From an uncultured Gammaproteobacteria bacterium (lineage in GTDB: Bacteria > Patescibacteriota > Patescibacteriia > VMEV01 > CAZAJQ01), in contig CAZAJQ010000005.1 in NCBI GenBank assembly GCA_964485795.1, positions 4,678 through 68,677 of the forward strand: DNA of 64,000 bases, written 5' to 3'. This document shows, one piece after another, positions 1 to 64,000 of this stretch. Position numbers and translations under genes: made by a program. The notes beneath the pieces are model-generated. The model was given only the letters and a program-made list of their open reading frames with translations. It made no database searches and was not told where the DNA came from. How positions within the stretch are numbered: position 1 is the first letter of the stretch; each line of letters begins with the position of its first letter.

Positions 1-461
1 GCGGTTTGGACATGCGTCGCCATGATGGTGTTCTCTTCGGGAGTGAGTGAAACCGCACTCGCATCTTTCATGCGAAACGCAAGATTATAATACGTCTTCC
101 CTTTATAGCTGCTGGCATGAGCGACAAAAAGCGACTCGATATTTTTTATGAAAAATTCCGTGATTGAATTTCCAAAAAGCGATGATACCCGAACCGTTCC
201 CATATTGCCGAGCTTGTCGAGACGGATATCATGACGCTTGTTTGTCGCGATGACCAAAACTCCGAATCCGAGCATGAGAAAAGCCATGAAATATTCTATA
301 TTTTGCGATACTTGCCTCACTATGGAGACACCGGCAAACAAAAAAACGGCGCCGAGAAAATAAGCGCCGTAATTGTTTTTTCGCAATGTCATCGTGACAT
401 CGTCTTTTGCGACGACCTTCATGGAAGATGACGTAAACGTCTGAGCTTTGAGAGCCATAGA
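1..461 (-). CDS. Partial membrane protein with bPH_2/YdbT-like (DUF304-type) architecture: two TM helices followed by a PH-like domain. The C-terminus runs off the window start.
   Basis: Manual minus-strand translation gives MALKAQTFTSSSMKVVAKDDVTMTLRKNNYGAYFLGAVFLFAGVSIVRQVSQNIEYFMAFLMLGFGVLVIATNKRHDIRLDKLGNMGTVRVSSLFGNSITEFFIKNIESLFVAHASSYKGKTYYNLAFRMKDASAVSLTPEENTIMATHVQT... open to position 1. It is absent from the ORF track because it is incomplete. Confidence 0.4.
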
Positions 462-526
462 GTGATAACAATGAAATGCGTCAGAAATTTTTTTCCATCA
501 TTTTTTTTAAAAAATCCTCGCCGCGC

Positions 527-1099
527 CTACTTTGTTCCCTCCTCCATCATCTCCATCAACATTGTGAGGCACTCGGGCAAGGTAAAAAACCCGGCGCTGC
601 CGTTCAAATGCTCCCCGCCTGAAATGACGACAAGCTTGCAGCGGCATTTTTCGGATAAAACCTTTGCATGCTTCAAAGGCACCACCGTGTCATTATCCCC
701 ATGGATAACGCCGAATTTTTGACAATTCGCTCGGATGGTCTCAAAGTCGAAATCATGTTCAAAAAATGAATGAAGCTTTTCATTGTCGGTTTTCTCGCAA
801 GGACCGGAAACGAGTATCGCGCCACTGATCGGTGAAATATCATTTTCCAAGAATCTCAAAATCGCCGGTACTCCGAGAGAATGCCCGATAAGGTATATTT
901 CATCGTCTGCGTGAATCTCTCTTCGCTGCCTTGCGATCTCGGCCACCCATTCGCTGCATACCGGAGCTTCCGGCGAAGGCATGGGAAGGGCGCAGGCGTA
1001 AACGTCTTTTTTCATGAGTTCCGACATAAGCCACGGCCTCCATCCCCCGTTTGGCCGGCCTTCAAATCCATGGATAAGAAATACTTTTTTCATATGCAC
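527..1099 (-). CDS. Alpha/beta-hydrolase, YdeN/RBBP9-like serine hydrolase family
   Basis: 190 aa with a GHSLG nucleophile-elbow motif (LIGHSLGVPAIL), an HGDNDTVVP motif and a conserved C-terminal His region. Size and motifs fit the DUF1234/YdeN esterase family. Confidence 0.65.
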   Translation of the reverse strand: MHMKKVFLIHGFEGRPNGGWRPWLMSELMKKDVYACALPMPSPEAPVCSEWVAEIARQRREIHADDEIYLIGHSLGVPAILRFLENDISPISGAILVSGPCEKTDNEKLHSFFEHDFDFETIRANCQKFGVIHGDNDTVVPLKHAKVLSEKCRCKLVVISGGEHLNGSAGFFTLPECLTMLMEMMEEGTK

Positions 1100-1117
1100 T
1101 CTGAACTCATTTCACCT

Positions 1118-2242
1118 TCAAGTGATAAATTCAAAATAATTATCTTGGTGGATTATTTCTACCCTCGACTCGGGATACAGCTCCAAAAATCGTTCCGGAA
1201 TAGGGAATTTTTCTTTGTTCAACTTGATCTCGTAGGCGAAAATTTTCCCGTCACCTTCTTCGATCCAATCAATTTCTTTTTGATCATAGCTCCGCCAAAA
1301 ATAAAAGTTATAATAGCTTCCTTTATAGCTGTTTCTCTTGATTCTCTCCATAATGAGAAAATTTTCCCACAGCTCTCCACGATCATTTCTCTCTTCAAAG
1401 GAGTTGAATTGGCCTATAACCGCATTGCGGATGCCATTGTCAAAAAAATAATATTTACGTTTTTTGGCGATTTCTTTTCTCAGATTCCTACCAAAACTGC
1501 CAAGTGACTTTATGACAAATGCTTTCTCGAGAAGATCAAGGTATCTTTCCACGGTTCGAGAATTCAATCCCACCTGCGTGGCCAATTCGCTGATTGAAAC
1601 TGGCTTCCCGATTTGAAACGCGAGAAGCTTGACGAGCTTCATGAGTGCATTTGGATTTCGCACATTGTCGAGCGATAAAATATCCTTAAACAGATAAGAC
1701 TCCGCTATTTCTTTGAGAATCTTTATCTTCTCCTCTTTCGACTTCGCAACAACCACCTCGGGATATGAACCAAAAACAAGGAAATCTTCTTTTTTTTGCT
1801 TCAGCTCGAAAACGTTGTGCTGATTCAAAAGCTCCATCTGAGCAATCGGAAAAAGCGTAAGGGTGGTTTTACGTCCCGTAAGGGGCTCGCCGATTTTATT
1901 GGCGAGGTCAAAGGAAGAAGATCCAGTCGCGATGACTTGAATGTCGGGATGTTGATCAATGATGATTTTCAATCCCATTCCAACATCAGGTATTTGCTGA
2001 GCCTCATCAATCACAATGAGCTCATATCCGGAAACATAATCGGCAATCTGTCGAAAATCTTGGGAGCTCAAAACCTTGCGAGCAGCAACACTGTCGCCCG
2101 AATCAACGAGATATTTCTTTGTGACTTTTAAAAGATATTGCTCAAGAAGCGTCGTCTTCCCGATTCGTCGAGGGCCATAAATAACCAATACCCTTCCGGC
2201 TTTCATAAAACTATTCAAATTGTTGTAAAATCTCTGAATCAT
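1118..2242 (-). CDS. AAA+ superfamily ATPase (COG1373-like, AAA_14 N-domain plus DUF4143-like C-domain)
   Basis: 374 aa. Walker A VIYGPRRIGKTTLLEQ, Walker B LIVIDEAQQIP, and a C-terminal winged-helix-like region. Typical stand-alone 'predicted ATPase'. Confidence 0.75.
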   Translation of the reverse strand: MIQRFYNNLNSFMKAGRVLVIYGPRRIGKTTLLEQYLLKVTKKYLVDSGDSVAARKVLSSQDFRQIADYVSGYELIVIDEAQQIPDVGMGLKIIIDQHPDIQVIATGSSSFDLANKIGEPLTGRKTTLTLFPIAQMELLNQHNVFELKQKKEDFLVFGSYPEVVVAKSKEEKIKILKEIAESYLFKDILSLDNVRNPNALMKLVKLLAFQIGKPVSISELATQVGLNSRTVERYLDLLEKAFVIKSLGSFGRNLRKEIAKKRKYYFFDNGIRNAVIGQFNSFEERNDRGELWENFLIMERIKRNSYKGSYYNFYFWRSYDQKEIDWIEEGDGKIFAYEIKLNKEKFPIPERFLELYPESRVEIIHQDNYFEFIT

Positions 2243-2456
2243 ATATTCCCATGATACACGAACTGCAAATTTTTGTCAAAATATTTGTATTAGTACTACA
2301 AAAATTTGGCTGAATATTTGTAGTAGAACTTAAGCAGACATACAATAGATAGATGGAAAGATTTTATCTCACTATGTTGAGGTTTTGACAAAAATCCTCG
2401 TTTTGTGTGTTAAATGTATAGGTTTTGTGTATCAATGTTGAGGTTTTTCGAATTCA

Positions 2457-2540
2457 TGCCGGGAGCGGGACTCGAACCCGCAAGGAGTTTCCTCCAAGAG
2501 ATTTTAAGTCTCTCGTGTCTACCAGTTTCACCATCCCGGC
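2457..2540 (-). tRNA. tRNA-Leu (anticodon TAA), long variable arm
   Basis: Reverse complement reads GCCGGGATGGTGAAACTGGTAGACACGAGAGACTTAAAATCTCTTGGAGGAAACTCCTTGCGGGTTCGAGTCCCGCTCCCGGCA. 7-bp acceptor stem, GTTCGAGTC T-loop, anticodon loop CTTAAAA, long variable arm typical of Leu. CCA is not encoded. Confidence 0.85.
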
Positions 2541-2587
2541 AATACAATTTTTCACCCTTTACCTGAAATCCTTGTTGAAAAAAAATC

Positions 2588-3412
2588 TTACGGATTCACC
2601 CATTCATCGCTGATAACTTTCAACACGCCGTCCACCTTCTCTTTTCGGACGACGCGGAATTGCTGTTTTTCGATATCCCAATTTTGATCAATCTCCGAAA
2701 TACGTTCAAAATCTCCTTCATCCATCCAATGGTACACTTCGTCGATGAAAATAGATCCTGCCATTCCAAGATTATGATGCGTTTTAACGACTTTATTCTT
2801 TTCATCCGCAAAAGGAGACGATAATCCATTGAGCTTGGTATTCAATACAAAGTCCTTTTTCTTTTCATCGAAAATCCAATATTGATATCCCCGATTTCCG
2901 CTTCCTACCCAAGACAACAATCGAATATCTCCAAATCCATCAAAATTAATATCTTCAATCTTTACAAAATCGTCTTCGAAAAACAAATTTTCAGCAAGCG
3001 CCAAATCATGCTCAAACTCCAGATCTAGATCAAAATCAGTATTACTGTTCATGAGTATTCTCATCATGCTCAAGGGAACCTCCCTTTTATCAAAAAAAAT
3101 AATATTCACACGATAATCCCTGTCGGTAGAAGCATAATTTTGGGGGCTTATGGAGCCAAAAGAACATTGCATCACAGGTTTTAGGCTTTCCGTTTCATAA
3201 TAATAAAGACCCACCGATTCTTTGTCGCGATTACATTTCTCATTGAATCCTTCGACCGTATTTTCAGATACATCCGCAGTTTCCTGAAATACCTTCATAT
3301 CCGAACTTTGAAATAAATCCTTTTCAAATTTTGCAAACAAAAAACCGCCCCCTCCGATAACCAAAAATACCGATACCCAAAGCGCTATTTTCCATTGACG
3401 CGACATGATCAT
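2588..3412 (-). CDS. Hypothetical protein with an N-terminal TM anchor or signal sequence (exported)
   Basis: 274-aa ORF. N-terminal hydrophobic segment WKIALWVSVFLVIGGGGFLFA, acidic repeat-poor body, no recognisable catalytic motifs. Confidence 0.55.
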   Translation of the reverse strand: MIMSRQWKIALWVSVFLVIGGGGFLFAKFEKDLFQSSDMKVFQETADVSENTVEGFNEKCNRDKESVGLYYYETESLKPVMQCSFGSISPQNYASTDRDYRVNIIFFDKREVPLSMMRILMNSNTDFDLDLEFEHDLALAENLFFEDDFVKIEDINFDGFGDIRLLSWVGSGNRGYQYWIFDEKKKDFVLNTKLNGLSSPFADEKNKVVKTHHNLGMAGSIFIDEVYHWMDEGDFERISEIDQNWDIEKQQFRVVRKEKVDGVLKVISDEWVNP

Positions 3413-3667
3413 AAGTGTGAATCAATTTTTCACACTCAATCTATCACTTTTTATGCCGATTTACAATAAACTTAGCTTTTTTTTTCGCGTCCTTTTGCGA
3501 GAAGAGCCGCGGGTAAAATCCCCGTCAAAAATGTGAGATTGTAATTTCGGACTGACAATTCGATTTGAAAAATTGACCAAAATCCACAATCTGCTATCTT
3601 GCTTGAATGCCGATTTGGATTGTCGTTCTATTTTTTTTAAAAAAACCTTTATACAAAGGAGTTCTTT

Positions 3668-3895
3668 ATGGGAAACGATGGAAAGAAAAAAAGGGTCGTG
3701 AAGTCCGGCGAGGGAAGAAAAAAATGGACACGAACAAAGTCCAATCAGTCGTCAAAGGCTCCCCTCAAATGCCCCTCTCACGCTGATGAATCGTTTGAAA
3801 GTGATGATGACTACACACCAAGGCAGAAATTTGCATCAAGCGACAGCGGCAAAATCTGCTGGTTATCAAAATTTTCAGACCAATTTTACGACTAG
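3668..3895 (+). CDS. Small basic protein (75 aa), candidate gene
   Basis: AAAGGAG Shine-Dalgarno 7 nt upstream of the ATG. Lys/Arg-rich N-terminus (GKKKRVVKSGEGRKKWTRTK). Followed by a canonical intrinsic terminator hairpin plus T-run. Confidence 0.4.
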   Translation: MGNDGKKKRVVKSGEGRKKWTRTKSNQSSKAPLKCPSHADESFESDDDYTPRQKFASSDSGKICWLSKFSDQFYD

Positions 3896-3926
3896 GACAC
3901 CCTTTCAAAAGCTCCTTGATCATAAA

Positions 3927-3961
3927 AGCCCTTGCTTTGGCGGCTACAAGGGCTTTTTTTA
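3927..3961 (+). terminator. Rho-independent terminator after the small ORF
   Basis: aaagcccttg-ctttggcggctac-caagggcttttttt: a 9-bp GC-containing stem followed by a T7 run. Confidence 0.6.
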
Positions 3962-3984
3962 TTTCATTATGATTCTACTACTCC

Positions 3985-4045
3985 TGCCAAAGACAGGCAG
4001 GCCTCTGCCCTTCGGGCATCTCCCCTTGTCCAAGGGGAGAACTCA
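3985..4045. repeat. Copy of the dispersed GC-rich palindromic repeat family (CTCCCCTTGTCCAAGGGGAG core)
   Basis: cctgccaaagacaggcagg, gcccttcgggc and ctccccttgtccaaggggag hairpins. The same CCCCTTGTCCAAGGG core and GCCCGAAGGGC module recur at 15760-15800. Confidence 0.55.
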
Positions 4046-4079
4046 AATGGTATGGGTTTCCATCAACACAGTCTTCAAA

Positions 4080-5402
4080 CTAGTTTGCCGGTGCGGGAAT
4101 CAATCCCCCGCGCTCGGGCGCCACACCTTTTTCAAAAAAGCCGGTGCAAAGCTGAAAGCCGCTTGCGCGGTCGATGCCTAACAAAGTAATCTTGTTTTTA
4201 TCCGCGCTAAACTTGATCTTTGCGAGATTATTCGTGGGCGACTCGATATCCCCGGGAAATAAGGCCACATGTGTGGCTTGGTAACTTGGAAATCCGCCCC
4301 TGAAAACGACAATGCCATTTTCAGGATTGGTTTCGGGAAGCAAAGTCAGCCGCACTTCTTCGGTATCGATGGCGCTTTCCAAAATAGCCTCCTCAAAACC
4401 GCAAGAAAACCCACCGTACGAAATTTTTTTTGATTCAACCTTTCTCGGCTCGACGGCGGGAGCATTAACCGGCTTGGTGTCCTTTTTCAGACCGGTTACC
4501 ACATCGTCTTCATTGTTGTCTTCCGGTTCATCATCATTGTCGGCGGACTCGACAAAAGCTTCATGAAACAGGGCATCCGAATTTTTTTGCGATACGGCCG
4601 CATCGATCTCAATCATAAGCTTTATTTCAAAGCTTTCCTGAGGATTCAAAATATCGACACCGCAAATCGGAAGGCCAAAAAAAACCGTCGAACAATAACC
4701 CAATGTCGTAGAGACGGATTTCACCCCGGCTCCCAACGGGAGATAATCCGTGATGATCACGTCGCTTGCCACTCCGAGTCCGAGATTGGTCACTTTTATG
4801 GTATACATGAGCGTATCTCCGAGCTGTACCGTATCTTTGTCGGCCGTCATCTCCAGCGAGAGATCGGCGATTTTCGAAGGAGGAGGAATTGGCAAGGGTT
4901 GCTTTTTCTGCACCGGCACATTCGCTTGTTTAGTGTCGTCTTTTTGCAAACCCGTGATGAGGTCGGCTCGATTGTTCTCTTTGGGATCCTTGTCATTGCC
5001 GCTTGAGGCGACACGCGCGGTATTCACCAGGGTTGTCGCAGCTTCTTCCACCGTAACCGTCAGCAGGACGGAAACGCTTTGATCGGGTGATAAGCTCTCA
5101 AAATCGCATATCGGAACCCCCACGATGGTGATGCATTCTCCCCCGGCGGCGGAAAGGGACTTTACGGTCACGCCAAACGGGAGATTATCCGTCACCGTTA
5201 CATTCTTTGCGGTTTCGGGACCTCTATTCGTAACCGTCATCGTATATGTCAGGGTATCCCCGGCTTTCACACGGTCTTTATCGGCCGTCTTTTTGATCTC
5301 CAAATCCGCGACACCGGCATTATCGGGAGTTTTTTTATAGAGAAAAAAAATTCCGGTCGCAAGAATAGCGATGGAAATTCCTAAATAGATGAATTTTTTC
5401 AT
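4080..5402 (-). CDS. Secreted DUF11 (conserved repeat domain) protein with two DUF11 repeats
   Basis: Signal-like N-terminus MKKFIYLGISIAILATGIFFLY. Two repeats of the TLTYTMTVTNRGPETAKNVTVTDNLP / TLMYTIKVTNLGLGVASDVIITDYLP type with a conserved Cys pair (DUF11 hallmark). The ORF track extends the start to 5450; I trimmed it to the Met preceding the signal peptide. Confidence 0.7.
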   Translation of the reverse strand: MKKFIYLGISIAILATGIFFLYKKTPDNAGVADLEIKKTADKDRVKAGDTLTYTMTVTNRGPETAKNVTVTDNLPFGVTVKSLSAAGGECITIVGVPICDFESLSPDQSVSVLLTVTVEEAATTLVNTARVASSGNDKDPKENNRADLITGLQKDDTKQANVPVQKKQPLPIPPPSKIADLSLEMTADKDTVQLGDTLMYTIKVTNLGLGVASDVIITDYLPLGAGVKSVSTTLGYCSTVFFGLPICGVDILNPQESFEIKLMIEIDAAVSQKNSDALFHEAFVESADNDDEPEDNNEDDVVTGLKKDTKPVNAPAVEPRKVESKKISYGGFSCGFEEAILESAIDTEEVRLTLLPETNPENGIVVFRGGFPSYQATHVALFPGDIESPTNNLAKIKFSADKNKITLLGIDRASGFQLCTGFFEKGVAPERGGLIPAPAN

Positions 5403-5634
5403 ATCGAATTTTTCCATAGTATGGTACTCAAACCTAATATTCAACCTCACTTTTTCTCTTCGTATTTCGTTGCTTTAAACATGGAAAAAAATGAAGCTGC
5501 ACTGTTAAGTCAATTATTCATAAGGCATCAAGAAATAAAAGGATAATTTTTTTAAAAAAAAATGACTCACCGAGCGGATTGATTTTTCACCACTCTCACT
5601 CATTTTCGGTGAAAACATTGAAAAATTCCTGACA

Positions 5635-7386
5635 TCACCTGCCATGCAACCATTTCTCAAAATCTTTCGCGTTTTGGGTATTGATAATATCTTTTTTCTC
5701 CGCCCAACCGCGTCGAGCCTGCCCCACTCCCATCTCCAGCTGATCCATCTGCGCTACGGCATGACTGTCGGAACAAAGAATCATTGAGACGCCGATTTCC
5801 TTTGCCATTCGTATCAGCGTGTCATGGAGATCAAGTCGTTCTGGTGATGCGTTGATCTCGATCGCCTTGTTTTTCATTTTCGCAAAAGTGAAGACTTGTT
5901 TCCAATCGCACTCGATGGGTTCGCGCGAAAAAATTTTTCGCGCCGTCGGATGTCCAAGTATACGGACATGAGGATTTCTCAATGCCACGATCAGTCGCTT
6001 CGTATTTGCTCTACCGGTCATGCGAAAACTCGAATGCACCGCGGCGACGATACCGTCAAATCGAGCCATTTTTTCATCCGACACTTTCAATTTCCCATCT
6101 TTTTCGATATCCACTTCGCCACCGGCAAAAACTTGTATCTTTTCATTGGAGCATGATTTCACCGCATGAAGATACGAGGTGATTCGACTTTCTTTCACCG
6201 CATCGGCAATCGCCGGACCGAGGATATGATCGGTGATCATGATATATTCATACCCGAGCAAAATCGCTTTTCTGGTCATTTCTTCCGGAGTATTCATGCC
6301 GTCCGAAAAAGTGGTATGAAGCTGACAATCTCCTTTCACGTCTTTCAATGTCAAAAGCGCTGGAAGCACTCCTTGCAAACTCGCTTCGATCTCACCGGTA
6401 TCCGTACGCAGCTCGGGGTCCATCCATCGCATGCCCAAAGCCTCGTAAACGGATTTTTCATCACTCCCCGCGATGCGTTTTTTCCCTTTCCAAAGGCCGT
6501 ATTCATTGAGCTTCATGCCTTTTTTATGTGCGATAGTACGGAGATGGACATTGTGTCGCTTATCTCCCGTGAAATACAACAACGCCGAACCGTACTGCTC
6601 GTCCGGAATCACGAGCATGTCGGCATCAATGCCGATTTTCAAACGCACCGAAGCGCGGGTGGGACCAAAAGACATCACTTCTTTCACTTCCGGCAAATGG
6701 GTAAAAACGTTCAAAAAAGATTCCTGATCTTTTGACGAAGCGATCAAATCCATATCGCCGACCGTTTCCTGAAATCTCCGGAGCGACCCGGCCATATCGA
6801 TCCTTTTGACCCCTGCAATCGCACGTAACCTTGCGATAATTCTTCGCGCCAATGGCATGACCTCTCCCAGAAGCATACGTCCCTTCGAAGCCAAGTAAAG
6901 CTCTATCGCATGACGAATCTTGGCTTCCGACCTGTTTCCGAAGTGTCTCAAGGTCGCGATTTTGTGTCGTTGCACGACCTTTTGAAGGTCGGAAAGATTT
7001 CTGACATGAAGCTCATCATAGAGCTTTCGAACGGTTTTTGGACCGATGCCTTCGATGGCGAGAAGTTCTTCGAGCTTTACCGGACACTTTTTTTTCAACG
7101 CTTCATCGAGGGAAATCTTTCCGGTTTCGATATACTCGGCAATCTTGTCCGCAATGCCGCTCCCGATGGTCGGCAAATCCGCGAGAGCCTTTTTTCCGCC
7201 TTCATGGTAAAGCTTGGCCATGTCTTCCGCCGTATTTTCAAGATATTGCGCCACCCGACGATACGCACGAGGTTTGAAAGCGATGTCGTCGAATTCGAGA
7301 TAATCGGCGATCCCTGAAAAAATCTTTGCAAGTTCAAAATTTTTCATGTTACGCGCATACTCTGAAAAGAGATATTCTCCCGCCAT
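5635..7386 (-). CDS. polX: DNA polymerase X family protein (Pol-beta-like nucleotidyltransferase plus C-terminal PHP phosphoesterase domain)
   Basis: 583 aa. HhH motifs (IEGIGPKTVRKLY), the Pol-beta palm GSLRRFQETVGDMDL, and a PHP domain with H/D metal ligands (LQLHTTFSDG ... ITDH ... HPT...). Confidence 0.85.
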   Translation of the reverse strand: MAGEYLFSEYARNMKNFELAKIFSGIADYLEFDDIAFKPRAYRRVAQYLENTAEDMAKLYHEGGKKALADLPTIGSGIADKIAEYIETGKISLDEALKKKCPVKLEELLAIEGIGPKTVRKLYDELHVRNLSDLQKVVQRHKIATLRHFGNRSEAKIRHAIELYLASKGRMLLGEVMPLARRIIARLRAIAGVKRIDMAGSLRRFQETVGDMDLIASSKDQESFLNVFTHLPEVKEVMSFGPTRASVRLKIGIDADMLVIPDEQYGSALLYFTGDKRHNVHLRTIAHKKGMKLNEYGLWKGKKRIAGSDEKSVYEALGMRWMDPELRTDTGEIEASLQGVLPALLTLKDVKGDCQLHTTFSDGMNTPEEMTRKAILLGYEYIMITDHILGPAIADAVKESRITSYLHAVKSCSNEKIQVFAGGEVDIEKDGKLKVSDEKMARFDGIVAAVHSSFRMTGRANTKRLIVALRNPHVRILGHPTARKIFSREPIECDWKQVFTFAKMKNKAIEINASPERLDLHDTLIRMAKEIGVSMILCSDSHAVAQMDQLEMGVGQARRGWAEKKDIINTQNAKDFEKWLHGR

Positions 7387-7486
7387 TCCTTATTTTATTC
7401 TATCTCTTTCCGGTGAACGTATCTACCCCCACGCTTCAAAGGAAGATGGCTTTTGAAAAACTCATGGAGTTTTCAACATCATTCTC

Positions 7487-7656
7487 TTGACGCGATCATC
7501 TGTCGTGTTTATAGTGAATGAACATTTATGTTAAAAAATTTCCAGCAGTCATTTTGGTTTATTCTTATGCACCTGCCTCAAGCTGGAATCGGTTTGCGCT
7601 AAATCATAGCATCAAAGTATCAAAAACCGTCCTTCCAGCAAAGGGCGGTTTTTTGT
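7487..7656 (+). ncRNA. Candidate small RNA or cis-regulatory leader: sigma70-like promoter followed about 135 nt later by an intrinsic terminator
   Basis: TTGACG(7487-7492)-N17-TATAGT(7510-7515). Hairpin aaaaccgtcc..ggcggtttttt at 7623-7655 followed by a T-run. The hypothetical gene 7805..8872 lies downstream on the same strand. Confidence 0.3.
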
Positions 7657-7804
7657 GTCATGGGGGGTATACACGCAACGTGAAAGAAAGCCGATGCCTC
7701 GCACTCAAACGTTTCAAAAAAGATTGATCCATGGGAGCCGGACATGAGCTTTCAAGAGTCAGAAAGCCGTTCTTTTCATCATTCAATCACAGGAGGTTTA
7801 TCAC

Positions 7805-8872
7805 ATGAATCTATCGCTTCACATGAATGGGACAGCCGTCGTCACTGCTCCCCTCGGTGATATCGTAGTACACGATATCAAATCGTCACTCGGTCATTTT
7901 TGTACGTTGCCAAATTTCGTGACCCGGTATCCCGAAGTGGTCATCAAGGCGCTCGAAAAAATTTACCTGGAATACAACGGCGCTTTTTCCCCGCTTGTGG
8001 AAAGGAATCGCGAATGGGAAAACGATTACCGATACTGCATATACGGCGGAAAATTCGAAAATGTCGCGGTTCAGATCGATATGGTCGGTCTGACCGACGC
8101 CATGCTCGAAACGCTCTCCCGCTTATCCATGGAAGAAGTTATTTCACTGCTCAAAAATTCGATCTTTGAAATCGAAAACTCTCTGGCAATGTACCAGCTT
8201 CTCGAAAAGCAATTTCGAAGAGATGTAGAAAAGTCTTTTTTCAGCCTTCGATTTCGCACAGTTCTCAATCACCTGAGACAAACACATCGGATGCCCATCG
8301 CATTGCTGGCCGTCACACGATCAAAATACGAAGGAATGTTGACTTCGGAGTTTGGCAAAAAGCCCGATGAGGAGATCACCGATGCCGAAGTCTTTGAACT
8401 TTCCGGGTTTGACGCCTTTTTCTCTCCGGAACGATTCGCTCGATACATCCGTGAAAACGGAAATCGATGCGAATACTTGCTCTATGCGAGAACGTCGGAT
8501 CCCATAAACAAGCTCAAAGATTCCACCCGAAAAAACGAGTACTCGTTGCTCGAAGACGCAACGCTCCGCGAAATCATAAAACGGCATGCGATCACCTGCA
8601 ACATTGATGCACCGGACATGGATTACCGGAAAAAAATCAATGATACCAAAGAATATCTTCATCCCATGAATATGGCTTATGAAATCAAAGGCATGAAAGA
8701 TATCATGTCCGAACATTTTCTCAATGTTCTCGAAAAACGCAGAAACAACCGAGGGAGAATCGATCCCGATGAAAATCTTTTCGGAAATTTCTATCCGGAA
8801 GACTTGAAAAAGTTTCTGCTGGCGCGGGGAATCAACCAAAATGCCATCGATGCGGGCAAAGTCACTCTCTGA
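7805..8872 (+). CDS. Hypothetical protein (355 aa), no recognisable family
   Basis: Long ORF with a good SD (caggaggtttatcacATG). Codon usage matches neighbouring genes. The antisense ORF 8321..8911 is judged spurious. Confidence 0.6.
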   Translation: MNLSLHMNGTAVVTAPLGDIVVHDIKSSLGHFCTLPNFVTRYPEVVIKALEKIYLEYNGAFSPLVERNREWENDYRYCIYGGKFENVAVQIDMVGLTDAMLETLSRLSMEEVISLLKNSIFEIENSLAMYQLLEKQFRRDVEKSFFSLRFRTVLNHLRQTHRMPIALLAVTRSKYEGMLTSEFGKKPDEEITDAEVFELSGFDAFFSPERFARYIRENGNRCEYLLYARTSDPINKLKDSTRKNEYSLLEDATLREIIKRHAITCNIDAPDMDYRKKINDTKEYLHPMNMAYEIKGMKDIMSEHFLNVLEKRRNNRGRIDPDENLFGNFYPEDLKKFLLARGINQNAIDAGKVTL

Positions 8873-9149
8873 TGCAAACCCGCCAAAGGGACCTACGGAT
8901 GCTATGGACATGTTTCCGGAACGATTGCGGATAAAAATTTTCGTAGCGATCTAAAAAAAGAAATCCATCGACGCGGACACTATGTCGTCCAGCCCGAAAT
9001 TCCCGCATCCGTCATTTCCAATGAAACGACCGGAGAAACATACACCTTCATTGATCGAATTTTCTTCGGTATCATCGAAGGGAATCCTCTCTTCCTCGGC
9101 GGTATGAGAAATCTCATGCCGCAAGAGAGCATTGAAAATAAAAAAGGAA

Positions 9150-9181
9150 GGATACACGGCAACTCAAAAGCCGTGTATGCC
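9150..9181 (+). other. Imperfect hairpin in the intergenic region (ggatacacggc-N9-gccgtgtatgcc)
   Basis: About 10-bp inverted repeat seen directly in the sequence. Confidence 0.3.
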
Positions 9182-9233
9182 GAAATCGTGTGCTGAATCG
9201 TTTTATCATGAGTTCTTTCTTTCTATCGGGCCA

Positions 9234-9264
9234 GCGTTTATACTCTATATGCTAGTATAAACGC
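9234..9264 (+). promoter_or_regulatory. Perfect 10-bp inverted repeat abutting the start codon of the M20 peptidase gene
   Basis: gcgtttatac-tctatatgcta-gtataaacgc, immediately followed by the ATG at 9265. Candidate operator or translation-masking hairpin. Confidence 0.4.
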
Positions 9265-10353
9265 ATGGCCTCTTTTTTTATGAATACCGACATACTTTCG
9301 CTTTCGAAACAATTCATATCCATCCGATCCACGGCCGCAAATCCCAAAGAACGCGAACAAATATTGACACTGGCTTTATCGCATCTTACCGGATATACCG
9401 CTGAAACGTTTGAACGCAACGGCGTCAAAAGCGCTTTGATTTATAATTTTACCAAAAGGCCGAAAAAATTCAGATTGCTTCTCAACGGTCATCTGGACGT
9501 GATCCCGGCGAAAGAACATCAATTTACTCCAAAAATCGAAAACGACAGGCTTTATGGAGCCGGCTCCATGGACATGAAGGCCAATGCCGCATGCTTGATC
9601 GAAGCTTTTGCCATGACTGCGCATCAAGTTTCTTACCCACTTGCGCTTCAGCTCGTCACCGATGAAGAAATTGGCGGGTTTGACGGAACCAAATATCAGG
9701 TGGAGCAAGGCGTTTCCGCGGACTTTGTGATCGCCGGAGAACCGACGAATTTTGACATCGTGCACATGGCCAAGGGTATTTTACAGCTCAAAATTTCCGC
9801 AGCCGGAAAAACGGCTCATGGAGCTTACCCGTGGAGAGGAGAAAATGCGGTTTGGAAAATGAAAAAAGTTTTGGACATATTGCAAAAAAAATTTCCCATT
9901 CCAAAAAAAGAAGTCTGGGAAACGACTTTAAACTTGAGCAGCATCGAGTCGTCAAACAGAACGTTCAATAAAATCCCGGACGACTGCACGGTTTGGCTTG
10001 ACGTACGATTTGTACCCGAAGACGCAAAACATATTCTCAAAGATATCAAATCGTTGCTTCCAGAGGGATTCAGCGTTTTCGTGAACACCGATGAAGCGGC
10101 GCTCATGACCCCAAAAGACACCCCTGATATCCAGACTCTCAAAAAAATCACCGAGCGAATATTCGGCGACGCCATCAAACTCCGCGGTGCGAACGGCTCT
10201 TCGGACGCGCGCCACTATTCGAAGGTGGGCTGCCGCGGCATCGAATTCGGCCCCATCGGAGGAGGTATAGGCAGCGATGAGGAATGGGTGGACATACCCA
10301 GCCTGGAAACGTATTGTAAAATTCTGAAAGAATTCGTAATGACCATGAAATGA
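9265..10353 (+). CDS. M20 family metallopeptidase (ArgE/DapE-like deacylase)
   Basis: 362 aa. LLNGHLDVIPA, GAGSMDMKANAA, DEEIGG and GEPTN motifs (metal-binding His/Asp/Glu of the M20 family). Confidence 0.8.
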   Translation: MASFFMNTDILSLSKQFISIRSTAANPKEREQILTLALSHLTGYTAETFERNGVKSALIYNFTKRPKKFRLLLNGHLDVIPAKEHQFTPKIENDRLYGAGSMDMKANAACLIEAFAMTAHQVSYPLALQLVTDEEIGGFDGTKYQVEQGVSADFVIAGEPTNFDIVHMAKGILQLKISAAGKTAHGAYPWRGENAVWKMKKVLDILQKKFPIPKKEVWETTLNLSSIESSNRTFNKIPDDCTVWLDVRFVPEDAKHILKDIKSLLPEGFSVFVNTDEAALMTPKDTPDIQTLKKITERIFGDAIKLRGANGSSDARHYSKVGCRGIEFGPIGGGIGSDEEWVDIPSLETYCKILKEFVMTMK

Positions 10354-10440
10354 CACGACGTTGACGGCACCCTCGTCAACGGAATGAACACCCAGGTTCA
10401 TCCCTCCCGTTCATACACCCCTGTTAAACATGATCATTCC
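10325..10440. repeat. Dispersed repeat copy overlapping the 3' end of the M20 gene; paralogous to 12815-12925
   Basis: tgaaagaattcgtaatgacCatgaaatgacacga at 10325 matches 12815 (G instead of C) over 34 bp. It is followed by related hairpins (cgttgacgg..cgtcaacg, ccctcccgttcat...ctgttaaac). Confidence 0.6.
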
Positions 10441-10444
10441 GTTC

Positions 10445-10741
10445 TTATTTGCTTGATCCGCAAAATGTATTGTGAAGCCAGGCAACCAACCAGGTGCCGA
10501 TATAGGTATAAATGACCGCTTGCAATAGGCCGGCGATAAAACCGCCGAAAGTTATCGCGACATCGCCGGCAAATTTCTCCACATTGACCAAATGAATGAG
10601 CCAGCCGAGCAGTTGAAGCGAAAAATCCGGCCACAGTGTGACGATGACTGCGCAGAGCACATACAGTCCGCCCATTACGCCGCCTGCCGCCAAAGCAAAT
10701 CCATTTTTATTGATCTGACAATAGTGCTTTTCGTTGTTCAT
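10445..10741 (-). CDS. Small integral membrane protein (98 aa, about 3 TM), hypothetical
   Basis: Hydrophobic segments GVMGGLYVLCAVIVTLW, ITFGGFIAGLLQAVIYTYIGTWLVAWL. Last gene of a five-gene minus-strand operon. Confidence 0.55.
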   Translation of the reverse strand: MNNEKHYCQINKNGFALAAGGVMGGLYVLCAVIVTLWPDFSLQLLGWLIHLVNVEKFAGDVAITFGGFIAGLLQAVIYTYIGTWLVAWLHNTFCGSSK

Positions 10742-10778
10742 AGATTTATTGTTTTGTTGGTTATTCTGTTTTCAACCG

Positions 10779-10991
10779 TTACTTCAGACGGAACATCAAC
10801 TGCAATATGGTCCCAGCGACAATCATAAAAATGCCTGCTATCGTTAGCGTCCGCTCTTTCTTCATTGTCCGAAGCACGTCCGCATCTATTTTACGTTCTT
10901 TAAAAACATGCATGTGCACCATAAACACAGCAAAACCGATCGCTATCTCTCCCATGGTATTCAATAGAAAACCTATCGTGAACAGATTCAT
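10779..10991 (-). CDS. Small membrane protein (70 aa, 2 TM), hypothetical
   Basis: IGFLLNTMGEIAIGFAVFMV and LTIAGIFMIVAGTILQLMF. Tightly packed between neighbouring operon genes. Confidence 0.5.
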   Translation of the reverse strand: MNLFTIGFLLNTMGEIAIGFAVFMVHMHVFKERKIDADVLRTMKKERTLTIAGIFMIVAGTILQLMFRLK

Positions 10992-10994
10992 GTT

Positions 10995-11252
10995 CTATTT
11001 TTTTAATTCGTCAAATTTCTTTTTGAATTGATCTTCGGTTGCTCCGCCGAACGCAAAAAACTCATCATTCACAAGAATTCCGGGACTTGAGAGGATATCG
11101 TATTTTTGCACCAATGCTTGGCCTTCAGGGGTAATCATGTCAATTTCTTCAATCGCAAGCTCCGGATAATCTTTTTTCATTTTCTCAAGAGTGGCTTTCA
11201 CCGCTATGCAATGCTGACAACCGGGGGGATGGATAAGGGTTACTTTAATCAT
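10995..11252 (-). CDS. Thioredoxin-fold redox-active disulfide protein (Thioredoxin_3 / TIGR00412-like)
   Basis: 85 aa. CxxC motif PGCQHC near the N-terminus, and a cis-Pro-like SSPGILV motif. This family typically pairs with permease or CcdA genes. Confidence 0.7.
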   Translation of the reverse strand: MIKVTLIHPPGCQHCIAVKATLEKMKKDYPELAIEEIDMITPEGQALVQKYDILSSPGILVNDEFFAFGGATEDQFKKKFDELKK

Positions 11253-11260
11253 AAATTTGG

Positions 11261-11473
11261 TTATTGATTGCTTCTTATACTTTGCTTATTCGCATTCGAC
11301 CTCGCGCGAATCGCTCGTGCAATGATACCTGCGCCGACAATGACGATAATGGCTACGAAGGGGCCAATCCAATCAGCTTCGGCAAGATTGGATACCTCCG
11401 TTTCCTCTTCGTGGGCAAACACCTGCGGCGCCGAGGAAAGCAAGAGTGCAAGAGCGGTAAGAAGTATTTTCAT
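11261..11473 (-). CDS. Small exported, membrane-anchored protein (signal peptide, acidic HEEETE segment, C-terminal TM)
   Basis: MKILLTALALLLSSAPQVFA signal; TM PFVAIIVIVGAGIIARAI. The start 11473 abuts the stop of the upstream CcdA-like gene (translational coupling). The ORF track start at 11554 is rejected as an overlap. Confidence 0.5.
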   Translation of the reverse strand: MKILLTALALLLSSAPQVFAHEEETEVSNLAEADWIGPFVAIIVIVGAGIIARAIRARSNANKQSIRSNQ

Positions 11474-12438
11474 AGATTTGTCGTTTCTGCTTTTTGTTTG
11501 CGAAAAGCATCCCAGAGGATAATGGCACCAATAATTCCGGCGAAGACAAGCCACGGGACGATTCCGCCGGTTCCCTGCGGGAGATTGAGCGATGATTCAA
11601 TGACCGCGGACTCGGCAATTTTGGGAAATGTTATTTCCAAAAATCTGTTCCAGCCCTGATGAACAATTGAATCTTCAAACCACGCCATTCCGAAAAATCC
11701 ATAATTGAAGATAAAAGCACCAAGCCCGACTAAAGCCCAAGCAACCAGGCCTTTCACTTTGTCTTGATATGCGGAGAGCTTATTCATCGCGTTCACGCCT
11801 AATAGAGCAAGAACAACAAGAAAAAAAAGAGGAACGATTCGTCCGAGACCATGAAGCGCGCCAAGCGACGCGCCGACAGTCGGGATGCCGAGAGTCGCTA
11901 CATATCCAAAGAGAATATAGAAAGCGGGGTTGGGGCAGCCTACGCCGGCATTGCCGAGAAAAAATCCCAAGAAAAAACTGCGTATATAATCGTTTTTATC
12001 CTGCAGAAAAGTCGGAAGAATAGTCTGCTTGAAGGGCAATTTGAATTTGATCAGATTGAGCTCTGAAATACCGAATGTCAGTGCCGCAACACCACCAAGA
12101 ATAAGCATCCAGCTGATAACCCGATAGAGCTCCACGAATCCTCCAAGCCAGCCAAGAGCCATCCCGTAGAGAGCGAAAGTTACGGTAAGCCCTGCGCCGA
12201 AAAGAAACGCCATCATTAGTCCCTTGCCGATTTTCTTTGAGAGCGCGAGCGGCACGATGACAAATACCAAGGGGAAAGTGCACGGCAAAAAAATCATGGA
12301 AAGGCCCGCGAGGAACGACAAAGAGTATCCGGGGATGAATTCCGGAGATGTCCACAAGCTAAAAAACCCGATAATGATTATTGAAAAGAGGATGAAGGCG
12401 GCGGATACCAGCCAGATTTTAAGGGTTTTTGAATTCAT
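11470..12438 (-). CDS. CcdA/DsbD-family transmembrane thiol-disulfide electron transfer protein (cytochrome c biogenesis protein transmembrane region-like)
   Basis: 322 aa, polytopic. Conserved Cys within TM segments (FLPCTFPL, GVGCPNP). First gene of the operon with the thioredoxin-like protein. Confidence 0.6.
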   Translation of the reverse strand: MNSKTLKIWLVSAAFILFSIIIIGFFSLWTSPEFIPGYSLSFLAGLSMIFLPCTFPLVFVIVPLALSKKIGKGLMMAFLFGAGLTVTFALYGMALGWLGGFVELYRVISWMLILGGVAALTFGISELNLIKFKLPFKQTILPTFLQDKNDYIRSFFLGFFLGNAGVGCPNPAFYILFGYVATLGIPTVGASLGALHGLGRIVPLFFLVVLALLGVNAMNKLSAYQDKVKGLVAWALVGLGAFIFNYGFFGMAWFEDSIVHQGWNRFLEITFPKIAESAVIESSLNLPQGTGGIVPWLVFAGIIGAIILWDAFRKQKAETTNL

Positions 12439-12814
12439 AACTTTTCACAAAGTTTTATCCTCTATCTTTTTGCAAAACGCATGAATATGGATATTCCATC
12501 GCGTATCATTGCCAAGGATAAAAAAATATTTCATGGGATTCGTGAACAAATCACTTCATCATATGAATGGTAATTCATATATGCTGCTATGGCAAATAAC
12601 GGATTGTCCGCATTCATGACAAAGGACTTCCCATACTCAAATTCAACCGCTCAATTGGGAAATATCCTCGATGAATGATAAGACAACGATTTTTATTGCC
12701 TCTGAACGATGTGGGAACATCGTAAAGAATTCACCGCATCGTCAATCATGTTTTTGTTAAATAAAATGATAATGGCAGCAGAAGCGTCATTTGCAGGACT
12801 GGCGTAAGACCAAC

Positions 12815-12960
12815 TTGAAAGAATTCGTAATGACGATGAAATGACACGAAAAAGGAGGGGTATCCCCCCCCCTCCCGATTCATCCTCCTGTTTAACGCCC
12901 CCCTGTCATCCTGAGCCTGTCGAAGGATGACAGGACTCGTCAGTACCCCCCTCCTTCGAA
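12815..12960. repeat. Dispersed repeat copy (PEPVEG/VILSLSKD-type hairpin element) next to tRNA-Gly
   Basis: A 34-bp near-identical match to 10325-10358. Perfect 10-bp IR cctgtcatcc-N13-ggatgacagg. Outer IR aaggagggg ... cccctcctt. The core GTCATCCTGAGCCTGTCGAAGGATGAC is related to 39137-39163. Confidence 0.6.
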
Positions 12961-12982
12961 TAGGTAAATGAACGGATTTTCG

Positions 12983-13055
<73 letters not shown>

Positions 13056-13275
13056 CATGAAATGAGATTCACTCACGAACCTAGCCATTCCGAGGACGTA
13101 AGAATATTGTAAAGGTATTTCTTATTTTGTCAAAGAATGGCCGTTTTTTTTGACTCTGTGAGTCTTTCATGTTACATTCAATGGCACATGAAAAATTGCA
13201 GAAAGCCGCAAAAGTTTTTTTATTTTATAAATATTTTTTTTCGAATTCTTCATTGAATTCATATCCATCCCCACC

Positions 13276-15240
13276 ATGAACGTCACCGAACTCGCACGCA
13301 GGCTCAAAATCCCACCGCAGGAACTTCGAGAAACTTTGCCGAAGATGGGTTTTGATTTTGGAGGAAAAGCCGTCAAAATTCCCGACCATGTGGCCTATAA
13401 AATCATGCGTGAATGGGATCATCTCATGAAAAAATTTTTTCCCGCTCAAGTCAAAAAACTCGAAGAAAAAATAATTTCCGAACCCCATGAAATCCAAGAA
13501 ATAAAAATCCCGAAAATCATCACCGTCAAAGACTTTGCGGCCAAGATGAATACACCGGTCGTCAAAGTTCTGGAAAAACTCATGGCAAACGGCATTTTTG
13601 TCTCCCTCAATGAGCGCATTGATTTTGACACCGCCAGCATCATCGCCGATGATTTCCATTTTAAAGTGCTCGAAGACACCGCCACCCGTATCGAAGAATC
13701 CGATGACGAAAAAAAACTCGCATCCATTCTCGAAGGTGAAAAAAAATCCGCTCTCAAAAAACGCCCGCCGGTGGTGGTCATCATGGGACATGTGGATCAT
13801 GGCAAAACTTCGTTGCTGGATGCCATCCGAAAAACCAATGTCGCAAGCGGAGAAGCGGGCGGCATCACGCAACATATCGGCGCTTATCAAGCCGAAAAAA
13901 ATCGCAAAAAGATCACATTCATCGACACTCCCGGACATGAAGCGTTCACCGCCATGCGTTCGCGCGGAGCGAAAGTCGCAGATATCGCGATTCTCGTGGT
14001 GGCAGCCGATGACTCCATCAAACCGCAAACCGTGGAAGCCATCAAAATCATCGAGCAGGCCAAGCTTCCTCTCATCGTCGCCATCAACAAAATCGACAAA
14101 CCAGACGCCAATATCGATAAGGTGAAGCAGGATCTCGCGCAAATGAACCTCATCCCCGAAGATTGGGGGGGCAACACCGTCATCGTCTTGGTATCAGCTC
14201 TCAAAGGAACCGGGATTCCGGAATTGCTCGACATGATTTTGCTTGTGGCGGATTTGCACAAAAACGATATACGCGCCAATCCAAAAAGAAACGCCCTTGG
14301 AACCATCATCGAGTCGCGTGTGAATAAAAATATCGGCGCCGTCGCAACGGCCGTGATACAGGCTGGCACCCTCCATATCGGCGACTCACTCGTGGTGCAA
14401 AACGCTTTGGCAGGCAAAGTGCGAGCCATGGAAGATTGGAACGGAAAATCCGTCGATGAAGCCGCCCCATCCATGCCGATTAGGATCATCGGTTTTAAAA
14501 TCGCCCCGAAAGTCGGCGATATCCTCGAAGCGACCGAAGACACCAAAGGGCTCAAAAAACAAACCAAACGTTTTGAAAAGCAGGCTGTGGTGGTAATCAA
14601 AAAGGAAGAGGGCGAAACCAAAAAAGAAACGATCAATATCGTTTTAAAAACCGATGTTTTGGGATCGTTGGAAGCCATCATGGAATCTTTGGAAAAAATT
14701 CATCATCCGGACATATCCGTAAAAATCATTTCCAAAGGATTGGGGAACATCTCCGAAAACAATGTTCTCGAAGCTCAAACCGCCGATGCTCTTTTACTCG
14801 CATTCAACGTCAAAACGGCTCAGGGTGCGGAGAAATTGGCGAAGGAAAAAAATATTCCCGTTCGTTTTCATAAAATCATCTACCATCTTATCGATGAAGT
14901 GAAAAAGGAAATGCAAAAAAAACTTTCTCCGCAAGTCATTCGCACCATTGTGGGAAAAATGAAAATATTGTCGATTTTTCGCACCGAAAAAGACATGCAA
15001 ATCTTCGGAGGAAAAATCCTTGAAGGCAAGGCGATGGAAAAAGCGAAAATCGACATTTATAAAAATGAAAACTTCAAAGCCTCAGGTGAAATTTTTCAAT
15101 TGCAAGCGGGAAAAGAAAAAGTGCGTGAAGTTTCCGCCGGACAGTCCTGCGGCATCGAATATCGAGGTCCTGCGATCGTCGAGGCCGAAGACACGGGTGT
15201 GATCTACACCGAAGAGAGCAAGGAACAAACAATCGTTTGA
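13276..15240 (+). CDS. infB: Translation initiation factor IF-2
   Basis: 654 aa. GTPase G1 motif VVVIMGHVDHGKTSLLD, DTPGHEAF and NKIDK motifs, followed by the beta-barrel domains. rbfA follows immediately. Confidence 0.9.
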   Translation: MNVTELARRLKIPPQELRETLPKMGFDFGGKAVKIPDHVAYKIMREWDHLMKKFFPAQVKKLEEKIISEPHEIQEIKIPKIITVKDFAAKMNTPVVKVLEKLMANGIFVSLNERIDFDTASIIADDFHFKVLEDTATRIEESDDEKKLASILEGEKKSALKKRPPVVVIMGHVDHGKTSLLDAIRKTNVASGEAGGITQHIGAYQAEKNRKKITFIDTPGHEAFTAMRSRGAKVADIAILVVAADDSIKPQTVEAIKIIEQAKLPLIVAINKIDKPDANIDKVKQDLAQMNLIPEDWGGNTVIVLVSALKGTGIPELLDMILLVADLHKNDIRANPKRNALGTIIESRVNKNIGAVATAVIQAGTLHIGDSLVVQNALAGKVRAMEDWNGKSVDEAAPSMPIRIIGFKIAPKVGDILEATEDTKGLKKQTKRFEKQAVVVIKKEEGETKKETINIVLKTDVLGSLEAIMESLEKIHHPDISVKIISKGLGNISENNVLEAQTADALLLAFNVKTAQGAEKLAKEKNIPVRFHKIIYHLIDEVKKEMQKKLSPQVIRTIVGKMKILSIFRTEKDMQIFGGKILEGKAMEKAKIDIYKNENFKASGEIFQLQAGKEKVREVSAGQSCGIEYRGPAIVEAEDTGVIYTEESKEQTIV

Positions 15241-15249
15241 TAAGCCGCT

Positions 15250-15594
15250 ATGCTGAAAACAACCGAGCAAATCAATGCGTATCTCCAAAAAACGCTGGCC
15301 GAAATCATCCAAAAATGGGTGGATATCCCCGATGAAACGCTCTTCACCATCACGAGAGTGCAAACCAGCCCGGATCATAAGCATGCGAAAATTTTTTTTA
15401 CTGTATTTCCTGAAATCAGGGAAAATACGGTATTTGATATTCTGAAAAAAAACATTTATTCGCTGCAGAAGCAGATAAATCAAAACTTCGCGTCAAAAAA
15501 AGCTCCCCAGATCTTTTTCACTCCCGATCTTCACGTGAAAACCGCGTACGCCATCGACACAATTTTGGATTCGCATTCTTCCGAGCAATCGTGA
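15250..15594 (+). CDS. rbfA: Ribosome-binding factor A
   Basis: 114 aa. It sits directly downstream of infB, the canonical operon order. KH-like fold signature in TITRVQTSPDHKHAKIFF. Confidence 0.8.
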   Translation: MLKTTEQINAYLQKTLAEIIQKWVDIPDETLFTITRVQTSPDHKHAKIFFTVFPEIRENTVFDILKKNIYSLQKQINQNFASKKAPQIFFTPDLHVKTAYAIDTILDSHSSEQS

Positions 15595-15636
15595 GATTTT
15601 ACAAAATGGTTTGAGCGACTTCGATGTCGCCTGTTT

Positions 15637-15658
15637 CTTCCCGTAGGGAAGATTTTTT
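15637..15658 (+). terminator. Intrinsic terminator after rbfA
   Basis: cttccc-gta-gggaag hairpin followed by a TTTTTT run. Confidence 0.55.
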
Positions 15659-15682
15659 GTTTCATTGAAACGAAAACTACTC

Positions 15683-15822
15683 GCGCTTATCGACAAAGCT
15701 CACCCCTGCCCGACTCGAAATTCACCCCTCCGTCATCCTCCGCTGCGCTCCGGATGGCACCTCCCCTTGTCCAAGGGAAGGTGCCCGAAGGGCGGAGGGG
15801 TGAGTTCCGTCGATAAGCGCGC
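15683..15822. mobile_element. MITE-like element, about 140 bp, with 25-bp terminal inverted repeats enclosing the CCCCTTGTCCAAGGG / GCCCGAAGGGC repeat core
   Basis: Left arm gcgcttatcgacaaagctcacccct. The right arm is the reverse complement of aggggtgagttccgtcgataagcgc (21/25 match). The internal sequence is shared with 3985-4045. No ORF is present. Confidence 0.5.
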
Positions 15823-15915
15823 GTTAAAGCGGTCTCCCGCTTACCGGCTTTTTCACGAAAAATTGACAAGGTATTTCGGATACCGTATCTTTGATAGTTC
15901 TCTATACATCGGACT

Positions 15916-16893
15916 ATGCAAGAATTTGAAATACTTCACAAAAAACTTCACGATGACATGCTCGAATCCGTGCACGTTCTCATCGTCATTCACCAGATGC
16001 CCGATTCGGACTGCATCGGAGCCGCGCTCGCTTTCAGCATGTATCTTGATACGCTGAAAAAAAAGAATCGCATCTTTTGCAAAAACAAACCCGGAAAACA
16101 ATTTGATTTTTTGAAAAAAATAAAAAACATCTCAGATGACATGAATTTTTTTCGTGAAAAACGCTTTTCCCATATCGTGGTTTTGGACTGTAGCGACCTG
16201 CACTATGCCGGAGTCGCGGATTTCGTCCCGCAGCTTGAATGGAAACCTCGCCCAAAAATCATCAATCTCGATCACCATGTCACCAACGAGTATTTCGGAA
16301 ATCTCAATCTCGTGGATCCATTCTCTTCATCCACGTGTCAAATACTTTACGATTTTTTCAGAAACAATCAGGTTCGCATCGACAAAGACATGGCAACCGC
16401 GCTTTTGTCCGGAGTCATCGGAGACACGGACTCCTTTTCCAATCCCGCCACCACGTTTTCATCGCTTGAATGCGCTTCTCATCTTCTCAAGCTCGGCGCG
16501 CATTTTTTCAAAGTCAGCAATCATTCTTTCAAAAACAAAACCGTTTCATCTCTTCGCGTATGGGGGAAAGTTTTGGCTCGTCTGCAGCTCAATCCGAAAC
16601 TCGGCATCGCATCCACCGTCATCACACGGGAAGATCTTTCCGAATGCGGGTCATCCGAAGAGACGTCACTTGGCATCACCAATTTTTTGAATAATCTCAA
16701 TGGAAGCAAGGCCGTGCTCGTGCTCAAGGAAACCGGCGACGGAAAAATCAAAGGCAGTCTTCGAACCACTCGCGGAAACATCGACGTTTCAAAAATCGCA
16801 AAGATTTTCGGAGGAGGAGGACACAAGAAAGCCGCAGGTTTTTCTCTTGCGGCAAAGATTCAGAAAAACGGGAAAGGATGGGAAGTCGTGTAA
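15916..16893 (+). CDS. nrnA: DHH-family phosphoesterase NrnA (oligoribonuclease / pAp phosphatase)
   Basis: 325 aa. DHH motif (NLDHHVTN), Asp-rich metal site HQMPDSDCIGAA, and the DHHA1 GGGH motif (GGGGHKKAAGF). Positioned downstream of infB-rbfA. Confidence 0.8.
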   Translation: MQEFEILHKKLHDDMLESVHVLIVIHQMPDSDCIGAALAFSMYLDTLKKKNRIFCKNKPGKQFDFLKKIKNISDDMNFFREKRFSHIVVLDCSDLHYAGVADFVPQLEWKPRPKIINLDHHVTNEYFGNLNLVDPFSSSTCQILYDFFRNNQVRIDKDMATALLSGVIGDTDSFSNPATTFSSLECASHLLKLGAHFFKVSNHSFKNKTVSSLRVWGKVLARLQLNPKLGIASTVITREDLSECGSSEETSLGITNFLNNLNGSKAVLVLKETGDGKIKGSLRTTRGNIDVSKIAKIFGGGGHKKAAGFSLAAKIQKNGKGWEVV

Positions 16894-17011
16894 AGCCACT
16901 CTCGAAAAATACTTTTTTTTCATACATTCAAGAGTACGTGAAAAACCACCTTCTTAAGAAAGTAGACTTTTCCAAAAAAAATCGCTACAATACTGAAATC
17001 CCCCAAACTTC

Positions 17012-18139
17012 TTGAGGGATTTTTTTATTGAAAGCCTTTTTTGTTTTTCTTACATTATGCGAAGCGATCTCCCCCACCTTTTGGCCCTGAGCCAATGTCC
17101 GCTTGTCGGAAATACGTCCCTCCAAAAAATGAAAAAACATTTCGGCGATTTCGACGCGGCGTCGAAGGCGGCAATGACCGAGCTGCAAAAAGCGGGACTC
17201 AATGCAAAACAAATCGAAAACTTGTCGCAACACAAAAAGACCTTTGATTCATCGGCGTATTTTGCGGAAACGAAACGAAAAAACATCCGCATCACAACGC
17301 TCTGGGACAGTGACTTTCCGAAACTCCTCAAAGAAATTTATCGTCCGCCAAGCATACTCTACAGCAAAGGAAATTTTTCACTCTGCGACTCCGTATGCGT
17401 GGCCGTGGTGGGGTCTCGGAAAATGACGCCTTACGGGAAAAAAGTAGTCACCAAAATCACGGAAAAACTTTGCGAACACGGTATCACGGTGGTCAGCGGC
17501 TTGGCTCTCGGAATCGACGGCGAGGCTCATAGCGTTTGCCTGCAAAACGGCGGCAACACCATCGGCGTTTTGGCTTCGGGAATCGAAACCGTTTATCCGT
17601 CAGCGCATCACCCTCTGGCGAATCAAATCTCGCAAAAAGGGCTTCTCCTTTCCGAATTTCCCATACATGCCAAACCCGCCAAAGAATACTTCCCCATCCG
17701 CAATCGCATCATCGCGGGACTTGCAAAAGCCACCATCATCGTGGAGGCCAAAGAAAGGTCCGGAGCGCTTATCACGGCGTACAGCGCGCTCGAAAACAAT
17801 CGCGAAGTGGTGAGCGTCCCGGGAAATATCGACCAGCCCGGATCAAAAGGGACCAATGAACTCATCTCCAAGGGCGCAAAAATGTATCGCTCGTTTCAAG
17901 ACATTCTCGACATTCTCAATATCGATCCCCGTCCGAGCGCGACACCTCGATATATTGCGGAAAATGAAATTGAGAAGTATATTTTAAAACGTCTTTCGGA
18001 CGGCATGCTCGAAGTGAACTTGCTTTTGGCCGACGCCGCGTATCCGAAGTCTCAAATGCTCGCAACCATTTCACTGCTGGAGCTCAAAGAAGTGATCGCA
18101 AAAAACGGCACCGCCGTTTCGATGAAATCCATGACATAG
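17012..18139 (+). CDS. dprA: DNA processing protein DprA (Smf)
   Basis: 375 aa. Rossmann-like core VAVVGSRKMTPYGKKV ... VVSGLALGIDGEAH ... ERSGALITA typical of DprA. The true start may be the internal Met at about 17057. Confidence 0.8.
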   Translation: MRDFFIESLFCFSYIMRSDLPHLLALSQCPLVGNTSLQKMKKHFGDFDAASKAAMTELQKAGLNAKQIENLSQHKKTFDSSAYFAETKRKNIRITTLWDSDFPKLLKEIYRPPSILYSKGNFSLCDSVCVAVVGSRKMTPYGKKVVTKITEKLCEHGITVVSGLALGIDGEAHSVCLQNGGNTIGVLASGIETVYPSAHHPLANQISQKGLLLSEFPIHAKPAKEYFPIRNRIIAGLAKATIIVEAKERSGALITAYSALENNREVVSVPGNIDQPGSKGTNELISKGAKMYRSFQDILDILNIDPRPSATPRYIAENEIEKYILKRLSDGMLEVNLLLADAAYPKSQMLATISLLELKEVIAKNGTAVSMKSMT

Positions 18140-18145
18140 CCCTTT

Positions 18146-19483
18146 ATGTTCGAAAAATATTTCCAAGCCGTACAATACTTGCGCTCGCTGCACAATCTCG
18201 GCGATCAACCGGATTATATGAAAGGAAATCCTCGCCCCGAGATTTTCAATCTTCGTTTGCGTCATTTTTTGGCGCTTATCGGCGATCCTCACAAAAATCA
18301 ACGTTATATCCATATCACCGGCACCAGCGGGAAAGGATCGGTCACGGCCATGACGCAGAGCATACTTGCCTCGGCGGGGTTCAGATGCGGCGCTTTTTTT
18401 TCACCCTTTCCGACGACAACGATCGAGCTTATCAAAATCAACGATCAATACATCGCTCCGGACGAGTTAGCCGACTTGCTCGAAAGCATGAAACCCTCAA
18501 TAGAAAAATGCTACTTCAAGTCGCCCTTCGGCAGACCGTCGTATTATGAAATCGTCTTCGCTCTCGCCTTGTTGTATTTCAAAAAACGTCAATGCGACTT
18601 CATCTGTCTCGAAGTCATGTGCGGTGGGAAATACGACGCGACCAATATCATCGAAAATCCGCTTATCACCGTCATCACGAATATCGGACTCGATCATATG
18701 AAAATATTGGGGAATACGAGAAAAAAAATCGCGACCGACAAAGCCGGAATCATTAAAAAGGGATCGATGTGCATCACTGCGGAAAAACGAAAATCGTTGC
18801 GGAATATTTTTCAAAATGTTTGTAACGTTCAAAAAGCGAATTTTACGTTTATTGACGGCAGCGTCTCAAATGTTCAAACATTTAAGGACCGAACGGAATT
18901 TCATTTCCGCGAGAAACCTTATACCGTATCGCTGCTGGGCGAGCATCAAGCGGAAAATGCCGGTATCGCGATCGAAACGGCGCATCATCTCGGAATGAAA
19001 CAAAAGGATATCGTCAGAGGACTTTTCGAAACTTTTATCCCGATTCGAATGGAAATCATTGAGTCGAAGCCGCTGACGATCATCGACGGCGCGCATAACT
19101 CGGAAAAAATATCTGCCATGATAGAAACGCTTTCCACTTTTTCATATCAAAATCTGCATCTCGTTTTCACACTTTCCGAAGGAAAGCCGCTCCGAGACAT
19201 CATCAAACAACTTTCACTTCTCAAACCTCAAGTGTATCTCACGCGATTTGAAACCCAACATCGAAATATCGAAAGCATGAAAAAAATGAAAAATGAATTT
19301 GAACGAAACGGGATAACAAAAATTCACACTTTTTTTGAGCCTGCCCGCGCCCTGAAAACGGCAAAAAAAAACGCGGAGAGAAACGATCTTATTCTCATCA
19401 CCGGCTCCATGTACCTGTGCGGAGAGCTTCGAACGCATTGGATTTCAGAACATGATATATTAAAAAAACGCGCATCAAGATGA
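18146..19483 (+). CDS. folC: Mur ligase family protein, folylpolyglutamate synthase/dihydrofolate synthase-like
   Basis: 445 aa. P-loop HITGTSGKGSV, Mur ligase central and C-terminal domain pattern (DGAHN). Confidence 0.7.
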   Translation: MFEKYFQAVQYLRSLHNLGDQPDYMKGNPRPEIFNLRLRHFLALIGDPHKNQRYIHITGTSGKGSVTAMTQSILASAGFRCGAFFSPFPTTTIELIKINDQYIAPDELADLLESMKPSIEKCYFKSPFGRPSYYEIVFALALLYFKKRQCDFICLEVMCGGKYDATNIIENPLITVITNIGLDHMKILGNTRKKIATDKAGIIKKGSMCITAEKRKSLRNIFQNVCNVQKANFTFIDGSVSNVQTFKDRTEFHFREKPYTVSLLGEHQAENAGIAIETAHHLGMKQKDIVRGLFETFIPIRMEIIESKPLTIIDGAHNSEKISAMIETLSTFSYQNLHLVFTLSEGKPLRDIIKQLSLLKPQVYLTRFETQHRNIESMKKMKNEFERNGITKIHTFFEPARALKTAKKNAERNDLILITGSMYLCGELRTHWISEHDILKKRASR

Positions 19484-19513
19484 TTTGACAGGAATTTTGC
19501 AAACGTGTTATGA

Positions 19514-21727
19514 ATGACGCTCGCAAGTAAAAAAATCAGTTCACAACCGCATACATTAACAAGCATTATAAAAGTCTGCATAGGGGAATCGCCGACAAAG
19601 GCGAAGACCCTTACGAAATTCCTGTCGGCCGACTATAAGGTCATATCGTCGTTTGGTCATGTGCGCGATTTGCCGAAATCAAAAATCGGCGTGGATGTGG
19701 AACATGATTTCACGCCGCAATACGTGATCCCCCCCAAGGCAAAAAAACATGTCAAAGAAATCCATGAACTCGCTCAAAAAGCCGATGAAGTCATCCTCGC
19801 CACCGATGAAGACCGCGAAGGAGAAGCGATCGCTTGGCATCTGCTTACGGCCGCAAAACTCGAGGCAAAGCCCCATCAGCGCATCGTATTCCATGAAATC
19901 ACCAAGAAAGCCATCGAAGCGGCCCTCAAAAATCCGCGAACGATACAGATGGATCTGGTGAACGCCCAGCAGGCGCGAAGAATCCTCGATCGTCTCGTGG
20001 GTTACGAACTTTCTCCTCTGCTTTGGAAAAAAATCGCTCGAGGCCTCTCGGCGGGACGCGTACAATCCGTGGCCGTGCGTCTCATCGTGGAACGCGAACG
20101 CGAAATAGAACAATTCAAACCTCAGGAATATTGGTCCATAAACGCGAATTTTCAAAAAGACGGCATTGATTTTTCCGCATCGCTCGTCAAAAAAGACGGA
20201 AAAAAACTGGATAAATTCGCGATTCCGTCGCAAACCGACACGCAAATGATCGTCAATGACCTCTCAGGGTCGAAATATATCGTGTCAACGATCGATAAAA
20301 AGGAAATCAAAAAACGTCCTCTGCCTCCCTATACGACGAGTACCTTGCAGCAGGATGCCTCCAATAAACTCGGCTACTCGGCCAAGCAAACCATGATGCT
20401 GGCGCAAAAACTTTACGAATCCGGATATATCACCTATATGAGAACGGATTCGCAAAACCTTTCCGCCGACGCGGTCGCCAATGCAAGAACCTTCATCGAA
20501 AATAATTTTGGAGCCGCGTACCTGCCGGATGCTCCGATATTCTATAAAACTTCAAAAAAAGGAGCGCAGGAAGCCCATGAAGCCATTCGCCCAACAAATC
20601 CGACCGCGAAAAAAATCGATAATCTCGAGCCCAAACAAGCCAAAATCTATGATCTTATCTGGAGCCGCATGATGGCCTGCCAAATGACCCCGGCGATTTT
20701 TGATTCGACGGCCGTCGAGATCAGTGCGAGCAACTACACTTTCAAAGCCAATGGATCAATTTTGAAATTTGACGGCTATCAAAAAGTCTATCGCATGCAA
20801 AGCAAAGAAACCGTCTTGCCCGCATTGAAAACGCAAGAAATTTTGGACTTCAAATCTTTGACTCCGGAGCAACACCACACCGAACCGCCCGCTCGATACA
20901 CCGAGGCCGGACTTGTCAAAACTCTCGAAGAATACGGAATAGGCCGCCCGTCGACCTATGCGCCCACGATCAGCACGATTCAGGAACGCAATTATGTCAT
21001 CAAAAACGAAGACAAGCGCTTCGTACCGACGGATATCGGAAAAACCGTGAATGATATGCTGGTGGAACATTTCCCAAACATCGTCGATAGGGAATTTACC
21101 GCTCACATGGAAGAAGATCTTGACGCGATCGCCGAGCACGGGAAAAACTGGGTGAATATTCTTCAAAATTTTTACCGACCTTTCAAAAGCAACCTTGCGG
21201 AAAAAGAGAATATCCTCTCAAAAAAAGAACTTACCGAACAGAAAACCGATGAACTCTGCGACAAATGCGGATCGCCGATGGTGATCAAAGTCGGAAGGTT
21301 CGGAAAATTTCTGGCTTGCAGCAACTATCCGGACTGCAAGAATACCAAACCGCTCGGCGAGGACGGGAAAAAAGAAGAACCCGAAGTGACCGAAGAAAAG
21401 TGCGACAAATGCGGGTCGCCGATGGTGATCAAGCATGGCAGATACGGGAAATTCCTCGGGTGCAGCCGCTATCCTGAATGCAAAAACATCAAAGCCATCA
21501 CCAAAGGAACCGGGGTCGCATGTGCCAAATGCGGCGTCGGTGAAATCGTCGAAAAGAAAAGTAAAAAAGGTCGCATGTTTTATGCTTGCAATCAATATCC
21601 CTCCTGTGACTTTGCGTTGTGGTCCAAGCCTACCGGTGACAAATGTAAAATCTGCGGATCTCTCATGATCGCGGCTGGAAAAAATAAGACAAAATGCTCA
21701 AACAAGGAATGCGAAAAATCCAAATAA
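19514..21727 (+). CDS. topA: DNA topoisomerase I with four C-terminal C4 zinc ribbons
   Basis: 737 aa. TOPRIM (IGESPTKAKTL, ATDEDREGEAIAWH), the active-site Tyr region (YITYMRTDS) and repeated CxxC..CxxC ribbons (CDKCGSPMVIK...). The annotated ATG may be upstream of the true start. Confidence 0.9.
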   Translation: MTLASKKISSQPHTLTSIIKVCIGESPTKAKTLTKFLSADYKVISSFGHVRDLPKSKIGVDVEHDFTPQYVIPPKAKKHVKEIHELAQKADEVILATDEDREGEAIAWHLLTAAKLEAKPHQRIVFHEITKKAIEAALKNPRTIQMDLVNAQQARRILDRLVGYELSPLLWKKIARGLSAGRVQSVAVRLIVEREREIEQFKPQEYWSINANFQKDGIDFSASLVKKDGKKLDKFAIPSQTDTQMIVNDLSGSKYIVSTIDKKEIKKRPLPPYTTSTLQQDASNKLGYSAKQTMMLAQKLYESGYITYMRTDSQNLSADAVANARTFIENNFGAAYLPDAPIFYKTSKKGAQEAHEAIRPTNPTAKKIDNLEPKQAKIYDLIWSRMMACQMTPAIFDSTAVEISASNYTFKANGSILKFDGYQKVYRMQSKETVLPALKTQEILDFKSLTPEQHHTEPPARYTEAGLVKTLEEYGIGRPSTYAPTISTIQERNYVIKNEDKRFVPTDIGKTVNDMLVEHFPNIVDREFTAHMEEDLDAIAEHGKNWVNILQNFYRPFKSNLAEKENILSKKELTEQKTDELCDKCGSPMVIKVGRFGKFLACSNYPDCKNTKPLGEDGKKEEPEVTEEKCDKCGSPMVIKHGRYGKFLGCSRYPECKNIKAITKGTGVACAKCGVGEIVEKKSKKGRMFYACNQYPSCDFALWSKPTGDKCKICGSLMIAAGKNKTKCSNKECEKSK

Positions 21728-21822
21728 TGCCCGACCATCAAGCGGCGATTATTTTTTAAAAAAAATTGAAACAAAAAAATCAGCGAGTGTTCGGATTCGG
21801 TGATGAATAATTTTATTTATCT

Positions 21823-22269
21823 ATGAAACTTTCAAGCCCTGCGTTTCAAAATGGCGCCCCCATCCCGTCGAAATACACTTGTGACGGAAAAAATGTAAAT
21901 CCGGAATTCCAAATCTCCGAAGTCCCCGAAGACGCAAAAAGCCTTGCTTTTGTCATGGATGATCCCGATTCCCCGAGCGGGACTTTTGTGCATTGGACAT
22001 TGTGGGACATGCATCCCAAAACGCCGGAAATTCTTGTTGACAGCGTTCCCTTGGCCACGGAAGGCATGACGAGCTTTGGAAAACCGGGATATGGAGGACC
22101 ATGCCCTCAAAGCGGCGAACATCGCTATTTCTTCAAACTTTACGCGCTTGATACGGCACTCAACCTTCCTTCATCGACGGACGTGAAAACATTGATGCAG
22201 TCCATGCAAGGACATATCCTGTCACAGGTAGAACTGATGGGGCGATACGCGAGGGGAAAAAAATCTTAA
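21823..22269 (+). CDS. YbhB/YbcL-family phosphatidylethanolamine-binding protein (PEBP, Raf-kinase-inhibitor-like)
   Basis: 148 aa. DPDSPSG ... HW motif and GxHRY signature (GEHRYFFKLYALD). Confidence 0.8.
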   Translation: MKLSSPAFQNGAPIPSKYTCDGKNVNPEFQISEVPEDAKSLAFVMDDPDSPSGTFVHWTLWDMHPKTPEILVDSVPLATEGMTSFGKPGYGGPCPQSGEHRYFFKLYALDTALNLPSSTDVKTLMQSMQGHILSQVELMGRYARGKKS

Positions 22270-22376
22270 ACCTAAAAACTCTCCAGCATCACACGAAACG
22301 ATTCTTATTATTCCGCTTCGTTTCAAAAAAATCCGAAGATCATGAATTTCGTCAGTACCCGAAGGAAACCAAAAAA

Positions 22377-24176
22377 TCAGGGTCGCTGGAATTTTTTTGC
22401 GAGTTCATCCCATGTGATATTCCACATGCAGGGTCTTCCGTGGGGACAAGAGATGACGCGATGTTTCCGAATATCTGAAAGCAAGGCGACTTGTTCCGCT
22501 GAAGTGAGACGATCGCCGAATTTTACCGCCGCACGACATGCGGCGGATTTTTTTATGGCCTCTTTTTTTTCTTCGACGCTCGAAAGTTTCGCGAACGATT
22601 CGTCGCTGATATCCTCCACCATGTCAATGATTACTTTTTTGACGTCTTTGATCACGATCGCGGACGGAACGCCGGAAATCAGAAAAGTGTTGACGCCAAA
22701 AACTTCGATATCAAACCCCACCCCCTTCATCGCGGAAACATGTTCACCGAGGACGGACATTTCTTGCGCCGAAACCTCAAGCGTGATCGGCAACAAAAGC
22801 GCTTGAATTTGCGCATCGACGGTTTCATCGGACATCCGGTCAAAAAGAATACGCTCGGCCGCGGCATGCTGATCGATGATCATGAGATGATGGCACACCT
22901 CCACAAGCAGATACGAATCGTGAATCTGCCCCAAGAGCCGCCATTCATCTTGACTCTCGGTGATCGACGATTGGATCTTTGGCGTTTCCGAAACGATATC
23001 GGTGTCTTGCAACAATGCTTTCTGAAATTTCATTGTTTCGGAAATCGTAACTTGCGAGAAATTTTTCGGCCCGCGCCCAGAGTCTGAAGTTGAAAAGGAT
23101 CCGATTACGGGCGCAGATGGCATTGCTTGCGAATATTGCGACACGGGATTCGTACGAAATGAAAAAACGTCTCTTTTGAAATTTTCGGACTTTCCGTCAT
23201 TTTTCATTTTTTCCTCGACCGCCGAAACGATCAACCGATACACGGTCTGAGGCGCCAAAAATTTCACTTCGCTTTTTCGCGGATGCACATTCACATCGAG
23301 CAAATGCGGGGAAACATCCAAACGACAAACAAAAACGGGATATTCGCCTTTGGGTATCACGTTCGCAAAGGCATCTTTGAAGGCTCTTGATATCATCGCA
23401 TCAAATACCGATCTTTGATTGACAAAGAGAAATTGGCTTTGCCGATGGGCTCGATGAATGCGAGGATCCGCAAAAAATCCGGAGACCTCATAGTCCGCAA
23501 TTTTTTTTTGAAATGAAACGAGATTCTTTCCAACTTCGGAGCCGAGCACCTCTTTCACCCTTTCCATCCAAAGGTTTTGAGGAAAATAATGAACGACTTT
23601 TTTCCCGTTGTGAAAACATTGAAAACCTTTTTGAAAAAATAAAAGGGAAAAATCCGTAAAAATTTTCAAGCAATGCGAAAATTCGGTGCTTTCGTTTTTC
23701 AAAAATTTTTTTCGAGCCGGAATATTGTAAAAAAGATCATCCACGATCACCGTCGTTCCGTCCGGCAAGGCACTTTCGCTGAAGCGTCTTTCTCCTCCGT
23801 CCATGCTCGCTTGGGATCCGGTCAGGTCGCTTCGAGATTTGGTTTGCAAGGTGAATTTCGAGACGCTTGATATGGAAGCCAACGCTTCGCCTCGAAACCC
23901 AAACGTATTCAATCGATAAAGATCATCGATACTTTCGATCTTGCTCGTCGCATACCGCTCAAGACCGTTGATCACGTCATCGCGACGCATGCCGATGCCA
24001 TCATCCGTCATGCGAATAAACCGTTTTCCGCCGTCTCGCAGCTCGAGGATGATGTTACTCGCTTGGGCATCAAGCGCGTTTTCGATGAGCTCTTTCACGA
24101 CGCTTCCGGGTCTTTCCACGACCTCGCCGGCCGCGATTTTATTGATAACGTCTTGGGAAAGTTTTGTTATGGGCAT
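22377..24176 (-). CDS. mutL: DNA mismatch repair protein MutL
   Basis: GHKL ATPase motifs (ELIENALDA, DDGIGM) and the C-terminal dimerisation domain. The ATG at 24176 is preferred over the track's TTG-initiated N-terminal extension to 24224. Confidence 0.85.
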   Translation of the reverse strand: MPITKLSQDVINKIAAGEVVERPGSVVKELIENALDAQASNIILELRDGGKRFIRMTDDGIGMRRDDVINGLERYATSKIESIDDLYRLNTFGFRGEALASISSVSKFTLQTKSRSDLTGSQASMDGGERRFSESALPDGTTVIVDDLFYNIPARKKFLKNESTEFSHCLKIFTDFSLLFFQKGFQCFHNGKKVVHYFPQNLWMERVKEVLGSEVGKNLVSFQKKIADYEVSGFFADPRIHRAHRQSQFLFVNQRSVFDAMISRAFKDAFANVIPKGEYPVFVCRLDVSPHLLDVNVHPRKSEVKFLAPQTVYRLIVSAVEEKMKNDGKSENFKRDVFSFRTNPVSQYSQAMPSAPVIGSFSTSDSGRGPKNFSQVTISETMKFQKALLQDTDIVSETPKIQSSITESQDEWRLLGQIHDSYLLVEVCHHLMIIDQHAAAERILFDRMSDETVDAQIQALLLPITLEVSAQEMSVLGEHVSAMKGVGFDIEVFGVNTFLISGVPSAIVIKDVKKVIIDMVEDISDESFAKLSSVEEKKEAIKKSAACRAAVKFGDRLTSAEQVALLSDIRKHRVISCPHGRPCMWNITWDELAKKFQRP

Positions 24177-24191
24177 ACTTGTCCGATAAAC

Positions 24192-24222
24192 GAATACGCT
24201 CTTTTTTCCAAAGAGCGTATTC
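24192..24222 (-). terminator. Perfect 12-bp inverted repeat between the giant gene stop and the mutL start
   Basis: gaatacgctctt-ttttcca-aagagcgtattc. Candidate terminator for the giant gene transcript. Confidence 0.35.
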
Positions 24223-24245
24223 AAAGTGAAAAAATGGTTGCATCG

Positions 24246-27200
24246 CTACAGGACGGACTGTTTTTTCATAGCGACATCGACATTGACGATGGCCTCGTCT
24301 TTTTTGATGTCCAGCACTTGATTGGCCTTGTACACAGGGTGGTCGCTTCTCAAAGCCTTTGCCTCCGACAGAGGTTCATATCCGGTCTTTTTCACCTGCA
24401 GCTGATACTTCCCGGCTTTCGGCAGAAAATGGTACCTCCCCTCATAATCCGTAAGCCTTGATTTTAAGAGCTTCCCATACTCCGCGTCAATAATATTGAT
24501 CACCGCCAGCGCTATCGGCATCCTTGTGGCTGCATCGTACACCACTCCCCATGAACGGAGCGCCTTGGGACTGAATACCTTTTGCGCCAACCCAAACATC
24601 ACGTACAGCCAGAGTATCACCGTATTCGTCAGATTGAAACTTCCATACGTCAGAAGCACGCTTCCCGTCAACCCTATCCACAGTACCGGGCCGGATACCT
24701 TCCGTATGGCCGCCTTCATCTCGTACCATATATTCCCAAGAACGCTCATCGCAAGCTTTTCTTCCTTCACATCCGTCGGGTCTATCGGAATATTCACTCG
24801 TATGGTCACTCCTTCCCTCCCCAGCGTCAACGCTCCTCCAAGGTACAAATCTTCATATCCCGCATCCGCTCTCGTTCCAGCGGGAATCAGCTTCGATATC
24901 CCGGCATATCCCTGCTTTTGCACCTCAAGTCGATACCTTCCCTCCTTCACGAGGAATCCCAATCGACCTTGTCCGTCGGTGACGGTCGTGGAAATCAGAC
25001 GCGGTTTGGCGTTTGGCGTAGCCGTATCAACGCTGTACAATCTCACGATGGCCAATGACACCGGTTCCTTCGTGATGCTGTCATACACGACTCCCCAAGG
25101 TTGTTTCTTCTTCTTGATCCCCAGTACCGAGAGCAGCCATGAGATGAAATGATACAGGTATGCCCAGATATGCGGAATATTCGCCGCTATCGCGGGGTTC
25201 AGCAACGTCACCACCGGCGCTATAGCGATCAAGGCCACCTGGCTTGGCTTCTCCACCTTTTGTATATTCTCTTTCACTGCCAATGCGCTCTCTTTGAGTA
25301 TCCTCACCGCTTCCTGCGCCGTGATTTGCACCAAACTTTGTTCTTCCGGAATCGATATTTCCTTCCATCTCACCAGTCCTTCGAGGCTTGCGTTTCCCAA
25401 AGTGACTCTTTCGCTTCTCAGTCTTCCTTTTCGCAGCTCCGCCGTCACCGCTACGCTCTTTCGCTTTTGCGCTTCCTCCGACGTGATCGCAATCTCATCA
25501 TAGGGCACATACAGTTTCCAATTCCCATTTTCATCACTTTGCACTCGGAACGTCCCGTATTCTCCAAACGTCACATACACTTCGCTTCCCGGCGTCGCCG
25601 TTCCGGACATGGTAAATCCTTCGCTTCCGGCGTCTATGCTTCCAGTGATCGAGAATCCTTCTTCGATCAACGCCTGCTCCTCGGCCGTCGCATCTTGCGG
25701 CAATTCACCGACTCCGATACCTCCGTTTTCAAACGTTGTTTGCCCTTGCGGGTATCCTCCGACAGGGCCTTCTCCTCCCGGCTGCGTCCCGGGCTCGCTT
25801 CCCGGCTTCTTGCCGGCTTCTTCGCTCGGCGGGGATACCGGCTCGGGCGGCACTTCCGCAACAGTTTGCGGCTTGGGTGCTTCCACGATATCCACCCCTA
25901 CCGGCGTTTCTATCACTCTTTCCTGCGGAACCTCCTCCGTCGGAGGCGCTTCCTCACTCGGCACTTCGGGTTGCGGTGGACAATTTTCTTTACACGGTTC
26001 GGTCGGCAACGGCGATATCGGCAGCTGCGACGGCGGTATCACGCTTCTCTCTATCCCGCTTTCCGTGATCCCAAAGTACTTGCTCGTCACAGCGATCCCC
26101 GCTCTTCTCGCGTTCGGGTTATTGGGATCCAGCGGCGGATTCAAAGGATTCATCACCAGATTCGAAAACACCGTATTGAACCCTTCCGCATAATTTACAC
26201 TTGCTTGATTGATCAATATCCCGGGCGTTCCCACATTGCTCGGTAATTGTATTTTAAATTCCACATACCCGATCTGATTCACATTCACATTTCCGATGGT
26301 CCATACGCTCGCTCCTCCGGCCGTTGTTCCTCCGTCTCCCACATTTTGTCCGTCTTGCACTCTCGATCCGCTCACATACCCGACCTTGCTTGAAATCGGG
26401 TTGGTGATCACCACTCCCGTGGCTTTTGCGCTTCCCACGTTCTTGTACTGGATCTGATACACGATCGTATCCCCGGGGATCACTTCTTCTCCATTGTCCG
26501 CATACACCTGCTGCGCATACGTTCCCTGTTTCAGAAACATGATTCCCAAGATACCTTCCGCCATTACAACGACGCTTGCTATCCCCACCCATGCATGCAC
26601 CAAACGATGATGTCTTCTATGCACTCCGAAACTGCTGAAAAACGTCCCGTTCTTGTGTCTCTTCGCCACACTCTCAAACACCTCCACCGGATTTCCCGTC
26701 ACGATTTGTTTTTTAAACTTCATCACCAGCTTCATCTTCTGCCACCACGTGTATTTCCTTCTCCCGCTCAACAGTCCGGCGTTCTTGATCAATATTCTCA
26801 TCGAGTGCAACACCCCGTACAGCAATCCGCAGAGAACCATTCCGAGGATGATGAAAAGTATTTTCCCCCACTCTTTCTGAAAAGCGTATCCTGACACTTT
26901 CGCACGTTTCACCGTCTCTCTTGCGTTTGAAAGCTGTGCATCGACAACTTCTTCGGCCGCTTGCGCTTCGGGGATTTGCCCGAGCTGAGCACTGACTACT
27001 GATTGCTGACTCGGTATCACCCCCACATTCAGCGCTATCACCATCCTCGGGGGATTGATCTGCTGAGTTTTGACCGGAAGTTTGAAGCTGTACACCGTCT
27101 CCAATCCGTCCCCGTTTCTTGTCTTCACTCGAAATTCATACACCGTATTGGGTGTCAGATTGCTGAATTTGTAAAAACTCTTCTGCAGCCATCCGCTCGT

Positions 27201-30200
27201 CTGGATATTCCCGTTGCTCGTATTCACCGCTTCATAGAAATATGCCGTTTGTCCTCGGTAATCCTGCACTTGCTTGAGCACATCTCCTTCCGTGATCTGC
27301 TCCACATCCGCGGTGATGGTGTACCCGGCCGCTTGCGCTTGCGAGACGTCTATCACTCCATCCACTTGTATCTCGATTTCCCTGTCGCTGACCTGGATCG
27401 GTTGCACTCCTTTGGGAACTTCCGCGAGGGTGTACACGGTGGCGGTGTTTGACGCAGACGAGCTCCCCACCACGTTGAACGATTTCACTCGTCTCGTGTA
27501 TTTCGTATTGGCTTTGAGTCCGGTTTCTTCGAGGAAGGAAAGATCGCTCGTCGCATTCGGCAACGTGTCCAGAACTTTATTCCCGTTCGCATCCTCCAGT
27601 ATGAATCCCGTTTCATTGCTCGCCGTATCCGTGAAATTCCATCGTATCACGCTGCCGCTCAAGGGTGTCGGAACTCCGATAACCGGTCCCGACGGCGCGC
27701 TCGGCACCACGGGTATGCTTCCTCCCTTCGTGTAATTGAATGATGACGTTTGTCCGCATACTCCGATATTCCCGTCATTTGGCTCTATGGCAAAGATCAG
27801 ATTTTGCTGACTGCTCGTGAAATCCACTCCCGTATTCCACACGTATACATGGTCGGCTCCGGGCGTAAGCGCCGTGCTCAAACTCGTCACTCCTTGCGAT
27901 GCAGGGCTGGTCGCCGCCGTGTCTTCCGTAAGCGGGCTGACAAAGGTCGTACCTCCGTCCAATGAATACTTCGGCGTGATATTCGCCGTTCCCACCACCG
28001 TGTCGATGAGCTTGTAATTCATCACCACGCTCGATCCGCTCGCCGACGTCGGCGTCGTGATCGTCGCACTTGCGGGGTTGTTGTTATTCAGCTTAAACGT
28101 ATTCGTCGTTCCGGCGGTTCCGGCTCCGTTCAATGCGTCCGAGGGGGTGATGCGAAACTTCATCGTGCTGTTCACCGTACTCGGCAAATTCGTCGCCGAG
28201 GCCCAGATGAAGGTATGCGACACTCCCGCCACGGAACTTGCCAGTCCCGATGTCCCGTCTCCTCCTCCGGACGTCGCCGTATTCCAGCTGCTCCCGTTAT
28301 CCGTCGAATACTGCGCCACTATGCTCAGGCTGTCCGAGTTCGCATCCACAAGGCTGTAGGTGATCGTGATATTTCCGTTCACCGCTCCGCATGATGTCAG
28401 ATTCGTCACCGTCGCCACCGGCGCGTTGTTGTTGTCCACTCGAAAATTCCCCGTCTCTCCGGCCACGCTTCCCCCGTTCAAAGGCGTTACTCGGATGCGG
28501 ATCAAACTGTTATCCGTGTTCGGCGCATCCGTCATCGACGCCCATTGAAACGTTTTACTCGGCGTTCCGTTTGGCGTCGTCGTCTGCGAAATCGTACACG
28601 GTACCGATGATCCCGACGTCGCGCGGCAGCTGTCTCCTCCCGCCGACGTCGCCGCGCTCCAGGTGCTCCCTCCGTTCGTCGAATACTCGATATTGATGCT
28701 TGTGGATGCCGATCCCACGTCTGACAATGTGTAGCTGATCGGGATCGTGCCGCTTTGGCTTCCACTCGGCGTCGTCACCGTCGCATAGACCCCTCCGCTG
28801 CCGGTTCCGGACAAAACGATTTGAAACCCATCTCCTATAGGGTTCTTTTTCGCCCTCATCCTCAAAAGCGCACTCGCGCAACCCGAACACTGTGCGCTTG
28901 CGTCCCACACGAACACATGGGCAGTGCCTGTTCCGGCCGTCGCCGTCAATCCCACTTTGCCTTCCGACGCTCCTCCGCCGTCCGTGGCTGTCGTCCACGT
29001 CACTCCGCTGTCCGTCGAGAATTCCGGTGTGATGTCGTAGGAATTGGTAAATCCGGTGTCCTCGGTGAACAAACGGTGGTTGAAAGTGATATCCGTTGTT
29101 CCTAAAGTTCCCGACGTTGATGTCAATGTCGATCCGATCGTGTCGATGTAGGCCGTGCCTGCGCTACCACCTCCCGCACCGTTCGCAGTGATGTTGCTTG
29201 GTGTTAAACCCAACGCCGTATTCGCGGCATTGTAAATAATGGCAACTCGACCACCGCCTCCATTGCCGGCGCCTCCTGCAGTAACCGTTCCCGCACCCGT
29301 TATGGTGCCGCTTGAAGTTAAAAGTTTCACCGTACCTCCGGCTCCATTCCCTGATCCATCTGCCCGAATCCCTCCGCTCACGGTAATGTTCGTAGCGGAA
29401 ATATTGACAATGCCACCTCCATTTCCACTCGTACCTCCGGAACCGGGTAACGTTGGATTCTCTACGGAATCATAGACTCGGGTTCCCGACGCGCCACTGC
29501 CTGTACCTCCATGACTTCCGTTCGTATCAGCGACAGAATCGCACAATCCGTTGGCGGTATTCAATCGCGCGGTAGGACAGCCTCGCGCGTTCACATCGAT
29601 CAAACCATTCGTATTGACCGTAAGCGCATTCACCACCGTCAAATCCAATTTTCTCGTAACCGTCGACGTGGACGGTAAATGGGTAAGAGCATTGTTTCCG
29701 ACGCCACCGGGATCGTTGATGGTGACATTTTTAAAAGTAATCGCTCCTTCGAGATTTACATATCCAAAAGAAACCGCTAGATTAACGGTGTTTGGATTGA
29801 TCGTCGCAAACATGCTCGATTTTATCATTATCGACCCGGATGCCAACCCGCTGTGATATGTAATACTGTTTGTATCCGTCGTCGTGTTCCGTAAAAGCAC
29901 GGTTCCTCCGCCGGTCCCGGCTTTATCCGTGCCCGATGACCATGAAAAAGCATTAAGCGTAGTCAGAGCATTATCAGTCGTACCCTGAATGAAAATACGT
30001 CCGCCACCTCCTCCACCGGTATCAGTCCTCGCTTCAACGGTTCCTGTGCCTGTGAATGATCCGGTCGCAACCAATTTAATCGCGCCACCGGCAGCATCTC
30101 CGCTGCCTCTATTTGCGCGAATTGTCCCATTGACGACTATATTCCCCCCGGCTGAAATGCGTATCACTCCACCGCCTGCCGCGCCGGCAGCGGAACCGGA

Positions 30201-33200
30201 TCCGGGATATGAAGGATCATCAATAAAATCGTATGTACGATCAATGATATCCGCCGTAGCGACTGAATGTCCGGCGGCACCATGACTCCCATACGTATCG
30301 GCCGCCAAACTGCATTTCAAATCGCTCAACGATGGATTAAATCGAGTAGCTCCGGGACAGCCTAACCCATTCGCATCAATAAACTCTCCAGAGTCTACCG
30401 TTAAATCATTCACGACCGTCAAATCCAATTTGTTCGTCTGTGTAGCCGTGCTTGCGAAATGCGATAATTTCGAAAACCCCCCGCTCGATACCACATGTAC
30501 AGTCTTAAACGTTATCGCCGAAGGAAGTTTAATAATCCCAAAATTGATATTCAAATCAACGAGATTCGAATTTAACGCGCTAAACATCGATGGCGTATAC
30601 GTCGCATATGCGTTACCATTCCCCGTATGCATATCCATGGTGTACGTACTCGCTGTCGTGTTTCTCACCAGGACGCTGCCTCCACCTCCGCCGGGATTCA
30701 TATTCGCATAAGCAGTTCGTAACCCGGTATGTGTAATGGTTGCCGCCTCAATGTATAAACGACCGGCTCCGCCGGTTCCCGATGCAGCCGTTCTGACTGT
30801 AATTTCACCAGCCCCACTCAATGTTCCGGAAACGATAAGTTTGATACTTCCTCCCGCCCCGGATCCGCTACCGGTACCTGCTCGTATCGTTCCGCTCGCC
30901 ACGATGTTCGCTGCAGTAATTTTTATTACACCATCACCCGCGGACGTTGCTGAGCCGGATCCGGGATATTGCGGATCATCTATATAATCATAAATTCTAC
31001 TTAAAGCATTCGCTTCCGTGATACTCACCCCAACTCCTCCATGACTCCCTTCACTGTCCGCAGCCAAACTACACTTATTATCACCTCCCGCCGATGAAGG
31101 ATTGAATCGAGTCGTAGAAGGACAGCCGAGCCCATTCGCATCAATAAATTCTCCAGAGTCTACCGTTAAATCATTCACGACCGTCAAATCCAATTTGTTC
31201 GTCTGTGTAGCCGTGCTTGCGAAATGCGATAATTTCGAAAACCCCCCGCTCGATACCACATGTACAGTCTTAAACGTTATCGCCGAAGGAAGTTTAATAA
31301 TCCCAAAATTGATATTCAAATCAACGAGATTCGAATTTAACGCGCTAAACATCGATGGCGTATACGTCGCATATGCGTTACCATTCCCCGTATGCATATC
31401 CATGGTGTACGTACTCGCTGTCGTGTTTCTCACCAGGACGCTGCCTCCACCTCCGCCGGGATTCATATTCGCATAAGCAGTTCGTAACCCGGTATGTGTA
31501 ATGGTTGCCGCCTCAATGTATAAACGACCGGCTCCGCCGGTTCCCGATGCAGCCGTTCTGACTGTAATTTCACCAGCCCCACTCAATGTTCCGGAAACGA
31601 TAAGTTTGATACTTCCTCCCGCCCCGGATCCGCTACCGGTACCTGCTCGTATCGTTCCGCTCGCCACGATGTTCGCTGCAGTAATTTTTATTACACCATC
31701 ACCCGCGGACGTTGCTGAGCCGGATCCGGGATATTGCGGATCATCTATATAATCATAAATTCTACTTAAAGCATTCGCTTCCGTGATACTCACCCCAACT
31801 CCTCCATGACTCCCTTCACTGTCCGCAGCCAAACTACACTTTAAGTCTCCACTATCCGGATTAAATCTTGCACCTATTGGACAGCCTCTCCCATCGCCCG
31901 TAACCGTCCCATTCGTATTCACGGTCAACGTCTGCACCACCGTCAAATCCATCTTCCGAGTCACGGTCGCGGTTGACGGCAAATGCGTCAAACTGTTATT
32001 CGCGCCGCCCGTATCGATCATGGTGACATTTTTGAAAGTAATCGCTCCCTCCAGATTCACATGTCCAAAAGAAATCGACAAGTTCACCGTATTGGGATTG
32101 ATGGTTGCAAACATCGAGGACTTGATGAGGAGTGACCCAACAGCCAACCCACTATGATAGGTGATGCTATTCGTATCACTCGTCGTATTGCGAAGAAAAA
32201 CAGTACCTCCGCCAGTGCCGATCTTCGCCGCGCCGGCTGACCATGAAAAAGCATTCAACGTTGTCAACGAATTATCCGTTGTTCCTTGTATAAAAATTCT
32301 TCCTCCTCCTCCGGTTCCCGTGTCGGTTCTCGCTTCAACCGTGCCTGTTCCGGTGAATGATCCGGTAGCAACTAATTTAATCGCACCGCCGGCAGCATTT
32401 CCGCTCCCTCGATTCGCACGGATCGTGCCATTCACAACCATGTTTCCGCCCGCGGAAATTCTGATAACCCCGCCGCCGGCCGTTGCGTCAGACGCGCCCG
32501 ATCCAGGGTACAAAGGATTATCAATGAAATCATAAACTCGATCCTCGATGTCGGCGATTCCGACATCATTCCCTGCACCCCCGTGACTGCCTTGAGCATC
32601 GGCTAATTCGCTGCAAATAAAAGTTGTTTTATTGAATCTCTTTGAGGCTGGGCAACCCTTACCATTCGCATCAATGAATGTTCCCGCGTTCACCGTCAAA
32701 TTCCCTGTCAAAACGATGTCCATCTTTTTATACGTCGTGCTCGAATCCGAAATCGTGTGCGTCAAAATCGCCGCGTTCTGCAATGTCAAACTCGCAAACC
32801 CGTTCGCACCGGTAAAATCTCCCGTCATGTTTACCGTAATTCCGTCAATCACTATGTCGTCACCGGCAAATGTTCCCGGCGTGACCGTGCATTCTACGGC
32901 CGCGCAATTCGCCGTTTTCCAAGCGGCGTCGAGCGTCTGAATCGCGGCTATATGAAAATCTCGTTTCTTCTCTCCACTTTCTTCGAAAAACGATACATGC
33001 TCTCCTTCGTTCAAGAGATTTTCAAATATACCCATCACTTTCCCTTGCAAACCTTCTCTTTCCAGCGGTAAATATGTTTCACCGAAAAACGCCGCCGCTT
33101 CAAAAACGCTTCTTGAAGCATCCATACGACTCAAAACAAAAAAACCTCCCACCATGATGCATCCAAGGGTGAAGGTTTTTAGAATTTTTTTGAAATCTCT

Positions 33201-33257
33201 TTTTTTATTTTTACGATTCACCATAATATAAAAAAATATTCCGCGACATCCAGTCAC
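24246..33257 (-). CDS. Giant (3003 aa) multi-domain cell-surface protein. It has an N-terminal TM/signal and five Gly-rich parallel-beta-helix-like modules of about 255-380 aa. It also has four Asp-box (BNR, SxDxGxTW) repeats, two FN3-like domains and a DUF11 domain. Further along are a Pro/Glu-rich linker, an Ig-like domain, and two CarboxypepD_reg/transthyretin-like domains separated by clusters of internal TM helices.
   Basis: Single uninterrupted ORF. Motifs read from the translation: GSHGG.G...YD.IDDP.YPGSGS repeated five times; STDSGVTW / STNGGSTW / STDNGSSW / SLDGGTTF; TVTNxG-type DUF11 segment VIPGDTIVYQIQYKNVGSAKATGVVITNPI; YRLEVQKQGYAGIS and YQLQVKKTGYEPLS beta-sandwich motifs. Hydrophobic stretches appear at roughly residues 2040-2060, 2630-2680 and 2790-2860. 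The alternative start Met is at 33224. Confidence 0.8.
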   Translation of the reverse strand: MTGCRGIFFYIMVNRKNKKRDFKKILKTFTLGCIMVGGFFVLSRMDASRSVFEAAAFFGETYLPLEREGLQGKVMGIFENLLNEGEHVSFFEESGEKKRDFHIAAIQTLDAAWKTANCAAVECTVTPGTFAGDDIVIDGITVNMTGDFTGANGFASLTLQNAAILTHTISDSSTTYKKMDIVLTGNLTVNAGTFIDANGKGCPASKRFNKTTFICSELADAQGSHGGAGNDVGIADIEDRVYDFIDNPLYPGSGASDATAGGGVIRISAGGNMVVNGTIRANRGSGNAAGGAIKLVATGSFTGTGTVEARTDTGTGGGGRIFIQGTTDNSLTTLNAFSWSAGAAKIGTGGGTVFLRNTTSDTNSITYHSGLAVGSLLIKSSMFATINPNTVNLSISFGHVNLEGAITFKNVTMIDTGGANNSLTHLPSTATVTRKMDLTVVQTLTVNTNGTVTGDGRGCPIGARFNPDSGDLKCSLAADSEGSHGGVGVSITEANALSRIYDYIDDPQYPGSGSATSAGDGVIKITAANIVASGTIRAGTGSGSGAGGSIKLIVSGTLSGAGEITVRTAASGTGGAGRLYIEAATITHTGLRTAYANMNPGGGGGSVLVRNTTASTYTMDMHTGNGNAYATYTPSMFSALNSNLVDLNINFGIIKLPSAITFKTVHVVSSGGFSKLSHFASTATQTNKLDLTVVNDLTVDSGEFIDANGLGCPSTTRFNPSSAGGDNKCSLAADSEGSHGGVGVSITEANALSRIYDYIDDPQYPGSGSATSAGDGVIKITAANIVASGTIRAGTGSGSGAGGSIKLIVSGTLSGAGEITVRTAASGTGGAGRLYIEAATITHTGLRTAYANMNPGGGGGSVLVRNTTASTYTMDMHTGNGNAYATYTPSMFSALNSNLVDLNINFGIIKLPSAITFKTVHVVSSGGFSKLSHFASTATQTNKLDLTVVNDLTVDSGEFIDANGLGCPGATRFNPSLSDLKCSLAADTYGSHGAAGHSVATADIIDRTYDFIDDPSYPGSGSAAGAAGGGVIRISAGGNIVVNGTIRANRGSGDAAGGAIKLVATGSFTGTGTVEARTDTGGGGGGRIFIQGTTDNALTTLNAFSWSSGTDKAGTGGGTVLLRNTTTDTNSITYHSGLASGSIMIKSSMFATINPNTVNLAVSFGYVNLEGAITFKNVTINDPGGVGNNALTHLPSTSTVTRKLDLTVVNALTVNTNGLIDVNARGCPTARLNTANGLCDSVADTNGSHGGTGSGASGTRVYDSVENPTLPGSGGTSGNGGGIVNISATNITVSGGIRADGSGNGAGGTVKLLTSSGTITGAGTVTAGGAGNGGGGRVAIIYNAANTALGLTPSNITANGAGGGSAGTAYIDTIGSTLTSTSGTLGTTDITFNHRLFTEDTGFTNSYDITPEFSTDSGVTWTTATDGGGASEGKVGLTATAGTGTAHVFVWDASAQCSGCASALLRMRAKKNPIGDGFQIVLSGTGSGGVYATVTTPSGSQSGTIPISYTLSDVGSASTSINIEYSTNGGSTWSAATSAGGDSCRATSGSSVPCTISQTTTPNGTPSKTFQWASMTDAPNTDNSLIRIRVTPLNGGSVAGETGNFRVDNNNAPVATVTNLTSCGAVNGNITITYSLVDANSDSLSIVAQYSTDNGSSWNTATSGGGDGTSGLASSVAGVSHTFIWASATNLPSTVNSTMKFRITPSDALNGAGTAGTTNTFKLNNNNPASATITTPTSASGSSVVMNYKLIDTVVGTANITPKYSLDGGTTFVSPLTEDTAATSPASQGVTSLSTALTPGADHVYVWNTGVDFTSSQQNLIFAIEPNDGNIGVCGQTSSFNYTKGGSIPVVPSAPSGPVIGVPTPLSGSVIRWNFTDTASNETGFILEDANGNKVLDTLPNATSDLSFLEETGLKANTKYTRRVKSFNVVGSSSASNTATVYTLAEVPKGVQPIQVSDREIEIQVDGVIDVSQAQAAGYTITADVEQITEGDVLKQVQDYRGQTAYFYEAVNTSNGNIQTSGWLQKSFYKFSNLTPNTVYEFRVKTRNGDGLETVYSFKLPVKTQQINPPRMVIALNVGVIPSQQSVVSAQLGQIPEAQAAEEVVDAQLSNARETVKRAKVSGYAFQKEWGKILFIILGMVLCGLLYGVLHSMRILIKNAGLLSGRRKYTWWQKMKLVMKFKKQIVTGNPVEVFESVAKRHKNGTFFSSFGVHRRHHRLVHAWVGIASVVVMAEGILGIMFLKQGTYAQQVYADNGEEVIPGDTIVYQIQYKNVGSAKATGVVITNPISSKVGYVSGSRVQDGQNVGDGGTTAGGASVWTIGNVNVNQIGYVEFKIQLPSNVGTPGILINQASVNYAEGFNTVFSNLVMNPLNPPLDPNNPNARRAGIAVTSKYFGITESGIERSVIPPSQLPISPLPTEPCKENCPPQPEVPSEEAPPTEEVPQERVIETPVGVDIVEAPKPQTVAEVPPEPVSPPSEEAGKKPGSEPGTQPGGEGPVGGYPQGQTTFENGGIGVGELPQDATAEEQALIEEGFSITGSIDAGSEGFTMSGTATPGSEVYVTFGEYGTFRVQSDENGNWKLYVPYDEIAITSEEAQKRKSVAVTAELRKGRLRSERVTLGNASLEGLVRWKEISIPEEQSLVQITAQEAVRILKESALAVKENIQKVEKPSQVALIAIAPVVTLLNPAIAANIPHIWAYLYHFISWLLSVLGIKKKKQPWGVVYDSITKEPVSLAIVRLYSVDTATPNAKPRLISTTVTDGQGRLGFLVKEGRYRLEVQKQGYAGISKLIPAGTRADAGYEDLYLGGALTLGREGVTIRVNIPIDPTDVKEEKLAMSVLGNIWYEMKAAIRKVSGPVLWIGLTGSVLLTYGSFNLTNTVILWLYVMFGLAQKVFSPKALRSWGVVYDAATRMPIALAVINIIDAEYGKLLKSRLTDYEGRYHFLPKAGKYQLQVKKTGYEPLSEAKALRSDHPVYKANQVLDIKKDEAIVNVDVAMKKQSVL
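30395..31924. repeat. Tandem duplication inside the giant gene: two copies with a 765-bp period, about 683 bp 100% identical
   Basis: Plus-strand shadow ORFs 30736..30987 and 31501..31752 are identical in sequence. 30430..30711 matches 31195..31476. Manual comparison shows identity from about 30395-31077 vs 31160-31842. The flanking modules are diverged paralogs. Confidence 0.8.
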
Positions 33258-33364
33258 ATTTTTATCGCCCCAGTCTTTTCTCCTTTCATGGTATCATTCT
33301 TTTTCTTTTTTTTCACTCTTCTCTACTCCTTTTTCAGATGGTACTTTCAAATATCCTTTACTCT

Positions 33365-35422
33365 TCAAGGATTGGAGACAGAAGGCTGACTTTCCGTGGG
33401 AGCGATCGTATCCTCGGGAGCCGGGATGTCGATATTGATCGGGGCGTCGGGGGAAACATCGGTATCGGTGTTTACTGGAGGTTCGGTATCCGCCGCTTCG
33501 GGTTTGCTTTCATCGTTCGGAGTTCCTTCCGGCTTGTTGTCACCCTCGGTGCCTTGCGCGCCGTCAGCTCCTTCCGGAGGCAACACAGCGGGATCGGTAC
33601 CTCCGATGAGGCAAACTTCCTGCCATGGACGATAATGGCTTTGAAACGTTTCGGTATTGACTCGTCCGTCGGCGTAAACGACGGTTCGAGTAAAATATGC
33701 GTCGGCGCCATTGTGTGCGGATTCGGTGCATTTTCTTTTTCCCGCCGGCAAATCGGGAGTATAGACGATTTTCGTCGGAGGAGGACGACGGATATTGTAA
33801 ATGACGGGATCGGTTTGCTCGACCTTTCGCTTGTCCGACGTTCCCCAAAACGTAAAAATCAAATCATTTCCCTCAATGCTCGTGTGCAGCAAAAGATGCT
33901 TGCCCGTATCGTTTTTAAAACGAAAATCCGGCGCTGGATCGTAAATCGTCGCATCGGTTCCCGCCGGCTCATAATACCTCACTCGATACGAGTGATTTTT
34001 TCTTTCCAGCACCGGAAGTCCGGCATTGAGCACGGCTCGAAAAAGCGTCGTCCCGATCTGACACAAACCTCCCCCGTATTCCGGTACGGTCTTGTCGCCT
34101 TTGATGACGAGCTCGGGCAAATACCCCGACTTGGCGTTGATATCCCCGAGTGCGGCGAGCAGTGAAAATTCCTCATCGGGTTTTATCAAAATACCGGTCA
34201 ACGCATCGGCTCCCACGCTGATGTTGTGACGCCGATTTTGCGGAGATCCCCAGAAATTGGATTTTCCTCGACCCACCATTTCGCGTATGCCGAAATTGCC
34301 TTCGGTTTCGGTTTGATCGGGCGCCACGTCGAGAACGACGAGCTCCATTTCAGTTTTCGAGTTTTTCAAGATCTCATCGTTCATCCTCGTCAAAGTCGTG
34401 ACGATATCGAGCTTTCTTCCGCTTTCTTCGACGGAAAACTCTCTCACTTTTCCGCTTGAGTCGATTTCAAACTTCGCTTTTTTCGGAGATTTATTGACGC
34501 TCGCGGAAACGACGGCATTGAAATAATCCAAAGCCTTTTCGGATCCGAAGGAAAGCATCGTCTCTTCGCTTTTTTTCTCGAGAAAAAGAAACGAAACCAA
34601 TTGAGGCGCTGATACCGTAAATGATTGATCGAGGTAATGGAGACGTGTGGCGGTGAATCGGTTTGCCAGTCGCAAAATTTCTTCTCGATGTTTCTCGATA
34701 TCGCTTGCCGTCACGGCGGGATAATCATTGACGATGCGAAGCTCTACGGGAGTATTGTCAATGACTCTCAATTTTTCTCTCAAGCGCGCAAGAATATCCG
34801 GATAATGAAAATTTTTTCCCTCTTTTTCGGGAATGATGGTGATGGCTCCGTTTTCATAGTCAAAAAAAGCGTTTTGAGCCGGAGTCACCATGCCGGAAAA
34901 ATTCAGACTCAAAATCTTGAGAAGCTGTTCTTCATCGAGGGTAAATTCGGCATCATGATACGCTCCAAAGATGAAAGCGTACATCGCGTCAAACGCGCCT
35001 CTCCTTCCGCTTTGAAAAGCTTGCGAGATGGTTTCATTGTTGTGGAATTCGAGGACGTCATGGGTAATGTCCGGATCGGCGGGCGAAGTCACGATGGAGT
35101 CGATCTCGACTTTTTTCCCCTGCGCTATGAACGTAAACCCCGAAGTTTCAAAGGCACCGGTCGCATCTTGCAATTTCGCATACGCTTCATGCGGCAGCAG
35201 TCCTCCCACGGCCACATTGCCGATGAAAACGCGAGGAAAAAATCTCCCCTGATAATAATTCCAAAGCAAAAAAAAGCTTACTCCGATGCCAAAAATCATG
35301 AATATTGCGGAAACGAAAAAATACCACCACAACGGCTGGATTTGTCCGATTTTTTTTGCCTTGATTTTTTTTATAAAATCGGAAAGATGTTGACGAGAAA
35401 CGTTTCTTATTTTCTTGATCAT
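33365..35422 (-). CDS. VanW-family protein (N-terminal TM anchor, VanW domain, Pro/Asp/Glu-rich C-terminal tail)
   Basis: 685 aa. VanW core motif GGGLCQIGTTLFRAVLNAGLPVLERKNHSY. TM at residues about 40-62. Low-complexity acidic C-terminus. Confidence 0.75.
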   Translation of the reverse strand: MIKKIRNVSRQHLSDFIKKIKAKKIGQIQPLWWYFFVSAIFMIFGIGVSFFLLWNYYQGRFFPRVFIGNVAVGGLLPHEAYAKLQDATGAFETSGFTFIAQGKKVEIDSIVTSPADPDITHDVLEFHNNETISQAFQSGRRGAFDAMYAFIFGAYHDAEFTLDEEQLLKILSLNFSGMVTPAQNAFFDYENGAITIIPEKEGKNFHYPDILARLREKLRVIDNTPVELRIVNDYPAVTASDIEKHREEILRLANRFTATRLHYLDQSFTVSAPQLVSFLFLEKKSEETMLSFGSEKALDYFNAVVSASVNKSPKKAKFEIDSSGKVREFSVEESGRKLDIVTTLTRMNDEILKNSKTEMELVVLDVAPDQTETEGNFGIREMVGRGKSNFWGSPQNRRHNISVGADALTGILIKPDEEFSLLAALGDINAKSGYLPELVIKGDKTVPEYGGGLCQIGTTLFRAVLNAGLPVLERKNHSYRVRYYEPAGTDATIYDPAPDFRFKNDTGKHLLLHTSIEGNDLIFTFWGTSDKRKVEQTDPVIYNIRRPPPTKIVYTPDLPAGKRKCTESAHNGADAYFTRTVVYADGRVNTETFQSHYRPWQEVCLIGGTDPAVLPPEGADGAQGTEGDNKPEGTPNDESKPEAADTEPPVNTDTDVSPDAPINIDIPAPEDTIAPTESQPSVSNP

Positions 35423-35495
35423 TTTTTTTCAGAAAAAATCTTCATTGAAACCTTTGCCGGAATCTATCCTTGAAACGTGCAAGAATATCTGACTT

Positions 35496-35747
35496 TCAGC
35501 TTTCTTGACCGTTTTGAAGTATTTCATTGAGTACGGCCTTGGCGATATGCGCTTTTTCCTCTTCGTCGGTTTTGGCGGTGCTGATGATCAGACGTATTTC
35601 ACTGCCCTTTTTGGCGTCATCGGGAAGCTTTTTGATAGGCCAGATAACGGTCGCATCGTTTTCAAGACGCAAAACCGCGGAAGTGTCTTCAAACCGATCC
35701 ACTTTCCCCTTGATATCATAGCGCTTGTTCGATATGGAATCCATCAT
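35496..35747 (-). CDS. DUF3006-like small protein
   Basis: 83 aa. The pattern KGKVDRFEDTSAVLRLENDATVIWPIKKLP resembles the DUF3006 consensus (..DRFEG..AVLE.). Confidence 0.5.
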   Translation of the reverse strand: MMDSISNKRYDIKGKVDRFEDTSAVLRLENDATVIWPIKKLPDDAKKGSEIRLIISTAKTDEEEKAHIAKAVLNEILQNGQES

Positions 35748-35901
35748 ACCCCCATCTATTATTTACCCGCCCCAACAATGCCCCGAGTACTGAGAACTGT
35801 GAACTGAGCACTGTATACTGAGCCCTGCGTTTCCTTCATGAAGCCTGAGCAGAACATCTATTCATACCCATGATTAAGCTCCTTGTCAATCTTTGCATGC
35901 C

Positions 35902-37647
35902 TCAAGGATTTTCGTTCATGAGCTTCAAACCTCCTTCGTCAAAATACCAATAATAGATTTGCTTTCCTTGATTATGCTCCAAAAAATCTTGAGAAAACCT
36001 GACCGTCACCCGAGAGCCTCGGAAAAAACGATCGTAATCAAGTATTTCCACCTCCACATCTTGGCTTGTGATTTTTTGCGGTCCGGAGAATAAAAAATCG
36101 TCTTTTTTTGACCTCCATAGCCAACCATCGGTTATTTTTATGAATTCAAAATTTCTCATGCCGACATTTTCAGCATCAAGCACCGTATACAATGGCAGTA
36201 CAATGGCATCAAGATCGTATTTCGGATAATGATACTTCAAAGCCTGACGCAAAGAATTGCGAAAAACAGGCGCACTTTCATAACTTTCGGGGAGAAAAAG
36301 AAACACATGACCGGCGTTCGAATTTGACCTGTCAACCACCGCGCCAAACGTTTCAACGATATTTTGGGCGATGACGGCGGCGGTTTTATAATGCACAATC
36401 TTTGGAACCCCGATCCATATCCATACTATGATAAGCGCCATCAAAACCGCTGATTCAAAACACCCCGTCTTTATGCTCCGTTTCAAAGCGCGATTCTTTT
36501 CCGCGGCGATGTTTTCAAAACGTTCAATCATAGCGACCAGTGCACTGGCGATGAAAATGAAAAGCACGGCGGACGGCAAATAAAAATATCGTTCTCCCTC
36601 ATTGTTCAAAGGGTTCAAACTCAGCGGAAGATAGGGCAAAAAAGGTATGCAAAGCAATGCGATTCCGAGTACAAAATGTCGAAACAATGACCGATAAAAG
36701 GCGCCGACAAATATCGCGATTCCGGCGCATATGACGATGATATCCGTCAGATGATGAGCAATGAATGCTTGCACTCCCACTCTCCATGAACCCGTCACAA
36801 ACATATTCCCCAGCATCTGCGCCAGATGCAGGGCATAGACTCGCCACTCGAAAAAAAAGCTTTTCTCGCCGTAATACCCGAACAGTGCACCCGTGGTTTT
36901 ATAACGAATCAAAAGAAACCCGGCTATCGCAAGAAAAAAAAGTGCCGTGTCAAAAAACAACCTTCTCCTTTGCGGTGAAATTTCCTTTTTCCATATCAAG
37001 ATCCAAAGCAGCTGCAGAGGAAAACTCATGGCAATCTCCTTGGTAATCAAAGCGAGGAAATAAACAAACAGGCTCAAAAAAAAGAACGCGTTTTTTTTGC
37101 TTTCAAAATATCGCAAAAAAAGATACCAGCAAACGAGATAAAAAAACGTGGCCAATAGATGCACCAGGGCGGATATCCATACAACGGCTTCGATACTTTG
37201 AAAAAAGAAAAGAAAAGCCGCCGAAGCCGCGAAGCCCACTTTTTGAGAAAAGAGTTTTTTTCCTATCAAAAAAATCAATAATCCGTTTGCAACATGCAAA
37301 AAAACACTCGCAAGATGGAACCCCAAAGAACCTCCTCCGAAAAGCCGAGAAACGGTAAAGAAAATGAGATTCACAAGCGGAGCGTAACTGCCTCCGTCAT
37401 GATGACCGGCATAATTGGAAAAGAAAAACGTCATCGGATGTCGATCCGTGGAAGATAACAACCAGTCGTAATCGTCGGATATGAAAGGAGAGAAAAAAGC
37501 GGGAGAATAAAAAAGCATGCTGAAAAAAGCCATCCCGAGAAAAAAAACAAGTGATCCGTTTTTCAAAAAGAATGTCTTCATAAACTCGCGCAACCGCTTT
37601 TTACTCCATATTTTGGCTATCATAACAATACTTGACGCTCCATACAA
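35902..37647 (-). CDS. Polytopic membrane glycosyltransferase, GT-C fold (PMT/ArnT GT39/GT83-like)
   Basis: 581 aa, at least 10 predicted TM helices. Acidic DD motif in the first extracytoplasmic loop (SPFISDDYDWLL). Soluble C-terminal domain. Confidence 0.55.
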   Translation of the reverse strand: MYGASSIVMIAKIWSKKRLREFMKTFFLKNGSLVFFLGMAFFSMLFYSPAFFSPFISDDYDWLLSSTDRHPMTFFFSNYAGHHDGGSYAPLVNLIFFTVSRLFGGGSLGFHLASVFLHVANGLLIFLIGKKLFSQKVGFAASAAFLFFFQSIEAVVWISALVHLLATFFYLVCWYLFLRYFESKKNAFFFLSLFVYFLALITKEIAMSFPLQLLWILIWKKEISPQRRRLFFDTALFFLAIAGFLLIRYKTTGALFGYYGEKSFFFEWRVYALHLAQMLGNMFVTGSWRVGVQAFIAHHLTDIIVICAGIAIFVGAFYRSLFRHFVLGIALLCIPFLPYLPLSLNPLNNEGERYFYLPSAVLFIFIASALVAMIERFENIAAEKNRALKRSIKTGCFESAVLMALIIVWIWIGVPKIVHYKTAAVIAQNIVETFGAVVDRSNSNAGHVFLFLPESYESAPVFRNSLRQALKYHYPKYDLDAIVLPLYTVLDAENVGMRNFEFIKITDGWLWRSKKDDFLFSGPQKITSQDVEVEILDYDRFFRGSRVTVRFSQDFLEHNQGKQIYYWYFDEGGLKLMNENP

Positions 37648-37696
37648 AATTCCTTATTCTGGTTCTATTGCGGAAAAATTCGTAATTTTTTATTTT

Positions 37697-37768
37697 GCCC
37701 CTATCGTCTAGTGGTTAGGACATCAGGTTTTCATCCTGGTAACCGGGGTTCGATTCCCCGTAGGGGTG
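37697..37768 (+). tRNA. tRNA-Glu (anticodon TTC)
   Basis: GCCCCTATCGTCTAGTGGTTAGGACATCAGGTTTTCATCCTGGTAACCGGGGTTCGATTCCCCGTAGGGGTG. Anticodon loop TTTTCAT. D-loop typical of tRNA-Glu. Confidence 0.8.
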
Positions 37769-37810
37769 CAAAAAAATAGCGTAACGCTTCTATCTTCATT
37801 GATTTTCATC

Positions 37811-39217
37811 ATGTCCATTTCTCTTCTCTCCCTCATTGCCATTGTCTTTCTTTTTCTCTTCTTTTTTGTCGCAAAAAAATCAATTTTCTACGGGATTCTC
37901 CTTATCTCCGCCACCATGCCAAGCTATCTTGTGAGGCTTCATATCGGAACGGTTCCCACGACCTGGCTCGAACTTCAAATCATCATCTTGTTTTTTTTGT
38001 GGATTTTTGAAAAAAAAATAACGCCAAAGGAATTCCTTCGCTTCTTCCTATCCTTGGAAATATGGCCGATATTTCTGCTTCTTTTTTTCGCATCTTCGAT
38101 TTCCGTGCTTTCTTCACCAGACGTACCGGCGGCGCTCGGTATATGGAAAGCCTATTTTCTCGAACCGATGATTTTTCTTCTTATTCTCATTCATACGGTG
38201 AGATTCAAACAAATCCGTCATTTCATGTGGCCGTTTTGCTTTACCGTTTTTTTCATAAGCGTCATCGCATGCTATCAAAAATTGACGGCTTGGAATATAC
38301 CGCTTCCCGAATGGCGGGTAGAAGCCACTCGACGCGTTACGTTTTTTTTCGATTCCCCAAACGCCGTGGGACTTTTACTGGCTCCCATGGTCGCATTTAT
38401 TTTCGCCATCTTTGCGTCTGAAATCCGAACGAATCAATCAAAACCCATTTCAAATCCATGGCAGAGCTTCTATCAGCTCCTCATGCTCGCTTCGATGGTC
38501 ATGGGAGCGCTGGCGATATGGTTTGCAAGATCCCGGGCGGCATTGATTGCCGTCGGAATATCGGCTCTTTTCATCGTATACCATGTCTGGCCAAAAAAAA
38601 TCGTCTTTTCGCTGCTTGCACTCATGCTTGGAATCATCGTTGTCATCACTCCGATACGAAGTGCATTTCTGGATCTCGCGACATTTCAAGTGGCATCGGG
38701 TCGACATCGTCTCATGCTCTATGAAAACACTTGGAACATGTTGAAAGACAACGTTTTTTACGGAGCCGGATTGGCCGGATTCCCATTTTTTTATGATCAG
38801 TATCGAAGCCCAAAGCATACCGAAAAGCTCATTTACCCGCACAATTTTTTTCTCAATTTTTGGAGCGAAACGGGCTTGCTTGGGATGCTCTCCATCACCG
38901 CACTTTTGATGTATTTCTTTTTCATAAGCTTTCAAGAAATTCGAAAAAAAAATCCCGTCGCCATCGCATTGACCTCCTCCATGATGGCGATTCTCATTCA
39001 CGGAATGGTGGATGTTCCGTATTTCAAAAACGATCTCGCTATTCTTTTTTGGCTGATCTATGGGCTGGCTTATATCGTTTGGAAAAATGACCATGCTACA
39101 ATGAGCGAATCAGCCACGCTCCCTCCTCCCCTTGTCACCCTGAGCCTGCCGAAGGGTGTCGAAGGGTCATTTTTTCAAACCAATGCGCATCCTTGCCATC
39201 GAAACATCCTGCGATGA
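37811..39217 (+). CDS. O-antigen ligase (Wzy_C/WaaL) family membrane protein. The C-terminal 30 codons are read through a dispersed repeat element.
   Basis: Polytopic. Wzy_C-like motif YPHNFFLNFWSETGLLGML. The start was moved to the ATG at 37811 because the track ORF start overlaps tRNA-Glu. The tail ...ATLPPPLVTLSLPKGVEGSFF is encoded by repeat 39115-39170. Confidence 0.65.
   Translation: MSISLLSLIAIVFLFLFFFVAKKSIFYGILLISATMPSYLVRLHIGTVPTTWLELQIIILFFLWIFEKKITPKEFLRFFLSLEIWPIFLLLFFASSISVLSSPDVPAALGIWKAYFLEPMIFLLILIHTVRFKQIRHFMWPFCFTVFFISVIACYQKLTAWNIPLPEWRVEATRRVTFFFDSPNAVGLLLAPMVAFIFAIFASEIRTNQSKPISNPWQSFYQLLMLASMVMGALAIWFARSRAALIAVGISALFIVYHVWPKKIVFSLLALMLGIIVVITPIRSAFLDLATFQVASGRHRLMLYENTWNMLKDNVFYGAGLAGFPFFYDQYRSPKHTEKLIYPHNFFLNFWSETGLLGMLSITALLMYFFFISFQEIRKKNPVAIALTSSMMAILIHGMVDVPYFKNDLAILFWLIYGLAYIVWKNDHATMSESATLPPPLVTLSLPKGVEGSFFQTNAHPCHRNILR
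39115..39170. repeat. Dispersed repeat copy (GTCACCCTGAGCCTGCCGAAGGGTG core) spanning the O-antigen ligase 3' end and the tsaD 5' region
   Basis: ccccttgtcaccctgagcctgccgaagggtgtcgaagggtca. Related to 12899-12930 (gtcatcctgagcctgtcgaaggatgac). Confidence 0.55.
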
Positions 39218-40259
39218 AACCGCCGCAAGCCTTCTTTCGGGTAACGAGAAGGGTTTTACGCTGCATTCAAATATCGTCGCTTCGCAATCAAAAATCCATG
39301 AACCGTTTGGCGGGGTGGTTCCGGAAGTCGCGGCTCGCAATCATGTCGAAACGATCATTCCCGTGATAAAAAAAAGCTTGGGAACATGGCCTCTGCAGTC
39401 GCTTGACGCCGTCGCGGTAACGTACGGTCCCGGCTTGCTGCCTTCACTGCTCATCGGAGTCTGGACCGCTTCCGGACTTTCTAAAATGCTTGGTATCCGC
39501 CTTCTCGCCATCAACCACATCGAAGCGCATCTGCTTTCGCCGTTTCTGCAAAAAAACTTCGATATTCATACCATCCCGTCCATGCTGCCCGCTTTGGCTC
39601 TGGTGGTATCCGGAGGACACACCGAGCTGATCCTCGTGAAAAAAATAGGAGTTTACGAAATCATCGGGCACACCCTCGATGATGCGGCCGGAGAATGTTT
39701 TGACAAGGTGGCGAAAATGCTTCATCTCCCCTATCCCGGAGGTCCGGTGATTTCTCGCTTGGCCGAATCAGGAGACAAAAACGCAATCGCGTTTCCCCGA
39801 CCCATGATCGGCGCAAAAAATTTTCATTTTTCATTTTCCGGACTCAAAACCGCCGTGCGATATTTCATCGAAGACAAAAAAACTTTTTTACGAGAAAAAA
39901 GGGGAGTTTTGGATACCGGATTGCAAAAAAGAGAAAAAAAACTTCTCAAAAACATTTGCGCTTCTTTCGAGCAATCGGTGATAGACTGCTTGATCGCAAA
40001 GACGGTGATGGCCGCAAAGACCTATCCCGTTCACTCGATACTCCTCTCGGGAGGCGTCTCGGCAAACAAGGAGCTGAGAAAACAGCTTCGTGAAAGGGTC
40101 AAAAACGAAATCCCACAAAAAACTCCGGCGGTGTTTTTGGCTCCAAAACCATACACCGGCGATAATGCTGCCATGATAGCCTTTTGCGCGTATTTGAAAA
40201 CCTTGCACAAAAATGATTTTCCAAAATCATTTTCAGCCGATCCAAGCCTCACATTGTGA
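39183..40259 (+). CDS. tsaD: tRNA N6-adenosine threonylcarbamoyltransferase TsaD (Kae1/Gcp family)
   Basis: MRILAIETSCDETAASL, GPGLLPSLLIGV, and the HIEAH metal-binding motif. Start chosen at the ATG at 39183. Confidence 0.85.
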   Translation: MRILAIETSCDETAASLLSGNEKGFTLHSNIVASQSKIHEPFGGVVPEVAARNHVETIIPVIKKSLGTWPLQSLDAVAVTYGPGLLPSLLIGVWTASGLSKMLGIRLLAINHIEAHLLSPFLQKNFDIHTIPSMLPALALVVSGGHTELILVKKIGVYEIIGHTLDDAAGECFDKVAKMLHLPYPGGPVISRLAESGDKNAIAFPRPMIGAKNFHFSFSGLKTAVRYFIEDKKTFLREKRGVLDTGLQKREKKLLKNICASFEQSVIDCLIAKTVMAAKTYPVHSILLSGGVSANKELRKQLRERVKNEIPQKTPAVFLAPKPYTGDNAAMIAFCAYLKTLHKNDFPKSFSADPSLTL

Positions 40260-40319
40260 TTCCTCTCCCGCGTCAACGATTGACGCGAGGTCGATCAAGA
40301 ACATTCTTATTCCTTCGCC

Positions 40320-40757
40320 ATGAAAACCTTTTCTTCAAAAGAAACCCTGCTCTGGGCAAAAAAATTCGCAAAGACGCTCTCCGGCGGGCAGATTATCGCG
40401 CTGTCCGGCGATCTTGGAACCGGAAAAACCTTGATAAGCCAAGGGATATTGCGAAGTTTGGGCGTCAAAGACAGTATCTCAAGCCCCACATACACCGTGA
40501 TGAGACACTATAAGATTCACGCCAAGGGTATGAACCAAGCTATCCATGTGGATGCCTATCGGCTCGAAAATGAGAAGGCGCTTGAAACGCTGGGGCTGGA
40601 TGAATGGCTGGACGAAAACACCATCCTTATCATCGAATGGGCGGACAAAATAAAAGCTTATTTGAAAGGAAAAAAGGTTATTTGGATTCATATTGCCGAC
40701 GGAAAGAATCGCAATGAAAGAGTGATTACCGTTGGGTCAAAGGTCATTGAGCAATAA
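40320..40757 (+). CDS. tsaE: tRNA threonylcarbamoyladenosine biosynthesis ATPase TsaE (YjeE)
   Basis: 145 aa. P-loop LSGDLGTGKTLISQG and a conserved SPTYT motif. Confidence 0.8.
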   Translation: MKTFSSKETLLWAKKFAKTLSGGQIIALSGDLGTGKTLISQGILRSLGVKDSISSPTYTVMRHYKIHAKGMNQAIHVDAYRLENEKALETLGLDEWLDENTILIIEWADKIKAYLKGKKVIWIHIADGKNRNERVITVGSKVIEQ

Positions 40758-40857
40758 AAAATGAAAACTTGCGTTATTTTTGAAAATATTGTATAGTTCG
40801 TACTCGTGTAATGATTGTTACTTAAAAAAAATTTCTTTTAAAAGAAGGGAGGCGGCA

Positions 40858-41190
40858 ATGGCAAAGAAAAAACCGAAAAAAAGTTTGAAAAAAAAGCTGA
40901 AACGCAAGTTTCAGCAGGTGCAAAAAAAGTGCGAAAGGTTGAAAAAAAAGATCATCGCTCAGCAGAAAACTCTTGTGAAACGCAACGCGAAAATACAAAA
41001 AAAATTTTCGCAGAATTTTTTTTCTCACCCGAAATTTCTCACTTCTTCAAGTTTGAAGATGAGGTACCGCGCTTACCGCGCTTTGCGGCGGCAGAAACTC
41101 GAGCTGCTTACGAAACTTGGGGAATACAAAACCCGGGAAGCATGTTACTTCCCGCGGGATATGGAAAATAGGACAAAGAAGGCCAAGTAA
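40858..41190 (+). CDS. Lysine/arginine-rich small protein, hypothetical
   Basis: Perfect SD AAGGGAGG 8 nt upstream of the ATG at 40858. The track's longer ORF from 40780 is rejected. Highly basic coiled-coil-like sequence. Confidence 0.5.
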   Translation: MAKKKPKKSLKKKLKRKFQQVQKKCERLKKKIIAQQKTLVKRNAKIQKKFSQNFFSHPKFLTSSSLKMRYRAYRALRRQKLELLTKLGEYKTREACYFPRDMENRTKKAK

Positions 41191-41233
41191 TCGTATCGCT
41201 TGGCTGAAACATTTTTTTTGAAAGGACTTTGAA

Positions 41234-41782
41234 ATGAAGAAGAAAAACACAGTAACTACCGATTCCGGAAAACATATTAAGCTTGATTTTACACGCGATC
41301 CGGAAAGTCTCAAAAAACAACAGGAGATTGAACAATTGGACATGGGTGATTTCATGGACACGGTTTTCGGAAAATCGACTCCCGATCTGGAACAAACCGC
41401 CACCGCTAAGATAAAATCGCCGGCGGCTGATGATCTGGGCAAAACGAAAACAGCTCGGAAAAAAAGAGCATATCCCACAAAAACCTATTCCGAAGGAAAT
41501 TCAAAAAAGCCAATGAAAAAGAAAATCACCTCCGAGCATGACGTATATAAAGAGCTCCATGGGGTGACTGTCAGCATTGTAACTCTTGAATCCAAAGAAA
41601 AGAAAATTGAATCCAATCTCAAAAAGCGAATCGAAAAAATTCGTAAAGAGATGGAAAAACAAATCTCAAAAGCAGAAAAAGAAGCCATGAAGGAGCTGAA
41701 CGGCCTAAAAACCAAGGCCGGAAAAACCAAAAAACAGCTGCTCGCCATGAAAGAGAAGCTGCAAAAAAAACTCAAAAAATAG
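41234..41782 (+). CDS. Lysine-rich coiled-coil protein, hypothetical
   Basis: 182 aa, KE-rich heptad-like C-terminal half. Followed by a terminator hairpin. Confidence 0.5.
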   Translation: MKKKNTVTTDSGKHIKLDFTRDPESLKKQQEIEQLDMGDFMDTVFGKSTPDLEQTATAKIKSPAADDLGKTKTARKKRAYPTKTYSEGNSKKPMKKKITSEHDVYKELHGVTVSIVTLESKEKKIESNLKKRIEKIRKEMEKQISKAEKEAMKELNGLKTKAGKTKKQLLAMKEKLQKKLKK

Positions 41783-41807
41783 CTAAAAATCCCGTTTTCT
41801 TCTCTAC

Positions 41808-41844
41808 AAGAAGTATATTCTCAATAATATACTTCTTTTTTTTT
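41808..41844 (+). terminator. Intrinsic terminator
   Basis: agaagtatat-tctcaataa-tatacttct followed by a T9 run. Confidence 0.6.
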
Positions 41845-41966
41845 GCCTATCGGATGCGAATCTTTTACAATAACTATCATGAATCATTTCAAGAATATGG
41901 GTTTATCGGCATCGACAGAGAGTGATTCTCAAATCATTGACAGCGAGATTTCCTGAATATCACCGT

Positions 41967-42485
41967 ATGACATTTATTCTCTCCGCCCTCTACCTTGCCC
42001 TGCCGGCCTATATCGCCAATATGGCGCCGGTTCTTGCGAAAAAATGGAATCTGCCATTTGGCGCACCGATCTCAAGGAAATGGTTTGGCGCGTCAAAAAC
42101 CTATCGGGGATTCATATTCGGCATTATCGGTGCGATACTCATGGTTTTCTTGCAAAATCTCCTGCTCTCCGTCGATTTTTTTGAAAACCTTTCTCTCATC
42201 GATTATTCAAATAATACCATTTTTTTAGGCTTTCTCTTTGGCTTTGGCGCTTTATTCGGAGATCTGGTCAAATCTTTTTTCAAACGCAGACTGCATCGAC
42301 CTCCGGGATCGCCTTTCGTCCCCTTTGATCAGATGGACTTCATCATCGGCGCCCTGATTCTGATATACTGGTATCAGCCCATTCCCGATGAAATCATCAT
42401 CTTTCTGCTCATCATAACTCCTTTTTTGCATTTTATGGTCAACGTGGTAGGATATTTGCTCAAGATCAAGGATCGATGGTGGTGA
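41967..42485 (+). CDS. CDP-archaeol synthase (CarS)/DUF46-family CTP-transferase-like membrane protein
   Basis: 172 aa from the ATG at 41967. Motifs LPAYIANMAPVL, KTYRGF, FGDLVKSFFKRRL and FDQMDFIIGA resemble the CarS consensus (PAYIANG.PV, KTWRG, GDL.GSFIKRR, DQLDF). Confidence 0.6.
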   Translation: MTFILSALYLALPAYIANMAPVLAKKWNLPFGAPISRKWFGASKTYRGFIFGIIGAILMVFLQNLLLSVDFFENLSLIDYSNNTIFLGFLFGFGALFGDLVKSFFKRRLHRPPGSPFVPFDQMDFIIGALILIYWYQPIPDEIIIFLLIITPFLHFMVNVVGYLLKIKDRWW

Positions 42486-42610
42486 AAAAAAAGGTTCTCA
42501 GCAAAGAACGCCAAACGCAAGTTATAAATATCACCGGCGGGTATGCCCCTCGCATCTCTATAGGCGGCGGGATTGCCCGCCGAAGTTCGCACCTTTTGGG
42601 GCGAACATAG

Positions 42611-42685
42611 GCGGGTATCGTATAGTGGCTATTATGCTAGCCTTCCAAGCTGGAGAGGCGGGTTCGATTCCCGCTACCCGCTCCA
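42611..42685 (+). tRNA. tRNA-Gly (anticodon TCC), 3' CCA encoded
   Basis: GCGGGTATCGTATAGTGGCTATTATGCTAGCCTTCCAAGCTGGAGAGGCGGGTTCGATTCCCGCTACCCGCTCCA. Anticodon loop CTTCCAA. Confidence 0.8.
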
Positions 42686-42742
42686 AAGTTGTAAATTTCA
42701 GTTTTTATTTTCTTTTTTTCACTGTATCATGATTTGATCGAC

Positions 42743-42772
42743 AAAAAAATCTCGGCAATCCCGAGTTTTTTT
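42743..42772 (+). terminator. Intrinsic (bidirectional-looking) terminator after tRNA-Gly
   Basis: aaaaaaat-ctcggcaatcccgag-ttttttt. Confidence 0.55.
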
Positions 42773-42844
42773 GTTTCATACGTAACTTTGATGATTCTAT
42801 GATTCCTTCCAAACTCATTTTATACCATGATTTTCAAATTTTAC

Positions 42845-42872
42845 TTGACATTTCCAGCTGCTTTATTATATT
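42845..42872 (+). promoter_or_regulatory. Near-consensus sigma70 promoter
   Basis: TTGACA-N16-TATATT. About 85 nt upstream of the ATG at 42960, which has an AAAGGAG SD. Confidence 0.5.
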
Positions 42873-42959
42873 GTCACTCGAATCATCAATGTTTTTTTTA
42901 AAAAAAAGTTGTGAAATTCGGATTGTTCTTAAAATATTTTTTCTCAAAGGAGAAATGCC

Positions 42960-43652
42960 ATGAACGTAAAAATACTCGTACATGTGGGGATAAATATCCC
43001 ACCGACTGCAGAAATGGATCATCATTTTGCTGCTATTAAGTATAGATGGAAAAAAATACATACCGATTACAGAATCATGCAACTAGGAGGAGGAAATGTT
43101 CTCTATATGATTACCTGTACCATACAATCAAAAAATGTATGTTCAAATGTTACCCCAGCCGATCATGATATCGTGTATGACCTGAGCAATGAGCAAGTGA
43201 AGATGTTCCCAACCCCAATAGATATGGGGCAACTTAACAAACGGGCTCAGAAAGTTATAAAAAAACTCGATATCAAAACAGTGGGGCAGCTCTACTGCAG
43301 AGGAGAGTTTTATCTCTTGGAAACCCCTTATTGCGGCTTCGATACTGTATTACGGCTCAAATTCCTACTTGAAAAGTGTGATCTCGCCTTACCTTGGATG
43401 GTAACATCGATTCATAGAGGACTCTATCCCCCATTCGCACTTCTTCACCAAGAATTCAATCATGCAGAGCTTAGTTCTAGCGCACAAAAAAATCTTTCTC
43501 GATTAAAGATAAAAAATCTTGGGGATTATTTAATGCGTCCCCCTTCTTTATTTCTCAAGAATAGAAAACATGATGTAATCGATGAATTGGATCAGTATGT
43601 ATGGCGTTATGGACTCGGAAGAACTCCTAGAGAATATGAAATGGCACCTTGA
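42960..43652 (+). CDS. Hypothetical protein with two tandem RpoA-C-terminal-domain-like helix-hairpin-helix motifs. AT-rich, atypical codon usage.
   Basis: KRAQKVIKKLDIKTVGQLYCRGEFYLLETPYCGFDTVLRLKFLLEKCDL and SAQKNLSRLKIKNLGDYLMRPPSLFL resemble the alpha-CTD pattern R..N.L...GI.T.GDL.......LL..PN.G.KS. Uses ATA/TTA/AGA codons, unlike its neighbours. Confidence 0.55.
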   Translation: MNVKILVHVGINIPPTAEMDHHFAAIKYRWKKIHTDYRIMQLGGGNVLYMITCTIQSKNVCSNVTPADHDIVYDLSNEQVKMFPTPIDMGQLNKRAQKVIKKLDIKTVGQLYCRGEFYLLETPYCGFDTVLRLKFLLEKCDLALPWMVTSIHRGLYPPFALLHQEFNHAELSSSAQKNLSRLKIKNLGDYLMRPPSLFLKNRKHDVIDELDQYVWRYGLGRTPREYEMAP

Positions 43653-43690
43653 TGGAAAATAAAAAAGAATAACATTTACTTGAGATTCAT

Positions 43691-43724
43691 AAAAAAGGAA
43701 ATTCATAATAGTTTCCTTTTTTTT
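43691..43724 (+). terminator. Intrinsic terminator
   Basis: aaaaaaggaaa-ttcataatag-tttcctttttttt. Confidence 0.55.
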
Positions 43725-43852
43725 ATTACTCATGATCGATTCATGACAAAAAGCTCTTTCATCCGATTCTTTTTTTCTCACTCCTCTTCTATAATGATCG
43801 CAAGAATCAATACGCGCATTGATATTCTATTCATTCAAGCATTCCCATTCCT

Positions 43853-44794
43853 ATGCAAAACTTCAAGAAACCCCTTCTTCAATGGTTCCAAGAATTCGGA
43901 CGCCGTGAGCTTCCTTGGAGAAAAAAAGACATCACGCCTTATGAAGTCTGGGTCAGTGAAATCATGCTGCAGCAAACCCAAGTTTCTCGCGTCATAGGAT
44001 ATTATGACCGTTTCATAGAGCGATTCCCCGACATCTTTTCTCTCGCGAAAAGCGATTGGAGTGATTTTCTCCCTTATTATCAGGGGCTCGGCTACTATCG
44101 TCGAGGAAGAAACATGCTTGAAACCGCAAAAACACTCGTGGCAAATCATGGAGGAAAATTTCCAAAAAATAAGATACTCCTCTCAAAGCTTCCGGGCATC
44201 GGCGAATACACGGCCTGCGCCATTTTGAGCTTTGGGTACGGATTGCCGCATATCGCCTTTGACACGAATGTAAAAAAAGTCATTGCACGCTATCTGTATG
44301 GAACCAGGTTTGCAACTCTCGATAATGAAAGCGTTCAAAAAAAAATCGGCTCATCGGCTCCCTCCATCAATGCCGCCATCATGGACCTCGCAAATCTTGT
44401 TTGTATGGCGAAACCTCGCTGCGAGGATTGCCCCATACGCAGGCATTGCGAGTACAATCGTCAGCTCGGTATCAATGAAATAAGGCCAAAACCTCTCATC
44501 ACTCGAAAATTTCCCATGAAGAAGGCCCATGTATGCCTCTTTCTCCACGAAAATCACAAGAAATATTTCAGTAAAAATGATAAGAAATTTGAGCCTTTCA
44601 AGCTTCCCCCTTCAATGAATACCCGCGAGCGGCTCAAGCGGTATTTTCTCGAAACCTTCGGGCTGAATCTCTCCATCCGCCCCCCTCATAAAAAAATCCT
44701 TCTCCGAGGCCTCCCCACCCTTTTCATCAACGCTCAAATTCTTTCCGGGAACCATCATTTTTTTGAATATCCAGCAGGGGCTGTAAAAAAATAA
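43853..44794 (+). CDS. mutY: HhH-GPD superfamily adenine DNA glycosylase (MutY-like) with a 4Fe-4S cluster loop
   Basis: LLQWFQEFGRRELPWR, VWVSEIMLQQTQV, the HhH LPGIGEYTA, and the cluster Cys motif CMAKPRCEDCPIRRHC. The C-terminal region is divergent (no clear NUDIX-like domain). Confidence 0.7.
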   Translation: MQNFKKPLLQWFQEFGRRELPWRKKDITPYEVWVSEIMLQQTQVSRVIGYYDRFIERFPDIFSLAKSDWSDFLPYYQGLGYYRRGRNMLETAKTLVANHGGKFPKNKILLSKLPGIGEYTACAILSFGYGLPHIAFDTNVKKVIARYLYGTRFATLDNESVQKKIGSSAPSINAAIMDLANLVCMAKPRCEDCPIRRHCEYNRQLGINEIRPKPLITRKFPMKKAHVCLFLHENHKKYFSKNDKKFEPFKLPPSMNTRERLKRYFLETFGLNLSIRPPHKKILLRGLPTLFINAQILSGNHHFFEYPAGAVKK

Positions 44795-44912
44795 GCTGCC
44801 AATATTCTTTCTAATCTCATGGCGGCACTCATCATGACCTGAAAGTTATGATGAAGTTGCGTCAAATGGTGCGCTTTGAATCAAGTCGCTGGGTATAAAA
44901 TTCGTTTTATCA

Positions 44913-47513
44913 TTACACTTCCTTGTCTCTCTTCATCTTTTCCTTCCATTCATGCATCTTCTGGAGAGCCAAAAATGGAGTCATGTGTTCGACTTCAATG
45001 CATGAAAGCTCCTCGAGGACGGGATGAGAAGCGCGAACAACCGTATTCAGCGGAAGAGGAAGCTGCCCGACGGGCATTTTTTTTTGATCGCGCTCCAATT
45101 GTTTCAGAATACTTTTCGCTCGCTCGACAACTTTTTGCGACATGCCCGCAAGCTTGGCCACTTCGACGCCATAGCTCTTATCGATGCCTCCGGGAACCAC
45201 CTTGCGCAAAAAAAGAACGCCATCCTTGTCGTTTTCTTTCACGAGTACGCAATAATTTTTCACTGCGGATAAATCGTTTGAAACCGCCATAAGCTCATGA
45301 TAATGCGTCGCAAAAAGCACACGAGCCCGAATATCGTCGTGCAAATGCTCCATCAAAGCCCAAGCGATGGCAACCCCGTCATAGGTGCTCGTACCGCGCC
45401 CCACCTCATCCAAAATGATAAAGCTTTTATGGGTCGCCTGCGCCACAATGGCGGCGGCTTCCTGCATTTCGACCATAAAAGTGGATCTTCCGGATACCAG
45501 ATTATCCGAAGCTCCCACCCTCGTGAAAATACGATCAACCGGAGCGATTTCGGCGGTCGATGCCGGAACAAAGGCTCCCATATGAGCCATTAATACTATC
45601 AAGGCGTTTTGTCGCAAAAAACTTGATTTTCCCGCCATATTCGGCCCGGTGAGCAGCATGAGCCGGCAATCGTCATCCATGAGCAAATCATTGGGTATAT
45701 AGGCTTCTTTTTGCAAAGTTTCGATGACCGGATGCCTTCCGCCGACGATTCTCAAAGGCTTCCCCTCGTCCACGATCTTTGGCCGCACATAGGATCGCTC
45801 GCGGGCAAGGCAAGCGAAATCGGAAAGGACGTCGATTTCCGCTATCACGGAAGTCGTTTTTTGCATATTTCTCAGTGAAAGAGAAATTCTTTGTATCAAT
45901 GCATCAAAGATTTTGCTTTCCAAAGCGTACATCTTTTCTTCGGCTCCCAAAATTTTTTCTTCATATGCCTTGAGCTCGGGAGTGACGAATCTTTCGGCAT
46001 TCACCAAGGTTTGCTTGCGAATATAGTCTTTGGGCACATCCTTTGCGGCCGCTTTTGAAATTTCAATATAGTATCCGAAGACTTTATTAAACTTGATTTT
46101 CAAAGTCGAAATTTTGGTTCTTTCCACTTCTCTTTTTTTCATCTCCGAAAGGTAGGCCATGCCTCCGCGAGAAATGTTTCTCAATGCATCCAGCTCGGCG
46201 TCAAACCCGTCGGCAATGGCCCCCAATGAAGGCATCAGGGCCGGTGGTTCGGAATGCAACGTTTTTTCTATCATGGAAACGACGTCTTCGTGAAGAAAAA
46301 AATTTTCCAAAAGCGTCTTGGCTCTTTCGGATACGAAATTCGAAAGCAATGCGCGAAGCTCGGGCAATATCACAAGGCTGTGTTTGAGCGCTAGGATATC
46401 TCTGGGCGAAGCCCTTCTGCTGCCGATCTTGCCCATAAGCCTTTCCATATCCGAAATCTTTCTCAGCAGATCGCATGTTTCTTTTCGAACGTCACTTTTT
46501 TGCACCCATTCCTCCACCAGATCAAGTCGAGATTCGATTTCGTTTTTTGAAAGCAGGGGATGAAGCATCCATTGACGAAGCATTCTTCCTCCCATGGCAG
46601 TGCAGGTTTTATCAAGCGTTGAAATCAAGCTTCCCTCATAAGCGCCGGTCTGCGAAGTGAACAGCAATTCCAAGTTTCGAATCGTGGTCTCGTCAAGAAT
46701 CATGCCGCGATCAAAATTCGCCAAGCGCACCTGCGTGAGATGCGGTAAAGTCGTCTTTTGAGTTTCCACCAGATAAGAAAAAAGATGTATGGCGGCCAAA
46801 AGGCCTACGGGCACTTGATTGAATCCGTATTGACCGAAATCCGCGATATGAAAATGTCGCTGAAATGTTTCTTTCGGATCCGGCCAGCTGCCCGGCGCAT
46901 AGCTCTGAAAAGGAATGTTTTTTATGATTTCAATGGCCTCCGGATGCTTGGAAAGTCCTTCGGAAACGATCATTTCCGATGGTTGCATGAGAAATATTTG
47001 ATTTTTCAGAGTTTCAAAAGCGACGGTTTCGGCGATGCAAAATTCACCGGTGCTGAAGTCGGCCCAAGCCACTCCCCATGTGTTTTTTTCTCTGAGAAGA
47101 CTGACCAAATAGTGATTTTTCTTTCGTTCAAGGATTGCCTCTGAAAAAGTGGTGCCCGGGGTGATTATCCTTGTCACGGCGCGATCGACGATACCCTTTT
47201 GACTCGGATCCGAAACCTGTTCGCATATGGCGACCTTTTTTCCGGCGGCCGTAAGCTTGCTCACATAATTTTCGGCCGCATGATGGGGAACGCCGCACAT
47301 GGGGATCTCGTGTTCGGTGCCTCGATTTCGCGAAGTGAGGGTGATATTCAATATTTTTGACGCCAGCATAGCATCATCTCCGAACATCTCATAAAAATCG
47401 CCCAAGCGAAAAAAAAGGATGGCATTCTTGTGCTTTTTTTTTATTTCAAAATATTGGGCGAGCATGGGCGTCATATGCATGTGTGGAAACTTTTTTGTAT
47501 TAAAGTCCGCCAT
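44913..47513 (-). CDS. mutS: DNA mismatch repair protein MutS
   Basis: 866 aa. Mismatch-binding N-terminus TPMLAQYFEIKKKH...FFRLGDFYEMF, Walker A GPNMAGKSSFLRQ, and an ABC-signature-like STFMVEM. Confidence 0.9.
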   Translation of the reverse strand: MADFNTKKFPHMHMTPMLAQYFEIKKKHKNAILFFRLGDFYEMFGDDAMLASKILNITLTSRNRGTEHEIPMCGVPHHAAENYVSKLTAAGKKVAICEQVSDPSQKGIVDRAVTRIITPGTTFSEAILERKKNHYLVSLLREKNTWGVAWADFSTGEFCIAETVAFETLKNQIFLMQPSEMIVSEGLSKHPEAIEIIKNIPFQSYAPGSWPDPKETFQRHFHIADFGQYGFNQVPVGLLAAIHLFSYLVETQKTTLPHLTQVRLANFDRGMILDETTIRNLELLFTSQTGAYEGSLISTLDKTCTAMGGRMLRQWMLHPLLSKNEIESRLDLVEEWVQKSDVRKETCDLLRKISDMERLMGKIGSRRASPRDILALKHSLVILPELRALLSNFVSERAKTLLENFFLHEDVVSMIEKTLHSEPPALMPSLGAIADGFDAELDALRNISRGGMAYLSEMKKREVERTKISTLKIKFNKVFGYYIEISKAAAKDVPKDYIRKQTLVNAERFVTPELKAYEEKILGAEEKMYALESKIFDALIQRISLSLRNMQKTTSVIAEIDVLSDFACLARERSYVRPKIVDEGKPLRIVGGRHPVIETLQKEAYIPNDLLMDDDCRLMLLTGPNMAGKSSFLRQNALIVLMAHMGAFVPASTAEIAPVDRIFTRVGASDNLVSGRSTFMVEMQEAAAIVAQATHKSFIILDEVGRGTSTYDGVAIAWALMEHLHDDIRARVLFATHYHELMAVSNDLSAVKNYCVLVKENDKDGVLFLRKVVPGGIDKSYGVEVAKLAGMSQKVVERAKSILKQLERDQKKMPVGQLPLPLNTVVRASHPVLEELSCIEVEHMTPFLALQKMHEWKEKMKRDKEV

Positions 47514-47639
47514 CCCATCTCTTGAGGGTAGAGAGAAAACGGCAGACAGGTCAAATGGTCATGAAAAAGCCATACTCGAAAACATTGTTCGGAAGGAAGT
47601 TTCACGCTATAATATTGCCACCTTGCATGATTTTTCGCT

Positions 47640-48656
47640 ATGCCCGTAGATGAAATCGATCAGCGCATCATCACCACTTCCCCACTGCCGAGCGATTCGG
47701 ATGCTCCCGTTTCTTTGCGTCCGCAGCTGCTCGATGACTTCATCGGACAAGAAAAAAACAAAAAACAGCTATCCATATTCATACAAGCCGCCAAGCAAAG
47801 AAAGGAACCCATAGAACATACCTTGCTCTATGGCCCCCCGGGACTCGGGAAAACCACCTTGGCGCATATTCTTGCGAAGGAAATGAACGTGAATATCCGC
47901 ATCACGGCCGGACCCGCCATCGAAAAAAGCGGAGATCTGGCGGCGATCCTCACCAATCTTTCAGCGGGTGATATCCTCTTTATCGATGAAATCCATCGTC
48001 TCAATCGCATCATCGAGGAAATTCTCTACCCGGCCATGGAAGACTATGCTCTGGACATCATCATCGGCAAAGGGCCATCGGCGCGAACGCTTCGTCTGGA
48101 TTTGCCGAAGTTCACGCTGATCGGCGCCACCACCAAGGTCAGCTCGCTTTCCGCGCCTCTTCGCGACCGATTCGGAGCCACGATTCATTTTCAATTTTAT
48201 ACCCAAGACGAAATGGAAAAAATTGTCCGTCGTTCCGCAAAAATCATGGATATCGAGCTTGAACCCGACGCGGCCAAAGAAATATCATCCCGATCAAGAC
48301 GCACTCCGCGCATCGCAAACCGCATTTTGCGTCGCATACGCGATTTCGCACAAGTCAATGGAGATGGTATAATACGGCTTAACACGGCCGAGGAAGCCCT
48401 TGACATGCTTGAAATCGACGCAAGCGGCCTTGACGCCACGGATCGAAGCATCCTTTCCATCATCATCGAAAAATACAAAGGCGGTCCGGTGGGGCTCAAT
48501 ACTTTGGCGGCCGCAACCGGCGAAGAGCAAGAAACCATCGAAGACGTTTACGAACCGTACCTGATTCAAACCGGATTCCTCGAAAGAACCCCCCGCGGCA
48601 GAATGGCCACGATGAAATCCTACCAACATTTGGGACTCACCTTTCAACCCTTATGA
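47640..48656 (+). CDS. ruvB: Holliday junction branch migration helicase RuvB
   Basis: Walker [14 protein letters not shown], Walker [11 protein letters not shown], sensor residues, and a C-terminal winged helix. Confidence 0.9.
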
Positions 48657-48907
48657 CGACCTCCATTCTCCTCGTCCCCTATATCTTTTTTGTCGGAATC
48701 TTCGCCATTTTTTCCGGATTTTCGATATACCACATGATCAAATTTTCCTTGGTCAATAAAATGAGCTTTATCGCCACTTTTCTTTTTGTCACGATGACCA
48801 TCATCATTTTTCTGACCACATGGATATACGCAAGCACCGTTGACTGGACAAGGCCGCTTTTTGAATCCCAGCAATTCAGGTTTGACAATAAAGATTTGAG
48901 ATTCTAA
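48653..48907 (+). CDS. Small 2-TM membrane protein, hypothetical
   Basis: 84 aa; [19 protein letters not shown] and [20 protein letters not shown]. Overlaps the ruvB stop by 4 nt. Confidence 0.45.
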
Positions 48908-48931
48908 ACGCCGTCTCACAACCGCCCCCTT

Positions 48932-49513
48932 ATGTTCAGCATTGATCAGCTCCCCAATCCTCGCGAAGACGAAAAAATCGTCCTTTTTTTACGAAGGCAT
49001 ATTTTTGTTTTCATCGTGCAATGCTGTCTTTACGGCTTTCTCGCCATTATCCCTCTGCTCCTGTATTTTTTTTGGACGCAATTCATCGGACCGCTGGACG
49101 TGGCGCCAAATTTTTATGCCGTACTCGTGCTTTCGACGAGCATATATTACCTTTTCGTCTCGGTATTTTTGTATACGGCTTTTATGGACTACTTTCTGGA
49201 CGTCTGGATACTCACGAACAATCGCATCATCAGCATCGAACAAAAAGGACTTTTCTCAAGATTCATAGCCGAGCATGACCTCGATGTGGTGCAGGACGTA
49301 TCCGTGGAAATGCAAGGCATTCTTCCCACATTTTTGAAATACGGCGATATCCATATTCAGACCGCCGGCGCCACCCAGTATTTTATTTTTAAAGAAATTC
49401 CCTATCCGTTTGACGTATCCTCGACCGTCGGACGCGTGGTCAAGGAGTACAAAGAGAAAGTCCGCGGCATAACAAAAAAACCCGAGAGACTGGATGGCAC
49501 GGGTTTGCAATAA
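48932..49513 (+). CDS. bPH_2 (YdbT/DUF304-like) membrane-flanked PH-domain protein
   Basis: Two N-terminal TM helices followed by ...RIISIEQKGLFSRFIAEHDLDVVQDVSVEMQGILPTFLKYGDIHIQTAGA (bacterial PH fold pattern). Confidence 0.55.
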   Translation: MFSIDQLPNPREDEKIVLFLRRHIFVFIVQCCLYGFLAIIPLLLYFFWTQFIGPLDVAPNFYAVLVLSTSIYYLFVSVFLYTAFMDYFLDVWILTNNRIISIEQKGLFSRFIAEHDLDVVQDVSVEMQGILPTFLKYGDIHIQTAGATQYFIFKEIPYPFDVSSTVGRVVKEYKEKVRGITKKPERLDGTGLQ

Positions 49514-49532
49514 ACAGGAAAAAATCAAAAAA

Positions 49533-49562
49533 CAAAAAAACAGAGAACACTCTGTTTTTTAT
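49533..49562. terminator. Bidirectional intrinsic terminator between convergent genes
   Basis: aaaaaaa-cagagaacactctg-tttttt. Confidence 0.6.
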
Positions 49563-49603
49563 TATTCATCATAAAAACGAACCCAAAACGCCGTTTCAAT
49601 ATC

Positions 49604-52366
49604 CTATAAACGTATCATCGCCAGATCTCCCCAATTTTTCCCGACTTTGGGCTCCACGATCAGAGGCACGCGAAGCTTGTACACGTTTTCCATGATATGT
49701 TTCATCAGCGCCGCCACCGGAAGAATCTTGTCTTCCCGTACTTCAAAAACCAATTCATCGTGCACCTGAAGAAGCATGAAAAAATCGTCTTTTTCAATAC
49801 CTTCGGAATGCTTCATCCCCATCTGATATTCATGGATCGCAATCATGGCCATTTTTATGATGTCGGCATTCAATCCCTGAATCGGCATATTGATGGCCAT
49901 TCTTTCGGCCGCGGCGCGTATCATCGGCACTCCGGAGTCTATTTCCGGCAAATAACGAATGCGTCCCATTTCGGTCTTTATATACTTATGCTGATGCGCA
50001 AATTCCTTGGCCGCCTCCATATAGAGCGCCACCCGACTGTAAAGCTCAAAATACTTCTTGATGAATTGCTGCGCTTCCTGCCTCGCGATACCCGTGCGCT
50101 GCGCAAGCGATGTGGCGCCCATGCCGTAAATGACTCCGAAATTCACTTCTTTTGCGTTTGATCGCATCTCTTTTGTCACCTCGCCCGCGGCAACCCCAAA
50201 AATCTTGGCGGCCGTGGTGACATGTATGTCCCCGCCCTTCTCGTAAACCTCCATCATATTCTGATCCTGGGATATCGAGGCCACGATGCGAAGCTCGATC
50301 TGGGAATAGTCGGCGGACAGGACCCGGTATCCGGGTCTTGCGCAAAAAGCCTTTCGCACCTCGCGACCCAAGGCGGTTCTTATCGGGATATTCTGCAGAT
50401 TCGGATTGGACGATGAAAGCCTGCCCGTGGCGGCGACGGTTTGATTGAAACTCGTATGGACTCGATGCGTCACCGGATTGATAAGCCTTGGTAAGGCGAT
50501 GATATAGGTGGAAAGCAGCTTCGCCAGCTCTCTGGCTTCAAAAATGGGTTCGATGATTGGATGCCTGCCCTGCAGCTTATCCAGCTCGCTTGCGGCCGTG
50601 GAAAGCCCGGTTTTTATTTTTTTTATGCCCTTGTCCGAAATTTTCAGCCGATCAAAAAGCACTTCCTTGAGTTGCTGCGGGGAATGAATGTTGAAATCCT
50701 GCCCGGCCATCTCATGAATCTTTTTTTCCACTTCGGCAAGTCTTTCTTCCGCTTTTTTTCGGAGCATCTCCAAAACCTGCACGTCGAGCATGATGCCCCG
50801 TTTTTCCATGGAAAAAAGAACGGGTATGAGCGGAATCTCAAGGTTTTGAAAAAAATCGTAGAGTTTTTTTTCTTTCAAATCCGCGGAGAGTACGGAAAAT
50901 ATTTGTGAAATCACAAGAACCCTTTCCGCACCTGCCGCCATGCGTTCTTTCTCGTCTGAAACATCTTCAAAGATCGTTTCCGCTTCCATGATATCCCGCT
51001 TGGTCAAGCTCAATCCCAAAGACTTGAGCGTATGATTTCGACTGCCGGGGTTGAGAAGATACGAAGCGATCATGGTATCAAAATACGGTTTGCAAGGCAT
51101 TATTTTGCTTCCATCCAAAAAAGCCATCTGGCGCTTCATATCATGGCTCACTTTCAGAATATCCTGATCGTAAAATATTTCTCCGAAAAAAGTCATCCGT
51201 TCTTTTTTTATCATCACACTTTCATCCGAAACTCTCAGCGTCATACCCGATACTTCGGCTAAAAAGTCGGGAATGCCGCTCGCCGATATTTCAAAAAACA
51301 TTTTTCCTTCTTTCTTGATGCTTGAAATGATCGCTTTCAAATCTTTTTCATCGGAAATGACCCGGATCGGCGCTTCGTCCTTTTTTTGTGTGTGGTCAAT
51401 GTGAACGAAAAGGTCTCCTTGAGCGATGACGTTTTTTATGGACGGCTTTTTGGTTTCCGGCTCTGAAAGCGACGATGGGATCTTGTCCATCAAGGTGAGA
51501 AACTGATACTCGGAAAAAAGATCCACCAACGCTTTTTTGTCAAAATCACCGAATCGGCATGCTTCGATGTCAAAATCCAAAGGAACCCCTCGATCCATGG
51601 AAACGAGCTTCCGAGCCAAAAAGGCTTCATCCTTGTGTTTTTTCAAAAGTTCAAGGAATCGGGGTTTGATCACCGAAAGCACTGATGATTCGTCTCTTTC
51701 AACGGCTTCATAGAGGGCAGCCAAAGAACCGAAATGCGAAATGAGCTTGATGGCCGTCTTTTCTCCGATACCCGGAACGCCCGGGATATTGTCCGAAGGA
51801 TCTCCTTTGAGAGCTTTGAAATCGATGAGCTGTTCCGGCTTGAGGCCGTAACGCTCCATGACCTTGGCAATATCGTAAATCACGGTGTCGGAAATCCCTT
51901 TTCTCATGGTATACACTCTTGTCGAGTCATCCACGAGCTGCAATGCGTCCAGATCGCCGGTGAGAATCAAGCATTGCATTTCACGCTCGCGAACTGCTCG
52001 ATGTGAAACCAAAGTGCCGATAATATCATCCGCTTCGTATCCGGCCTTATCAAACGTTGGAACCTTGAGAGCTTTCAAAACTTTATAAATATAGGGTATC
52101 TGCTCATAGAGTTCATCGGGCTGTTTTTCGCGACCGGCTTTGTAGGCTTCGTATTCATCATGACGAAACGTCTTTTCCGCTCGGTCAAAAGCGGCGACAA
52201 TATGGGTGGGTCTCAATTCCCTGATAACCCGAAAAAGGATGAGCAAAAAACCATACACGGCATTGACCACCACCCCATCCTTGGTGGTCAATGGCGGCAA
52301 GGCATGCCATGCTCGGTGCAAAAGGGCATTGCCGTCGATCACGACCAGCACTTCTTTTTTCTTCAT
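49604..52366 (-). CDS. polA: DNA polymerase I
   Basis: 5'-3' exonuclease N-terminus (VIDGNALLHRAWHA), polymerase motifs A (LSADYSQIELRIVA), B (RSNAKEVNFGVIYG) and C (QVHDELVFEV). Start at the ATG at 52366 (MKKKEV). Confidence 0.9.
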   Translation of the reverse strand: MKKKEVLVVIDGNALLHRAWHALPPLTTKDGVVVNAVYGFLLILFRVIRELRPTHIVAAFDRAEKTFRHDEYEAYKAGREKQPDELYEQIPYIYKVLKALKVPTFDKAGYEADDIIGTLVSHRAVREREMQCLILTGDLDALQLVDDSTRVYTMRKGISDTVIYDIAKVMERYGLKPEQLIDFKALKGDPSDNIPGVPGIGEKTAIKLISHFGSLAALYEAVERDESSVLSVIKPRFLELLKKHKDEAFLARKLVSMDRGVPLDFDIEACRFGDFDKKALVDLFSEYQFLTLMDKIPSSLSEPETKKPSIKNVIAQGDLFVHIDHTQKKDEAPIRVISDEKDLKAIISSIKKEGKMFFEISASGIPDFLAEVSGMTLRVSDESVMIKKERMTFFGEIFYDQDILKVSHDMKRQMAFLDGSKIMPCKPYFDTMIASYLLNPGSRNHTLKSLGLSLTKRDIMEAETIFEDVSDEKERMAAGAERVLVISQIFSVLSADLKEKKLYDFFQNLEIPLIPVLFSMEKRGIMLDVQVLEMLRKKAEERLAEVEKKIHEMAGQDFNIHSPQQLKEVLFDRLKISDKGIKKIKTGLSTAASELDKLQGRHPIIEPIFEARELAKLLSTYIIALPRLINPVTHRVHTSFNQTVAATGRLSSSNPNLQNIPIRTALGREVRKAFCARPGYRVLSADYSQIELRIVASISQDQNMMEVYEKGGDIHVTTAAKIFGVAAGEVTKEMRSNAKEVNFGVIYGMGATSLAQRTGIARQEAQQFIKKYFELYSRVALYMEAAKEFAHQHKYIKTEMGRIRYLPEIDSGVPMIRAAAERMAINMPIQGLNADIIKMAMIAIHEYQMGMKHSEGIEKDDFFMLLQVHDELVFEVREDKILPVAALMKHIMENVYKLRVPLIVEPKVGKNWGDLAMIRL

Positions 52367-52602
52367 ATCAAAAATCAATGTCATCGGCTTTCAAAGAGAA
52401 AAAGGCCAATAATGAATAAAATCATTCGTATTGTAGCATGGGAAGACCGACGACGATAGAAGAGACGCTGCTTTCGTTTTCGACGATATCCTCCATCCAT
52501 ATTCACGGATCAAAACGCGATCCGCCCTCGATGAAAAACAAAAACACCCGCCATAATGACGGATGTTTTTGAAAAAGTCGAGGTTATTACGAATTGATGA
52601 TC

Positions 52603-53145
52603 TTATTTTACGACTTGGACGCGAACTCTTTTTCTCCCATAGGCCAAAGCATCGCTTTTATCTCCCATCCAGACGTCAATCACCTTGTGATAACGTCTAT
52701 TCATGCGATCTTCCACGATAAAAACCTGATCACCGAAAATATCGGGAAAACGGACCTTGGTTCCGAGAGGAAAATAATTGGAAGCCACGACACCGAAGCG
52801 AGTAAAAGTACCCGCAGCCGTAATATACGGACTTCCATCGGTTTGATTTGGAAGCGAGTTATAGGCGCTGGATTCCATGATATGCTGCCCCATCACACGA
52901 TACTCTCTTTCAAGAAACGCGGGTCTATCGCGTTTCGTGATCGGCGCATAAGCCGGCAAAATCAAACTTCTGCGCTTTTCCATCGATTGCCGTGATACCA
53001 ATCCCATACCGGATTCATTCACCTGCGAAGCCGCATAGACGAGCTGCCGCGGTGAAAAAAGCTCAAAAGCGATCACCGAAAGCACGGCTGACATTCGAAG
53101 AGTTTTTTGAAAACGTGAAAGGATATGACCGATGAGATATATCAT
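52603..53145 (-). CDS. 3D-domain protein (MltA/YuiC-like double-psi beta-barrel; probable peptidoglycan-active)
   Basis: Signal-like N-terminus. C-terminal NYFPLGTKVRFPDIFGDQVFIVEDRMNRRYHKVIDVWM with three conserved Asp, typical of the 3D domain. Confidence 0.5.
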   Translation of the reverse strand: MIYLIGHILSRFQKTLRMSAVLSVIAFELFSPRQLVYAASQVNESGMGLVSRQSMEKRRSLILPAYAPITKRDRPAFLEREYRVMGQHIMESSAYNSLPNQTDGSPYITAAGTFTRFGVVASNYFPLGTKVRFPDIFGDQVFIVEDRMNRRYHKVIDVWMGDKSDALAYGRKRVRVQVVK

Positions 53146-53271
53146 AGATGTGATATAAATAAAAAATCCGCATGATTTGCGAACTTTTTAATATATCACA
53201 AATTGATAATTTTGTCAATACATTCGACAATATTTTGGCTCTATGAAGCGAAAAAAATACAAACTTTCATC

Positions 53272-54411
53272 TTATAAACTTCTTTTCAATATCCTTGCCA
53301 CCACCTCCTCGCTCGCATGCGGCTTTGCGATGCCGGACGCTTTTTGACTCATATCCATGAGAATATCGGGATGATCAAGCATATACTGGAGTTTGAATTG
53401 AAGCTGCACTTCATCATAGGCTTCATAGCCGATTCCCTGTTCTTGAACAAAATCCGTATTGATTTCCTCTTGCCCGGGAACGGGGGCGATGATGAGCAAA
53501 GGTTTGCCCAATACCATGCATTCCGTAACCGTCAGCCCCCCCGCCTTGCTCACCACGATGTCAGCCGCTTTCATGTACTCGTGGATATTGTCGACAAATC
53601 CCAAAACTTTTTTTGTCACGAATTTCGGGAAACGTTTTTTTTGCAATCGTCGTCTGAGGGCGTCGTTTTTGCCGGTGATGATCGCCATGTGGCAGCTTCG
53701 TTTCATCGAGAGTATCGCATCAATGATTTTTGGCAATCTCCCCACTCCAAGTCCGCCGCTGAGAATCAAAAGCGCTGCCTTGTCCCCGTCAAAACCCAAT
53801 TCACGCCGTATCGTTTGTTGCGTTTTTCCCAGCGTCAAAAATTTTCTCCGCACCGGTATGCCGGTGACGAAAACCTTGCTTTCATCGACTTTCATCTTAT
53901 GCACGAGCGACCACTTCGCCAAATCGGACGCGACAAAATACGAATGAATGTGTGGGCGCACCCACAACGCATGAATGTCATAATCCGTGATCACCACGGA
54001 ATGCGGAATGCTGCGGATGAAACGGCTTGTGAACGTCTGCAAAACGCCCGTGGAAAAAAAATGCGTAGAAATGATATGATCAGGCGCGAACTCTTTGATC
54101 ATGCGGAGCAATTTTTGGGAATTGAGACGATCAAGAAAAGAAACGACCTTTTTCCTGATGCTGTCCTCTTCTTTTTTATCGAGAAATCCGTACAGCTGTC
54201 CCCAAATCTTTGGAGCGTAGTGGATCAAGGACGCATAGCCTCCGGTATAAACGTCTTTATACAGAATATTCGTATAATCCAAAACATCCACATTGCGCAC
54301 CTCGCTTTTGGGGCTTTGTCTTCGGAATTCTTCTTCGAGCGCGGCCGCCACCGAAACATGCCCGGATCCGGCCGATACCGATAAAATAAGTATGCGTTTT
54401 TTTTCATTCAT
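53272..54411 (-). CDS. GT28-family glycosyltransferase, MGDG synthase/UgtP-like (glycolipid synthesis)
   Basis: N-terminal MGDG_synth pattern RILILSVSAGSGHVSVAAALEEEF. C-terminal GT-B domain with GKPLLIIAPVPGQEE. Start set at the ATG at 54411. Confidence 0.7.
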   Translation of the reverse strand: MNEKKRILILSVSAGSGHVSVAAALEEEFRRQSPKSEVRNVDVLDYTNILYKDVYTGGYASLIHYAPKIWGQLYGFLDKKEEDSIRKKVVSFLDRLNSQKLLRMIKEFAPDHIISTHFFSTGVLQTFTSRFIRSIPHSVVITDYDIHALWVRPHIHSYFVASDLAKWSLVHKMKVDESKVFVTGIPVRRKFLTLGKTQQTIRRELGFDGDKAALLILSGGLGVGRLPKIIDAILSMKRSCHMAIITGKNDALRRRLQKKRFPKFVTKKVLGFVDNIHEYMKAADIVVSKAGGLTVTECMVLGKPLLIIAPVPGQEEINTDFVQEQGIGYEAYDEVQLQFKLQYMLDHPDILMDMSQKASGIAKPHASEEVVARILKRSL

Positions 54412-54560
54412 AGGAAAAGTATTATGTGCTTCTCCAAAGAGTGGAAGAATGGTACGGCTGCCGTAGCTTCTCTTTGATATTCCGAAGTATAGCATTTTGC
54501 ATGAATGGTTTGACAAATATTTCTGACTCTCACATTATGACTTCAAGCATTTGATCCTTT

Positions 54561-55481
54561 ATGAATAAAACTTTATTTTTTTTCCTCCTCTCTTCAGCCG
54601 TCGTCATCGCTGTCATTCTCGTATTGATCCCTCGGGATAACCCTCGGGACAATGCTCAAAAAAGATCCGATACCCCAAAAATCCAAATCGTCACAACGAT
54701 ATATCCTTTGGAATTTTTGGCCAAGAGCATAGGGGGAGATCATGTCGAGGTGAAAAATCTCACCGCCCAAGGAGGCGAGCCGCACGATTTTGAGGCTACG
54801 CCTCAAGACGCCATCACGCTTCAAAACGCGGATATGATCATCACCCTCGGTTACGGTATAGACGCATGGATACGCTTGCTCATTGAAGGTATTGATGCGA
54901 ACAAACTTCTCATCATTCAGGATCATCCCCGACCGTTTTTGGATCAAACGGATCCTCATTTCTGGATGCATCCCATCTTTTTGGGAAAAGTCGGAGGAAT
55001 CATCGAAGATTCATTGTCCAAAATCGATCAAAGACACGCGATGGACTATAAAAAAAATTTTGAAGATCTCGTATATAAACTCTCCGAATTTACAATGCTT
55101 GCCGAGCCTCATATTCCCCTCAAATGCGAAAATAAGACCATTATCGTAACCCATGACGCATTCGCTTACTTGGGGAGACTTTTCGGTTTTACCACCCTGC
55201 CGATCGCCTCTATCCATGACGAAGAACCAAGCGCCGGAAGAATCGCGGAAATTATCGAATTTGCAAAAAAGAACGGGATAAAAAAAGTATTCAGCGAATC
55301 CACCATTGATACAAGACTCGCCGATACCGTGGCGCAAGCCGTCGGCGGCGCAGTTCTTATCCTGCATCCGTTGGAGGCGCTCTCCGAGAAAGAGAGGGAA
55401 AACGGCGAGGACTATTTTTCCATCATGAAAAAAAATCTTATCAATATTGAGTTGGCATTCCAAGATTGCACGAGGATATGA
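54561..55481 (+). CDS. znuA: Metal (Zn/Mn) ABC transporter substrate-binding protein, TroA/ZnuA family
   Basis: Signal/TM N-terminus. Metal-ligand His/Asp/Glu pattern (GEPHDFEATP, FWMHP). Confidence 0.75.
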   Translation: MNKTLFFFLLSSAVVIAVILVLIPRDNPRDNAQKRSDTPKIQIVTTIYPLEFLAKSIGGDHVEVKNLTAQGGEPHDFEATPQDAITLQNADMIITLGYGIDAWIRLLIEGIDANKLLIIQDHPRPFLDQTDPHFWMHPIFLGKVGGIIEDSLSKIDQRHAMDYKKNFEDLVYKLSEFTMLAEPHIPLKCENKTIIVTHDAFAYLGRLFGFTTLPIASIHDEEPSAGRIAEIIEFAKKNGIKKVFSESTIDTRLADTVAQAVGGAVLILHPLEALSEKERENGEDYFSIMKKNLINIELAFQDCTRI

Positions 55482-56236
55482 TTCAAACGCATGCGAATAT
55501 CAATTTTGAACTCCGTGACGTGTCTTTTCGTTATGAAAAGGAGCTGATTCTCGAGGATATTTCATTTTCCATCAAACAAGGAGACTATGTGGGCATCATC
55601 GGACCAAACGGTTCGGGAAAAACGACGTTGCTCAAAATATTGCTCGGTATTCTTCAGCCGGTAAAGGGCGAGCTCAAAATCTTCGGAGAAATGAAGCCCG
55701 ATCGGTTTCAAAGAAGCGGTATCGGCTATGTTCCGCAAAGGGCGTTTCAAACCGATTTTCCTTTTCCGGCAAATATCCATGAGATTGTCGCAAACGGACT
55801 TTTTCCCAAAAAAAAATTTGGACTTCTTTCGTCGGACGATAAAAAACGGATTCAAGACACCATGGAGATGACCGGACTCTGGAATATTCGAAGCGCAATG
55901 TTTCAAACCCTTTCCGGAGGACAAAAACAAAAAGTATACATGGCGCAAGCTCTTATCTCGAAGCCCAAAATTCTGATACTCGATGAACCGAGCACGGGAG
56001 TGGATATCAGTGCCGAACACACTTTTTTCAGATTCATCAAAACGCTCAACGAACAAAAAAACATCACGGTCATGCTCGTTTCGCATGATCTCGACATCAT
56101 TACCAACGAAGTGAAGTACGTGATTTGCCTCAATCGCAAGCTTATGTGCCATACGCCGGTCAAAGAGTTCGTGTCCGGACACTATATCGAAAAACTCTAC
56201 GGCCAAGGAACAAAATTCGTAAAACATCGTCACTGA
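55466..56236 (+). CDS. znuC: Metal ABC transporter ATP-binding protein
   Basis: Walker A GPNGSGKTTLLK, signature LSGGQKQKV, Walker B ILILDEP. Confidence 0.85.
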   Translation: MHEDMIQTHANINFELRDVSFRYEKELILEDISFSIKQGDYVGIIGPNGSGKTTLLKILLGILQPVKGELKIFGEMKPDRFQRSGIGYVPQRAFQTDFPFPANIHEIVANGLFPKKKFGLLSSDDKKRIQDTMEMTGLWNIRSAMFQTLSGGQKQKVYMAQALISKPKILILDEPSTGVDISAEHTFFRFIKTLNEQKNITVMLVSHDLDIITNEVKYVICLNRKLMCHTPVKEFVSGHYIEKLYGQGTKFVKHRH

Positions 56237-56237
56237 T

Positions 56238-57038
56238 ATGCTGCAAATCTTCGAATACGATTTCATGATACGCGCTTTCGCTGCCGGATCGCTCATCGCG
56301 GCAATCGCGCCCCTTATAGGTCATTTTCTCGTGATCAAGCGCTACTCCGTGCTGTCGGATACGCTTTCGCATGTCGCGCTCGCGGGCATCGCCCTCGGAT
56401 CATGGCTGCACATCGCACCGCTTTGGTCGGCTGTGGCGGCCTCGACGCTCGGAGCATGGGGACTTGAACATATCAAAAAAAAGGCGCATATCTTGGGTGA
56501 TGCGGCGCTCGCGGTGCTTCTCTCCGGGAGTTTGGCCATCAGCGCCGCGGTCATGAGTCTGACGGGAAATTTCAATGCCGGGTTCCTTTCTCTTCTTTTC
56601 GGCAGCATTGTCTCGGTGCGGATGATGGATATCGTCATTCTCGCGATATGGAGCTCTGCGGTAATCCTCTCGATGCAGCTCTTTTATCGACATCTCTTTG
56701 CCATATCCTTTGACGAAGAAATAGCCGAAGCCAAAGGAGTCTCGGCGCAAAAATGGAACCTCGGCCTTATACTGATCGCGGGCTATACCATCGTGTTTTC
56801 CATAAAAATGTTCGGAGCCCTTCTGATCGGCGCCTTGATGATATTGCCGACGATTACGGCTTTTCAGCTGGCTCGAAGCTTCCGCGCCTCATTGATACTC
56901 TCCTCGTTCATTTCCATAACCGCCACCATCATCGGAATATTCCTGTCATTTTACGGAAATATCGCCGCCAGCGCCGCTATCGTGCTCACGCTCCTTGTCT
57001 TTTTCATGCTCAGTTTCGCATCAAAAAAGTTTTCTTAA
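56238..57038 (+). CDS. znuB: Metal ABC transporter permease (ABC-3 family)
   Basis: 266 aa, about 8 TM. Follows znuA-znuC with 1-nt spacing. Confidence 0.8.
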   Translation: MLQIFEYDFMIRAFAAGSLIAAIAPLIGHFLVIKRYSVLSDTLSHVALAGIALGSWLHIAPLWSAVAASTLGAWGLEHIKKKAHILGDAALAVLLSGSLAISAAVMSLTGNFNAGFLSLLFGSIVSVRMMDIVILAIWSSAVILSMQLFYRHLFAISFDEEIAEAKGVSAQKWNLGLILIAGYTIVFSIKMFGALLIGALMILPTITAFQLARSFRASLILSSFISITATIIGIFLSFYGNIAASAAIVLTLLVFFMLSFASKKFS

Positions 57039-57166
57039 TGTTGCGGCGAACCTCTGTGTTCGCCAAACTTTAAAGTGTTTCGCCAATGTATTCGCACTTC
57101 TCAAGTGTGTTCGCCGCAACGAGTAAATGATATGCCGGCAAAAGCGACTCTATTCTGGGGTCGCTT

Positions 57167-57829
57167 TTAATTTTCACGTATATTACGGAAGGAATCAAGC
57201 CCTCCCGCAGACATCGCGAAAAGCCATATTCCCCCCAAAAAAAATCCGGCGAGAACGTCGCTTGCATAATGCACTCCGAGATATACCCTGCTCAGCCCGA
57301 TGAGAAAGATAAGCGCTGCGCAAAAAACGATAGCGCTTTTTTTCCGAAAACTCGACATAAAAATTCTTGAAGCCATGACAGCCAAAAACCCGTAAAAAAA
57401 CATCGACATCACAGCATGTCCGCTGGGAAAAGAAAAAAGATCCTCATTCACGAGAGCCCCAGATGCGTCCGGCCGCATGCGTCCGACAAAGATTTTCATG
57501 ATATACATCGATAAAGCGCTCGAAATCATGCCAAAGAAAAAGACCCACGCCGTATGACGATGATTATTGAAAAGCAAGAAAAAAAAGGTCACAAGCGTCG
57601 CAAACACGAGAAATTCGATATCCCCGAGCGTCGTGATCAATGTAAAAAAAATATTCATGCCATTGCTTCGAAATCGCAAAACAAACTCGGAAAGCATGAT
57701 ATCCGCATCCATGACGCGAAGAAAAATCGTATCTCGAAACAAGGTCAAAAATACGATGATACCCGCGACAAAAAGGCCGGTTATCAGAATCGGGAAAAAT
57801 CGCCGAACAAGATTTTTTCCTTTTGACAT
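57167..57829 (-). CDS. PAP2-family phosphatase (undecaprenyl-diphosphatase/BcrC-like)
   Basis: PAP2 motifs KIFVGRMRPD, PSGH and SRVYLGVHYASD. Confidence 0.8.
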   Translation of the reverse strand: MSKGKNLVRRFFPILITGLFVAGIIVFLTLFRDTIFLRVMDADIMLSEFVLRFRSNGMNIFFTLITTLGDIEFLVFATLVTFFFLLFNNHRHTAWVFFFGMISSALSMYIMKIFVGRMRPDASGALVNEDLFSFPSGHAVMSMFFYGFLAVMASRIFMSSFRKKSAIVFCAALIFLIGLSRVYLGVHYASDVLAGFFLGGIWLFAMSAGGLDSFRNIREN

Positions 57830-57872
57830 AACTTCAAATCATATCCACTATCATAGAGCAATGATTTTCGGA

Positions 57873-57916
57873 GGGGAAGGGTAGGGGCGGATCGCGACCC
57901 GCCCCTACCCTTCCCC
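57873..57916. repeat. Perfect 18-bp-arm GC-rich palindrome
   Basis: ggggaagggtaggggcgg-atcgcgac-ccgcccctacccttcccc, followed on the plus strand by a T-rich run. Confidence 0.6.
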
Positions 57917-58093
57917 TCTGTTTTCCATTTTAAAATCTTCTTTAACACCCAAAAACATTGACATAACTCTATATTGGGTTATAATACGAAGTTCTTGATT
58001 GTTTCTTTTATTTTCTTTTTTTAAAAAAAGGAGCTGCAGCATGTCCCAAACCAATCAAAAAGTTGTCTTGATCATCACTCATGGCGAAAAAAT

Positions 58094-58846
58094 TCACCGG
58101 GATATGCTCATATTTTGACAGCCATGCAGCGATGCGATTGGATATATTGATATTTTCTTTTTGAAAATCCGCACCTTTAAACTCAACAAATCATACTGTG
58201 AATGATAAAGAGGAGTATGCTCATCGGGATAGGTAATTTCAGCGATAGTATGATCTGTTTTTGAAAGCTTACCACCGCTTTGTATTAAAAGAGTCCTCAA
58301 ATACTCGGCACCAAAACGACCTATCGCCGCCGTAATCATCAACCCGGAACAAAATCTTCGATACTCTTGCAAAAAAACTTCCCATTTCTCCGGAGTGATA
58401 GACTTGCATGCTTCGAGCGATCGCAGAAATGTATCGGCAAACGAAAGATAGGTTTGTTTAAGGTCATCGATCCTTTCTCGAGAAATTATGAGCTGGCGTA
58501 TCGCTTCATAATAGGCGTCCAAATTTTCCCGATAATAAAATACATGTGCATCGGTCCCTTGTGATATGAGCGAAAGCTGTTCCAAAGGGACATGCACTCC
58601 AAAATCAGCATTATGATGATAATGCCCATAATTGGAAAGACATTGATGCCAAAAAGACATGTTTCGACTCACGGCAAGTTCCCATGGTTTGTTTTCAAAG
58701 TTAAATATTCTTTGCATCATATATTTCCCGGTGCTGGTAATGATATCATTTGACTTGATATTCAGACACTTCAAAAAAAGCTTATAATAATCCATTTGAT
58801 AAAAAGAATCAATCCATTCCAATCCTTTTTCTCCTCCCCAAAACAC
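58094..58846 (-). CDS. Hypothetical protein (250 aa, GTG start)
   Basis: Long uninterrupted ORF in a region where the plus strand is closed. No recognisable motifs. Confidence 0.5.
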   Translation of the reverse strand: MFWGGEKGLEWIDSFYQMDYYKLFLKCLNIKSNDIITSTGKYMMQRIFNFENKPWELAVSRNMSFWHQCLSNYGHYHHNADFGVHVPLEQLSLISQGTDAHVFYYRENLDAYYEAIRQLIISRERIDDLKQTYLSFADTFLRSLEACKSITPEKWEVFLQEYRRFCSGLMITAAIGRFGAEYLRTLLIQSGGKLSKTDHTIAEITYPDEHTPLYHSQYDLLSLKVRIFKKKISIYPIASLHGCQNMSISR

Positions 58847-58878
58847 GCTATAATATACGAAGACATTCTCCCTTTTTT

Positions 58879-60798
58879 ATGCTCAAAAAACACAAAAAAA
58901 AATTCATCTGGATCACCGTGATTCTCATTTTGGCTCTCATGGCCGGCGTCGGTGTTTGGCGATTCACAAGCAAAAAAGCGGTCGTCTATGAAACCGTCCC
59001 CGTCATCGAAGGACCCATCAAACAAACGGTATCCCTGACCGGAAAAGTCAAAGCATCCGAAATTTTGTCACTTACATTCGAGAAAACCGGAAAAATCGCT
59101 TCCATACCTGTCGAGGTGGGACAAAAGGTTCAAGAAAATGACATTCTCGCCGAGCTTGAAAACGCCGAGTTGCTGGCCGAAAAACAAAAAATCATAGCCG
59201 GCATTCAAAGCGCCAATGCGACGTTTCTGGAGCATCAGGCCGATCTCGATTATCAAAATGTCCGGCTTTCCGAAATCCTTTCCGGCGAAAGACCCGAAAG
59301 TATTCAAATCTACGCGACGAAGGTCCAAACCGCGAAAATCGCTTTTTCGGATGCCAAAAAAAATCTTACCGATACGAAAACCATGGCCGGATCCGAGCAG
59401 AAAAAAGCCGAGCAATCCTTGATTGACAGCCAAACGAAACTTCAAACCGTCATCGACAAAAACGCCACCGATCTTGCCAATGCATCCATCGGCGTCAAAG
59501 ACACTCTCTATGACGCGGCAGCGAGGCTAGAAAATGCCGTGAAAGCCAAGATAAACGATCTCTTCCGAAATCGGGAGACGAGTTCCCCGGAGCTTTCTTT
59601 CACGACCACCAATAACTCCGCGAAAAGCATGGTTGAAAGTCGCCTTATTTTTGACGCCGATTTTGCGGTTTTGGAAATGCAAAAAAAAGCGGCCGATCTT
59701 TCGAGTCAAAGCACGGAAAATGACTTTGATTTTGCGCTTATCAAATCTTTGGCCTTCATGGACACGGGGCGCGAACTGCTGTCCCAAATTTCCTTGGCGC
59801 TTGACGATGCGATCGGGCTTTCATCATCGACGCTTGGCGGATATCGGGACAAAATTTCCCTCGCCTTTGGAGATATCAATACGGCTGCCTCACAAATCAG
59901 CGCCAAGCAGCAAAGCATCGCCGCGCAAAAAACAATAAATGCCAATACTCTCGCCGTGGCGCAAAATGAGGTGAACCTTGCCATTTCGACGCTTTCCTTG
60001 ACCTTGACATCCAATCAAAGCAAGATCACGGCTGCGGAAACCAAGATCAATGAAACGGAAAATGCGCTTTTATCCGCTGAAAATGAACTTGCATTAAAAA
60101 CGGCGGGACCCACAAGCCAAGAAATAGACTTGCAAAAAGCTCGCATACGACAAACCGAGGCCAATATCGCTTCGCAGCGAGCCGTCATAGCGCAAAATCA
60201 AGCGCAGCTTGCAAATATCGAAGTTCAGCTCGAAAAAGCGACCATGAAATCCCCGTTTTCGGGATTGATCACGAAAATCGACAAAAAAAAAGGAGAAATC
60301 GTCGCTCCCAATGACGCGGTGATTTCCCTCATATCCGACGCTGAGTTTGAGATCGAAAGCAATATTCCCGAGGTGGATATCGCCACCATACGCATCGGAC
60401 AAAATGCGTCCGTAACGCTTGACGCCTATGGAAACGACATCGTATTTCCGGCGATCGTGATAAAAATAGATCCGGCGGAGACCATCATCGAAAACGTACC
60501 CACCTATTCGACCACTTTGCACTTTGTCGAAAAAGACGAACGCATCAGATCCGGCATGACGGCCAACATTGACATCATCACCGGTGAAAAAGACAGCGCC
60601 TTGCTGATTCCTCAGCGCGCCGTCTATTACCGCGGTGCGGAACGCTTTGTGCGTATTTTGGGAATCGCGCAAAAAAACCTTCGAATACCCCTCGAAATCA
60701 AGGTTACCACCGGCCTCCGAGGCGAAAGCGGCGAAATCGAAATCCTCTCCAGCCTCAAAAAAGACGATCCCGTCATACTGTTTTTTGAAGAAGAATAA
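58879..60798 (+). CDS. HlyD-family membrane fusion/periplasmic adaptor protein with an extended (about 400 aa) coiled coil
   Basis: N-terminal TM. Lipoyl/beta-barrel halves (VIEGPIKQTVSLTGKV ... ILAELE ... SPFSGLITKIDKKKGEIV ... LLIPQRAV). Confidence 0.75.
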   Translation: MLKKHKKKFIWITVILILALMAGVGVWRFTSKKAVVYETVPVIEGPIKQTVSLTGKVKASEILSLTFEKTGKIASIPVEVGQKVQENDILAELENAELLAEKQKIIAGIQSANATFLEHQADLDYQNVRLSEILSGERPESIQIYATKVQTAKIAFSDAKKNLTDTKTMAGSEQKKAEQSLIDSQTKLQTVIDKNATDLANASIGVKDTLYDAAARLENAVKAKINDLFRNRETSSPELSFTTTNNSAKSMVESRLIFDADFAVLEMQKKAADLSSQSTENDFDFALIKSLAFMDTGRELLSQISLALDDAIGLSSSTLGGYRDKISLAFGDINTAASQISAKQQSIAAQKTINANTLAVAQNEVNLAISTLSLTLTSNQSKITAAETKINETENALLSAENELALKTAGPTSQEIDLQKARIRQTEANIASQRAVIAQNQAQLANIEVQLEKATMKSPFSGLITKIDKKKGEIVAPNDAVISLISDAEFEIESNIPEVDIATIRIGQNASVTLDAYGNDIVFPAIVIKIDPAETIIENVPTYSTTLHFVEKDERIRSGMTANIDIITGEKDSALLIPQRAVYYRGAERFVRILGIAQKNLRIPLEIKVTTGLRGESGEIEILSSLKKDDPVILFFEEE

Positions 60799-60912
60799 CC
60801 TTCATCGCGTCACGAATTTACTGCCGCCAGACCATGACAGTGGCATGCTGGAAAAAAAACGGTAACGCCAGTCGCGATCGAAATGCCCGACGGCTTCTCA
60901 ACATCACGTCCC

Positions 60913-61629
60913 ATGTCCCTCATTCATGTCAAAAATCTCAAAAAAAGTTATGAAAACGATGGTGTATCCACCAAAGTGCTTTTTGGCATTACTTTTGCCA
61001 TAGAAAAAGGGGAATTCGTGGCCATCATGGGTCCATCCGGATCGGGAAAATCCACTTTGCTTCATATTTTGGGTTTTTTGGATCGTCCCAGCGAAGGGAA
61101 ATATCTCTTTGAAGCAAAAGACTCCGATGAATACTCCGATGAAGAAGCTTCTCATATTCGCAATAAAAAAATGGGATTTGTTTTTCAAACGTTCAACCTT
61201 CTCCCGAAAACCGATGTTTACGACAATGTCAAACTCCCTCTCATCTACTCCGACGTGAAAGAATCGGAGTGGCACACTCTGGTAAAGCAAGCCGTCGAAT
61301 CCGTCGGACTCACGCACCGCATGGATCATGAGCCTTCCCAGCTTTCCGGAGGTGAGCGGCAAAGGGTGGCCATCGCTCGCGCCCTCGTCAATCAGCCGGA
61401 AGTGATTTTTGCCGACGAACCCACGGGGAATCTCGATTCCAAATCCGGCCAACACGTCATGGAAATCCTCGAAAATCTCAATAAACGCAAAAAACACACC
61501 ATCATCCTCATCACTCATGAAACCAGCACCGCCGAACATGCTCACCGCATCATCCGTCTCAAAGACGGGCTCATACTCTCGGATACGAAAGTGAAAAATC
61601 ACCGCTACGCTGAGCATTTCTCAAAATAA
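60913..61629 (+). CDS. ABC transporter ATP-binding protein, MacB/LolD-like
   Basis: Walker A GPSGSGKSTLLHIL, signature LSGGERQRVAIARAL, Walker B IFADEPTGNLD. Start at the ATG at 60913. Confidence 0.85.
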   Translation: MSLIHVKNLKKSYENDGVSTKVLFGITFAIEKGEFVAIMGPSGSGKSTLLHILGFLDRPSEGKYLFEAKDSDEYSDEEASHIRNKKMGFVFQTFNLLPKTDVYDNVKLPLIYSDVKESEWHTLVKQAVESVGLTHRMDHEPSQLSGGERQRVAIARALVNQPEVIFADEPTGNLDSKSGQHVMEILENLNKRKKHTIILITHETSTAEHAHRIIRLKDGLILSDTKVKNHRYAEHFSK

Positions 61630-61700
61630 ACGATCAACCGGCCCGCCCTTCAAAGACCTGTCGCGGCAAATCTCCTTCTCTCCTTGAGACGGCACCCTCT

Positions 61701-62939
61701 ATGCGCTTCAAACATGTCGTAGCCACGTCGTGGCAATCCCTGACTTCAAATAAAACGCGAGCCACGCTCACGATGCTGGGTATCGTCATAGGCATTACAT
61801 CGCTCATCGTCATCATGTCGCTCGGAAAAGCCGCGAATATCGCCATCCTCTCGCAAGTCCAAGGAATCGGATCCAAATCCTTTATCATCGCCCCGGGTCG
61901 CGACGCTCCCGGACCCGCCGATTTCTCCGCGCTTTTTTTGGATTCTCTGAAAGAGCGCGAGCTTTTGGCCCTGCAAGAAAAAAAGAACGTCCCCACCTTA
62001 CTGGACATATCGCCCGATATTCTCGTACCGGGATCGGTTTCCGCCGGAAACGAGACCTATGGCGCCACGGTGGTCGGCACCGGAATATCGTTTCCGGGAA
62101 TTCTTGATATTTACCCCGATCAAGGACGATTTTTCGATCAACACGAGGTGGATACTTTCCAGCGTGTGGCGGTTATCGGGCATAAGGTGGAGCGCGAACT
62201 TTTCGCCAATGAAAGCGGACACAATAAAAAAATAAAAATCAAAGGCCAAAATTTTCAAGTCATCGGAGTTTTCAAATCATTGGGTACCATCGCTTTTTTC
62301 AATGTCGACGATGGTGTGCTTATCCCCTATTCATCCGCGCAAAAATACCTTACGGGTACGGATTACTACAACGAACTTTTCGCCCGCGCCGATTCCGAAC
62401 GAAACATCGAAAGAACCGTCAGAGATATCACTCTCACCCTGCGCGAATTGCATGGCATCACGGATCCGGACAAAGACGATTTTCACATTCACACCCAAGC
62501 CGATTTGCAAAAAAGCGTCGGTCAAATCACGTCCATCTTGACCCTCCTTCTCTCGGGCATCGCCGCCATATCGCTGATCGTCGGCGGCATCGGGATCATG
62601 AATATCATGTACGTTTCGGTGAAAGAGAGAACCCGTGAAATCGGCATACGAAAGGCCCTTGGAGCGACACGATCCGATATATTGCGCCAATTTCTTTTTG
62701 AAGCGGTTCTTCTCACCCTTGTCGGAGGGATCGTGGGGATGGTGCTTGGATTGGGAATCTCCTCTCTCAGCCTTTGGGGAATCTCCTCTTTTTCCGGACT
62801 GTCACTCCCTTGGGTTATTTCCGAATCATCTCTGCTTCTCGGGGTCGGAACTTCGGCGGCCATCGGGCTTTCCTTCGGCATATTTCCGGCGCGAAACGCC
62901 GCCATGCTCCCTCCCATGAGCGCCCTGCGATACGAATGA
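61701..62939 (+). CDS. ABC transporter permease, FtsX/MacB family with periplasmic domain
   Basis: 412 aa. N-terminal TM, large periplasmic domain, and three C-terminal TM helices with the conserved IGIMNIM.VSV.ERTREIGIRKA.GA motif. Confidence 0.8.
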   Translation: MRFKHVVATSWQSLTSNKTRATLTMLGIVIGITSLIVIMSLGKAANIAILSQVQGIGSKSFIIAPGRDAPGPADFSALFLDSLKERELLALQEKKNVPTLLDISPDILVPGSVSAGNETYGATVVGTGISFPGILDIYPDQGRFFDQHEVDTFQRVAVIGHKVERELFANESGHNKKIKIKGQNFQVIGVFKSLGTIAFFNVDDGVLIPYSSAQKYLTGTDYYNELFARADSERNIERTVRDITLTLRELHGITDPDKDDFHIHTQADLQKSVGQITSILTLLLSGIAAISLIVGGIGIMNIMYVSVKERTREIGIRKALGATRSDILRQFLFEAVLLTLVGGIVGMVLGLGISSLSLWGISSFSGLSLPWVISESSLLLGVGTSAAIGLSFGIFPARNAAMLPPMSALRYE

Positions 62940-62948
62940 TATTTCCAC

Positions 62949-64000
62949 ATGTCCGATCCGGAAAATTTCAAACATATGAAATGGAAACACCTTTTTTCGA
63001 CATCTTACGACGGTTTGAGAACCAATAAAAAAAGGTCATTTTTGACCATTTTGGGGATTGTCATCGGCGTCACATCCATCATTCTGATCATCGCAATGGG
63101 GGAGGCGGCGAAAAATCTCATCATCACCGAAATTCAGGGCATCGGCACCAAAACCCTCATCATCATTCCCGGACGGCAAATCAAAGGGCCTGCCGATATA
63201 GCGCAAACATTCGGTGATTCGCTCGGTGAGAAGGATCTGAAACTCTTGCAAAAAAAAGAATTGGTGCCGCATGCAAAAAAAATCATGCCCCTGCTCTTTG
63301 GCGCAAAGATAGCGTCGTTTCGAGGAGAAACCTATCAGGTGACCCTGCTTGGCGGATCGCAAGACATGCGCAGCATATTCAATCTAAAAACCGGTGAAGG
63401 CGATTTTTTTTCGGATGAAGATGTGTCGAAAAAAAATCAGGTGGCCGTCATCGGCGAAGAAGTGAAAAAAAATCTTTTTAAAAATGTTTCTCCGCTCGGA
63501 GAAAACGTGAGAATCGGGGAAAAAAAATTCACGGTGGTCGGTATTTTGCAAAGCAAAGGACAAGGATCGTTTGCGAATTTCGACGATTCCATTATCCTCC
63601 CGTATTCGAGCATGAAAGATTATATCCTCGGCATCGATTATTTCAATCGTATCGTGGTCGAAACCGACGATGAAAAAAATATCAGGGCCACGGTCGCGGA
63701 TCTCGAAATCACGCTGCGAAACGGTCATGGAATCACCGATCCGGAAAAGGACGATTTTTTCATCGAATCACCGACGAGCATCGCAAACCGGCTGAAAACA
63801 ATTACCGATACCCTCACCTTCTTTCTTGCGGCCGTTGCCGGCATTTCGCTTCTCGTGGGAGGCATCGGCATCATGAATATCATGCTCGTATCCGTCACCG
63901 AAAGAACTCAGGAAATAGGCCTGCGCAAAGCGCTCGGAGCCACTTCCAATATCGTATTGACGCAGTTTCTGCTCGAAGCCGTCATGATCACGTCTCTGGG
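62949..64000 (+). CDS. Second FtsX/MacB-family ABC permease (partial, continues beyond the window end)
   Basis: Manual translation from the ATG at 62949: MSDPENFKHMKWKHLFSTSYDGLRTNKKRSFLTILGIVIGVTSIILIIAMGEAAKNL...GGIGIMNIMLVSVTERTQEIGLRKALGAT... Paralog of the preceding gene. Not in the ORF track because it is open-ended. Confidence 0.75.
   Translation, partial: MSDPENFKHMKWKHLFSTSYDGLRTNKKRSFLTILGIVIGVTSIILIIAMGEAAKNLIITEIQGIGTKTLIIIPGRQIKGPADIAQTFGDSLGEKDLKLLQKKELVPHAKKIMPLLFGAKIASFRGETYQVTLLGGSQDMRSIFNLKTGEGDFFSDEDVSKKNQVAVIGEEVKKNLFKNVSPLGENVRIGEKKFTVVGILQSKGQGSFANFDDSIILPYSSMKDYILGIDYFNRIVVETDDEKNIRATVADLEITLRNGHGITDPEKDDFFIESPTSIANRLKTITDTLTFFLAAVAGISLLVGGIGIMNIMLVSVTERTQEIGLRKALGATSNIVLTQFLLEAVMITSL

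Follow-up and report, generated by a model that had tools for sequence, protein, structure and literature searches.

The question raised by this locus was whether the GC-rich palindromic sequences scattered along the window, i.e., the whole 64-kb stretch of DNA that was analysed, are copies of a single dispersed repeat family that overlaps gene ends, and what kind of element they represent. The initial annotation had proposed one family with at least five copies, and all of the strings that it quoted were found at the positions it gave. Our analysis indicated that the window probably holds four separate small elements of the REP/BIME type, which are non-coding and GC-rich, fold as stem-loops and are each a mosaic of a few hairpin modules, at a density of four loci in 64 kb and two per module. 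The elements are REP/BIME-like and are ordinary REP-type small repeats, a known kind of element.

The elements were joined in pairs by shared modules. Module A/C (CCCCTTGTCCAAGGGG plus GCCCTTCGGGC) joined 3983-4040 to 15677-15826, and module B (TGTCAYCC-TGAG-CCTGY-CGAA-GGRTG) joined 12902-12934 to 39129-39166. In many cases, a small hairpin (module C) was inserted after the module A hairpin (CTCCCCTT-GTCC-AAGGGGAG), and next came a G-rich tail (GGAGGGGT) whose pairing partner is a C-rich head upstream. The module B hairpin consisted of a (C/T)GTC tag, a stem starting with A-T, the core CC-UGAG...CGAA-GG with its two retained G.A mismatches, and a 5-nt loop (CYTGT). Module A was exact at 4022 and had one mismatch at 15763 (shuffle expectation 0.32), and the module B core (CCTGAGCCTGYCGAAGG) was present on the plus strand at each of 12910 and 39139 (shuffle expectation 0.16). 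The exact words of modules A and B are thus 16-17-mers expected 0.16-0.32 times in the window, and the shared hairpin modules exceeded chance within the 64 kb in the shuffle comparison. Module C was found at 4007 (+) and 15783 (-) with a shuffle expectation of 0.98; because module C alone was at chance level (12 of 100 shuffles matched as well), it was counted solely within the 38-nt inverted pair 4002-4039/15761-15798 (I1), which was 87% complementary. Every module was found at most twice in the window, and the A/C and B modules coexisted only degenerately, namely in a CGTC-AT hairpin at 15732-15759 and in CCCCTTGTC joined to module B at 39129, which does not agree with the proposed single family of five or more copies.

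Element 1 (3983..4040, no strand assigned) was composed of three adjacent hairpins at 3983-4001, 4006-4018 (module C) and 4019-4040 (module A), and lay 40 nt 3' of the stop codon of a DUF11-domain gene (4080..5450, minus strand). When folds were scored as z against shuffles, element 1 showed values of -3.7 (+) and -3.0 (-). Element 3 (12850..12960, no strand assigned) contained outer inverted arms (AAGGAGGGGTA/TACCCCCCTCCTT) around a C-rich stretch and a module-B hairpin, and folded with a z of about -3.2 on both strands. The module-B hairpin, located at 12902..12934 on the plus strand (CC-TGTC-AT-CC-TGAG-CCTGT-CGAA-GG-AT-GACA-GG), had 10 Watson-Crick pairs followed by U-A, G.A, A.G and G-C, and a loop of 5 nt. 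Element 3 lies in the 3' trailer of tRNA-Gly(GCC) (12982-13056, minus strand), 22 nt from the tRNA; a promoter-like site with an 11/12 match was located at 13133-13106 (-). The left edge of element 3 was a terminator-like G/C hairpin followed by TTTTT (12847..12877, minus strand; 14 pairs in the terminator scan), which likely ends the tRNA-Gly transcript. Two of the copies had been described as adjoining tRNA genes; only 12850-12960 does so, and for the copies at 3985 and 39115 the nearest tRNA is about 1.4 kb away.

Element 4 (15677..15826, no strand assigned) was a 150-nt composite with a fold of -77.9/-89.4 kcal/mol (z -7.0/-8.1). Its terminal inverted arms (inverted pair I4) were 29 nt long (15679-15707/15796-15824) and 86% complementary, with inner arms TCACCCCTCCG/CGGAGGGGTGA, and its interior contained the degenerate CGTC-AT hairpin, a module-A hairpin at 15757-15784 and a module-C hairpin at 15783-15793. 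It was situated between the rbfA terminator (15636-15652 plus T6) and a promoter-like site (15863-15891) of a DHH/DHHA1 gene. Element 5 (39129..39166, plus strand) was the second module-B hairpin (CCCTT-GTCAC-CC-TGAG-CCTGC-CGAA-GG-GTGTC-GAAGGG), followed on its 3' side by T6 at 39170-39175; its fold barely exceeded shuffles (z -0.9). Over 31 nt, element 5 was identical to a viral contig (L032) except at a free loop position, which is C here and T in the viral contig.

The Rfam scan of the window returned four tRNAs and nothing else, with the hairpin elements below the gathering threshold, and a search of the element 3 region (12780-12985) gave only noise at E<=10. Logan assemblies from three runs reproduced 4028-11920, 13010-16302 and 37732-40804 at 99.96-100% identity, with element 4 identical in one contig and element 5 identical in two; the hairpin elements are not assembly artefacts. 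No presence/absence polymorphism was found among the Logan contigs of the three runs, all of which were identical.

The locus at 10325-10440, which had been listed as a further family copy, was of a different nature. Its 34-bp block (10325..10358, plus strand) comprises the last 9 codons and the stop of the M20 peptidase gene (9265..10353), while 10359-10440 contained no hairpin module. The initial annotation had suggested that a repeat supplies these last codons and the stop; however, the Pfam M20 domain aligned to residue 359 of 362 (profile position 205 of 206), which makes the 34-bp block the native end of the gene. The reported recurrence of the block near 12815 was real, as a 33/34 direct repeat (D10) at 12816..12849 on the plus strand, but its inclusion in the hairpin family was not. 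Judged from the sequence, this right copy is a relic gene end, duplicated and bordering an inserted cassette. The cassette (10359-12815, minus strand, 2,457 bp), bracketed by both 34-bp copies, encodes DUF5676, a 70-aa TM protein, a thioredoxin-like protein, a 97-aa protein and DsbD_TM. The 34-bp block is unrelated to the hairpin modules; it is a gene end duplicated 2.46 kb downstream that flanks a thiol-redox cassette.

We also compared the open reading frames that run through the repeats. As the initial annotation had noted, the O-antigen-ligase-like Wzy_C ORF (37766..39217) reads in frame through element 5. The ORF continues 35 nt into tsaD; the element lies in the 3' tail of the ORF, 17 nt before the tsaD ATG (39183). 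Past the last conserved helix, the Wzy_C tail had 46 residues, compared with 1 to approximately 25 in 12 homologues, and about 30 residues at the end of the deposited protein (468 aa) are probably a read-through product overlapping tsaD. In this respect, element 5 resembles the Rickettsia palindromic elements (RPE), as it is in frame in a real protein ORF (Wzy_C tail ...PPPLVTLSLPKGVEGS...). It differs from them in that it lies at the extreme 3' end and removes the stop, so that the ORF runs into tsaD, an extension seen in the sequence alone. The peptides 'HLPLSKGR' and 'PEPVEG/ILRQAQDD' were, as proposed, read-throughs of the repeats in the spurious ORFs 3786..4181 (+) and 12746..13072 (-), the latter overlapping tRNA-Gly. 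For annotation, these two ORFs are repeat translations that are not to be called genes, and the M20 peptidase end is native.

To place the modules in a wider context, collections of foreign sequences were scanned. The GTDB scan covered representative genomes, and the source MAG was not among them; the nearest relative had an IF-2 identity of 58%. Module A was found at 27 GTDB loci, several per MAG, with the flanks ccct...gagggtNagggagaggt in common, in hosts including Binataceae, Verrucomicrobia and a Moraniibacteriota genome. Three of these loci had a hairpin inserted exactly as in element 4, and the Moraniibacteriota contig carried an inverted A dimer adjoining a TGTCAT palindrome. Mosaic small non-coding repeats (SNR/SRE) exist in Deinococcus, and the A+C composite with its G-rich tail (15760-15801) resembled one intergenic stretch between ureB and ureC on a Deinococcus aquaticus plasmid (88% identity over 42 nt, E 2e-5); this stretch had the same head/tail pairing and was the sole such match.

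Module B was also widely distributed, with matches in more than 120 viral contigs and, as a 27-mer with the loop left free, at least 120 loci in metagenome contigs whose GC content ranged over 30-74%. Plasmid copies were found in Alpha- and Betaproteobacteria, Cyanobacteria and Bacteroidota (Sphingobium, Novosphingobium, Methylobacterium, Rhizobium, Comamonas, Gloeothece and Hymenobacter), nearly all in unannotated intergenic DNA. Compensatory stems were present in Hymenobacter (GC/GC) and Comamonas (GG/CC). In the viral set, the flanking pair was C-G in 58, T-A in 34, T-G in 22 and C-A in 3 cases and covaried, with 94 Watson-Crick pairs versus 55 in shuffles; in many viral matches, the pairing ended 2 nt outside the core. 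The metagenome set had GTC/GAC fixed by the search pattern. Overall, five or more other phyla, as well as phage contigs, contained these modules with their pairing preserved through compensatory changes.

These scans bear on whether the resemblance is only a coincidence among unrelated GC-rich, low-complexity terminator hairpins, with no repeat family at all. Such a reading could draw on module C, which alone was at chance level, on the two copies per module in the window and on the fold of element 5, which was no better than shuffles. It is opposed by the low expectation of the exact 16-17-mers and by the 38-nt pair, and hundreds of contigs from other sources contained the modules, with the flanks conserved and stem changes compensated, while matched control words gave 2-5 matches. 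A purely fortuitous origin is thus extremely improbable and is already contradicted by the collection scans. Similarity of modules A and B above chance level and conservation of their palindromic pairing, both of which the initial annotation had implied, were borne out by shuffles and scans alike. The same holds for its likening of the repeats to REP/BIME: the four elements fold as stable hairpins, occupy 3' or intergenic sites and consist of modules whose pairing is kept in many genomes.

We then compared the elements with known systems. Similar to enterobacterial and Pseudomonas REP/BIME, they are short imperfect palindromes arranged in mosaics, lie in intergenic or 3' UTR positions, are read as spurious peptides and have a proposed role as mRNA 3' stabilisers or terminator aids. 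In contrast to GTAG REP/REPIN-RAYT systems, the window elements had no sequence similarity, no RAYT gene in the window and a far sparser distribution. No GTAG tag adjoined the A or B stems, the sole instance being a CTAC located at 15677-15680, beyond the left arm of element 4, and no Y1_Tnp/RAYT, other transposase or integrase was found among the 43 window ORFs scanned, which cover nearly all of those of >=90 aa.

Module B showed close similarity to the CGTC REPs. According to the survey of this super-family (Di Nocera, De Gregorio & Rocco 2013, BMC Genomics 14:522; PMC3733652), which includes Neisseria dRS3 and Rickettsia RPE-4/RPE-6, CGTC REPs have an unpaired CGTC, TGTC or CCTC tag, a stem of 8-9 bp starting with AT, a loop of 4-5 nt and a 3-nt unpaired tail with the consensus CCA. 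The same survey describes them as found in five phyla at tens to thousands of copies per genome, in most cases as head-to-head dimers, overlapping gene ends, with intragenic copies and without a dedicated transposase (PMC3733652). Module B is similar in its tag, A-T stem start, eight stem positions and 5-nt loop of the CTTGT/CCTGT type, in its presence in several phyla, chiefly Alphaproteobacteria (Sphingobium), and in its location near or over gene ends with no transposase tied to it. The tags were TGTC at 12904-12907 and 39133-39136 and CGTC at 15732-15735, while foreign copies had CGTC (Hymenobacter), CCTC (Methylobacterium) or TGTC (Gloeothece). The window loops, CCTGT and CCTGC, agreed with a small number of major 4-5-nt loop types. 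There were also differences. In particular, two of the eight stem positions of module B are conserved G.A mismatches, as in the arms 12908-12915/12921-12928 (ATCCTGAG/CGAAGGAT), which form six Watson-Crick pairs and two G.A pairs, and the copy at 39137 has a stem that starts AC/GT, with A-T at the first position only. Instead of CCA, the tail is GAC (12929-12931) or GTC (39158-39160); the TGTC tag is base-paired with GACA in the 12902-12934 copy; and module B is single here, with two copies in 64 kb and no head-to-head dimers. None of the peptides encoded by CGTC-1 to CGTC-4, as given in the text and supplements of PMC3733652, equals VILSLSKD. By its sequence features, module B fits the CGTC/TGTC-tagged REP architecture, with CGTC-1 to CGTC-4 compared by encoded peptides alone.

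The initial annotation had also likened the repeats to Correia elements, and element 4 could accordingly be regarded as a Correia-like MITE with 29-nt terminal repeats, mobilised by an IS transposase encoded elsewhere, with the other loci being unrelated hairpins. Similar to the Neisseria MITEs Correia/NEMIS, element 4 is approximately 150 nt long, has terminal inverted repeats of about 26-29 nt that are 86% complementary and is intergenic; its site between a terminator and a promoter-like site is harmless, and it folds equally well on either strand. However, the arms had no second copy in the window and no match in 241 million metagenome records, and no clear target-site duplication was found (flanks ..aaaacta| and |ttaaag..), so that neither the dispersed copies nor the target duplication of a Correia-like element was seen. 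A TA duplication, sequence similarity to Correia/NEMIS and evidence of IHF or promoter features were likewise absent, the other three loci lacked such terminal inverted repeats, the window contained no transposase, and the interior of element 4 consists of modules that are shared with element 1 and with other phyla. We therefore regard a MITE origin of element 4 as very unlikely.

The conserved non-canonical core of module B raised another explanation. Here, the hairpin of module B, and perhaps also the composite of module A, would function as a structured RNA or as a motif in single-stranded DNA, with its copies kept by selection and not as selfish insertions. A conserved cellular or phage factor would bind it through the tandem G.A pairs of the core and the narrow choice of loops. 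The 27-mer with G.A pairs was found at 5 loci, while two repaired versions were found at 0 and 0; similarly, compared with the more than 120 viral loci of module B, a control 16-mer gave 5 and Watson-Crick-repaired 17-mers gave 2 and 3, the latter being chance level. Additionally, the 22 fixed bases recurred identically across contigs of 30-74% GC, the loops fell into few classes (CTTGT 23, CGCAG 22, CCTGT 19 and CGAAG 19 among 124 metagenome copies), the excess of T-G over C-A closing pairs (22 versus 3) fits pairing in one strand, and sites downstream of genes were common. Several observations oppose this explanation. Orientation relative to flanking ORFs showed no clear bias (16 sense/14 antisense and 25/13, with a crude ORF caller), and a strictly RNA-level role is therefore not favoured. 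At positions further from the core, the 27-mer set had more pairs of the A-C type (83) than of the G-U type (64), and an Rfam scan of eight foreign loci bearing A or B found nothing. Copy number per genome was very uneven, which Di Nocera et al. take as an argument against a general function (PMC3733652); the tandem arrays and mosaic dimers seen in foreign contigs resemble repeat expansion; and the partner protein is only postulated. Selective maintenance of this kind is accordingly improbable. We are equally doubtful that the hairpin, (C/T)GTC-AY-CC-UGAG-N5-CGAA-GG-RT, is a single deeply conserved structural motif recognised by an enzyme and not a loose class of selfish palindromes; a host or phage nuclease, a recombinase or an RNA-binding protein may be the candidate recogniser.

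For the preferred reading as REP-type mosaics, we infer that the elements are non-autonomous and were inserted at gene ends and intergenic sites, presumably spread by a trans-acting enzyme encoded outside this window. One of them would have entered across the Wzy_C stop codon and extended the ORF. They may persist because they do no harm or are of slight use as hairpins at RNA 3' ends, possibly acting as an exonuclease barrier, as a pause or terminator aid, or as part of the tRNA-Gly trailer.

Elements of this kind are expected and would not by themselves surprise a specialist. The result adds the candidate phyla radiation (CPR; Patescibacteria, the host as assigned in this analysis) to the groups with REP-type mosaic palindromes; the literature searched contained no report of them there. 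It also documents a non-Watson-Crick core that at least one type of hairpin has retained in different phyla. This kept core sharpens the old question of how CGTC-type REPs arise and spread without a dedicated transposase. If module B were indeed a recognised motif, recognition would keep it identical across Proteobacteria, Cyanobacteria, Bacteroidota, CPR and phage contigs of 30-74% GC, and the CPR, with streamlined genomes of about 1 Mb, would provide a minimal system for finding its partner.

The four elements of the window were stable hairpins situated at gene ends and intergenic sites, and their modules were common to many phyla with the pairing kept. The initial annotation had assigned them to a single GC-rich palindromic repeat family of at least five copies. 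All of the strings it quoted were present in the window; however, we found two pairs of shared hairpin modules and one unrelated direct repeat instead of one family, because no module occurred more than twice and the 34-bp block was unrelated to them. Searches of the window, degenerate ones included, revealed no third copy of any module. Module A (CCCCTTGTCCAAGGGG), a hairpin of the form CTCCCCTT-GTCC-AAGGGGAG plus a tail, was present exactly at 4022 and with one mismatch at 15763 (0.32 expected from window shuffles), and the core of module B (CCTGAGCCTGYCGAAGG) was found twice on the + strand, at 12910 and at 39139 (0.16 expected from window shuffles). Module C (GCCCTTCGGGC), located at 4007 (+) and 15783 (-), was at chance level when taken alone (0.98 expected); jointly, C and A made up an inverted pair of 38 nt (4002-4039 / 15761-15798, 87%).

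Elements 1 and 4 contained modules A and C. Element 1 (3983-4040) consisted of three hairpins side by side (fold z -3.7), lay 40 nt past the stop of a DUF11-domain gene (4080..5450, - strand) and was followed by a hairpin and T-run at 3926-3962. Element 4 (15677-15826) was a composite of 150 nt that had terminal inverted arms of 29 nt and folded very stably on both strands (z -7.0 and -8.1). It was positioned between the rbfA terminator (15636-15652, followed by T6) and, at 15863-15891, a promoter-like site. Its interior comprised a degenerate CGTC-AT hairpin, hairpins A and C and, pairing with the upstream TCACCCCTCC, the G-rich tail GGAGGGGTGA.

Elements 3 and 5 were built around module B. 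Element 3 (12850-12960) lay 22 nt past the 3' end of tRNA-Gly(GCC) (- strand), and a promoter-like site was present upstream of this tRNA. On the minus strand the element ended with a terminator-like hairpin and TTTTT at 12877-12847, and its centre was the B hairpin at 12902-12934, in which UGAG-CCUGU-CGAA was enclosed by 10 Watson-Crick pairs. Element 5 (39129-39166), a B hairpin with T6 directly behind it, was read through in frame by the Wzy_C ORF (37766..39217), which ended 35 nt inside tsaD (ATG at 39183), in agreement with the earlier proposal that the C-terminal tail of the O-antigen ligase derives from a repeat. Past the last conserved helix, the ORF extended for 46 residues, compared with 1 to ~25 in 12 homologues, and the original stop was therefore most likely displaced by element 5. 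The NCBI record gives a 468-aa protein with the same stop, so both the tail derived from the repeat and the overlap with tsaD are part of the deposited annotation. The peptides 'HLPLSKGR' and 'PEPVEG' were rightly considered translation artefacts; the ORFs at 3786-4181 (+; ...GHLPLSKGRT...) and 12746-13072 (-, over tRNA-Gly; ...VILRQAQDDR...) translate repeats and are spurious.

The 34-bp block was a direct repeat (33/34) at 10325-10358 and 12816-12849, with the right copy 2,457 bp downstream of the left. It had been taken as a copy of the repeat family. The ORF at 9265..10353 encodes an M20 peptidase whose Pfam domain alignment extended to residue 359 of 362 (profile position 205/206); thus, the block encodes the native C-terminus of this gene. 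The adjoining region (10359-10440), also listed as a repeat copy, contained ordinary hairpins and no module A, B or C. Between the two copies, within 10325-12849, lay a 2,457-bp thiol-redox cassette on the minus strand, which encoded a DUF5676 2TM protein, a 70-aa TM protein, a thioredoxin-like CxxC protein, a 97-aa protein and a DsbD_TM protein, and no recombinase gene. The arrangement suggests that the cassette was inserted into the peptidase gene at its 3' end and that the target was duplicated; past 34 bp, the similarity of the direct repeat was ambiguous in alignment.

In Logan contigs, which are independent assemblies of three sequencing runs, element 4, element 5, the cassette and a portion of element 1 were reproduced at 99.96-100% identity, and the cassette arrangement was identical in contigs from two other runs. 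Contigs of the same population also started exactly inside hairpin A (4028) and, on the right-hand side of element 3, 50 nt away from it (13010); de Bruijn assembly may be interrupted by the palindromes, or the palindromes may be repeated elsewhere in the community. Protein look-ups for further source-genome sequence yielded nothing beyond short Logan contigs that were identical to the window. The nearest non-self IF-2 was 58% identical, and the named matches were Patescibacteria (Uhrbacteria, Buchananbacteria, Falkowbacteria and others). There was no close relative.

A scan of GTDB representative genomes, among which the source MAG (NCBI contig of 82,401 bp) is not included, revealed 27 loci of the module A 20-mer, compared with ~2 expected by chance from a uniform-composition estimate. 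The hosts included Binataceae and 'Deltaproteobacteria' MAGs (two or three loci per MAG), Verrucomicrobia, a cyanobacterium, Azospirillum and a Candidatus Moraniibacteriota MAG. Most foreign copies had the common flanks ccct-...-gagggtNagggagaggt, and at three loci gaggt and gggagaggt were separated by an inserted GC hairpin, the same layout as at 15757-15806. Additionally, the A+C composite matched a ureB-ureC intergenic stretch of a Deinococcus aquaticus plasmid (88% over 42 nt, E 2e-5) that showed the same head/tail pairing. The Moraniibacteriota contig contained an inverted A dimer adjoining a TGTCATTCCGGA...TCCGGAATGACA palindrome.

We also observed a near-perfect 24+24-nt G/C-rich palindrome at 57871-57918 (GAGGGGAAGGGTAGGGGCGGATCG / complement; fold z -9.3), 42 nt upstream of a PAP2-family gene (57167..57829, - strand). 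Its arms resembled the G-rich tail of the A-type elements, and an 18-mer from it had 0 matches in viral contigs. A further GC-rich structured stretch at 42532-42603, with hairpin GGCGGGATTGCCCGCC, was directly upstream of tRNA-Gly(TCC) (42611-42685) and had no module in common with the repeats.

The 17-mer of module B was found in at least 120 viral contigs, compared with 5 loci for a control 16-mer of module A in the same collection. Versions of the 17-mer with UGAG/CGAA repaired to full Watson-Crick pairing matched 2 and 3 loci in viral contigs, and the B 27-mer matched 5 loci versus 0 and 0 for two repaired versions. That the repaired versions occurred only at chance frequency is the strongest point in favour of the main rival explanation, in which the conserved non-canonical core of B is a recognised functional motif. 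We consider this explanation unlikely, since the copy numbers of B were very uneven and its orientation relative to flanking ORFs (16 vs 14 and 25 vs 13) showed no clear bias, although this test was weak, being based on a crude, home-made ORF caller and including many matches 'inside ORFs' of GC-rich contigs, where the ORFs were probably spurious.

The evidence from the stem accords with a hairpin whose pairing is kept. Among the matches listed, the first flanking pair outside the 17-mer was C-G in 58, T-A in 34, T-G in 22 and C-A in 3, with 94 Watson-Crick pairs versus 55 in shuffles; the second position was still above shuffles, and further out there was no general pairing. At least 120 metagenome contigs, ranging in GC from 0.30 to 0.74, contained the pattern GTCATCC-TGAG-N5-CGAA-GGATGAC. 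Among the matches listed, its loops were CTTGT (23), CGCAG (22), CCTGT (19), CGAAG (19) and CGTAG (7), the neighbouring pair was T/A in 61/120, and locus-specific stem extensions of at least 4 pairs were found in 22/120, compared with 4.5 in controls. In PLSDB, the plasmid hosts were Sphingobium, Novosphingobium, Methylobacterium, Rhizobium, Microvirga, Nitratireductor, Comamonas (15 places in one replicon), Gloeothece PCC 7822 (6 places) and Hymenobacter, and nearly all matches were in intergenic DNA without annotation. The Hymenobacter copy, CGTC-AT-GC-TGAG-CCTGT-CGAA-GC-AT-GACG, was located between two co-directional genes, and Comamonas carried CC...GG and GG...CC versions within larger mosaics; these variants are compensatory stem changes that leave the core unaltered. 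The phage collection gave one match, which was weak and coding.

B-type units also formed large intergenic mosaics in both orientations (GGTTCGACAAGCTCACCACGAACGG / CCGTTCGTCCTGAGCCTGTCGAAGGATGAACG) on the Comamonas endophytica plasmid (L154; 11230-11350 and 19800-20110), where none of the 15 mosaic places was annotated or in Rfam. Tandem B arrays were present in a viral contig (L075; gcgc-CCTGAGCCTGTCGAAGG units with a 21-nt period), in L091 and in a metagenome contig (L270; four copies with loop CTCGT).

The closest description to module B was that of the CGTC-tagged REP super-family, with which we compared it by text description. According to the available portion of Di Nocera et al. (PMC3733652), these REPs are tagged at the end with CGTC, TGTC or CCTC and have stems of 8-9 bp starting with A-T / T-A, loops of 4-5 nt of few types and a 3-nt tail; they occur in 5 phyla, chiefly Alphaproteobacteria, with CGTC-2 in Sphingobium, often touch gene ends, have intragenic copies too and lack a dedicated transposase, and their G-T pairs are read as a sign of transcription. 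Module B (TGTC-AY-CC-TGAG-N5-CGAA-GG-RT) shared the tag, the A-T start, the stem length and the loop with that account but differed in the CCA tail, and that portion makes no mention of conserved G.A pairs such as those of B. Module A, unlike the CGTC REPs, carried neither tag. Element 4 was similar in size and arms to a Correia-type MITE, but its arms had no other copy in the window and 0 matches in metagenome contigs, and element 5 paralleled the in-frame Rickettsia RPE insertions only formally. Rfam at gathering threshold identified only tRNAs in the whole window, gave noise alone for 12780-12985 at E<=10 and had no match for eight foreign loci. Inspection of UGAG...CGAA led us to reject a hammerhead (C3-A6, CUGA, absent; stem II of only 1 bp) and lambda boxB (different loop). 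Literature searches on the module strings and encoded peptides, and on REP in CPR/Patescibacteria, returned nothing relevant.

The stretches at 5635-7386, 22377-24224 and 44913-52384 were rich in repair and replication genes (PolX-PHP, MutL, MutS, RuvB, PolA, TopA, DprA and an HhH-GPD glycosylase). No repeat insertion was present in these genes, in contrast to the REPs within repair genes reported in the available text of Di Nocera et al. (PMC3733652). The region at 24246-33257 (-) was a single 3003-aa ORF with a GC of 0.50-0.55 versus ~0.45, internal 765-bp repeats (30331-30630 / 31096-31395, 96% identical) and weak fn3, DUF11 and CarboxypepD_reg matches, and is probably a giant surface protein.

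The REP/BIME-like reading thus held for the stable hairpins at gene ends and the modules shared across phyla, but not for the single family or the 34-bp block. The elements would be REP-type non-autonomous insertions, and no transposase, RAYT or integrase was encoded in the 64-kb window. They would be tolerated because of their positions past stop codons, in a tRNA trailer and in the gap between terminator and promoter. Any effect would be that of an RNA 3' hairpin, through exonuclease protection or through pausing or termination, for which the candidates are the T-run that follows element 5 and, in element 3, the left edge with its resemblance to a terminator. As far as the literature searched shows, this is the first REP-type repeat noted in a CPR genome.

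Follow-up and report, generated by a model that had tools for sequence, protein, structure and literature searches.

A probable leader-peptide transcription attenuator ahead of a predicted ATP-grasp ligase and M20 hydrolase operon in Patescibacteria

The locus and its genes

The window (the whole 64-kb stretch of DNA that was analyzed) contains, beside the divergently oriented gene polX, a compact series of elements followed by two genes. These are as follows.

7487 to 7515, plus strand: sigma-70-like promoter (-35 TTGACG at 7487-7492, 17-nt spacer, -10 TATAGT at 7510-7515)
7528 to 7602, plus strand: leader open reading frame (ORF) MLKNFQQSFWFILMHLPQAGIGLR, 24 codons plus TAA; unannotated, with equivalent short ORFs (sORFs) in homologous loci
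7531 to 7547, plus strand: segment 1, UUAAAAAAUUUCCAGCA, core UUUCCAGC at 7539-7546; putative anti-antiterminator, from the minimum free energy fold of 7522-7660
7552 to 7566, plus strand: aromatic/hydrophobic codons F9-W10-F11-I12-L13; proposed stall zone, from composition and position across loci
7582 to 7595, plus strand: segment 2, GCUGGAAUCGGUUU, leader-ORF codons 19-23; upstream strand of the antiterminator
7624 to 7639, plus strand: segment 3, AAACCGUCCUUCCAGC; terminator 5' arm plus loop, common to the antiterminator (2:3) and the terminator (3:4)
7626 to 7657, plus strand: predicted intrinsic terminator, stem ACCGUCCUU/AAGGGCGGU, loop CCAGCA, with T6 at 7649-7654 and then GTG
7658 to 7790, plus strand: spacer between terminator and gene, best promoter score 6/12
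7791 to 7796, plus strand: Shine-Dalgarno sequence AGGAGG of the ligase gene, whose ATG is at 7805
7805 to 9196, plus strand: gene for a predicted ATP-grasp-fold ligase, 463 codons, interrupted in this assembly by TGA at 8870-8872
9265 to 10353, plus strand: M20 (ArgE/DapE-like) metallohydrolase gene, from Pfam and NCBIfam

The original prediction placed a promoter-to-terminator unit in the divergent region next to polX, and this setting is borne out by the Pfam identity of polX, which occupies 5635-7386 on the minus strand. Given its place between divergent genes, the hairpin at 7626-7649 cannot serve either neighbor as a terminator. The predicted TTGACG-N17-TATAGT promoter is present and, with a 10/12 consensus match, has the top sigma-70-like score within 6500-9500; judging from its position, transcription would start at about 7522. 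Downstream of it, the hairpin and T-run that had been noticed are also there, as ACCGTCCTT/CCAGCA/AAGGGCGGT (7626-7649; -12.8 kcal/mol), with A5 before and T6 after; the terminator scan passed over this hairpin because its stem runs into the T-run. A second, weak hairpin (7748-7767; -9.2 kcal/mol) lies in the spacer and is followed by CGTTCTTTTC. The complete promoter-sORF-terminator unit occurs once within the 64-kb window. Taken singly, promoter-like and terminator-like matches arise in shuffled sequences as often as in the real region, and the significance of the unit comes from the fact that the whole arrangement is kept in other genomes, not from single motif matches.

Counted from the predicted transcription start, the leader ORF has a 5' untranslated region of 6 nt with no Shine-Dalgarno sequence and is thus near-leaderless; we infer that it is translated from this start. 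Its stop codon is at 7600-7602, and the proposed stall zone sits 8-10 codons upstream of segment 2. The ORF goes uncalled as a gene in four sister assemblies (L176-L179). A 69-aa ORF at 7518-7727 was also considered and rejected, given that its ATG lies 2 nt past the -10 box, that it crosses the terminator, and that it has no counterpart elsewhere.

The Shine-Dalgarno sequence and ATG expected for the downstream gene were found, but the gene is not one for a 355-aa protein, as had been supposed: the frame runs on through the TGA to 9196, giving 463 aa. The in-frame TGA is a C-to-T nonsense change, with CGA (Arg) in four sister assemblies of the same population. Position 356 is a conserved Arg among homologues, and these span 97-100% of the read-through product of 7805-9196. 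An alternative genetic code or selenocysteine at 8870 was rejected on the strength of the conserved Arg column and the CGA of the sister assemblies.

The protein had also been described as having no recognizable family. This stands for sequence families, since none of 40 members of the ligase family has a Pfam or NCBIfam match and a PDB sequence match is likewise missing; it does not stand for structure. The AlphaFold2 model (pLDDT 92, pTM 0.92) has as its top Foldseek matches only ATP-grasp ligases, namely glutathione synthetase, a putative glutathionylspermidine synthase, ligase Cp1B, and Ddl, at probabilities of 0.92-1.0 (1.0 for the first two), with TM-scores of only 0.35-0.40 and identities of 10-12%. 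Based on this modeling, we are confident in predicting an ATP-grasp fold for the 463-aa protein, closest to glutathione synthetase. Homologues are 45-55% identical, with many invariant residues, and share a K-P-x-K-G-x-Y-G-C-Y-G-H loop and a Q-P-E/D-R-N motif, which we take to resemble ATP-grasp nucleotide-binding elements. The family makes up 191 representative clusters among 1.84 billion. In about 47 of 54 loci, the M20 gene comes immediately after the ligase gene, and no other conserved neighbors of the pair were found across loci. The M20 protein matches [LysW]-lysine hydrolase models weakly. Nothing in the Pfam, NCBIfam, or Foldseek matches links either gene to aromatic amino acids, and the pair is not a synthesis or tRNA-charging pathway.

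Alternative pairings in the window and in homologous loci

Segment 1, which consists of the first codons of the leader ORF, forms a duplex of -12.3 kcal/mol with segment 2, and segment 2 forms one of -18.9 kcal/mol with 7624-7639 (z=-4.3 versus shuffles). The full leader (7522-7660) folds as 1:2 plus the terminator; the transcript 7522-7640, which stops short of the 3' arm, folds as 2:3. A ribosome placed at the leader stop codon would cover segment 2. When ribosomes were modeled as masks on the window's leader, the terminator had a predicted probability of 0.96 on ribosome-free RNA; masking at F11 lowered this to 0.01, and masking at the stop codon gave 0.98.

Is this arrangement peculiar to one genome? 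We compared 50 non-redundant, divergent Patescibacteria loci upstream of the homologous ligase gene, with subsets of 24-32 loci for single tests. Most share one layout: a promoter, a near-leaderless hydrophobic or aromatic sORF, usually with Trp, and a terminator 22-29 nt past the stop codon. A terminator-like hairpin precedes the homologous gene in 31 of the 50 loci, and in 25 of these 31 an ATG-initiated sORF with 15 or more codons comes to its end 17-36 nt ahead of the stem; shuffled sequences would be expected to yield 4.2 such loci. The distance from stop to stem is 22-29 nt in 24/32 loci. The sORF starts 5-13 nt past the -10 box across most loci, and in 23 of 28 non-redundant loci a promoter matching the consensus at 9/12 or better ends 5-13 nt ahead of the sORF ATG. 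No site of at least 9/12 was found by consensus scan in any of 24 homologous spacers between terminator and gene, nor in the window's own.

The pairings recur in the same way. In 27/32 loci, the 3' end of the sORF is complementary to the terminator 5' arm (p<=0.05 versus dinucleotide shuffles; mean z -3.5). On average, the antiterminator strand pairs with its own terminator at -19.0 kcal/mol and with non-cognate terminators at -10.7 kcal/mol (permutation p<=1e-4), and 14 of 28 terminators have their cognate strand as the top-ranked partner; the 1:2 pairing is likewise cognate specific (-15.1 versus -11.4 kcal/mol; permutation p=1e-4). Thus, the conserved structure that the original prediction said should be sought in homologous regions is found there as cognate-specific alternative pairings (p<=1e-4) without conserved sequence. 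Searches of the leader sequence against 55 loci with blastn and nhmmer matched only one (L027), which keeps the window's terminator with a compensatory U-A to C-G change. The four sister assemblies of the same population have leaders 100% identical to that of the window and are uninformative about covariation. Conservation of the leader is one of architecture rather than sequence: the 1:2, 2:3, and 3:4 pairings exist and co-vary within each lineage, the ORF is kept and consistently positioned, and there is no internal promoter.

In most loci, segment 2 stops 1-7 nt short of the end of the leader's stop codon; in several, the sORF extends 4-6 codons past segment 2, so that a terminating ribosome would leave segment 2 uncovered. 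An equilibrium ribosome-mask model gives a clean switch in only 10 of 28 leaders in total, the window and L027 among them. In a model of nascent transcripts, a crude but supportive kinetic one that is more informative than the equilibrium version, the probability that the terminator 5' arm is already paired is 0.84 with an upstream-stalled ribosome and 0.46 with one at the stop codon (Wilcoxon p=1.3e-6).

The leader peptides themselves are 15-45 aa long and highly variable in sequence, and their C-terminal 4-9 codons are set by pairing with the terminator of the same lineage. They resemble single hydrophobic helices and are depleted in Asp, Glu, and Pro. Trp is near-universal (22 of 28 peptides). 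Phe (10.6% versus 4.8%) and Trp (2.9% versus 0.9%) are enriched, and these residues lie 5-15 codons ahead of segment 2. Much of the Phe excess also appears when these T-rich leaders are read in the other two frames (7.7-8.0% Phe). Some peptides contain runs such as YYYYY, FFFF, or FYYFVFGFWF; others (L027, L036, and L050) are merely hydrophobic (Ile, Leu, Val, and Phe) or poor in aromatics. Within sORFs, all three indels are 3 nt long, and in one close pair of loci (L012 and L047) six of eight substitutions fall at codon position 3.

Probable ribosome-mediated attenuation and its rivals

In total, the observations outlined above are best accounted for, with good probability, by a ribosome-mediated (leader-peptide) transcription attenuator of the ATP-grasp ligase and M20 operon. 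Most probably it is the translating ribosome that does the sensing, because what is conserved is the short ORF, not an aptamer or a sequence. We propose that the RNA would start at about 7522 and almost at once enter the 24-codon ORF. A ribosome that reached the stop codon at 7600-7602 would sit on segment 2 (7582-7595), and upon its release segment 1 would pair again with segment 2. With segment 2 masked or re-paired, the terminator (7626-7649 plus T6) would form, and most transcripts would end near 7654-7657. If, in contrast, a ribosome stalled earlier, from F9-W10-F11 onward, it would cover segment 1 and free segment 2, which could capture the emerging terminator 5' arm and let RNA polymerase continue into the two genes of the operon. 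The proposed direction of the switch is thus from stalling to read-through.

What might stall the ribosome? A shortage of charged aromatic tRNAs (Trp, Phe, and Tyr) is our best guess, to which we would give perhaps a third of our belief. The control residues are heterogeneous across leaders, and the regulated genes are not an amino acid biosynthesis pathway. Nascent-peptide or ligand-dependent arrest and general translation stress are alternative signals compatible with the data. Both the conserved Trp and the bias toward third-position substitutions suggest that the peptide itself is under selection, which a plain starvation sensor would not need. We speculate, as an outside possibility, that the leader peptide is a Trp-containing hydrophobic arrest peptide that senses a small molecule inside the ribosome rather than starvation. 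This molecule could be a product or substrate of the ligase and M20 enzymes, holding the ribosome on or off segment 2. If this were true, the leaders would form a metabolite-sensing arrest-peptide family spanning the Candidate Phyla Radiation (CPR), and one pointing to the chemistry of a lineage-defining two-enzyme module.

Other readings of the same unit have to be weighed against ribosome-mediated attenuation. The original prediction left the choice among a transcription-attenuating leader, a riboswitch or T-box, and an independent small RNA (sRNA). The first of these has held up: there is a terminator with a mutually exclusive antiterminator, no promoter in the spacer, and a layout kept ahead of the homologous gene in many lineages. 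A switch that depends on a ligand, a tRNA, or an RNA-binding protein, with the ORF as an incidental passenger, would have this terminator/antiterminator architecture in common with all such classes, and the leader does fold better than shuffles (z -2.6 to -2.7). The Rfam/Infernal check, however, returned no family: at gathering score, only tRNAs were found in the whole 64-kb window and no leader family in 15 homologous leaders, and a permissive scan of 7380-7830 gave nothing better than E=0.36. Weak matches to Phe_leader, RNAI, and RefA9 (E 0.36-0.7) were discounted, as the terminator hairpin alone is responsible for them. Conserved sequence and aptamer-sized structure are missing too, and ahead of the switch there are only some 55 nt, taken up by the ORF, whose presence, start, and stop positions are conserved far above chance, with indels in frame. 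What is conserved is a short coding-type ORF, and we consider a riboswitch, a T-box, or a protein-dependent switch very unlikely. Scarcely credible, in turn, is an independent sRNA gene of about 135 nt adjoining a ligase gene with its own promoter. A complete promoter-to-terminator unit within a divergent intergenic region is what such a gene would look like, but the spacers, here and in the 24 homologous loci, offer no promoter-like site, across phyla the unit is always found beside one and the same gene family and in its orientation, and it is coding and pairing geometry that is conserved, not sequence.

Could the peptide instead be the functional product? The sORF might encode a hydrophobic micro-protein that sits in the membrane or that the ligase and M20 enzymes act on as their partner, carrier, or precursor; the hairpin would then be a leaky terminator keeping the peptide in large excess over the enzymes. 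This reading, which is modeled on the LysW/LysX/LysK system or on RiPP precursors with ATP-grasp enzymes, is compatible with attenuation, and we regard it as unlikely. It would fit the helix-like peptides with their Trp and few Asp, Glu, or Pro residues, the preference of close-pair substitutions for codon position 3, the strict tie of the sORF to the ligase and amidohydrolase pair, and the weak [LysW]-lysine hydrolase matches of the M20 protein. Yet C-terminal codons dictated by the peptide's own terminator are at odds with a conserved modification or attachment site, the contrast between so variable a peptide and a ligase that is 45-55% identical suggests a fixed small-molecule substrate, a 24-aa peptide would be released while still inside the ribosomal tunnel, and the 1:2, 2:3, and 3:4 pairings are left without a role. 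The most improbable reading is that the sORF encodes a hydrophobic peptide of the type I toxin kind, on a structured mRNA. It resembles Ibs-, ShoB-, or TisB-type toxins in size and hydrophobicity, and a hairpin between A- and T-runs could terminate transcription both ways, but no antisense promoter was found in 7660-7810, and stable synteny with one housekeeping-like operon in very divergent genomes, at one copy in 64 kb and with no mobile or multi-copy pattern, speaks against it.

Significance and closest known systems

CPR bacteria (Patescibacteria) have not been cultivated or grow only with difficulty, and their gene regulation is poorly known. Attenuators are a known kind of element; regulation of this type does not appear to be on record for CPR bacteria, and a full-text literature search returned no paper joining CPR, leader peptide, and attenuation. 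The unit is a testable regulatory element, kept across many CPR classes, that would apply textbook attenuation logic to a near-leaderless mRNA. It also opens a route, by way of regulation, to an enzyme pair that is compact and restricted to CPR and whose ligase lacks functional annotation: the condition that stalls ribosomes on aromatic or hydrophobic leaders would be the condition in which the pair is needed. Finally, there is a warning for annotation in that the sORF was missed in four sister assemblies and, in this one, a single nonsense change breaks the ligase gene in two.

For the ligase, the best structural matches (TM 0.35-0.40) are eukaryotic-type glutathione synthetase and circularly permuted ATP-grasp ligases (PDB 8fbz, 3n6x, and 9cjn, the last being Cp1B). 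For the leader, several regulatory systems invite comparison. The leader peptide TnaC of the tna operon has 24 residues, among them a functionally critical Trp some 12-15 positions from the C terminus; its sequence matters, and it works by blocking the access of Rho at its stop codon. In the window, by contrast, the predicted terminator is of the intrinsic kind, and holding a ribosome at the stop codon would favor termination; conserved Asp or Pro positions were not seen in the leader peptides. The leaders of ermK, bmrB-bmrCD, vmlR, and lmo0919 encode short, often hydrophobic peptides on which stalling frees an antiterminator and allows downstream transcription. Attenuators of this type control resistance determinants (ABC-F proteins, methyltransferases, and efflux pumps), whereas the ligase and M20 pair shows no sign of a resistance function.

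Alike in layout are trpL, pheL, pheM of pheST, hisL, leuL, and ilvL, with a promoter-proximal short ORF and overlapping 1:2, 2:3, and 3:4 pairings of which 3:4 is an intrinsic terminator. As in these classical enterobacterial attenuators, a ribosome terminating at the stop codon would, from its position, mask segment 2, and the aromatic-rich leader peptides recall PheL, PheM, and TrpL (with its WW). Classical leader-peptide attenuation is also indicated in the same phyla by an Ile-rich leader ahead of a citramalate/isopropylmalate-synthase-like gene (L007). A metagenome scan with the hairpin pattern CCGTCCNTCCAGCNNNGGGCGG, which did not include the T-run, gave listed matches that were almost all chance, in GC-rich coding regions; the one useful match (L138) is an unrelated Ile-leader attenuator. 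Unlike the enterobacterial leaders, the window's ORF is near-leaderless and has no Shine-Dalgarno sequence, its counterparts across loci have mixed control residues (Phe, Trp, and Tyr, or only Ile, Leu, and Val) with no clean single-residue run, and what it would control is an ATP-grasp ligase and an M20 hydrolase in Patescibacteria/CPR, not the pathway or tRNA synthetase of the amino acid concerned. For near-leaderless initiation, a parallel is provided by the leaderless polycysteine sORFs of mycobacteria, which are reported to be first cistrons whose translation modulates the downstream genes of the operon (bioRxiv 10.1101/834739). As described there, those sORFs are Cys rich and sit on Cys-related operons, while the one in the window is aromatic and hydrophobic and is followed by a clear intrinsic terminator/antiterminator (bioRxiv 10.1101/834739).

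The leader in the window

The original prediction set a strong promoter, a hairpin with a T-run and a distant ribosome-binding site between polX and an uncharacterized gene, and all of these elements are present.

Features of the window leader and its surroundings
5635-7386, minus strand: left neighbor, a PolX-type polymerase (Pfam)
7487-7515: promoter TTGACG-N17-TATAGT, the top sigma-70-like match (10/12) of 6500-9500
7528-7602: 24-codon open reading frame (sORF) encoding MLKNFQQSFWFILMHLPQAGIGLR, without a Shine-Dalgarno (SD) sequence
7626-7649: hairpin ACCGTCCTT/CCAGCA/AAGGGCGGT, with A5 before and T6 after
7748-7779: second, weak terminator-like hairpin (GCTTTC/GAAAGC, 8-nt loop, then CGTTCTTTTC), 25-55 nt upstream of the ligase start codon
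7791-7796: SD AGGAGG, with the ATG at 7805, about 140-150 nt downstream of the main hairpin

Because the intergenic region is divergent, the main hairpin cannot be the terminator of a flanking gene. Promoter-like and terminator-like sites around the leader do not outnumber those in shuffles; the case rests on what the leader contains and on comparative evidence.

The predicted transcript starts at about 7522 and enters the sORF after just 6 nt. We number the early sORF (1), its 3' end (2) and the two terminator arms (3 and 4), such that 2:3 is an antiterminator and 3:4 the terminator. The full leader (7522-7660) is predicted to pair UUUCCAGC (7539-7546) with GCUGGAA (7582-7588) and to form the terminator; a leader ending before the terminator 3' arm is predicted to pair GCUGGAAUCGGUUU (7582-7595) with AAACCGUCCUUCCAGC (7624-7639). 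When the ribosome is modeled as a masked 30-nt footprint, the terminator stem probability is 0.96 without a ribosome, falls to 0.01 when the A site is at F11 and is 0.98 when the ribosome occupies the stop codon. The downstream arm region of the second hairpin is similar to the main terminator 5' arm and pairs with its 3' arm in the full-leader MFE structure; second hairpins were also seen at several other loci (L006, L019, L020, L027 and L033).

Conservation of the architecture and rival explanations

Conserved structure in homologous intergenic regions, on which the original prediction had been staked, was found as a widespread architecture whose helices covary by lineage. Among 55 loci encoding the ligase family, the leader sequence matched only L027, which has the same hairpin with an identical loop and a compensatory U-A to C-G change. 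In the 50 nonredundant loci used for an unbiased count, a terminator-like hairpin lies upstream of the ligase gene in 31, and 25 of these 31 carry an ATG-initiated ORF (15 codons or longer) whose end lies 17-36 nt from the stem, far above the 4.2 that dinucleotide shuffles would give. In 24/32 curated loci, 22-29 nt separate the stop codon from the stem. In 23/28 loci, a promoter scoring at least 9/12 precedes the sORF by no more than 53 nt, usually with its -10 box 5-13 nt from the ATG and without an SD; such a promoter is absent from all 24 spacers between terminator and gene.

In 27/32 loci, the last ~13 sORF codons show complementarity to their own terminator's 5' arm (p<=0.05 versus shuffles, mean z -3.5). 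With partners swapped between loci, the duplex of segment 2 and terminator averages -19.0 kcal/mol for cognate and -10.7 kcal/mol for noncognate pairs (permutation p<=1e-4), the cognate sORF ranking first for 14 of 28 terminators, and segment 1:2 pairing is likewise cognate specific (-15.1 versus -11.4, p=1e-4). This specificity amounts to whole-helix covariation among otherwise unalignable sequences. In predicted nascent transcripts, the mean probability that the 5' arm is prepaired is 0.84 for a ribosome 8 codons upstream of segment 2 and 0.46 for one located on the stop codon (Wilcoxon p=1.3e-6).

Indirect evidence suggests that the sORF is translated, beginning with how much more often than by chance an sORF is found at this location. 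Across four closely related pairs of loci, all three indels within sORFs are 3 nt long; substitutions summed over pairs number 17, 13 and 26 at codon positions 1, 2 and 3, and those in L012/L047 fall at position 3 in six of eight cases. No gene is called in the polX-ligase interval of the four sister assemblies of the window population (L176-L179).

In total, the alternative 1:2, 2:3 and 3:4 pairings, their cognate specificity and the promoter-free spacers bear out the general idea of an attenuating leader. Every structural feature of a leader-peptide attenuator that can be examined in silico is present, and the unit is best filed as a probable one; the single feature lacking is a pathway link between the regulated genes and the amino acid that is sensed, the genes here encoding an ATP-grasp ligase and an M20 hydrolase. 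The strongest rival, which is compatible with attenuation, is that the sORF encodes a functional microprotein or a ligase substrate, but this leaves three lineage-matched alternative pairings unexplained and is hard to square with C termini set by RNA pairing. Both specific forms originally proposed are disfavored: a riboswitch or T-box leader finds no Rfam match or conserved aptamer and runs against the sORF statistics, and an independent sRNA sits poorly with promoter-free downstream spacers and with strict synteny to the ligase gene. A type I toxin is also disfavored, given single-copy, stable synteny and no antisense promoter found. A leader-peptide attenuator here would be noteworthy for its CPR setting, its near-leaderless start and the uncharacterized, lineage-restricted operon under its control.

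The ligase gene and its relatives

The downstream gene had been described as encoding a 355-aa protein, but ORF 7805-8872 runs on in frame past TGA 8870-8872 and ends at 9196, a length of 463 codons. Patescibacteria/CPR metagenome bins encode homologues of 430-470 aa that extend over 97-100% of this read-through product, and where the window has TGA they almost invariably have Arg, within the motif L-R-C-K-P-x-K-G-T-Y-G-C-Y-G-H. MBI4117833.1 (Parcubacteria group bacterium; 463 aa) is identical to the read-through product and carries Arg356, and in L176-L179 the ligase gene differs from that of the window solely by C rather than T at 8870, making the codon CGA. The stop is thus a strain- or assembly-specific nonsense change, either a real variant, which would cost the protein its conserved KPxKGxYGCYGH part, or an assembly error. 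Recoding was rejected on the Arg column, MBI4117833.1 and the C of the sister assemblies.

That the protein belongs to no recognizable family holds for sequence searches (no Pfam, NCBIfam or PDB match for the window protein alone or across 40 family members) but not for structure. The best structural matches of a confident AlphaFold2 model of the 463-aa protein (pLDDT 92, pTM 0.92) are ATP-grasp ligases: human glutathione synthetase, a putative glutathionylspermidine synthase, Cp1B (the ligase of the E-64 pathway; PMC12568646), D-Ala-D-Ala ligases and DcsG. With 191 representative clusters among 1.84 billion (E<=1e-3), the family is small and has sharp limits, and long forms of 880-1190 aa occur among these matches. 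An M20 (ArgE/DapE-like) hydrolase gene lies immediately 3' in about 47/54 loci, and no other conserved neighbors were found.

Fused and duplicated ligase genes
L023, L025, L030 and L041 (Microgenomates-type bins), start about 2330-2580, end about 4550-5290: fused ligase ORFs
L009, 3956-7276: two copies in tandem
L006 and L054: two copies on contig JAZDPW010000024.1
L002 and L008: two copies in one bin

The fused genes encode proteins of 654-972 aa with an N-terminal extension of roughly 500 aa (no Pfam match for L025 and L041, those tested); the leader stands upstream of the fused gene, with an aromatic/His-rich ORF, e.g., MKINYSTNHFWFHFYPLNGEVVAVLNS. Each duplicated gene has its own, distinct leader ORF. 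Many bins with the gene pair, including L003, L004, L009, L014, L020 and L031, are labeled Gammaproteobacteria, Rickettsiales, Methanocellales or Omnitrophota; the pair being otherwise CPR restricted, these labels probably reflect misbinning or mislabeling of Patescibacteria contigs.

Possible signal and likeness to known attenuators

The leader peptides have a polar N terminus, then 12-16 hydrophobic/aromatic residues and then 4-9 codons fixed by segment 2. Asp, Glu and Pro are depleted, and Trp (2.9% versus 0.9% in background) and Phe (10.6% versus 4.8%) are enriched, the Phe excess being partly compositional because off-frames already reach 7.7-8.0%. In 22/28 peptides, Trp is found 5-15 codons ahead of segment 2, at the point where stalling of the ribosome would leave segment 2 exposed. 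Runs of a kind typical of Phe or Tyr attenuators occur in several leaders (FYYFVFGFWF, YYYYY, FFFF, YYY; also WW in L006), and others are simply hydrophobic. Based on this enrichment, these runs and classical attenuators in the same phyla, we tentatively rank aromatic aminoacyl-tRNA supply first among possible signals, at well below an even chance; alternatives are nascent-peptide or ligand-dependent arrest and general translation stress.

Promoter-sORF-terminator units with aromatic or hydrophobic peptides also precede other genes near the ligase locus, and thus leader-peptide attenuation may, on sequence grounds, be more general in CPR genomes.

Additional leader units
L009, 2409-3545: upstream of a gene for a 326-aa protein (no Pfam match)
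L011, 2112-3148: upstream of an Asp/Glu racemase gene
L013, 529-1706: upstream of a gene for an AlaX-like tRNA-editing protein

Two Ile-rich leaders resemble classical ilv/leu-type attenuators: ORF MPRNVLAAHILTSIIIIGLTGA at L138 (about 2130-2360) and ORF MQKIVLKIIEIISIVIIGRQFFVRVCI at L007 (1863-3584). Both ORFs have a terminator behind them and stand ahead of citramalate/isopropylmalate-synthase-like genes (L007, Pfam HMGL-like and LeuA_dimer; L138, assigned by eye only); one of the two bins belongs to Moraniibacteriota. The terminator of L138 is almost the same as that of the window, probably by chance. The window leader itself has the 1:2/2:3/3:4 topology of trp-type attenuators, its ORF covering segments 1 and 2. 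The leader ORF MNIRYRTSVWWNSYPV of L006 and L008, in which Trp codons stand in tandem, extends into the terminator stem itself, a geometry that, unlike that of the other leaders here, resembles pyrBI.

Follow-up and report, generated by a model that had tools for sequence, protein, structure and literature searches.

The closest described counterpart of the repeat considered here is the intrastrand triplex motif of Escherichia coli, variously termed BoxC, PIT or TM_ECO, for which the earlier BoxC and PIT work has been recounted (Holder et al., 2015; PMC4666352). The biological role of intrastrand DNA triplexes is unsettled: for BoxC/TM_ECO physical evidence of triplex formation has been reported and no function is known, and reports of TM_ECO are confined to proteobacterial genomes, with none from phages or plasmids (PMC4666352). 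Its consensus is CCCTCNCCC N3-6 GGGNGAGGG N3 GGGNGAGGG, and it belongs to what the ITxF search rules designate class II, in which a pyrimidine (Y), a purine (R) and a third G/A/T stem of 6-15 nt form C-G*G and T-A*A/T triads with at most one mismatch and both loops are 1-6 nt long.

Several other families of short repeats lie between bacterial genes. REP/BIME and Rhizobium RIME-type elements are short, GC-rich, imperfect palindromes that occur in intergenic DNA singly or as mosaics and inverted pairs. Correia/NEMIS, ERIC and RUP elements have many copies with shared termini and target-site duplications (TA in the case of Correia), and several have a cognate transposase. For NEMIS and ERIC, sizes and copy numbers have been listed (PMC2267715). 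The d(GCGAAGC)/d(GCGNAGC) mini-hairpin is a stable DNA mini-hairpin or triloop of the C-GNA-G type (PMC13037366; d(GNA) triloops, PMC3201870), familiar from the biophysics of short oligonucleotides.

Here we analyze a GC-rich segment between two genes in a 64-kb window (the whole stretch of DNA under study), which had initially been annotated as a miniature inverted-repeat transposable element (MITE). That annotation is corrected here, in that the segment is probably a small, GC-rich, intergenic repeat of the BoxC/PIT/'triplex motif' kind in two-sided (palindromic) form, that is, a DNA-level structural repeat.

The element and its locus

The segment lies, as originally placed, between rbfA (15250-15594, PF02033) and a DHH/DHHA1 nrnA-like gene (15916-16893), beyond a terminator-like hairpin and T-run that follow rbfA (15636-15652), and on its 3' side there is a promoter-like site, TTGACA-17-TATCTT (15863-15891). 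It had been described as bounded by 25-bp terminal inverted repeats with 21 of 25 positions complementary. The arms are indeed present, the left one being gcgcttatcgacaaagctcacccct at 15683-15707 and the right one at 15796-15820, with the count corrected to 22/25, and a repeat finder widened them to 29 nt (15679-15707 and 15796-15824; 25/29 or 86% complementary, with 88 nt between), so that the inverted-repeat segment spans 15679-15824, or 146 bp. This pair heads the list of inverted repeats obtained for the window and is made up of a perfect 13-mer, CGCGCTTATCGAC, and a perfect 9-mer, CTCACCCCT, in the same register; by our own estimate the chance expectation of such a pair is ~1e-6 per window. 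The GC content of the element (63.7%) exceeds that of its two flanking spacers (38% and 42%), in agreement with the initial annotation, and that of the whole window (46%). The claim that it is non-coding likewise holds, as the ORFs crossing it have no Pfam match and its six reading frames, compared with 5.8e9 proteins in a search for spurious ORFs on other copies, gave zero matches. Folding with RNA parameters, which had been suggested as a check, makes both strands far more stable than shuffled sequences (z = -7.4 for the plus strand and -7.7 for the minus strand), and with DNA parameters the value is z = -6.2.

The nearest relatives keep the infB-rbfA-nrnA order with rbfA-nrnA gaps of 33 bp and 12 bp, which do not contain the element, compared with 321 bp here. 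Given the short gap in relatives, the element looks like an insertion or expansion in a spacer that is ~290 bp longer than theirs. In this small Patescibacteria genome it accompanies the loosening of an infB-rbfA-nrnA cluster that is otherwise compact, and locally rbfA and nrnA, contiguous in relatives, are parted by a spacer with terminator-like and promoter-like sites of its own. The parts of the element are given in Table 1.

Table 1. Features of the element, its neighboring hairpin and the second family member in the window
Feature	Position	Strand	Remarks
Outer left arm ACTCGCGCTTATCGACAAAG	15679..15698	.	Holds the perfect 13-mer CGCGCTTATCGAC; private to the window copy
Outer C-rich segment CTCACCCCT then GCCCGACTCGAAA	15699..15720	+	Complement of the right G-rich segment
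Inner C-rich segment TTCACCCCTCC	15721..15731	+	
GGAGGGGT, minus-strand complement within TTCACCCCTCC	15731-15724	-	Third-strand (reverse-Hoogsteen-type) segment of the minus-strand motif
Spacer hairpin 1, stem GTCATCC/GGATGGC	15732..15758	-	Tip GCGCAGC (15748-15742), a C-GCA-G DNA mini-hairpin
Central polypyrimidine/polypurine hairpin GGCACCTCCCCTTG-TC-CAAGGGAAGGTGCC	15756..15785	.	13/14 pairs; common to both strand motifs
Y arm CCTCCCCTT	15760-15768		Within the central hairpin
R arm AAGGGAAGG	15773-15781		Within the central hairpin
Spacer hairpin 2, T-GCCC-GAA-GGGC	15782..15793	+	C-GAA-G mini-hairpin loop on the G-rich strand
G-rich third-strand segment GGAGGGGTGAG	15794..15804	+	GGAGGGGT mirrors the R arm, with triads C-G*G / T-A*A,T in 7/8
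Outer right arm TTCCGTCGATAAGCGCGCGT	15805..15824	.	Inverted-repeat partner
Small neighboring hairpin AAGCGG-TCTC-CCGCTT	15829..15848	+	
Second family member, one-sided, partly decayed	3996..4045	-	Y TCTCCCCTT, R AAGGGGAGA, T-GCCC-GAA-GGGC, AGAGG(cctg); 6/8 triads

A two-sided triplex-type motif

The C-rich TTCACCCCTCC on the left and the G-rich GGAGGGGTGAG on the right are mutually complementary and lie outside the two spacer hairpins, so that either strand, read 5' to 3', presents a Y arm, a loop, an R arm, a spacer hairpin and a G-rich mirror segment, and the window copy, being two-sided, carries the motif on both strands. When up to 30 nt was allowed for loop 2, an ITxF-style scan of the 64-kb window gave two GC-rich class II motifs and no more, both of them in the element and on opposite strands, compared with zero in 100 dinucleotide shuffles. 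The plus-strand triplet, CCTCCCCT/AGGGAAGG/GGAGGGGT, and the minus-strand triplet, CCTTCCCT/AGGGGAGG/GGAGGGGT, each comprise 8 triads with one mismatch, which is within the published rule for class II stems. The first loop has 6 nt. The second, itself a hairpin on either strand, measures 12 nt (plus strand) and 28 nt (minus strand), a length that makes the element a variant beyond the range of the published search. With the hairpin and the G/C-rich local composition taken as given, 6-8% of local shuffles yield a third-strand match on a given side by chance. As the sides are each other's complement, they do not count as independent, hence the case rests on the family and not on the window copy.

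Direct alignment of the reverse complement of 15782-15822 with 15682-15720 suggests that 15699..15720 is an inverted and since decayed duplicate of the right spacer hairpin and third strand. The neighboring hairpin at 15829..15848, which overlaps a third, weaker version of the terminal motif (CTCCCGCTTACCGGC, in agreement with the left end at 12/15 positions), is possibly a vestige of the same duplication process, and its membership in the element is uncertain.

In the proposed mechanism, a strand left unpaired by replication, repair, transcription or cruciform extrusion would fold back on itself, with the Y/R hairpin the first to form. The spacer would close as a very stable C-GNA-G mini-hairpin and serve as the hinge, a role in a natural triplex-type repeat that we infer for this loop type. 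The G-rich segment could then occupy the major groove of the Y/R hairpin and run antiparallel to the R arm (G*G-C, A*A-T, T*A-T), which would give an intrastrand triplex of class II (purine motif). The outer 13-20 bp arms would most likely stem from inverted duplication or template switching around the palindrome and would not be transposase binding sites. As an oligonucleotide, the module takes the form d(CCTCCCCTTGTCCAAGGGAAGGTGCCCGAAGGGCGGAGGGGT), of which loci L129 and L135 hold perfect versions.

A dispersed family with co-varying segments

The family layout consists of a Y arm, an R arm, a T/G followed by a stem, a C-GNA-G loop and a stem, and a mirror-image G-rich segment, and positions 15760-15801 fit this layout. 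The exact 22-mer AGGTGCCCGAAGGGCGGAGGGG is found in 4 IMG/VR contigs, where by our estimate ~0.01 would be expected, and looser anchors recovered 11 family members from IMG/VR; the viral contigs with exact 22-mers are unrelated and range from 52 to 71% GC. A plasmid of Deinococcus aquaticus has a member with 22 bases identical to the element (15779-15800), the blastn E-value of 9e-5 being a figure that ignores the GC-rich composition of that genome. There is also a member on a Neorhizobium plasmid and a variant with a different spacer on a Shinella plasmid, and each of these three plasmid copies joins a C-rich-first module to a G-rich-last module, while locus L213 has a longer composite unit. 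Viral contigs that match the generic pattern CCTCCCCC..GGGGGAGG..GGAGGGGG number at least 120, the densest having 5 copies within 10 kb; a control pattern with a direct (non-mirrored) third segment still matches 93, many of these matches being tandem hairpins or overlapping runs.

A pattern scan of genome contigs with CTCCCCTTGNNCAAGGG, which at 15 specified bases is too short, yielded at least 118 loci, and 16 of those listed have the triplex-type motif on the seed hairpin; blast of the scan loci detected no homology past the seed. Members are present in the genomes of many phyla, including another Patescibacteria genome that has 2 two-sided intergenic copies within 8 kb (L082), and 151 of the 822 hits are two-sided. 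The element itself had no blastn match in phages or in 5,426 E. coli genomes, and literature searches for the spacer sequence, or for MITE/REP elements in Patescibacteria, returned nothing relevant. The family is widespread and has a high copy number in some genomes. The earlier description of the element as multi-copy therefore stands for the core, which is dispersed, and in the window it reduces to one full element and one partial core, as the site at 4002-4039 has no copy of the terminal inverted repeat.

Across these sequences, the three segments co-vary according to the purine-motif triplex rule (C-G*G, T-A*A/T). In 14 members, whose bases were tallied by eye from the sequences (an automatic table picks the wrong Y arm for two of them), the last R base and the first third-strand base are G,G in 7 and A,A in 7 with 0 discordant, the Y base matches (C or T) in 10/14, and the length of the G-run shifts between 3, 4 and 5 together in all three segments. 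A separate set of 42 distinct sequences was anchored only on GGGG....TGGCCCGAAGGGCC. In this set an R arm with GGGGGAGG pairs with GGAGGGGG or GGTGGGGG, one with GGGGAGGG pairs with GGGTGGGG, and one with GGGGAAGG pairs with GGAT.. or GGAA.., and the mirror rule accounts for 7.36/8 positions compared with 5.36/8 for the direct rule, a fit that was reached by 0/10,000 permutations. Part of this covariation may reflect a few subfamilies instead of many independent events.

The spacers are constrained as well. C-GNA-G loops are present in 146 of 210 (70%) distinct hairpin spacers (GAA 83, GCA 40, GGA 18, GTA 5), and the spacer stems co-vary. Mismatches in the stems (T.G 66 versus C.A 38) favor the G-rich strand weakly, and a choice of strand on this basis was rejected as the difference is too weak and filter-biased. 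That an A-T pair can face either A or T is what the degenerate rule of the purine motif allows, and this motif forms in DNA and not in RNA (PMC4666352). The signatures of the family point to DNA folding over RNA.

Relation to known repeats

BoxC/PIT/TM_ECO has the same order along one strand as the family described here, namely Y arm, loop, R arm, loop and G-rich segment (G*G-C, A/T*A-T; class II), and it shares stems of 8-9 nt with at most one mismatch, a strictly intergenic location, as in both window copies, and the ability of copies to form inverted pairs. A BoxC-type triplet, CCCTCTCC/GGAGAGGG/GGGTGAGG, is among the variants recovered. However, the element does not fit the BoxC/TM_ECO consensus, as its stems are of the CCTCCCC(T/C)/GGGGAGG/GGAGGGG type, not CCCTCNCCC/GGGNGAGGG/GGGNGAGGG, and its loop 2 is a hairpin of 12-28 nt capped by C-GNA-G, compared with 3 nt in BoxC/TM_ECO and the published limit of 1-6 nt. 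In addition, the window copy is two-sided around one shared hairpin, and unlike TM_ECO the variant occurs in viral contigs, plasmids and Patescibacteria. Its spacer tips (plus strand, C-GAA-G; minus strand, GCGCAGC) resemble the d(GCGNAGC) mini-hairpin.

The likeness to REP/BIME and RIME elements lies in the short, GC-rich, intergenic palindromes and in the composite nature of the plasmid members, but no REP-type signature was seen in the window, the mirror-related third segment is not a feature of REPs, and no Y1_Tnp domain of the RAYT (Y1 transposase) type was detected when the window ORFs were scanned with Pfam. With Correia/NEMIS, ERIC and RUP the element shares a size of 100-160 bp, a lack of coding capacity, terminal inverted repeats, a long hairpin, a position between genes and the possible carriage of promoter or terminator signals; in contrast to theirs, its termini were found nowhere else in the data searched.

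Alternative explanations

As a classical MITE, the segment would have 25-29-bp terminal inverted repeats bound by a transposase encoded elsewhere, would have inserted between rbfA and nrnA, and would carry the repeat core as cargo. Of the hallmarks initially listed, the inverted-repeat bounds and the non-coding nature are there and the core is dispersed, the size (146 bp) is below ~300 bp, and the 29-nt arms with 86% complementarity at both ends, the high GC content amid AT-rich flanks, the ~290 bp of extra spacer, the TA dinucleotides close to both ends and the weaker third terminal motif just beyond the right end are in keeping with such an origin. Of the features that define a MITE, neither recurrence of the termini nor a convincing target-site duplication was found. 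The outer repeat was not found elsewhere in the 64-kb window, where the other copy (4002-4039) is without such ends, nor beside family members across the 3.0 Mb of loci retrieved, which include ~800 family hits, nor in IMG/VR, and in JGI metagenomes the terminal-repeat pattern had only two matches, chance ones in coding DNA; no IS was found with this pattern in the public scans. As far as tested, then, the terminal similarity was not recovered at other loci, an outcome that the initial annotation had named beforehand as telling against a MITE. The flanks read ...gaaaact/A...T/taaagc (slashes mark the ends), in which the only candidate for a target-site duplication is a TA that is one base out of step between the two ends and, at 2 bp amid AT-rich DNA, is uninformative. 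Among the window ORFs that were scanned with Pfam there is no transposase, integrase or Y1 domain, as had been noted for transposases. Moreover, the inner third of each arm belongs to the repeat module: as read from the sequence, the inner 9-11 nt of each 'terminal inverted repeat' (CTCACCCCT and AGGGGTGAG) is a triplex-type third-strand segment and its complement, and not a transposon end. Logan assemblies use short k, and on this basis two Logan contigs from different runs that span the element unbroken argue, weakly, against other near-identical copies. The organism is present in the runs SRR12113383 and SRR12113424. Thus nothing was found in support of a classical transposon and the MITE reading is partly supported overall, and we consider it unlikely to be the correct one.

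A structured regulatory RNA had been offered as the alternative, and in that case the segment would be an rbfA 3' UTR, an nrnA leader or an independent sRNA that acts through its fold as a stabilizer, a terminator/insulator or a translational regulator. The very stable folds predicted for both strands (z about -7.5) would suit such a role, RNA is able to form pyrimidine-motif triplexes (PMC4666352), and the members on phage contigs mostly have their C-rich strand as the sense strand of a gene that begins 10-25 nt beyond the R arm (GGGGGAGG/GGAG, Shine-Dalgarno-like), which leaves room for an RNA-level or translation-related role; the ATG close behind the R arm at the second window site points the same way. 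Yet a search of the window against Rfam reached the gathering score with tRNAs only, even at E <= 10 the regions 15550-15950 and 3800-4250 gave noise and no credible match, and over 13 related loci no match covered the motif. The element sits between a terminator-like hairpin with its T-run and the promoter-like site of nrnA, it is absent from the nearest relatives, and on neither strand does the module stand just before a gene in the window. In the family, A and T are interchangeable opposite A-T, whereas a C-rich RNA would have a third-strand A, which is a non-canonical pyrimidine-motif triple, and the loops are C-GNA-G DNA mini-hairpins, not GNRA or UNCG RNA tetraloops. With such DNA-like signatures, a structured RNA is quite improbable. 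It is also very doubtful that the segment is merely a local palindrome that has no family function, in which G-run/C-run hairpins and template-switch quasi-palindromes would resemble the family by convergence in a tiny sequence space. The privacy of the outer arms to the window copy, the left side that resembles a decayed inverted copy of the right spacer and third strand, the GGAGGGG hairpins elsewhere in the window that have no third strand, the third-strand matches that arise by chance in local shuffles and the neglect of genome composition in the Deinococcus E-value would all be compatible with such an accident. However, exact 22-mers common to unrelated viral contigs of widely different GC content, several three-way covariation states that permutation did not reproduce, a strong preference for C-GNA-G loops with co-varying stems and up to 5 copies per 10 kb together indicate a constrained, propagated family over independent accidents.

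Other candidates were rejected. The G-tracts allow only weak two-tetrad G-quadruplexes, which would leave the co-variation of the C-runs unexplained, and the outer-arm sequence TTATCGACA, read as a DnaA box, departs from it at one critical position and has no origin context. For an integron attC site, a retron, a 6S, SRP or Y RNA and a riboswitch, partner genes or Rfam matches are absent, and the element is absent from relatives.

Significance of the hairpin-spacer variant

The triplex-type structural repeat, which is the preferred reading, represents a class of repeat missed by Rfam and by present triplex finders, which allow loops of up to 6 nt. The hairpin-spacer variant provides many diverse sequences, a third segment that tracks the R arm and a DNA-specific hinge, and hence is testable by comparative genomics and with oligonucleotides. 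Tentatively, the module might go further and constitute a distinct element of bacteria and phages that folds as single-stranded DNA and is under selection for the purine-motif DNA triplex, as the several states of three-way covariation suggest, and this fold might be the recognition structure for an enzyme that has single-stranded DNA as its substrate in mobilization, priming or repair. If so, it would provide natural comparative evidence that the intrastrand DNA triplex matters in vivo, and such an enzyme could explain the near-identical copies in Patescibacteria, Deinococcus, Rhizobiaceae and uncultured phages.

The second copy and other sites in the window

The initial annotation had reported modules shared with 3985-4045, and this is borne out by the best match of the element, to 4002-4039 in inverted orientation (38 nt, 87%). 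This second member lies 40 nt beyond the stop of a DUF11 gene (4080-5450, minus strand), and both of the window copies, two in 64 kb, are intergenic. Its R arm is followed, 6 nt on, by an ATG at 4046. Pyrimidine/purine hairpins that have the same GGAGGGG motif and no third strand are located at 12852-12875 and 57867-57921. A possible third copy at 39125-39170 (CCTCCCCTTGTC ... TGCCGAAGGGTG in a 24-nt inverted repeat) aligns poorly and was left as doubtful; it is situated at the end of a Wzy_C ORF and in the tsaD promoter region.

Structure and Setting of the Element

The segment at 15679-15824, between rbfA and nrnA, is best read from sequence comparison as a probable two-sided, hairpin-spacer variant of the BoxC/PIT/TM triplex-type DNA repeats, with private outer arms, in a Patescibacteria genome. 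An inverted-repeat search gives it 29-nt arms (15679-15707 and 15796-15824) that are 86% complementary, with 88 nt between them, and puts this repeat at the top of its list for the window. Each arm is made up of two perfectly matching stretches in register, the 13-mer CGCGCTTATCGAC and the 9-mer CTCACCCCT. The 25-mer inverted repeat of the initial annotation is real (22/25 with its partner), with an extent slightly larger than was described. The element is, as also claimed, GC-rich (63.7% against 38% and 42% in the spacer halves either side), and both strands fold far more stably than shuffled sequences (z of −7.4 and −7.7 under RNA folding parameters and −6.2 under DNA ones). The noted likeness to 3985-4045 is genuine and is best in inverted orientation, at 4002-4039 (38 nt at 87%), a site at which no terminal repeat was found.

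Features of the rbfA-nrnA region and of the element
Feature	Position	Strand	Location or basis
rbfA	15250-15594		one side of element
nrnA-like gene, DHH/DHHA1	15916-16893		other side of element
Terminator-like hairpin with T-run			before element
Promoter-like site, TTGACA-17-TATCTT			after element
Spacer tip C-GAA-G	15783-15793	+	element
Spacer tip GCGCAGC	15748-15742	-	element

The exact RbfA protein is found only on two short Logan contigs, both identical to the window across the spacer. The best non-self NrnA homologues have 58% and 51% identity, and the named ones are labelled Patescibacteria group. The rbfA-nrnA gap is only 33 bp and 12 bp in the two nearest relatives retaining infB-rbfA-nrnA, versus 321 bp in the window, and holds no element-like sequence in either, so the entire spacer, terminator-like and promoter-like sites included, is derived in this lineage. 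In a distant relative whose NrnA is 51% identical, one assembly has an rve-type transposase gene immediately upstream of nrnA (L126, 6497-7528).

A Family of Triplex-Type Modules

Searching plasmids by blastn turned up a short match in an intergenic spacer within the urease operon of a Deinococcus aquaticus plasmid, with 22 bases identical to element positions 15779-15800. In scans of viral contigs the exact 22-mer occurs in four contigs, and looser anchors yielded 11 members. On one strand, every member has its parts in a fixed order, namely a pyrimidine arm (Y), a variable loop, the complementary purine arm (R) and a spacer consisting of T plus a GCCC-GAA-GGGC hairpin, after which comes a G-rich third segment that repeats R in reverse order. 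Class II intrastrand triplex motifs, as described for E. coli BoxC, PIT and TM_ECO, are arranged in this way (PMC4666352). No Rfam family covers the motif. When the published class II rules (PMC4666352) were applied with loop 2, the spacer, relaxed to 30 nt, exactly two GC-rich motifs were found in the window, both in the element, one per strand and with the central hairpin in common, while shuffled windows gave none. The third-strand match in the single window copy arises in 6-8% of local shuffles, and the argument for a putative triplex-type arrangement rests on the family, not on the window copy.

Viral contigs that match the generic pattern CCTCCCCC..GGGGGAGG..GGAGGGGG number at least 120, and copies reach five per 10 kb. 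The loop 2 lengths are bimodal (2-5 nt or 14/16/18/20 nt); BoxC has a short loop 2 like the former class, and the long class consists of hairpins with co-varying stems. A C-GNA-G loop is present in 146 of 210 distinct hairpin spacers (GAA 83, GCA 40, GGA 18, GTA 5). It is not a typical RNA tetraloop but the very stable DNA triloop or mini-hairpin (PMC13037366, PMC3201870).

Covariation of the Third Segment

In 14 spacer-anchored members, R ends and the third segment begins with one and the same base, G in seven members and A in the other seven, without a discordant case, and Y has the matching base (C or T) in 10/14; these end-position counts were read directly from the sequences, the automatic table taking a distant, wrong Y arm for the plasmid loci L128 and L140. 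The G-run length (3, 4 or 5) changes in step across Y, R and the third segment. In an unbiased set of 42 distinct sequences the sole anchor was GGGG....TGGCCCGAAGGGCC, so that half of R and all of the third segment were free to vary. Here GGGGGAGG occurs with GGAGGGGG or GGTGGGGG, GGGGAGGG with GGGTGGGG, and GGGGAAGG with GGAT... or GGAA..., and a mirror rule fits 7.36/8 positions versus 5.36/8 for a direct rule. When the third segments were permuted between sequences 10,000 times, the observed fit was never reached. A control pattern with a direct-repeat third segment still matches 93 contigs, and subfamily structure may make the covariation look stronger than it is.

The third segment cannot Watson-Crick pair with Y because the two are parallel. 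It uses A or T freely opposite an A-T pair, a degeneracy belonging to the purine (reverse-Hoogsteen) motif, which, by the review of the field in PMC4666352, forms in DNA and not in RNA. By these comparisons the third segment appears to be constrained, and the family-level covariation is a more interesting lead than the window copy, itself of moderate interest.

Distribution and Gene Context

Viral contigs with family members range from 50 to 73% GC. Plasmid members come from Deinococcus and Neorhizobium, and a Shinella plasmid carries a variant with a different spacer. Genome loci with members, among the matches listed, bear the labels Margulisiibacteriota, Acutalibacteraceae, Aeromonadaceae, Bradyrhizobium, Verrucomicrobiae, Nitrospinota, delta-proteobacteria and others, and another Patescibacteria genome (42% GC; L082) has two intergenic two-sided copies within 8 kb. 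Two-sided copies, in which Y is preceded by the third segment's complement, account for 151 of 822 matches, so the window element has an architecture that recurs.

On Deinococcus and Rhizobiaceae plasmids (L128 2915-2955, L140 1404-1460, L141 1406-1450) a C-rich-first module, CCCCTCAC.. / CCCCCTCA(C/T)CC.. followed by a GC-rich spacer, CCCTCTCCCC, a loop and GGGGAGAGG, precedes the G-rich-last module, the pair forming a larger imperfect palindrome of ~125 bp whose left part also occurs on other Deinococcus plasmids. Some high-GC viral/prophage contigs carry the module inside a longer conserved unit: in L213 (five copies) ~170 nt downstream are in common, with a terminal C-rich CCCCCTCCACCCC...TCCCCCTCCCC block, while in L191 (four copies) conservation is confined to the module itself. 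This contrast is mosaic behaviour.

In phage contigs a gene usually starts just past the purine arm with the C-rich strand as its sense strand, so the module may have an RNA-level or translation-related role. On the plus strand of the second, one-sided site in the window (region 4019-4189), ATG 4046 comes 6 nt after the purine arm AAGGGGAGA and begins a 47-codon ORF that is antisense to the DUF11 gene end. The phage-contig members resemble this site, with the purine arm 10-25 nt ahead of the start codon.

Origin of the Outer Arms

The initial annotation took the element for a miniature inverted-repeat transposable element (MITE). The inverted repeat is real, but its termini did not recur in the other loci searched: no further copy of the outer repeat was found in the window, in IMG/VR or next to any related module across the 3.0 Mb of loci fetched, and JGI metagenomes gave only two chance matches, both within coding DNA. 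The flanks lack a target-site duplication, the only candidate being TA, offset by one base between the ends. The statement that the window contains no transposase holds for ~45 of its larger ORFs scanned with Pfam, in which integrase and Y1 domains were likewise not found. The MITE explanation is weakened by these results.

When the reverse complement of 15782-15822 is aligned to 15682-15720, the left side of the element is an inverted copy of the right: the match runs through the right flank and third segment and into the first four bases of the spacer hairpin, then decays. From this alignment, the outer arms of the proposed BoxC-type repeat probably arose by inverted duplication or by template switching that extended the palindrome. 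The terminal motif occurs a third time, in weaker form, at 15834-15848.

Other Structures in the Window

A near-perfect purine/pyrimidine superhairpin (57867-57921; 24-bp arms GGAGGGGAAGGGTAGGGGCGGATCG / CGACCCGCCCCTACCCTTCCCCTC; about −48 kcal/mol) lies between the PAP2 gene and ORF 58094-58846. Its purine arm comes first on both strands, it is without a third-strand segment, and it has the GGAGGGG motif in common with the element. A 24-nt inverted repeat (83%; 39077-39180) around CCTCCCCTTGTC...TGCCGAAGGGTG, whose membership of the module family is doubtful, lies within the final codons of a Wzy_C-family ORF (37766-39217), and just ahead of the tsaD ATG (39185) it overlaps a promoter-like TGcTACAAT.

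A 34-nt direct repeat (97% identical; 10325-10358 and 12816-12849) brackets 2.46 kb, and the pair could be the att-like ends of an insertion. The first copy is the 3' end of an M20 peptidase gene, and the second is directly followed by a GGAGGGG-TAT-CCCCCCCCCTCC hairpin (12852-12875) and lies near the tRNA at 12984-13056. A 3003-aa ORF (24246-33257, minus strand) has weak fn3/DUF11/CarboxypepD_reg matches and internal ~300-nt repeats (96% and 74% identical), in a region where GC content is 50-55%, versus 46% window-wide, and GC and AT skew are both strongly negative. A stable hairpin (42560-42620; −30 kcal/mol) is just upstream of, and overlaps, the 5' end of the tRNA at 42611-42682, and the sequence upstream of this tRNA is complementary to the tRNA start.
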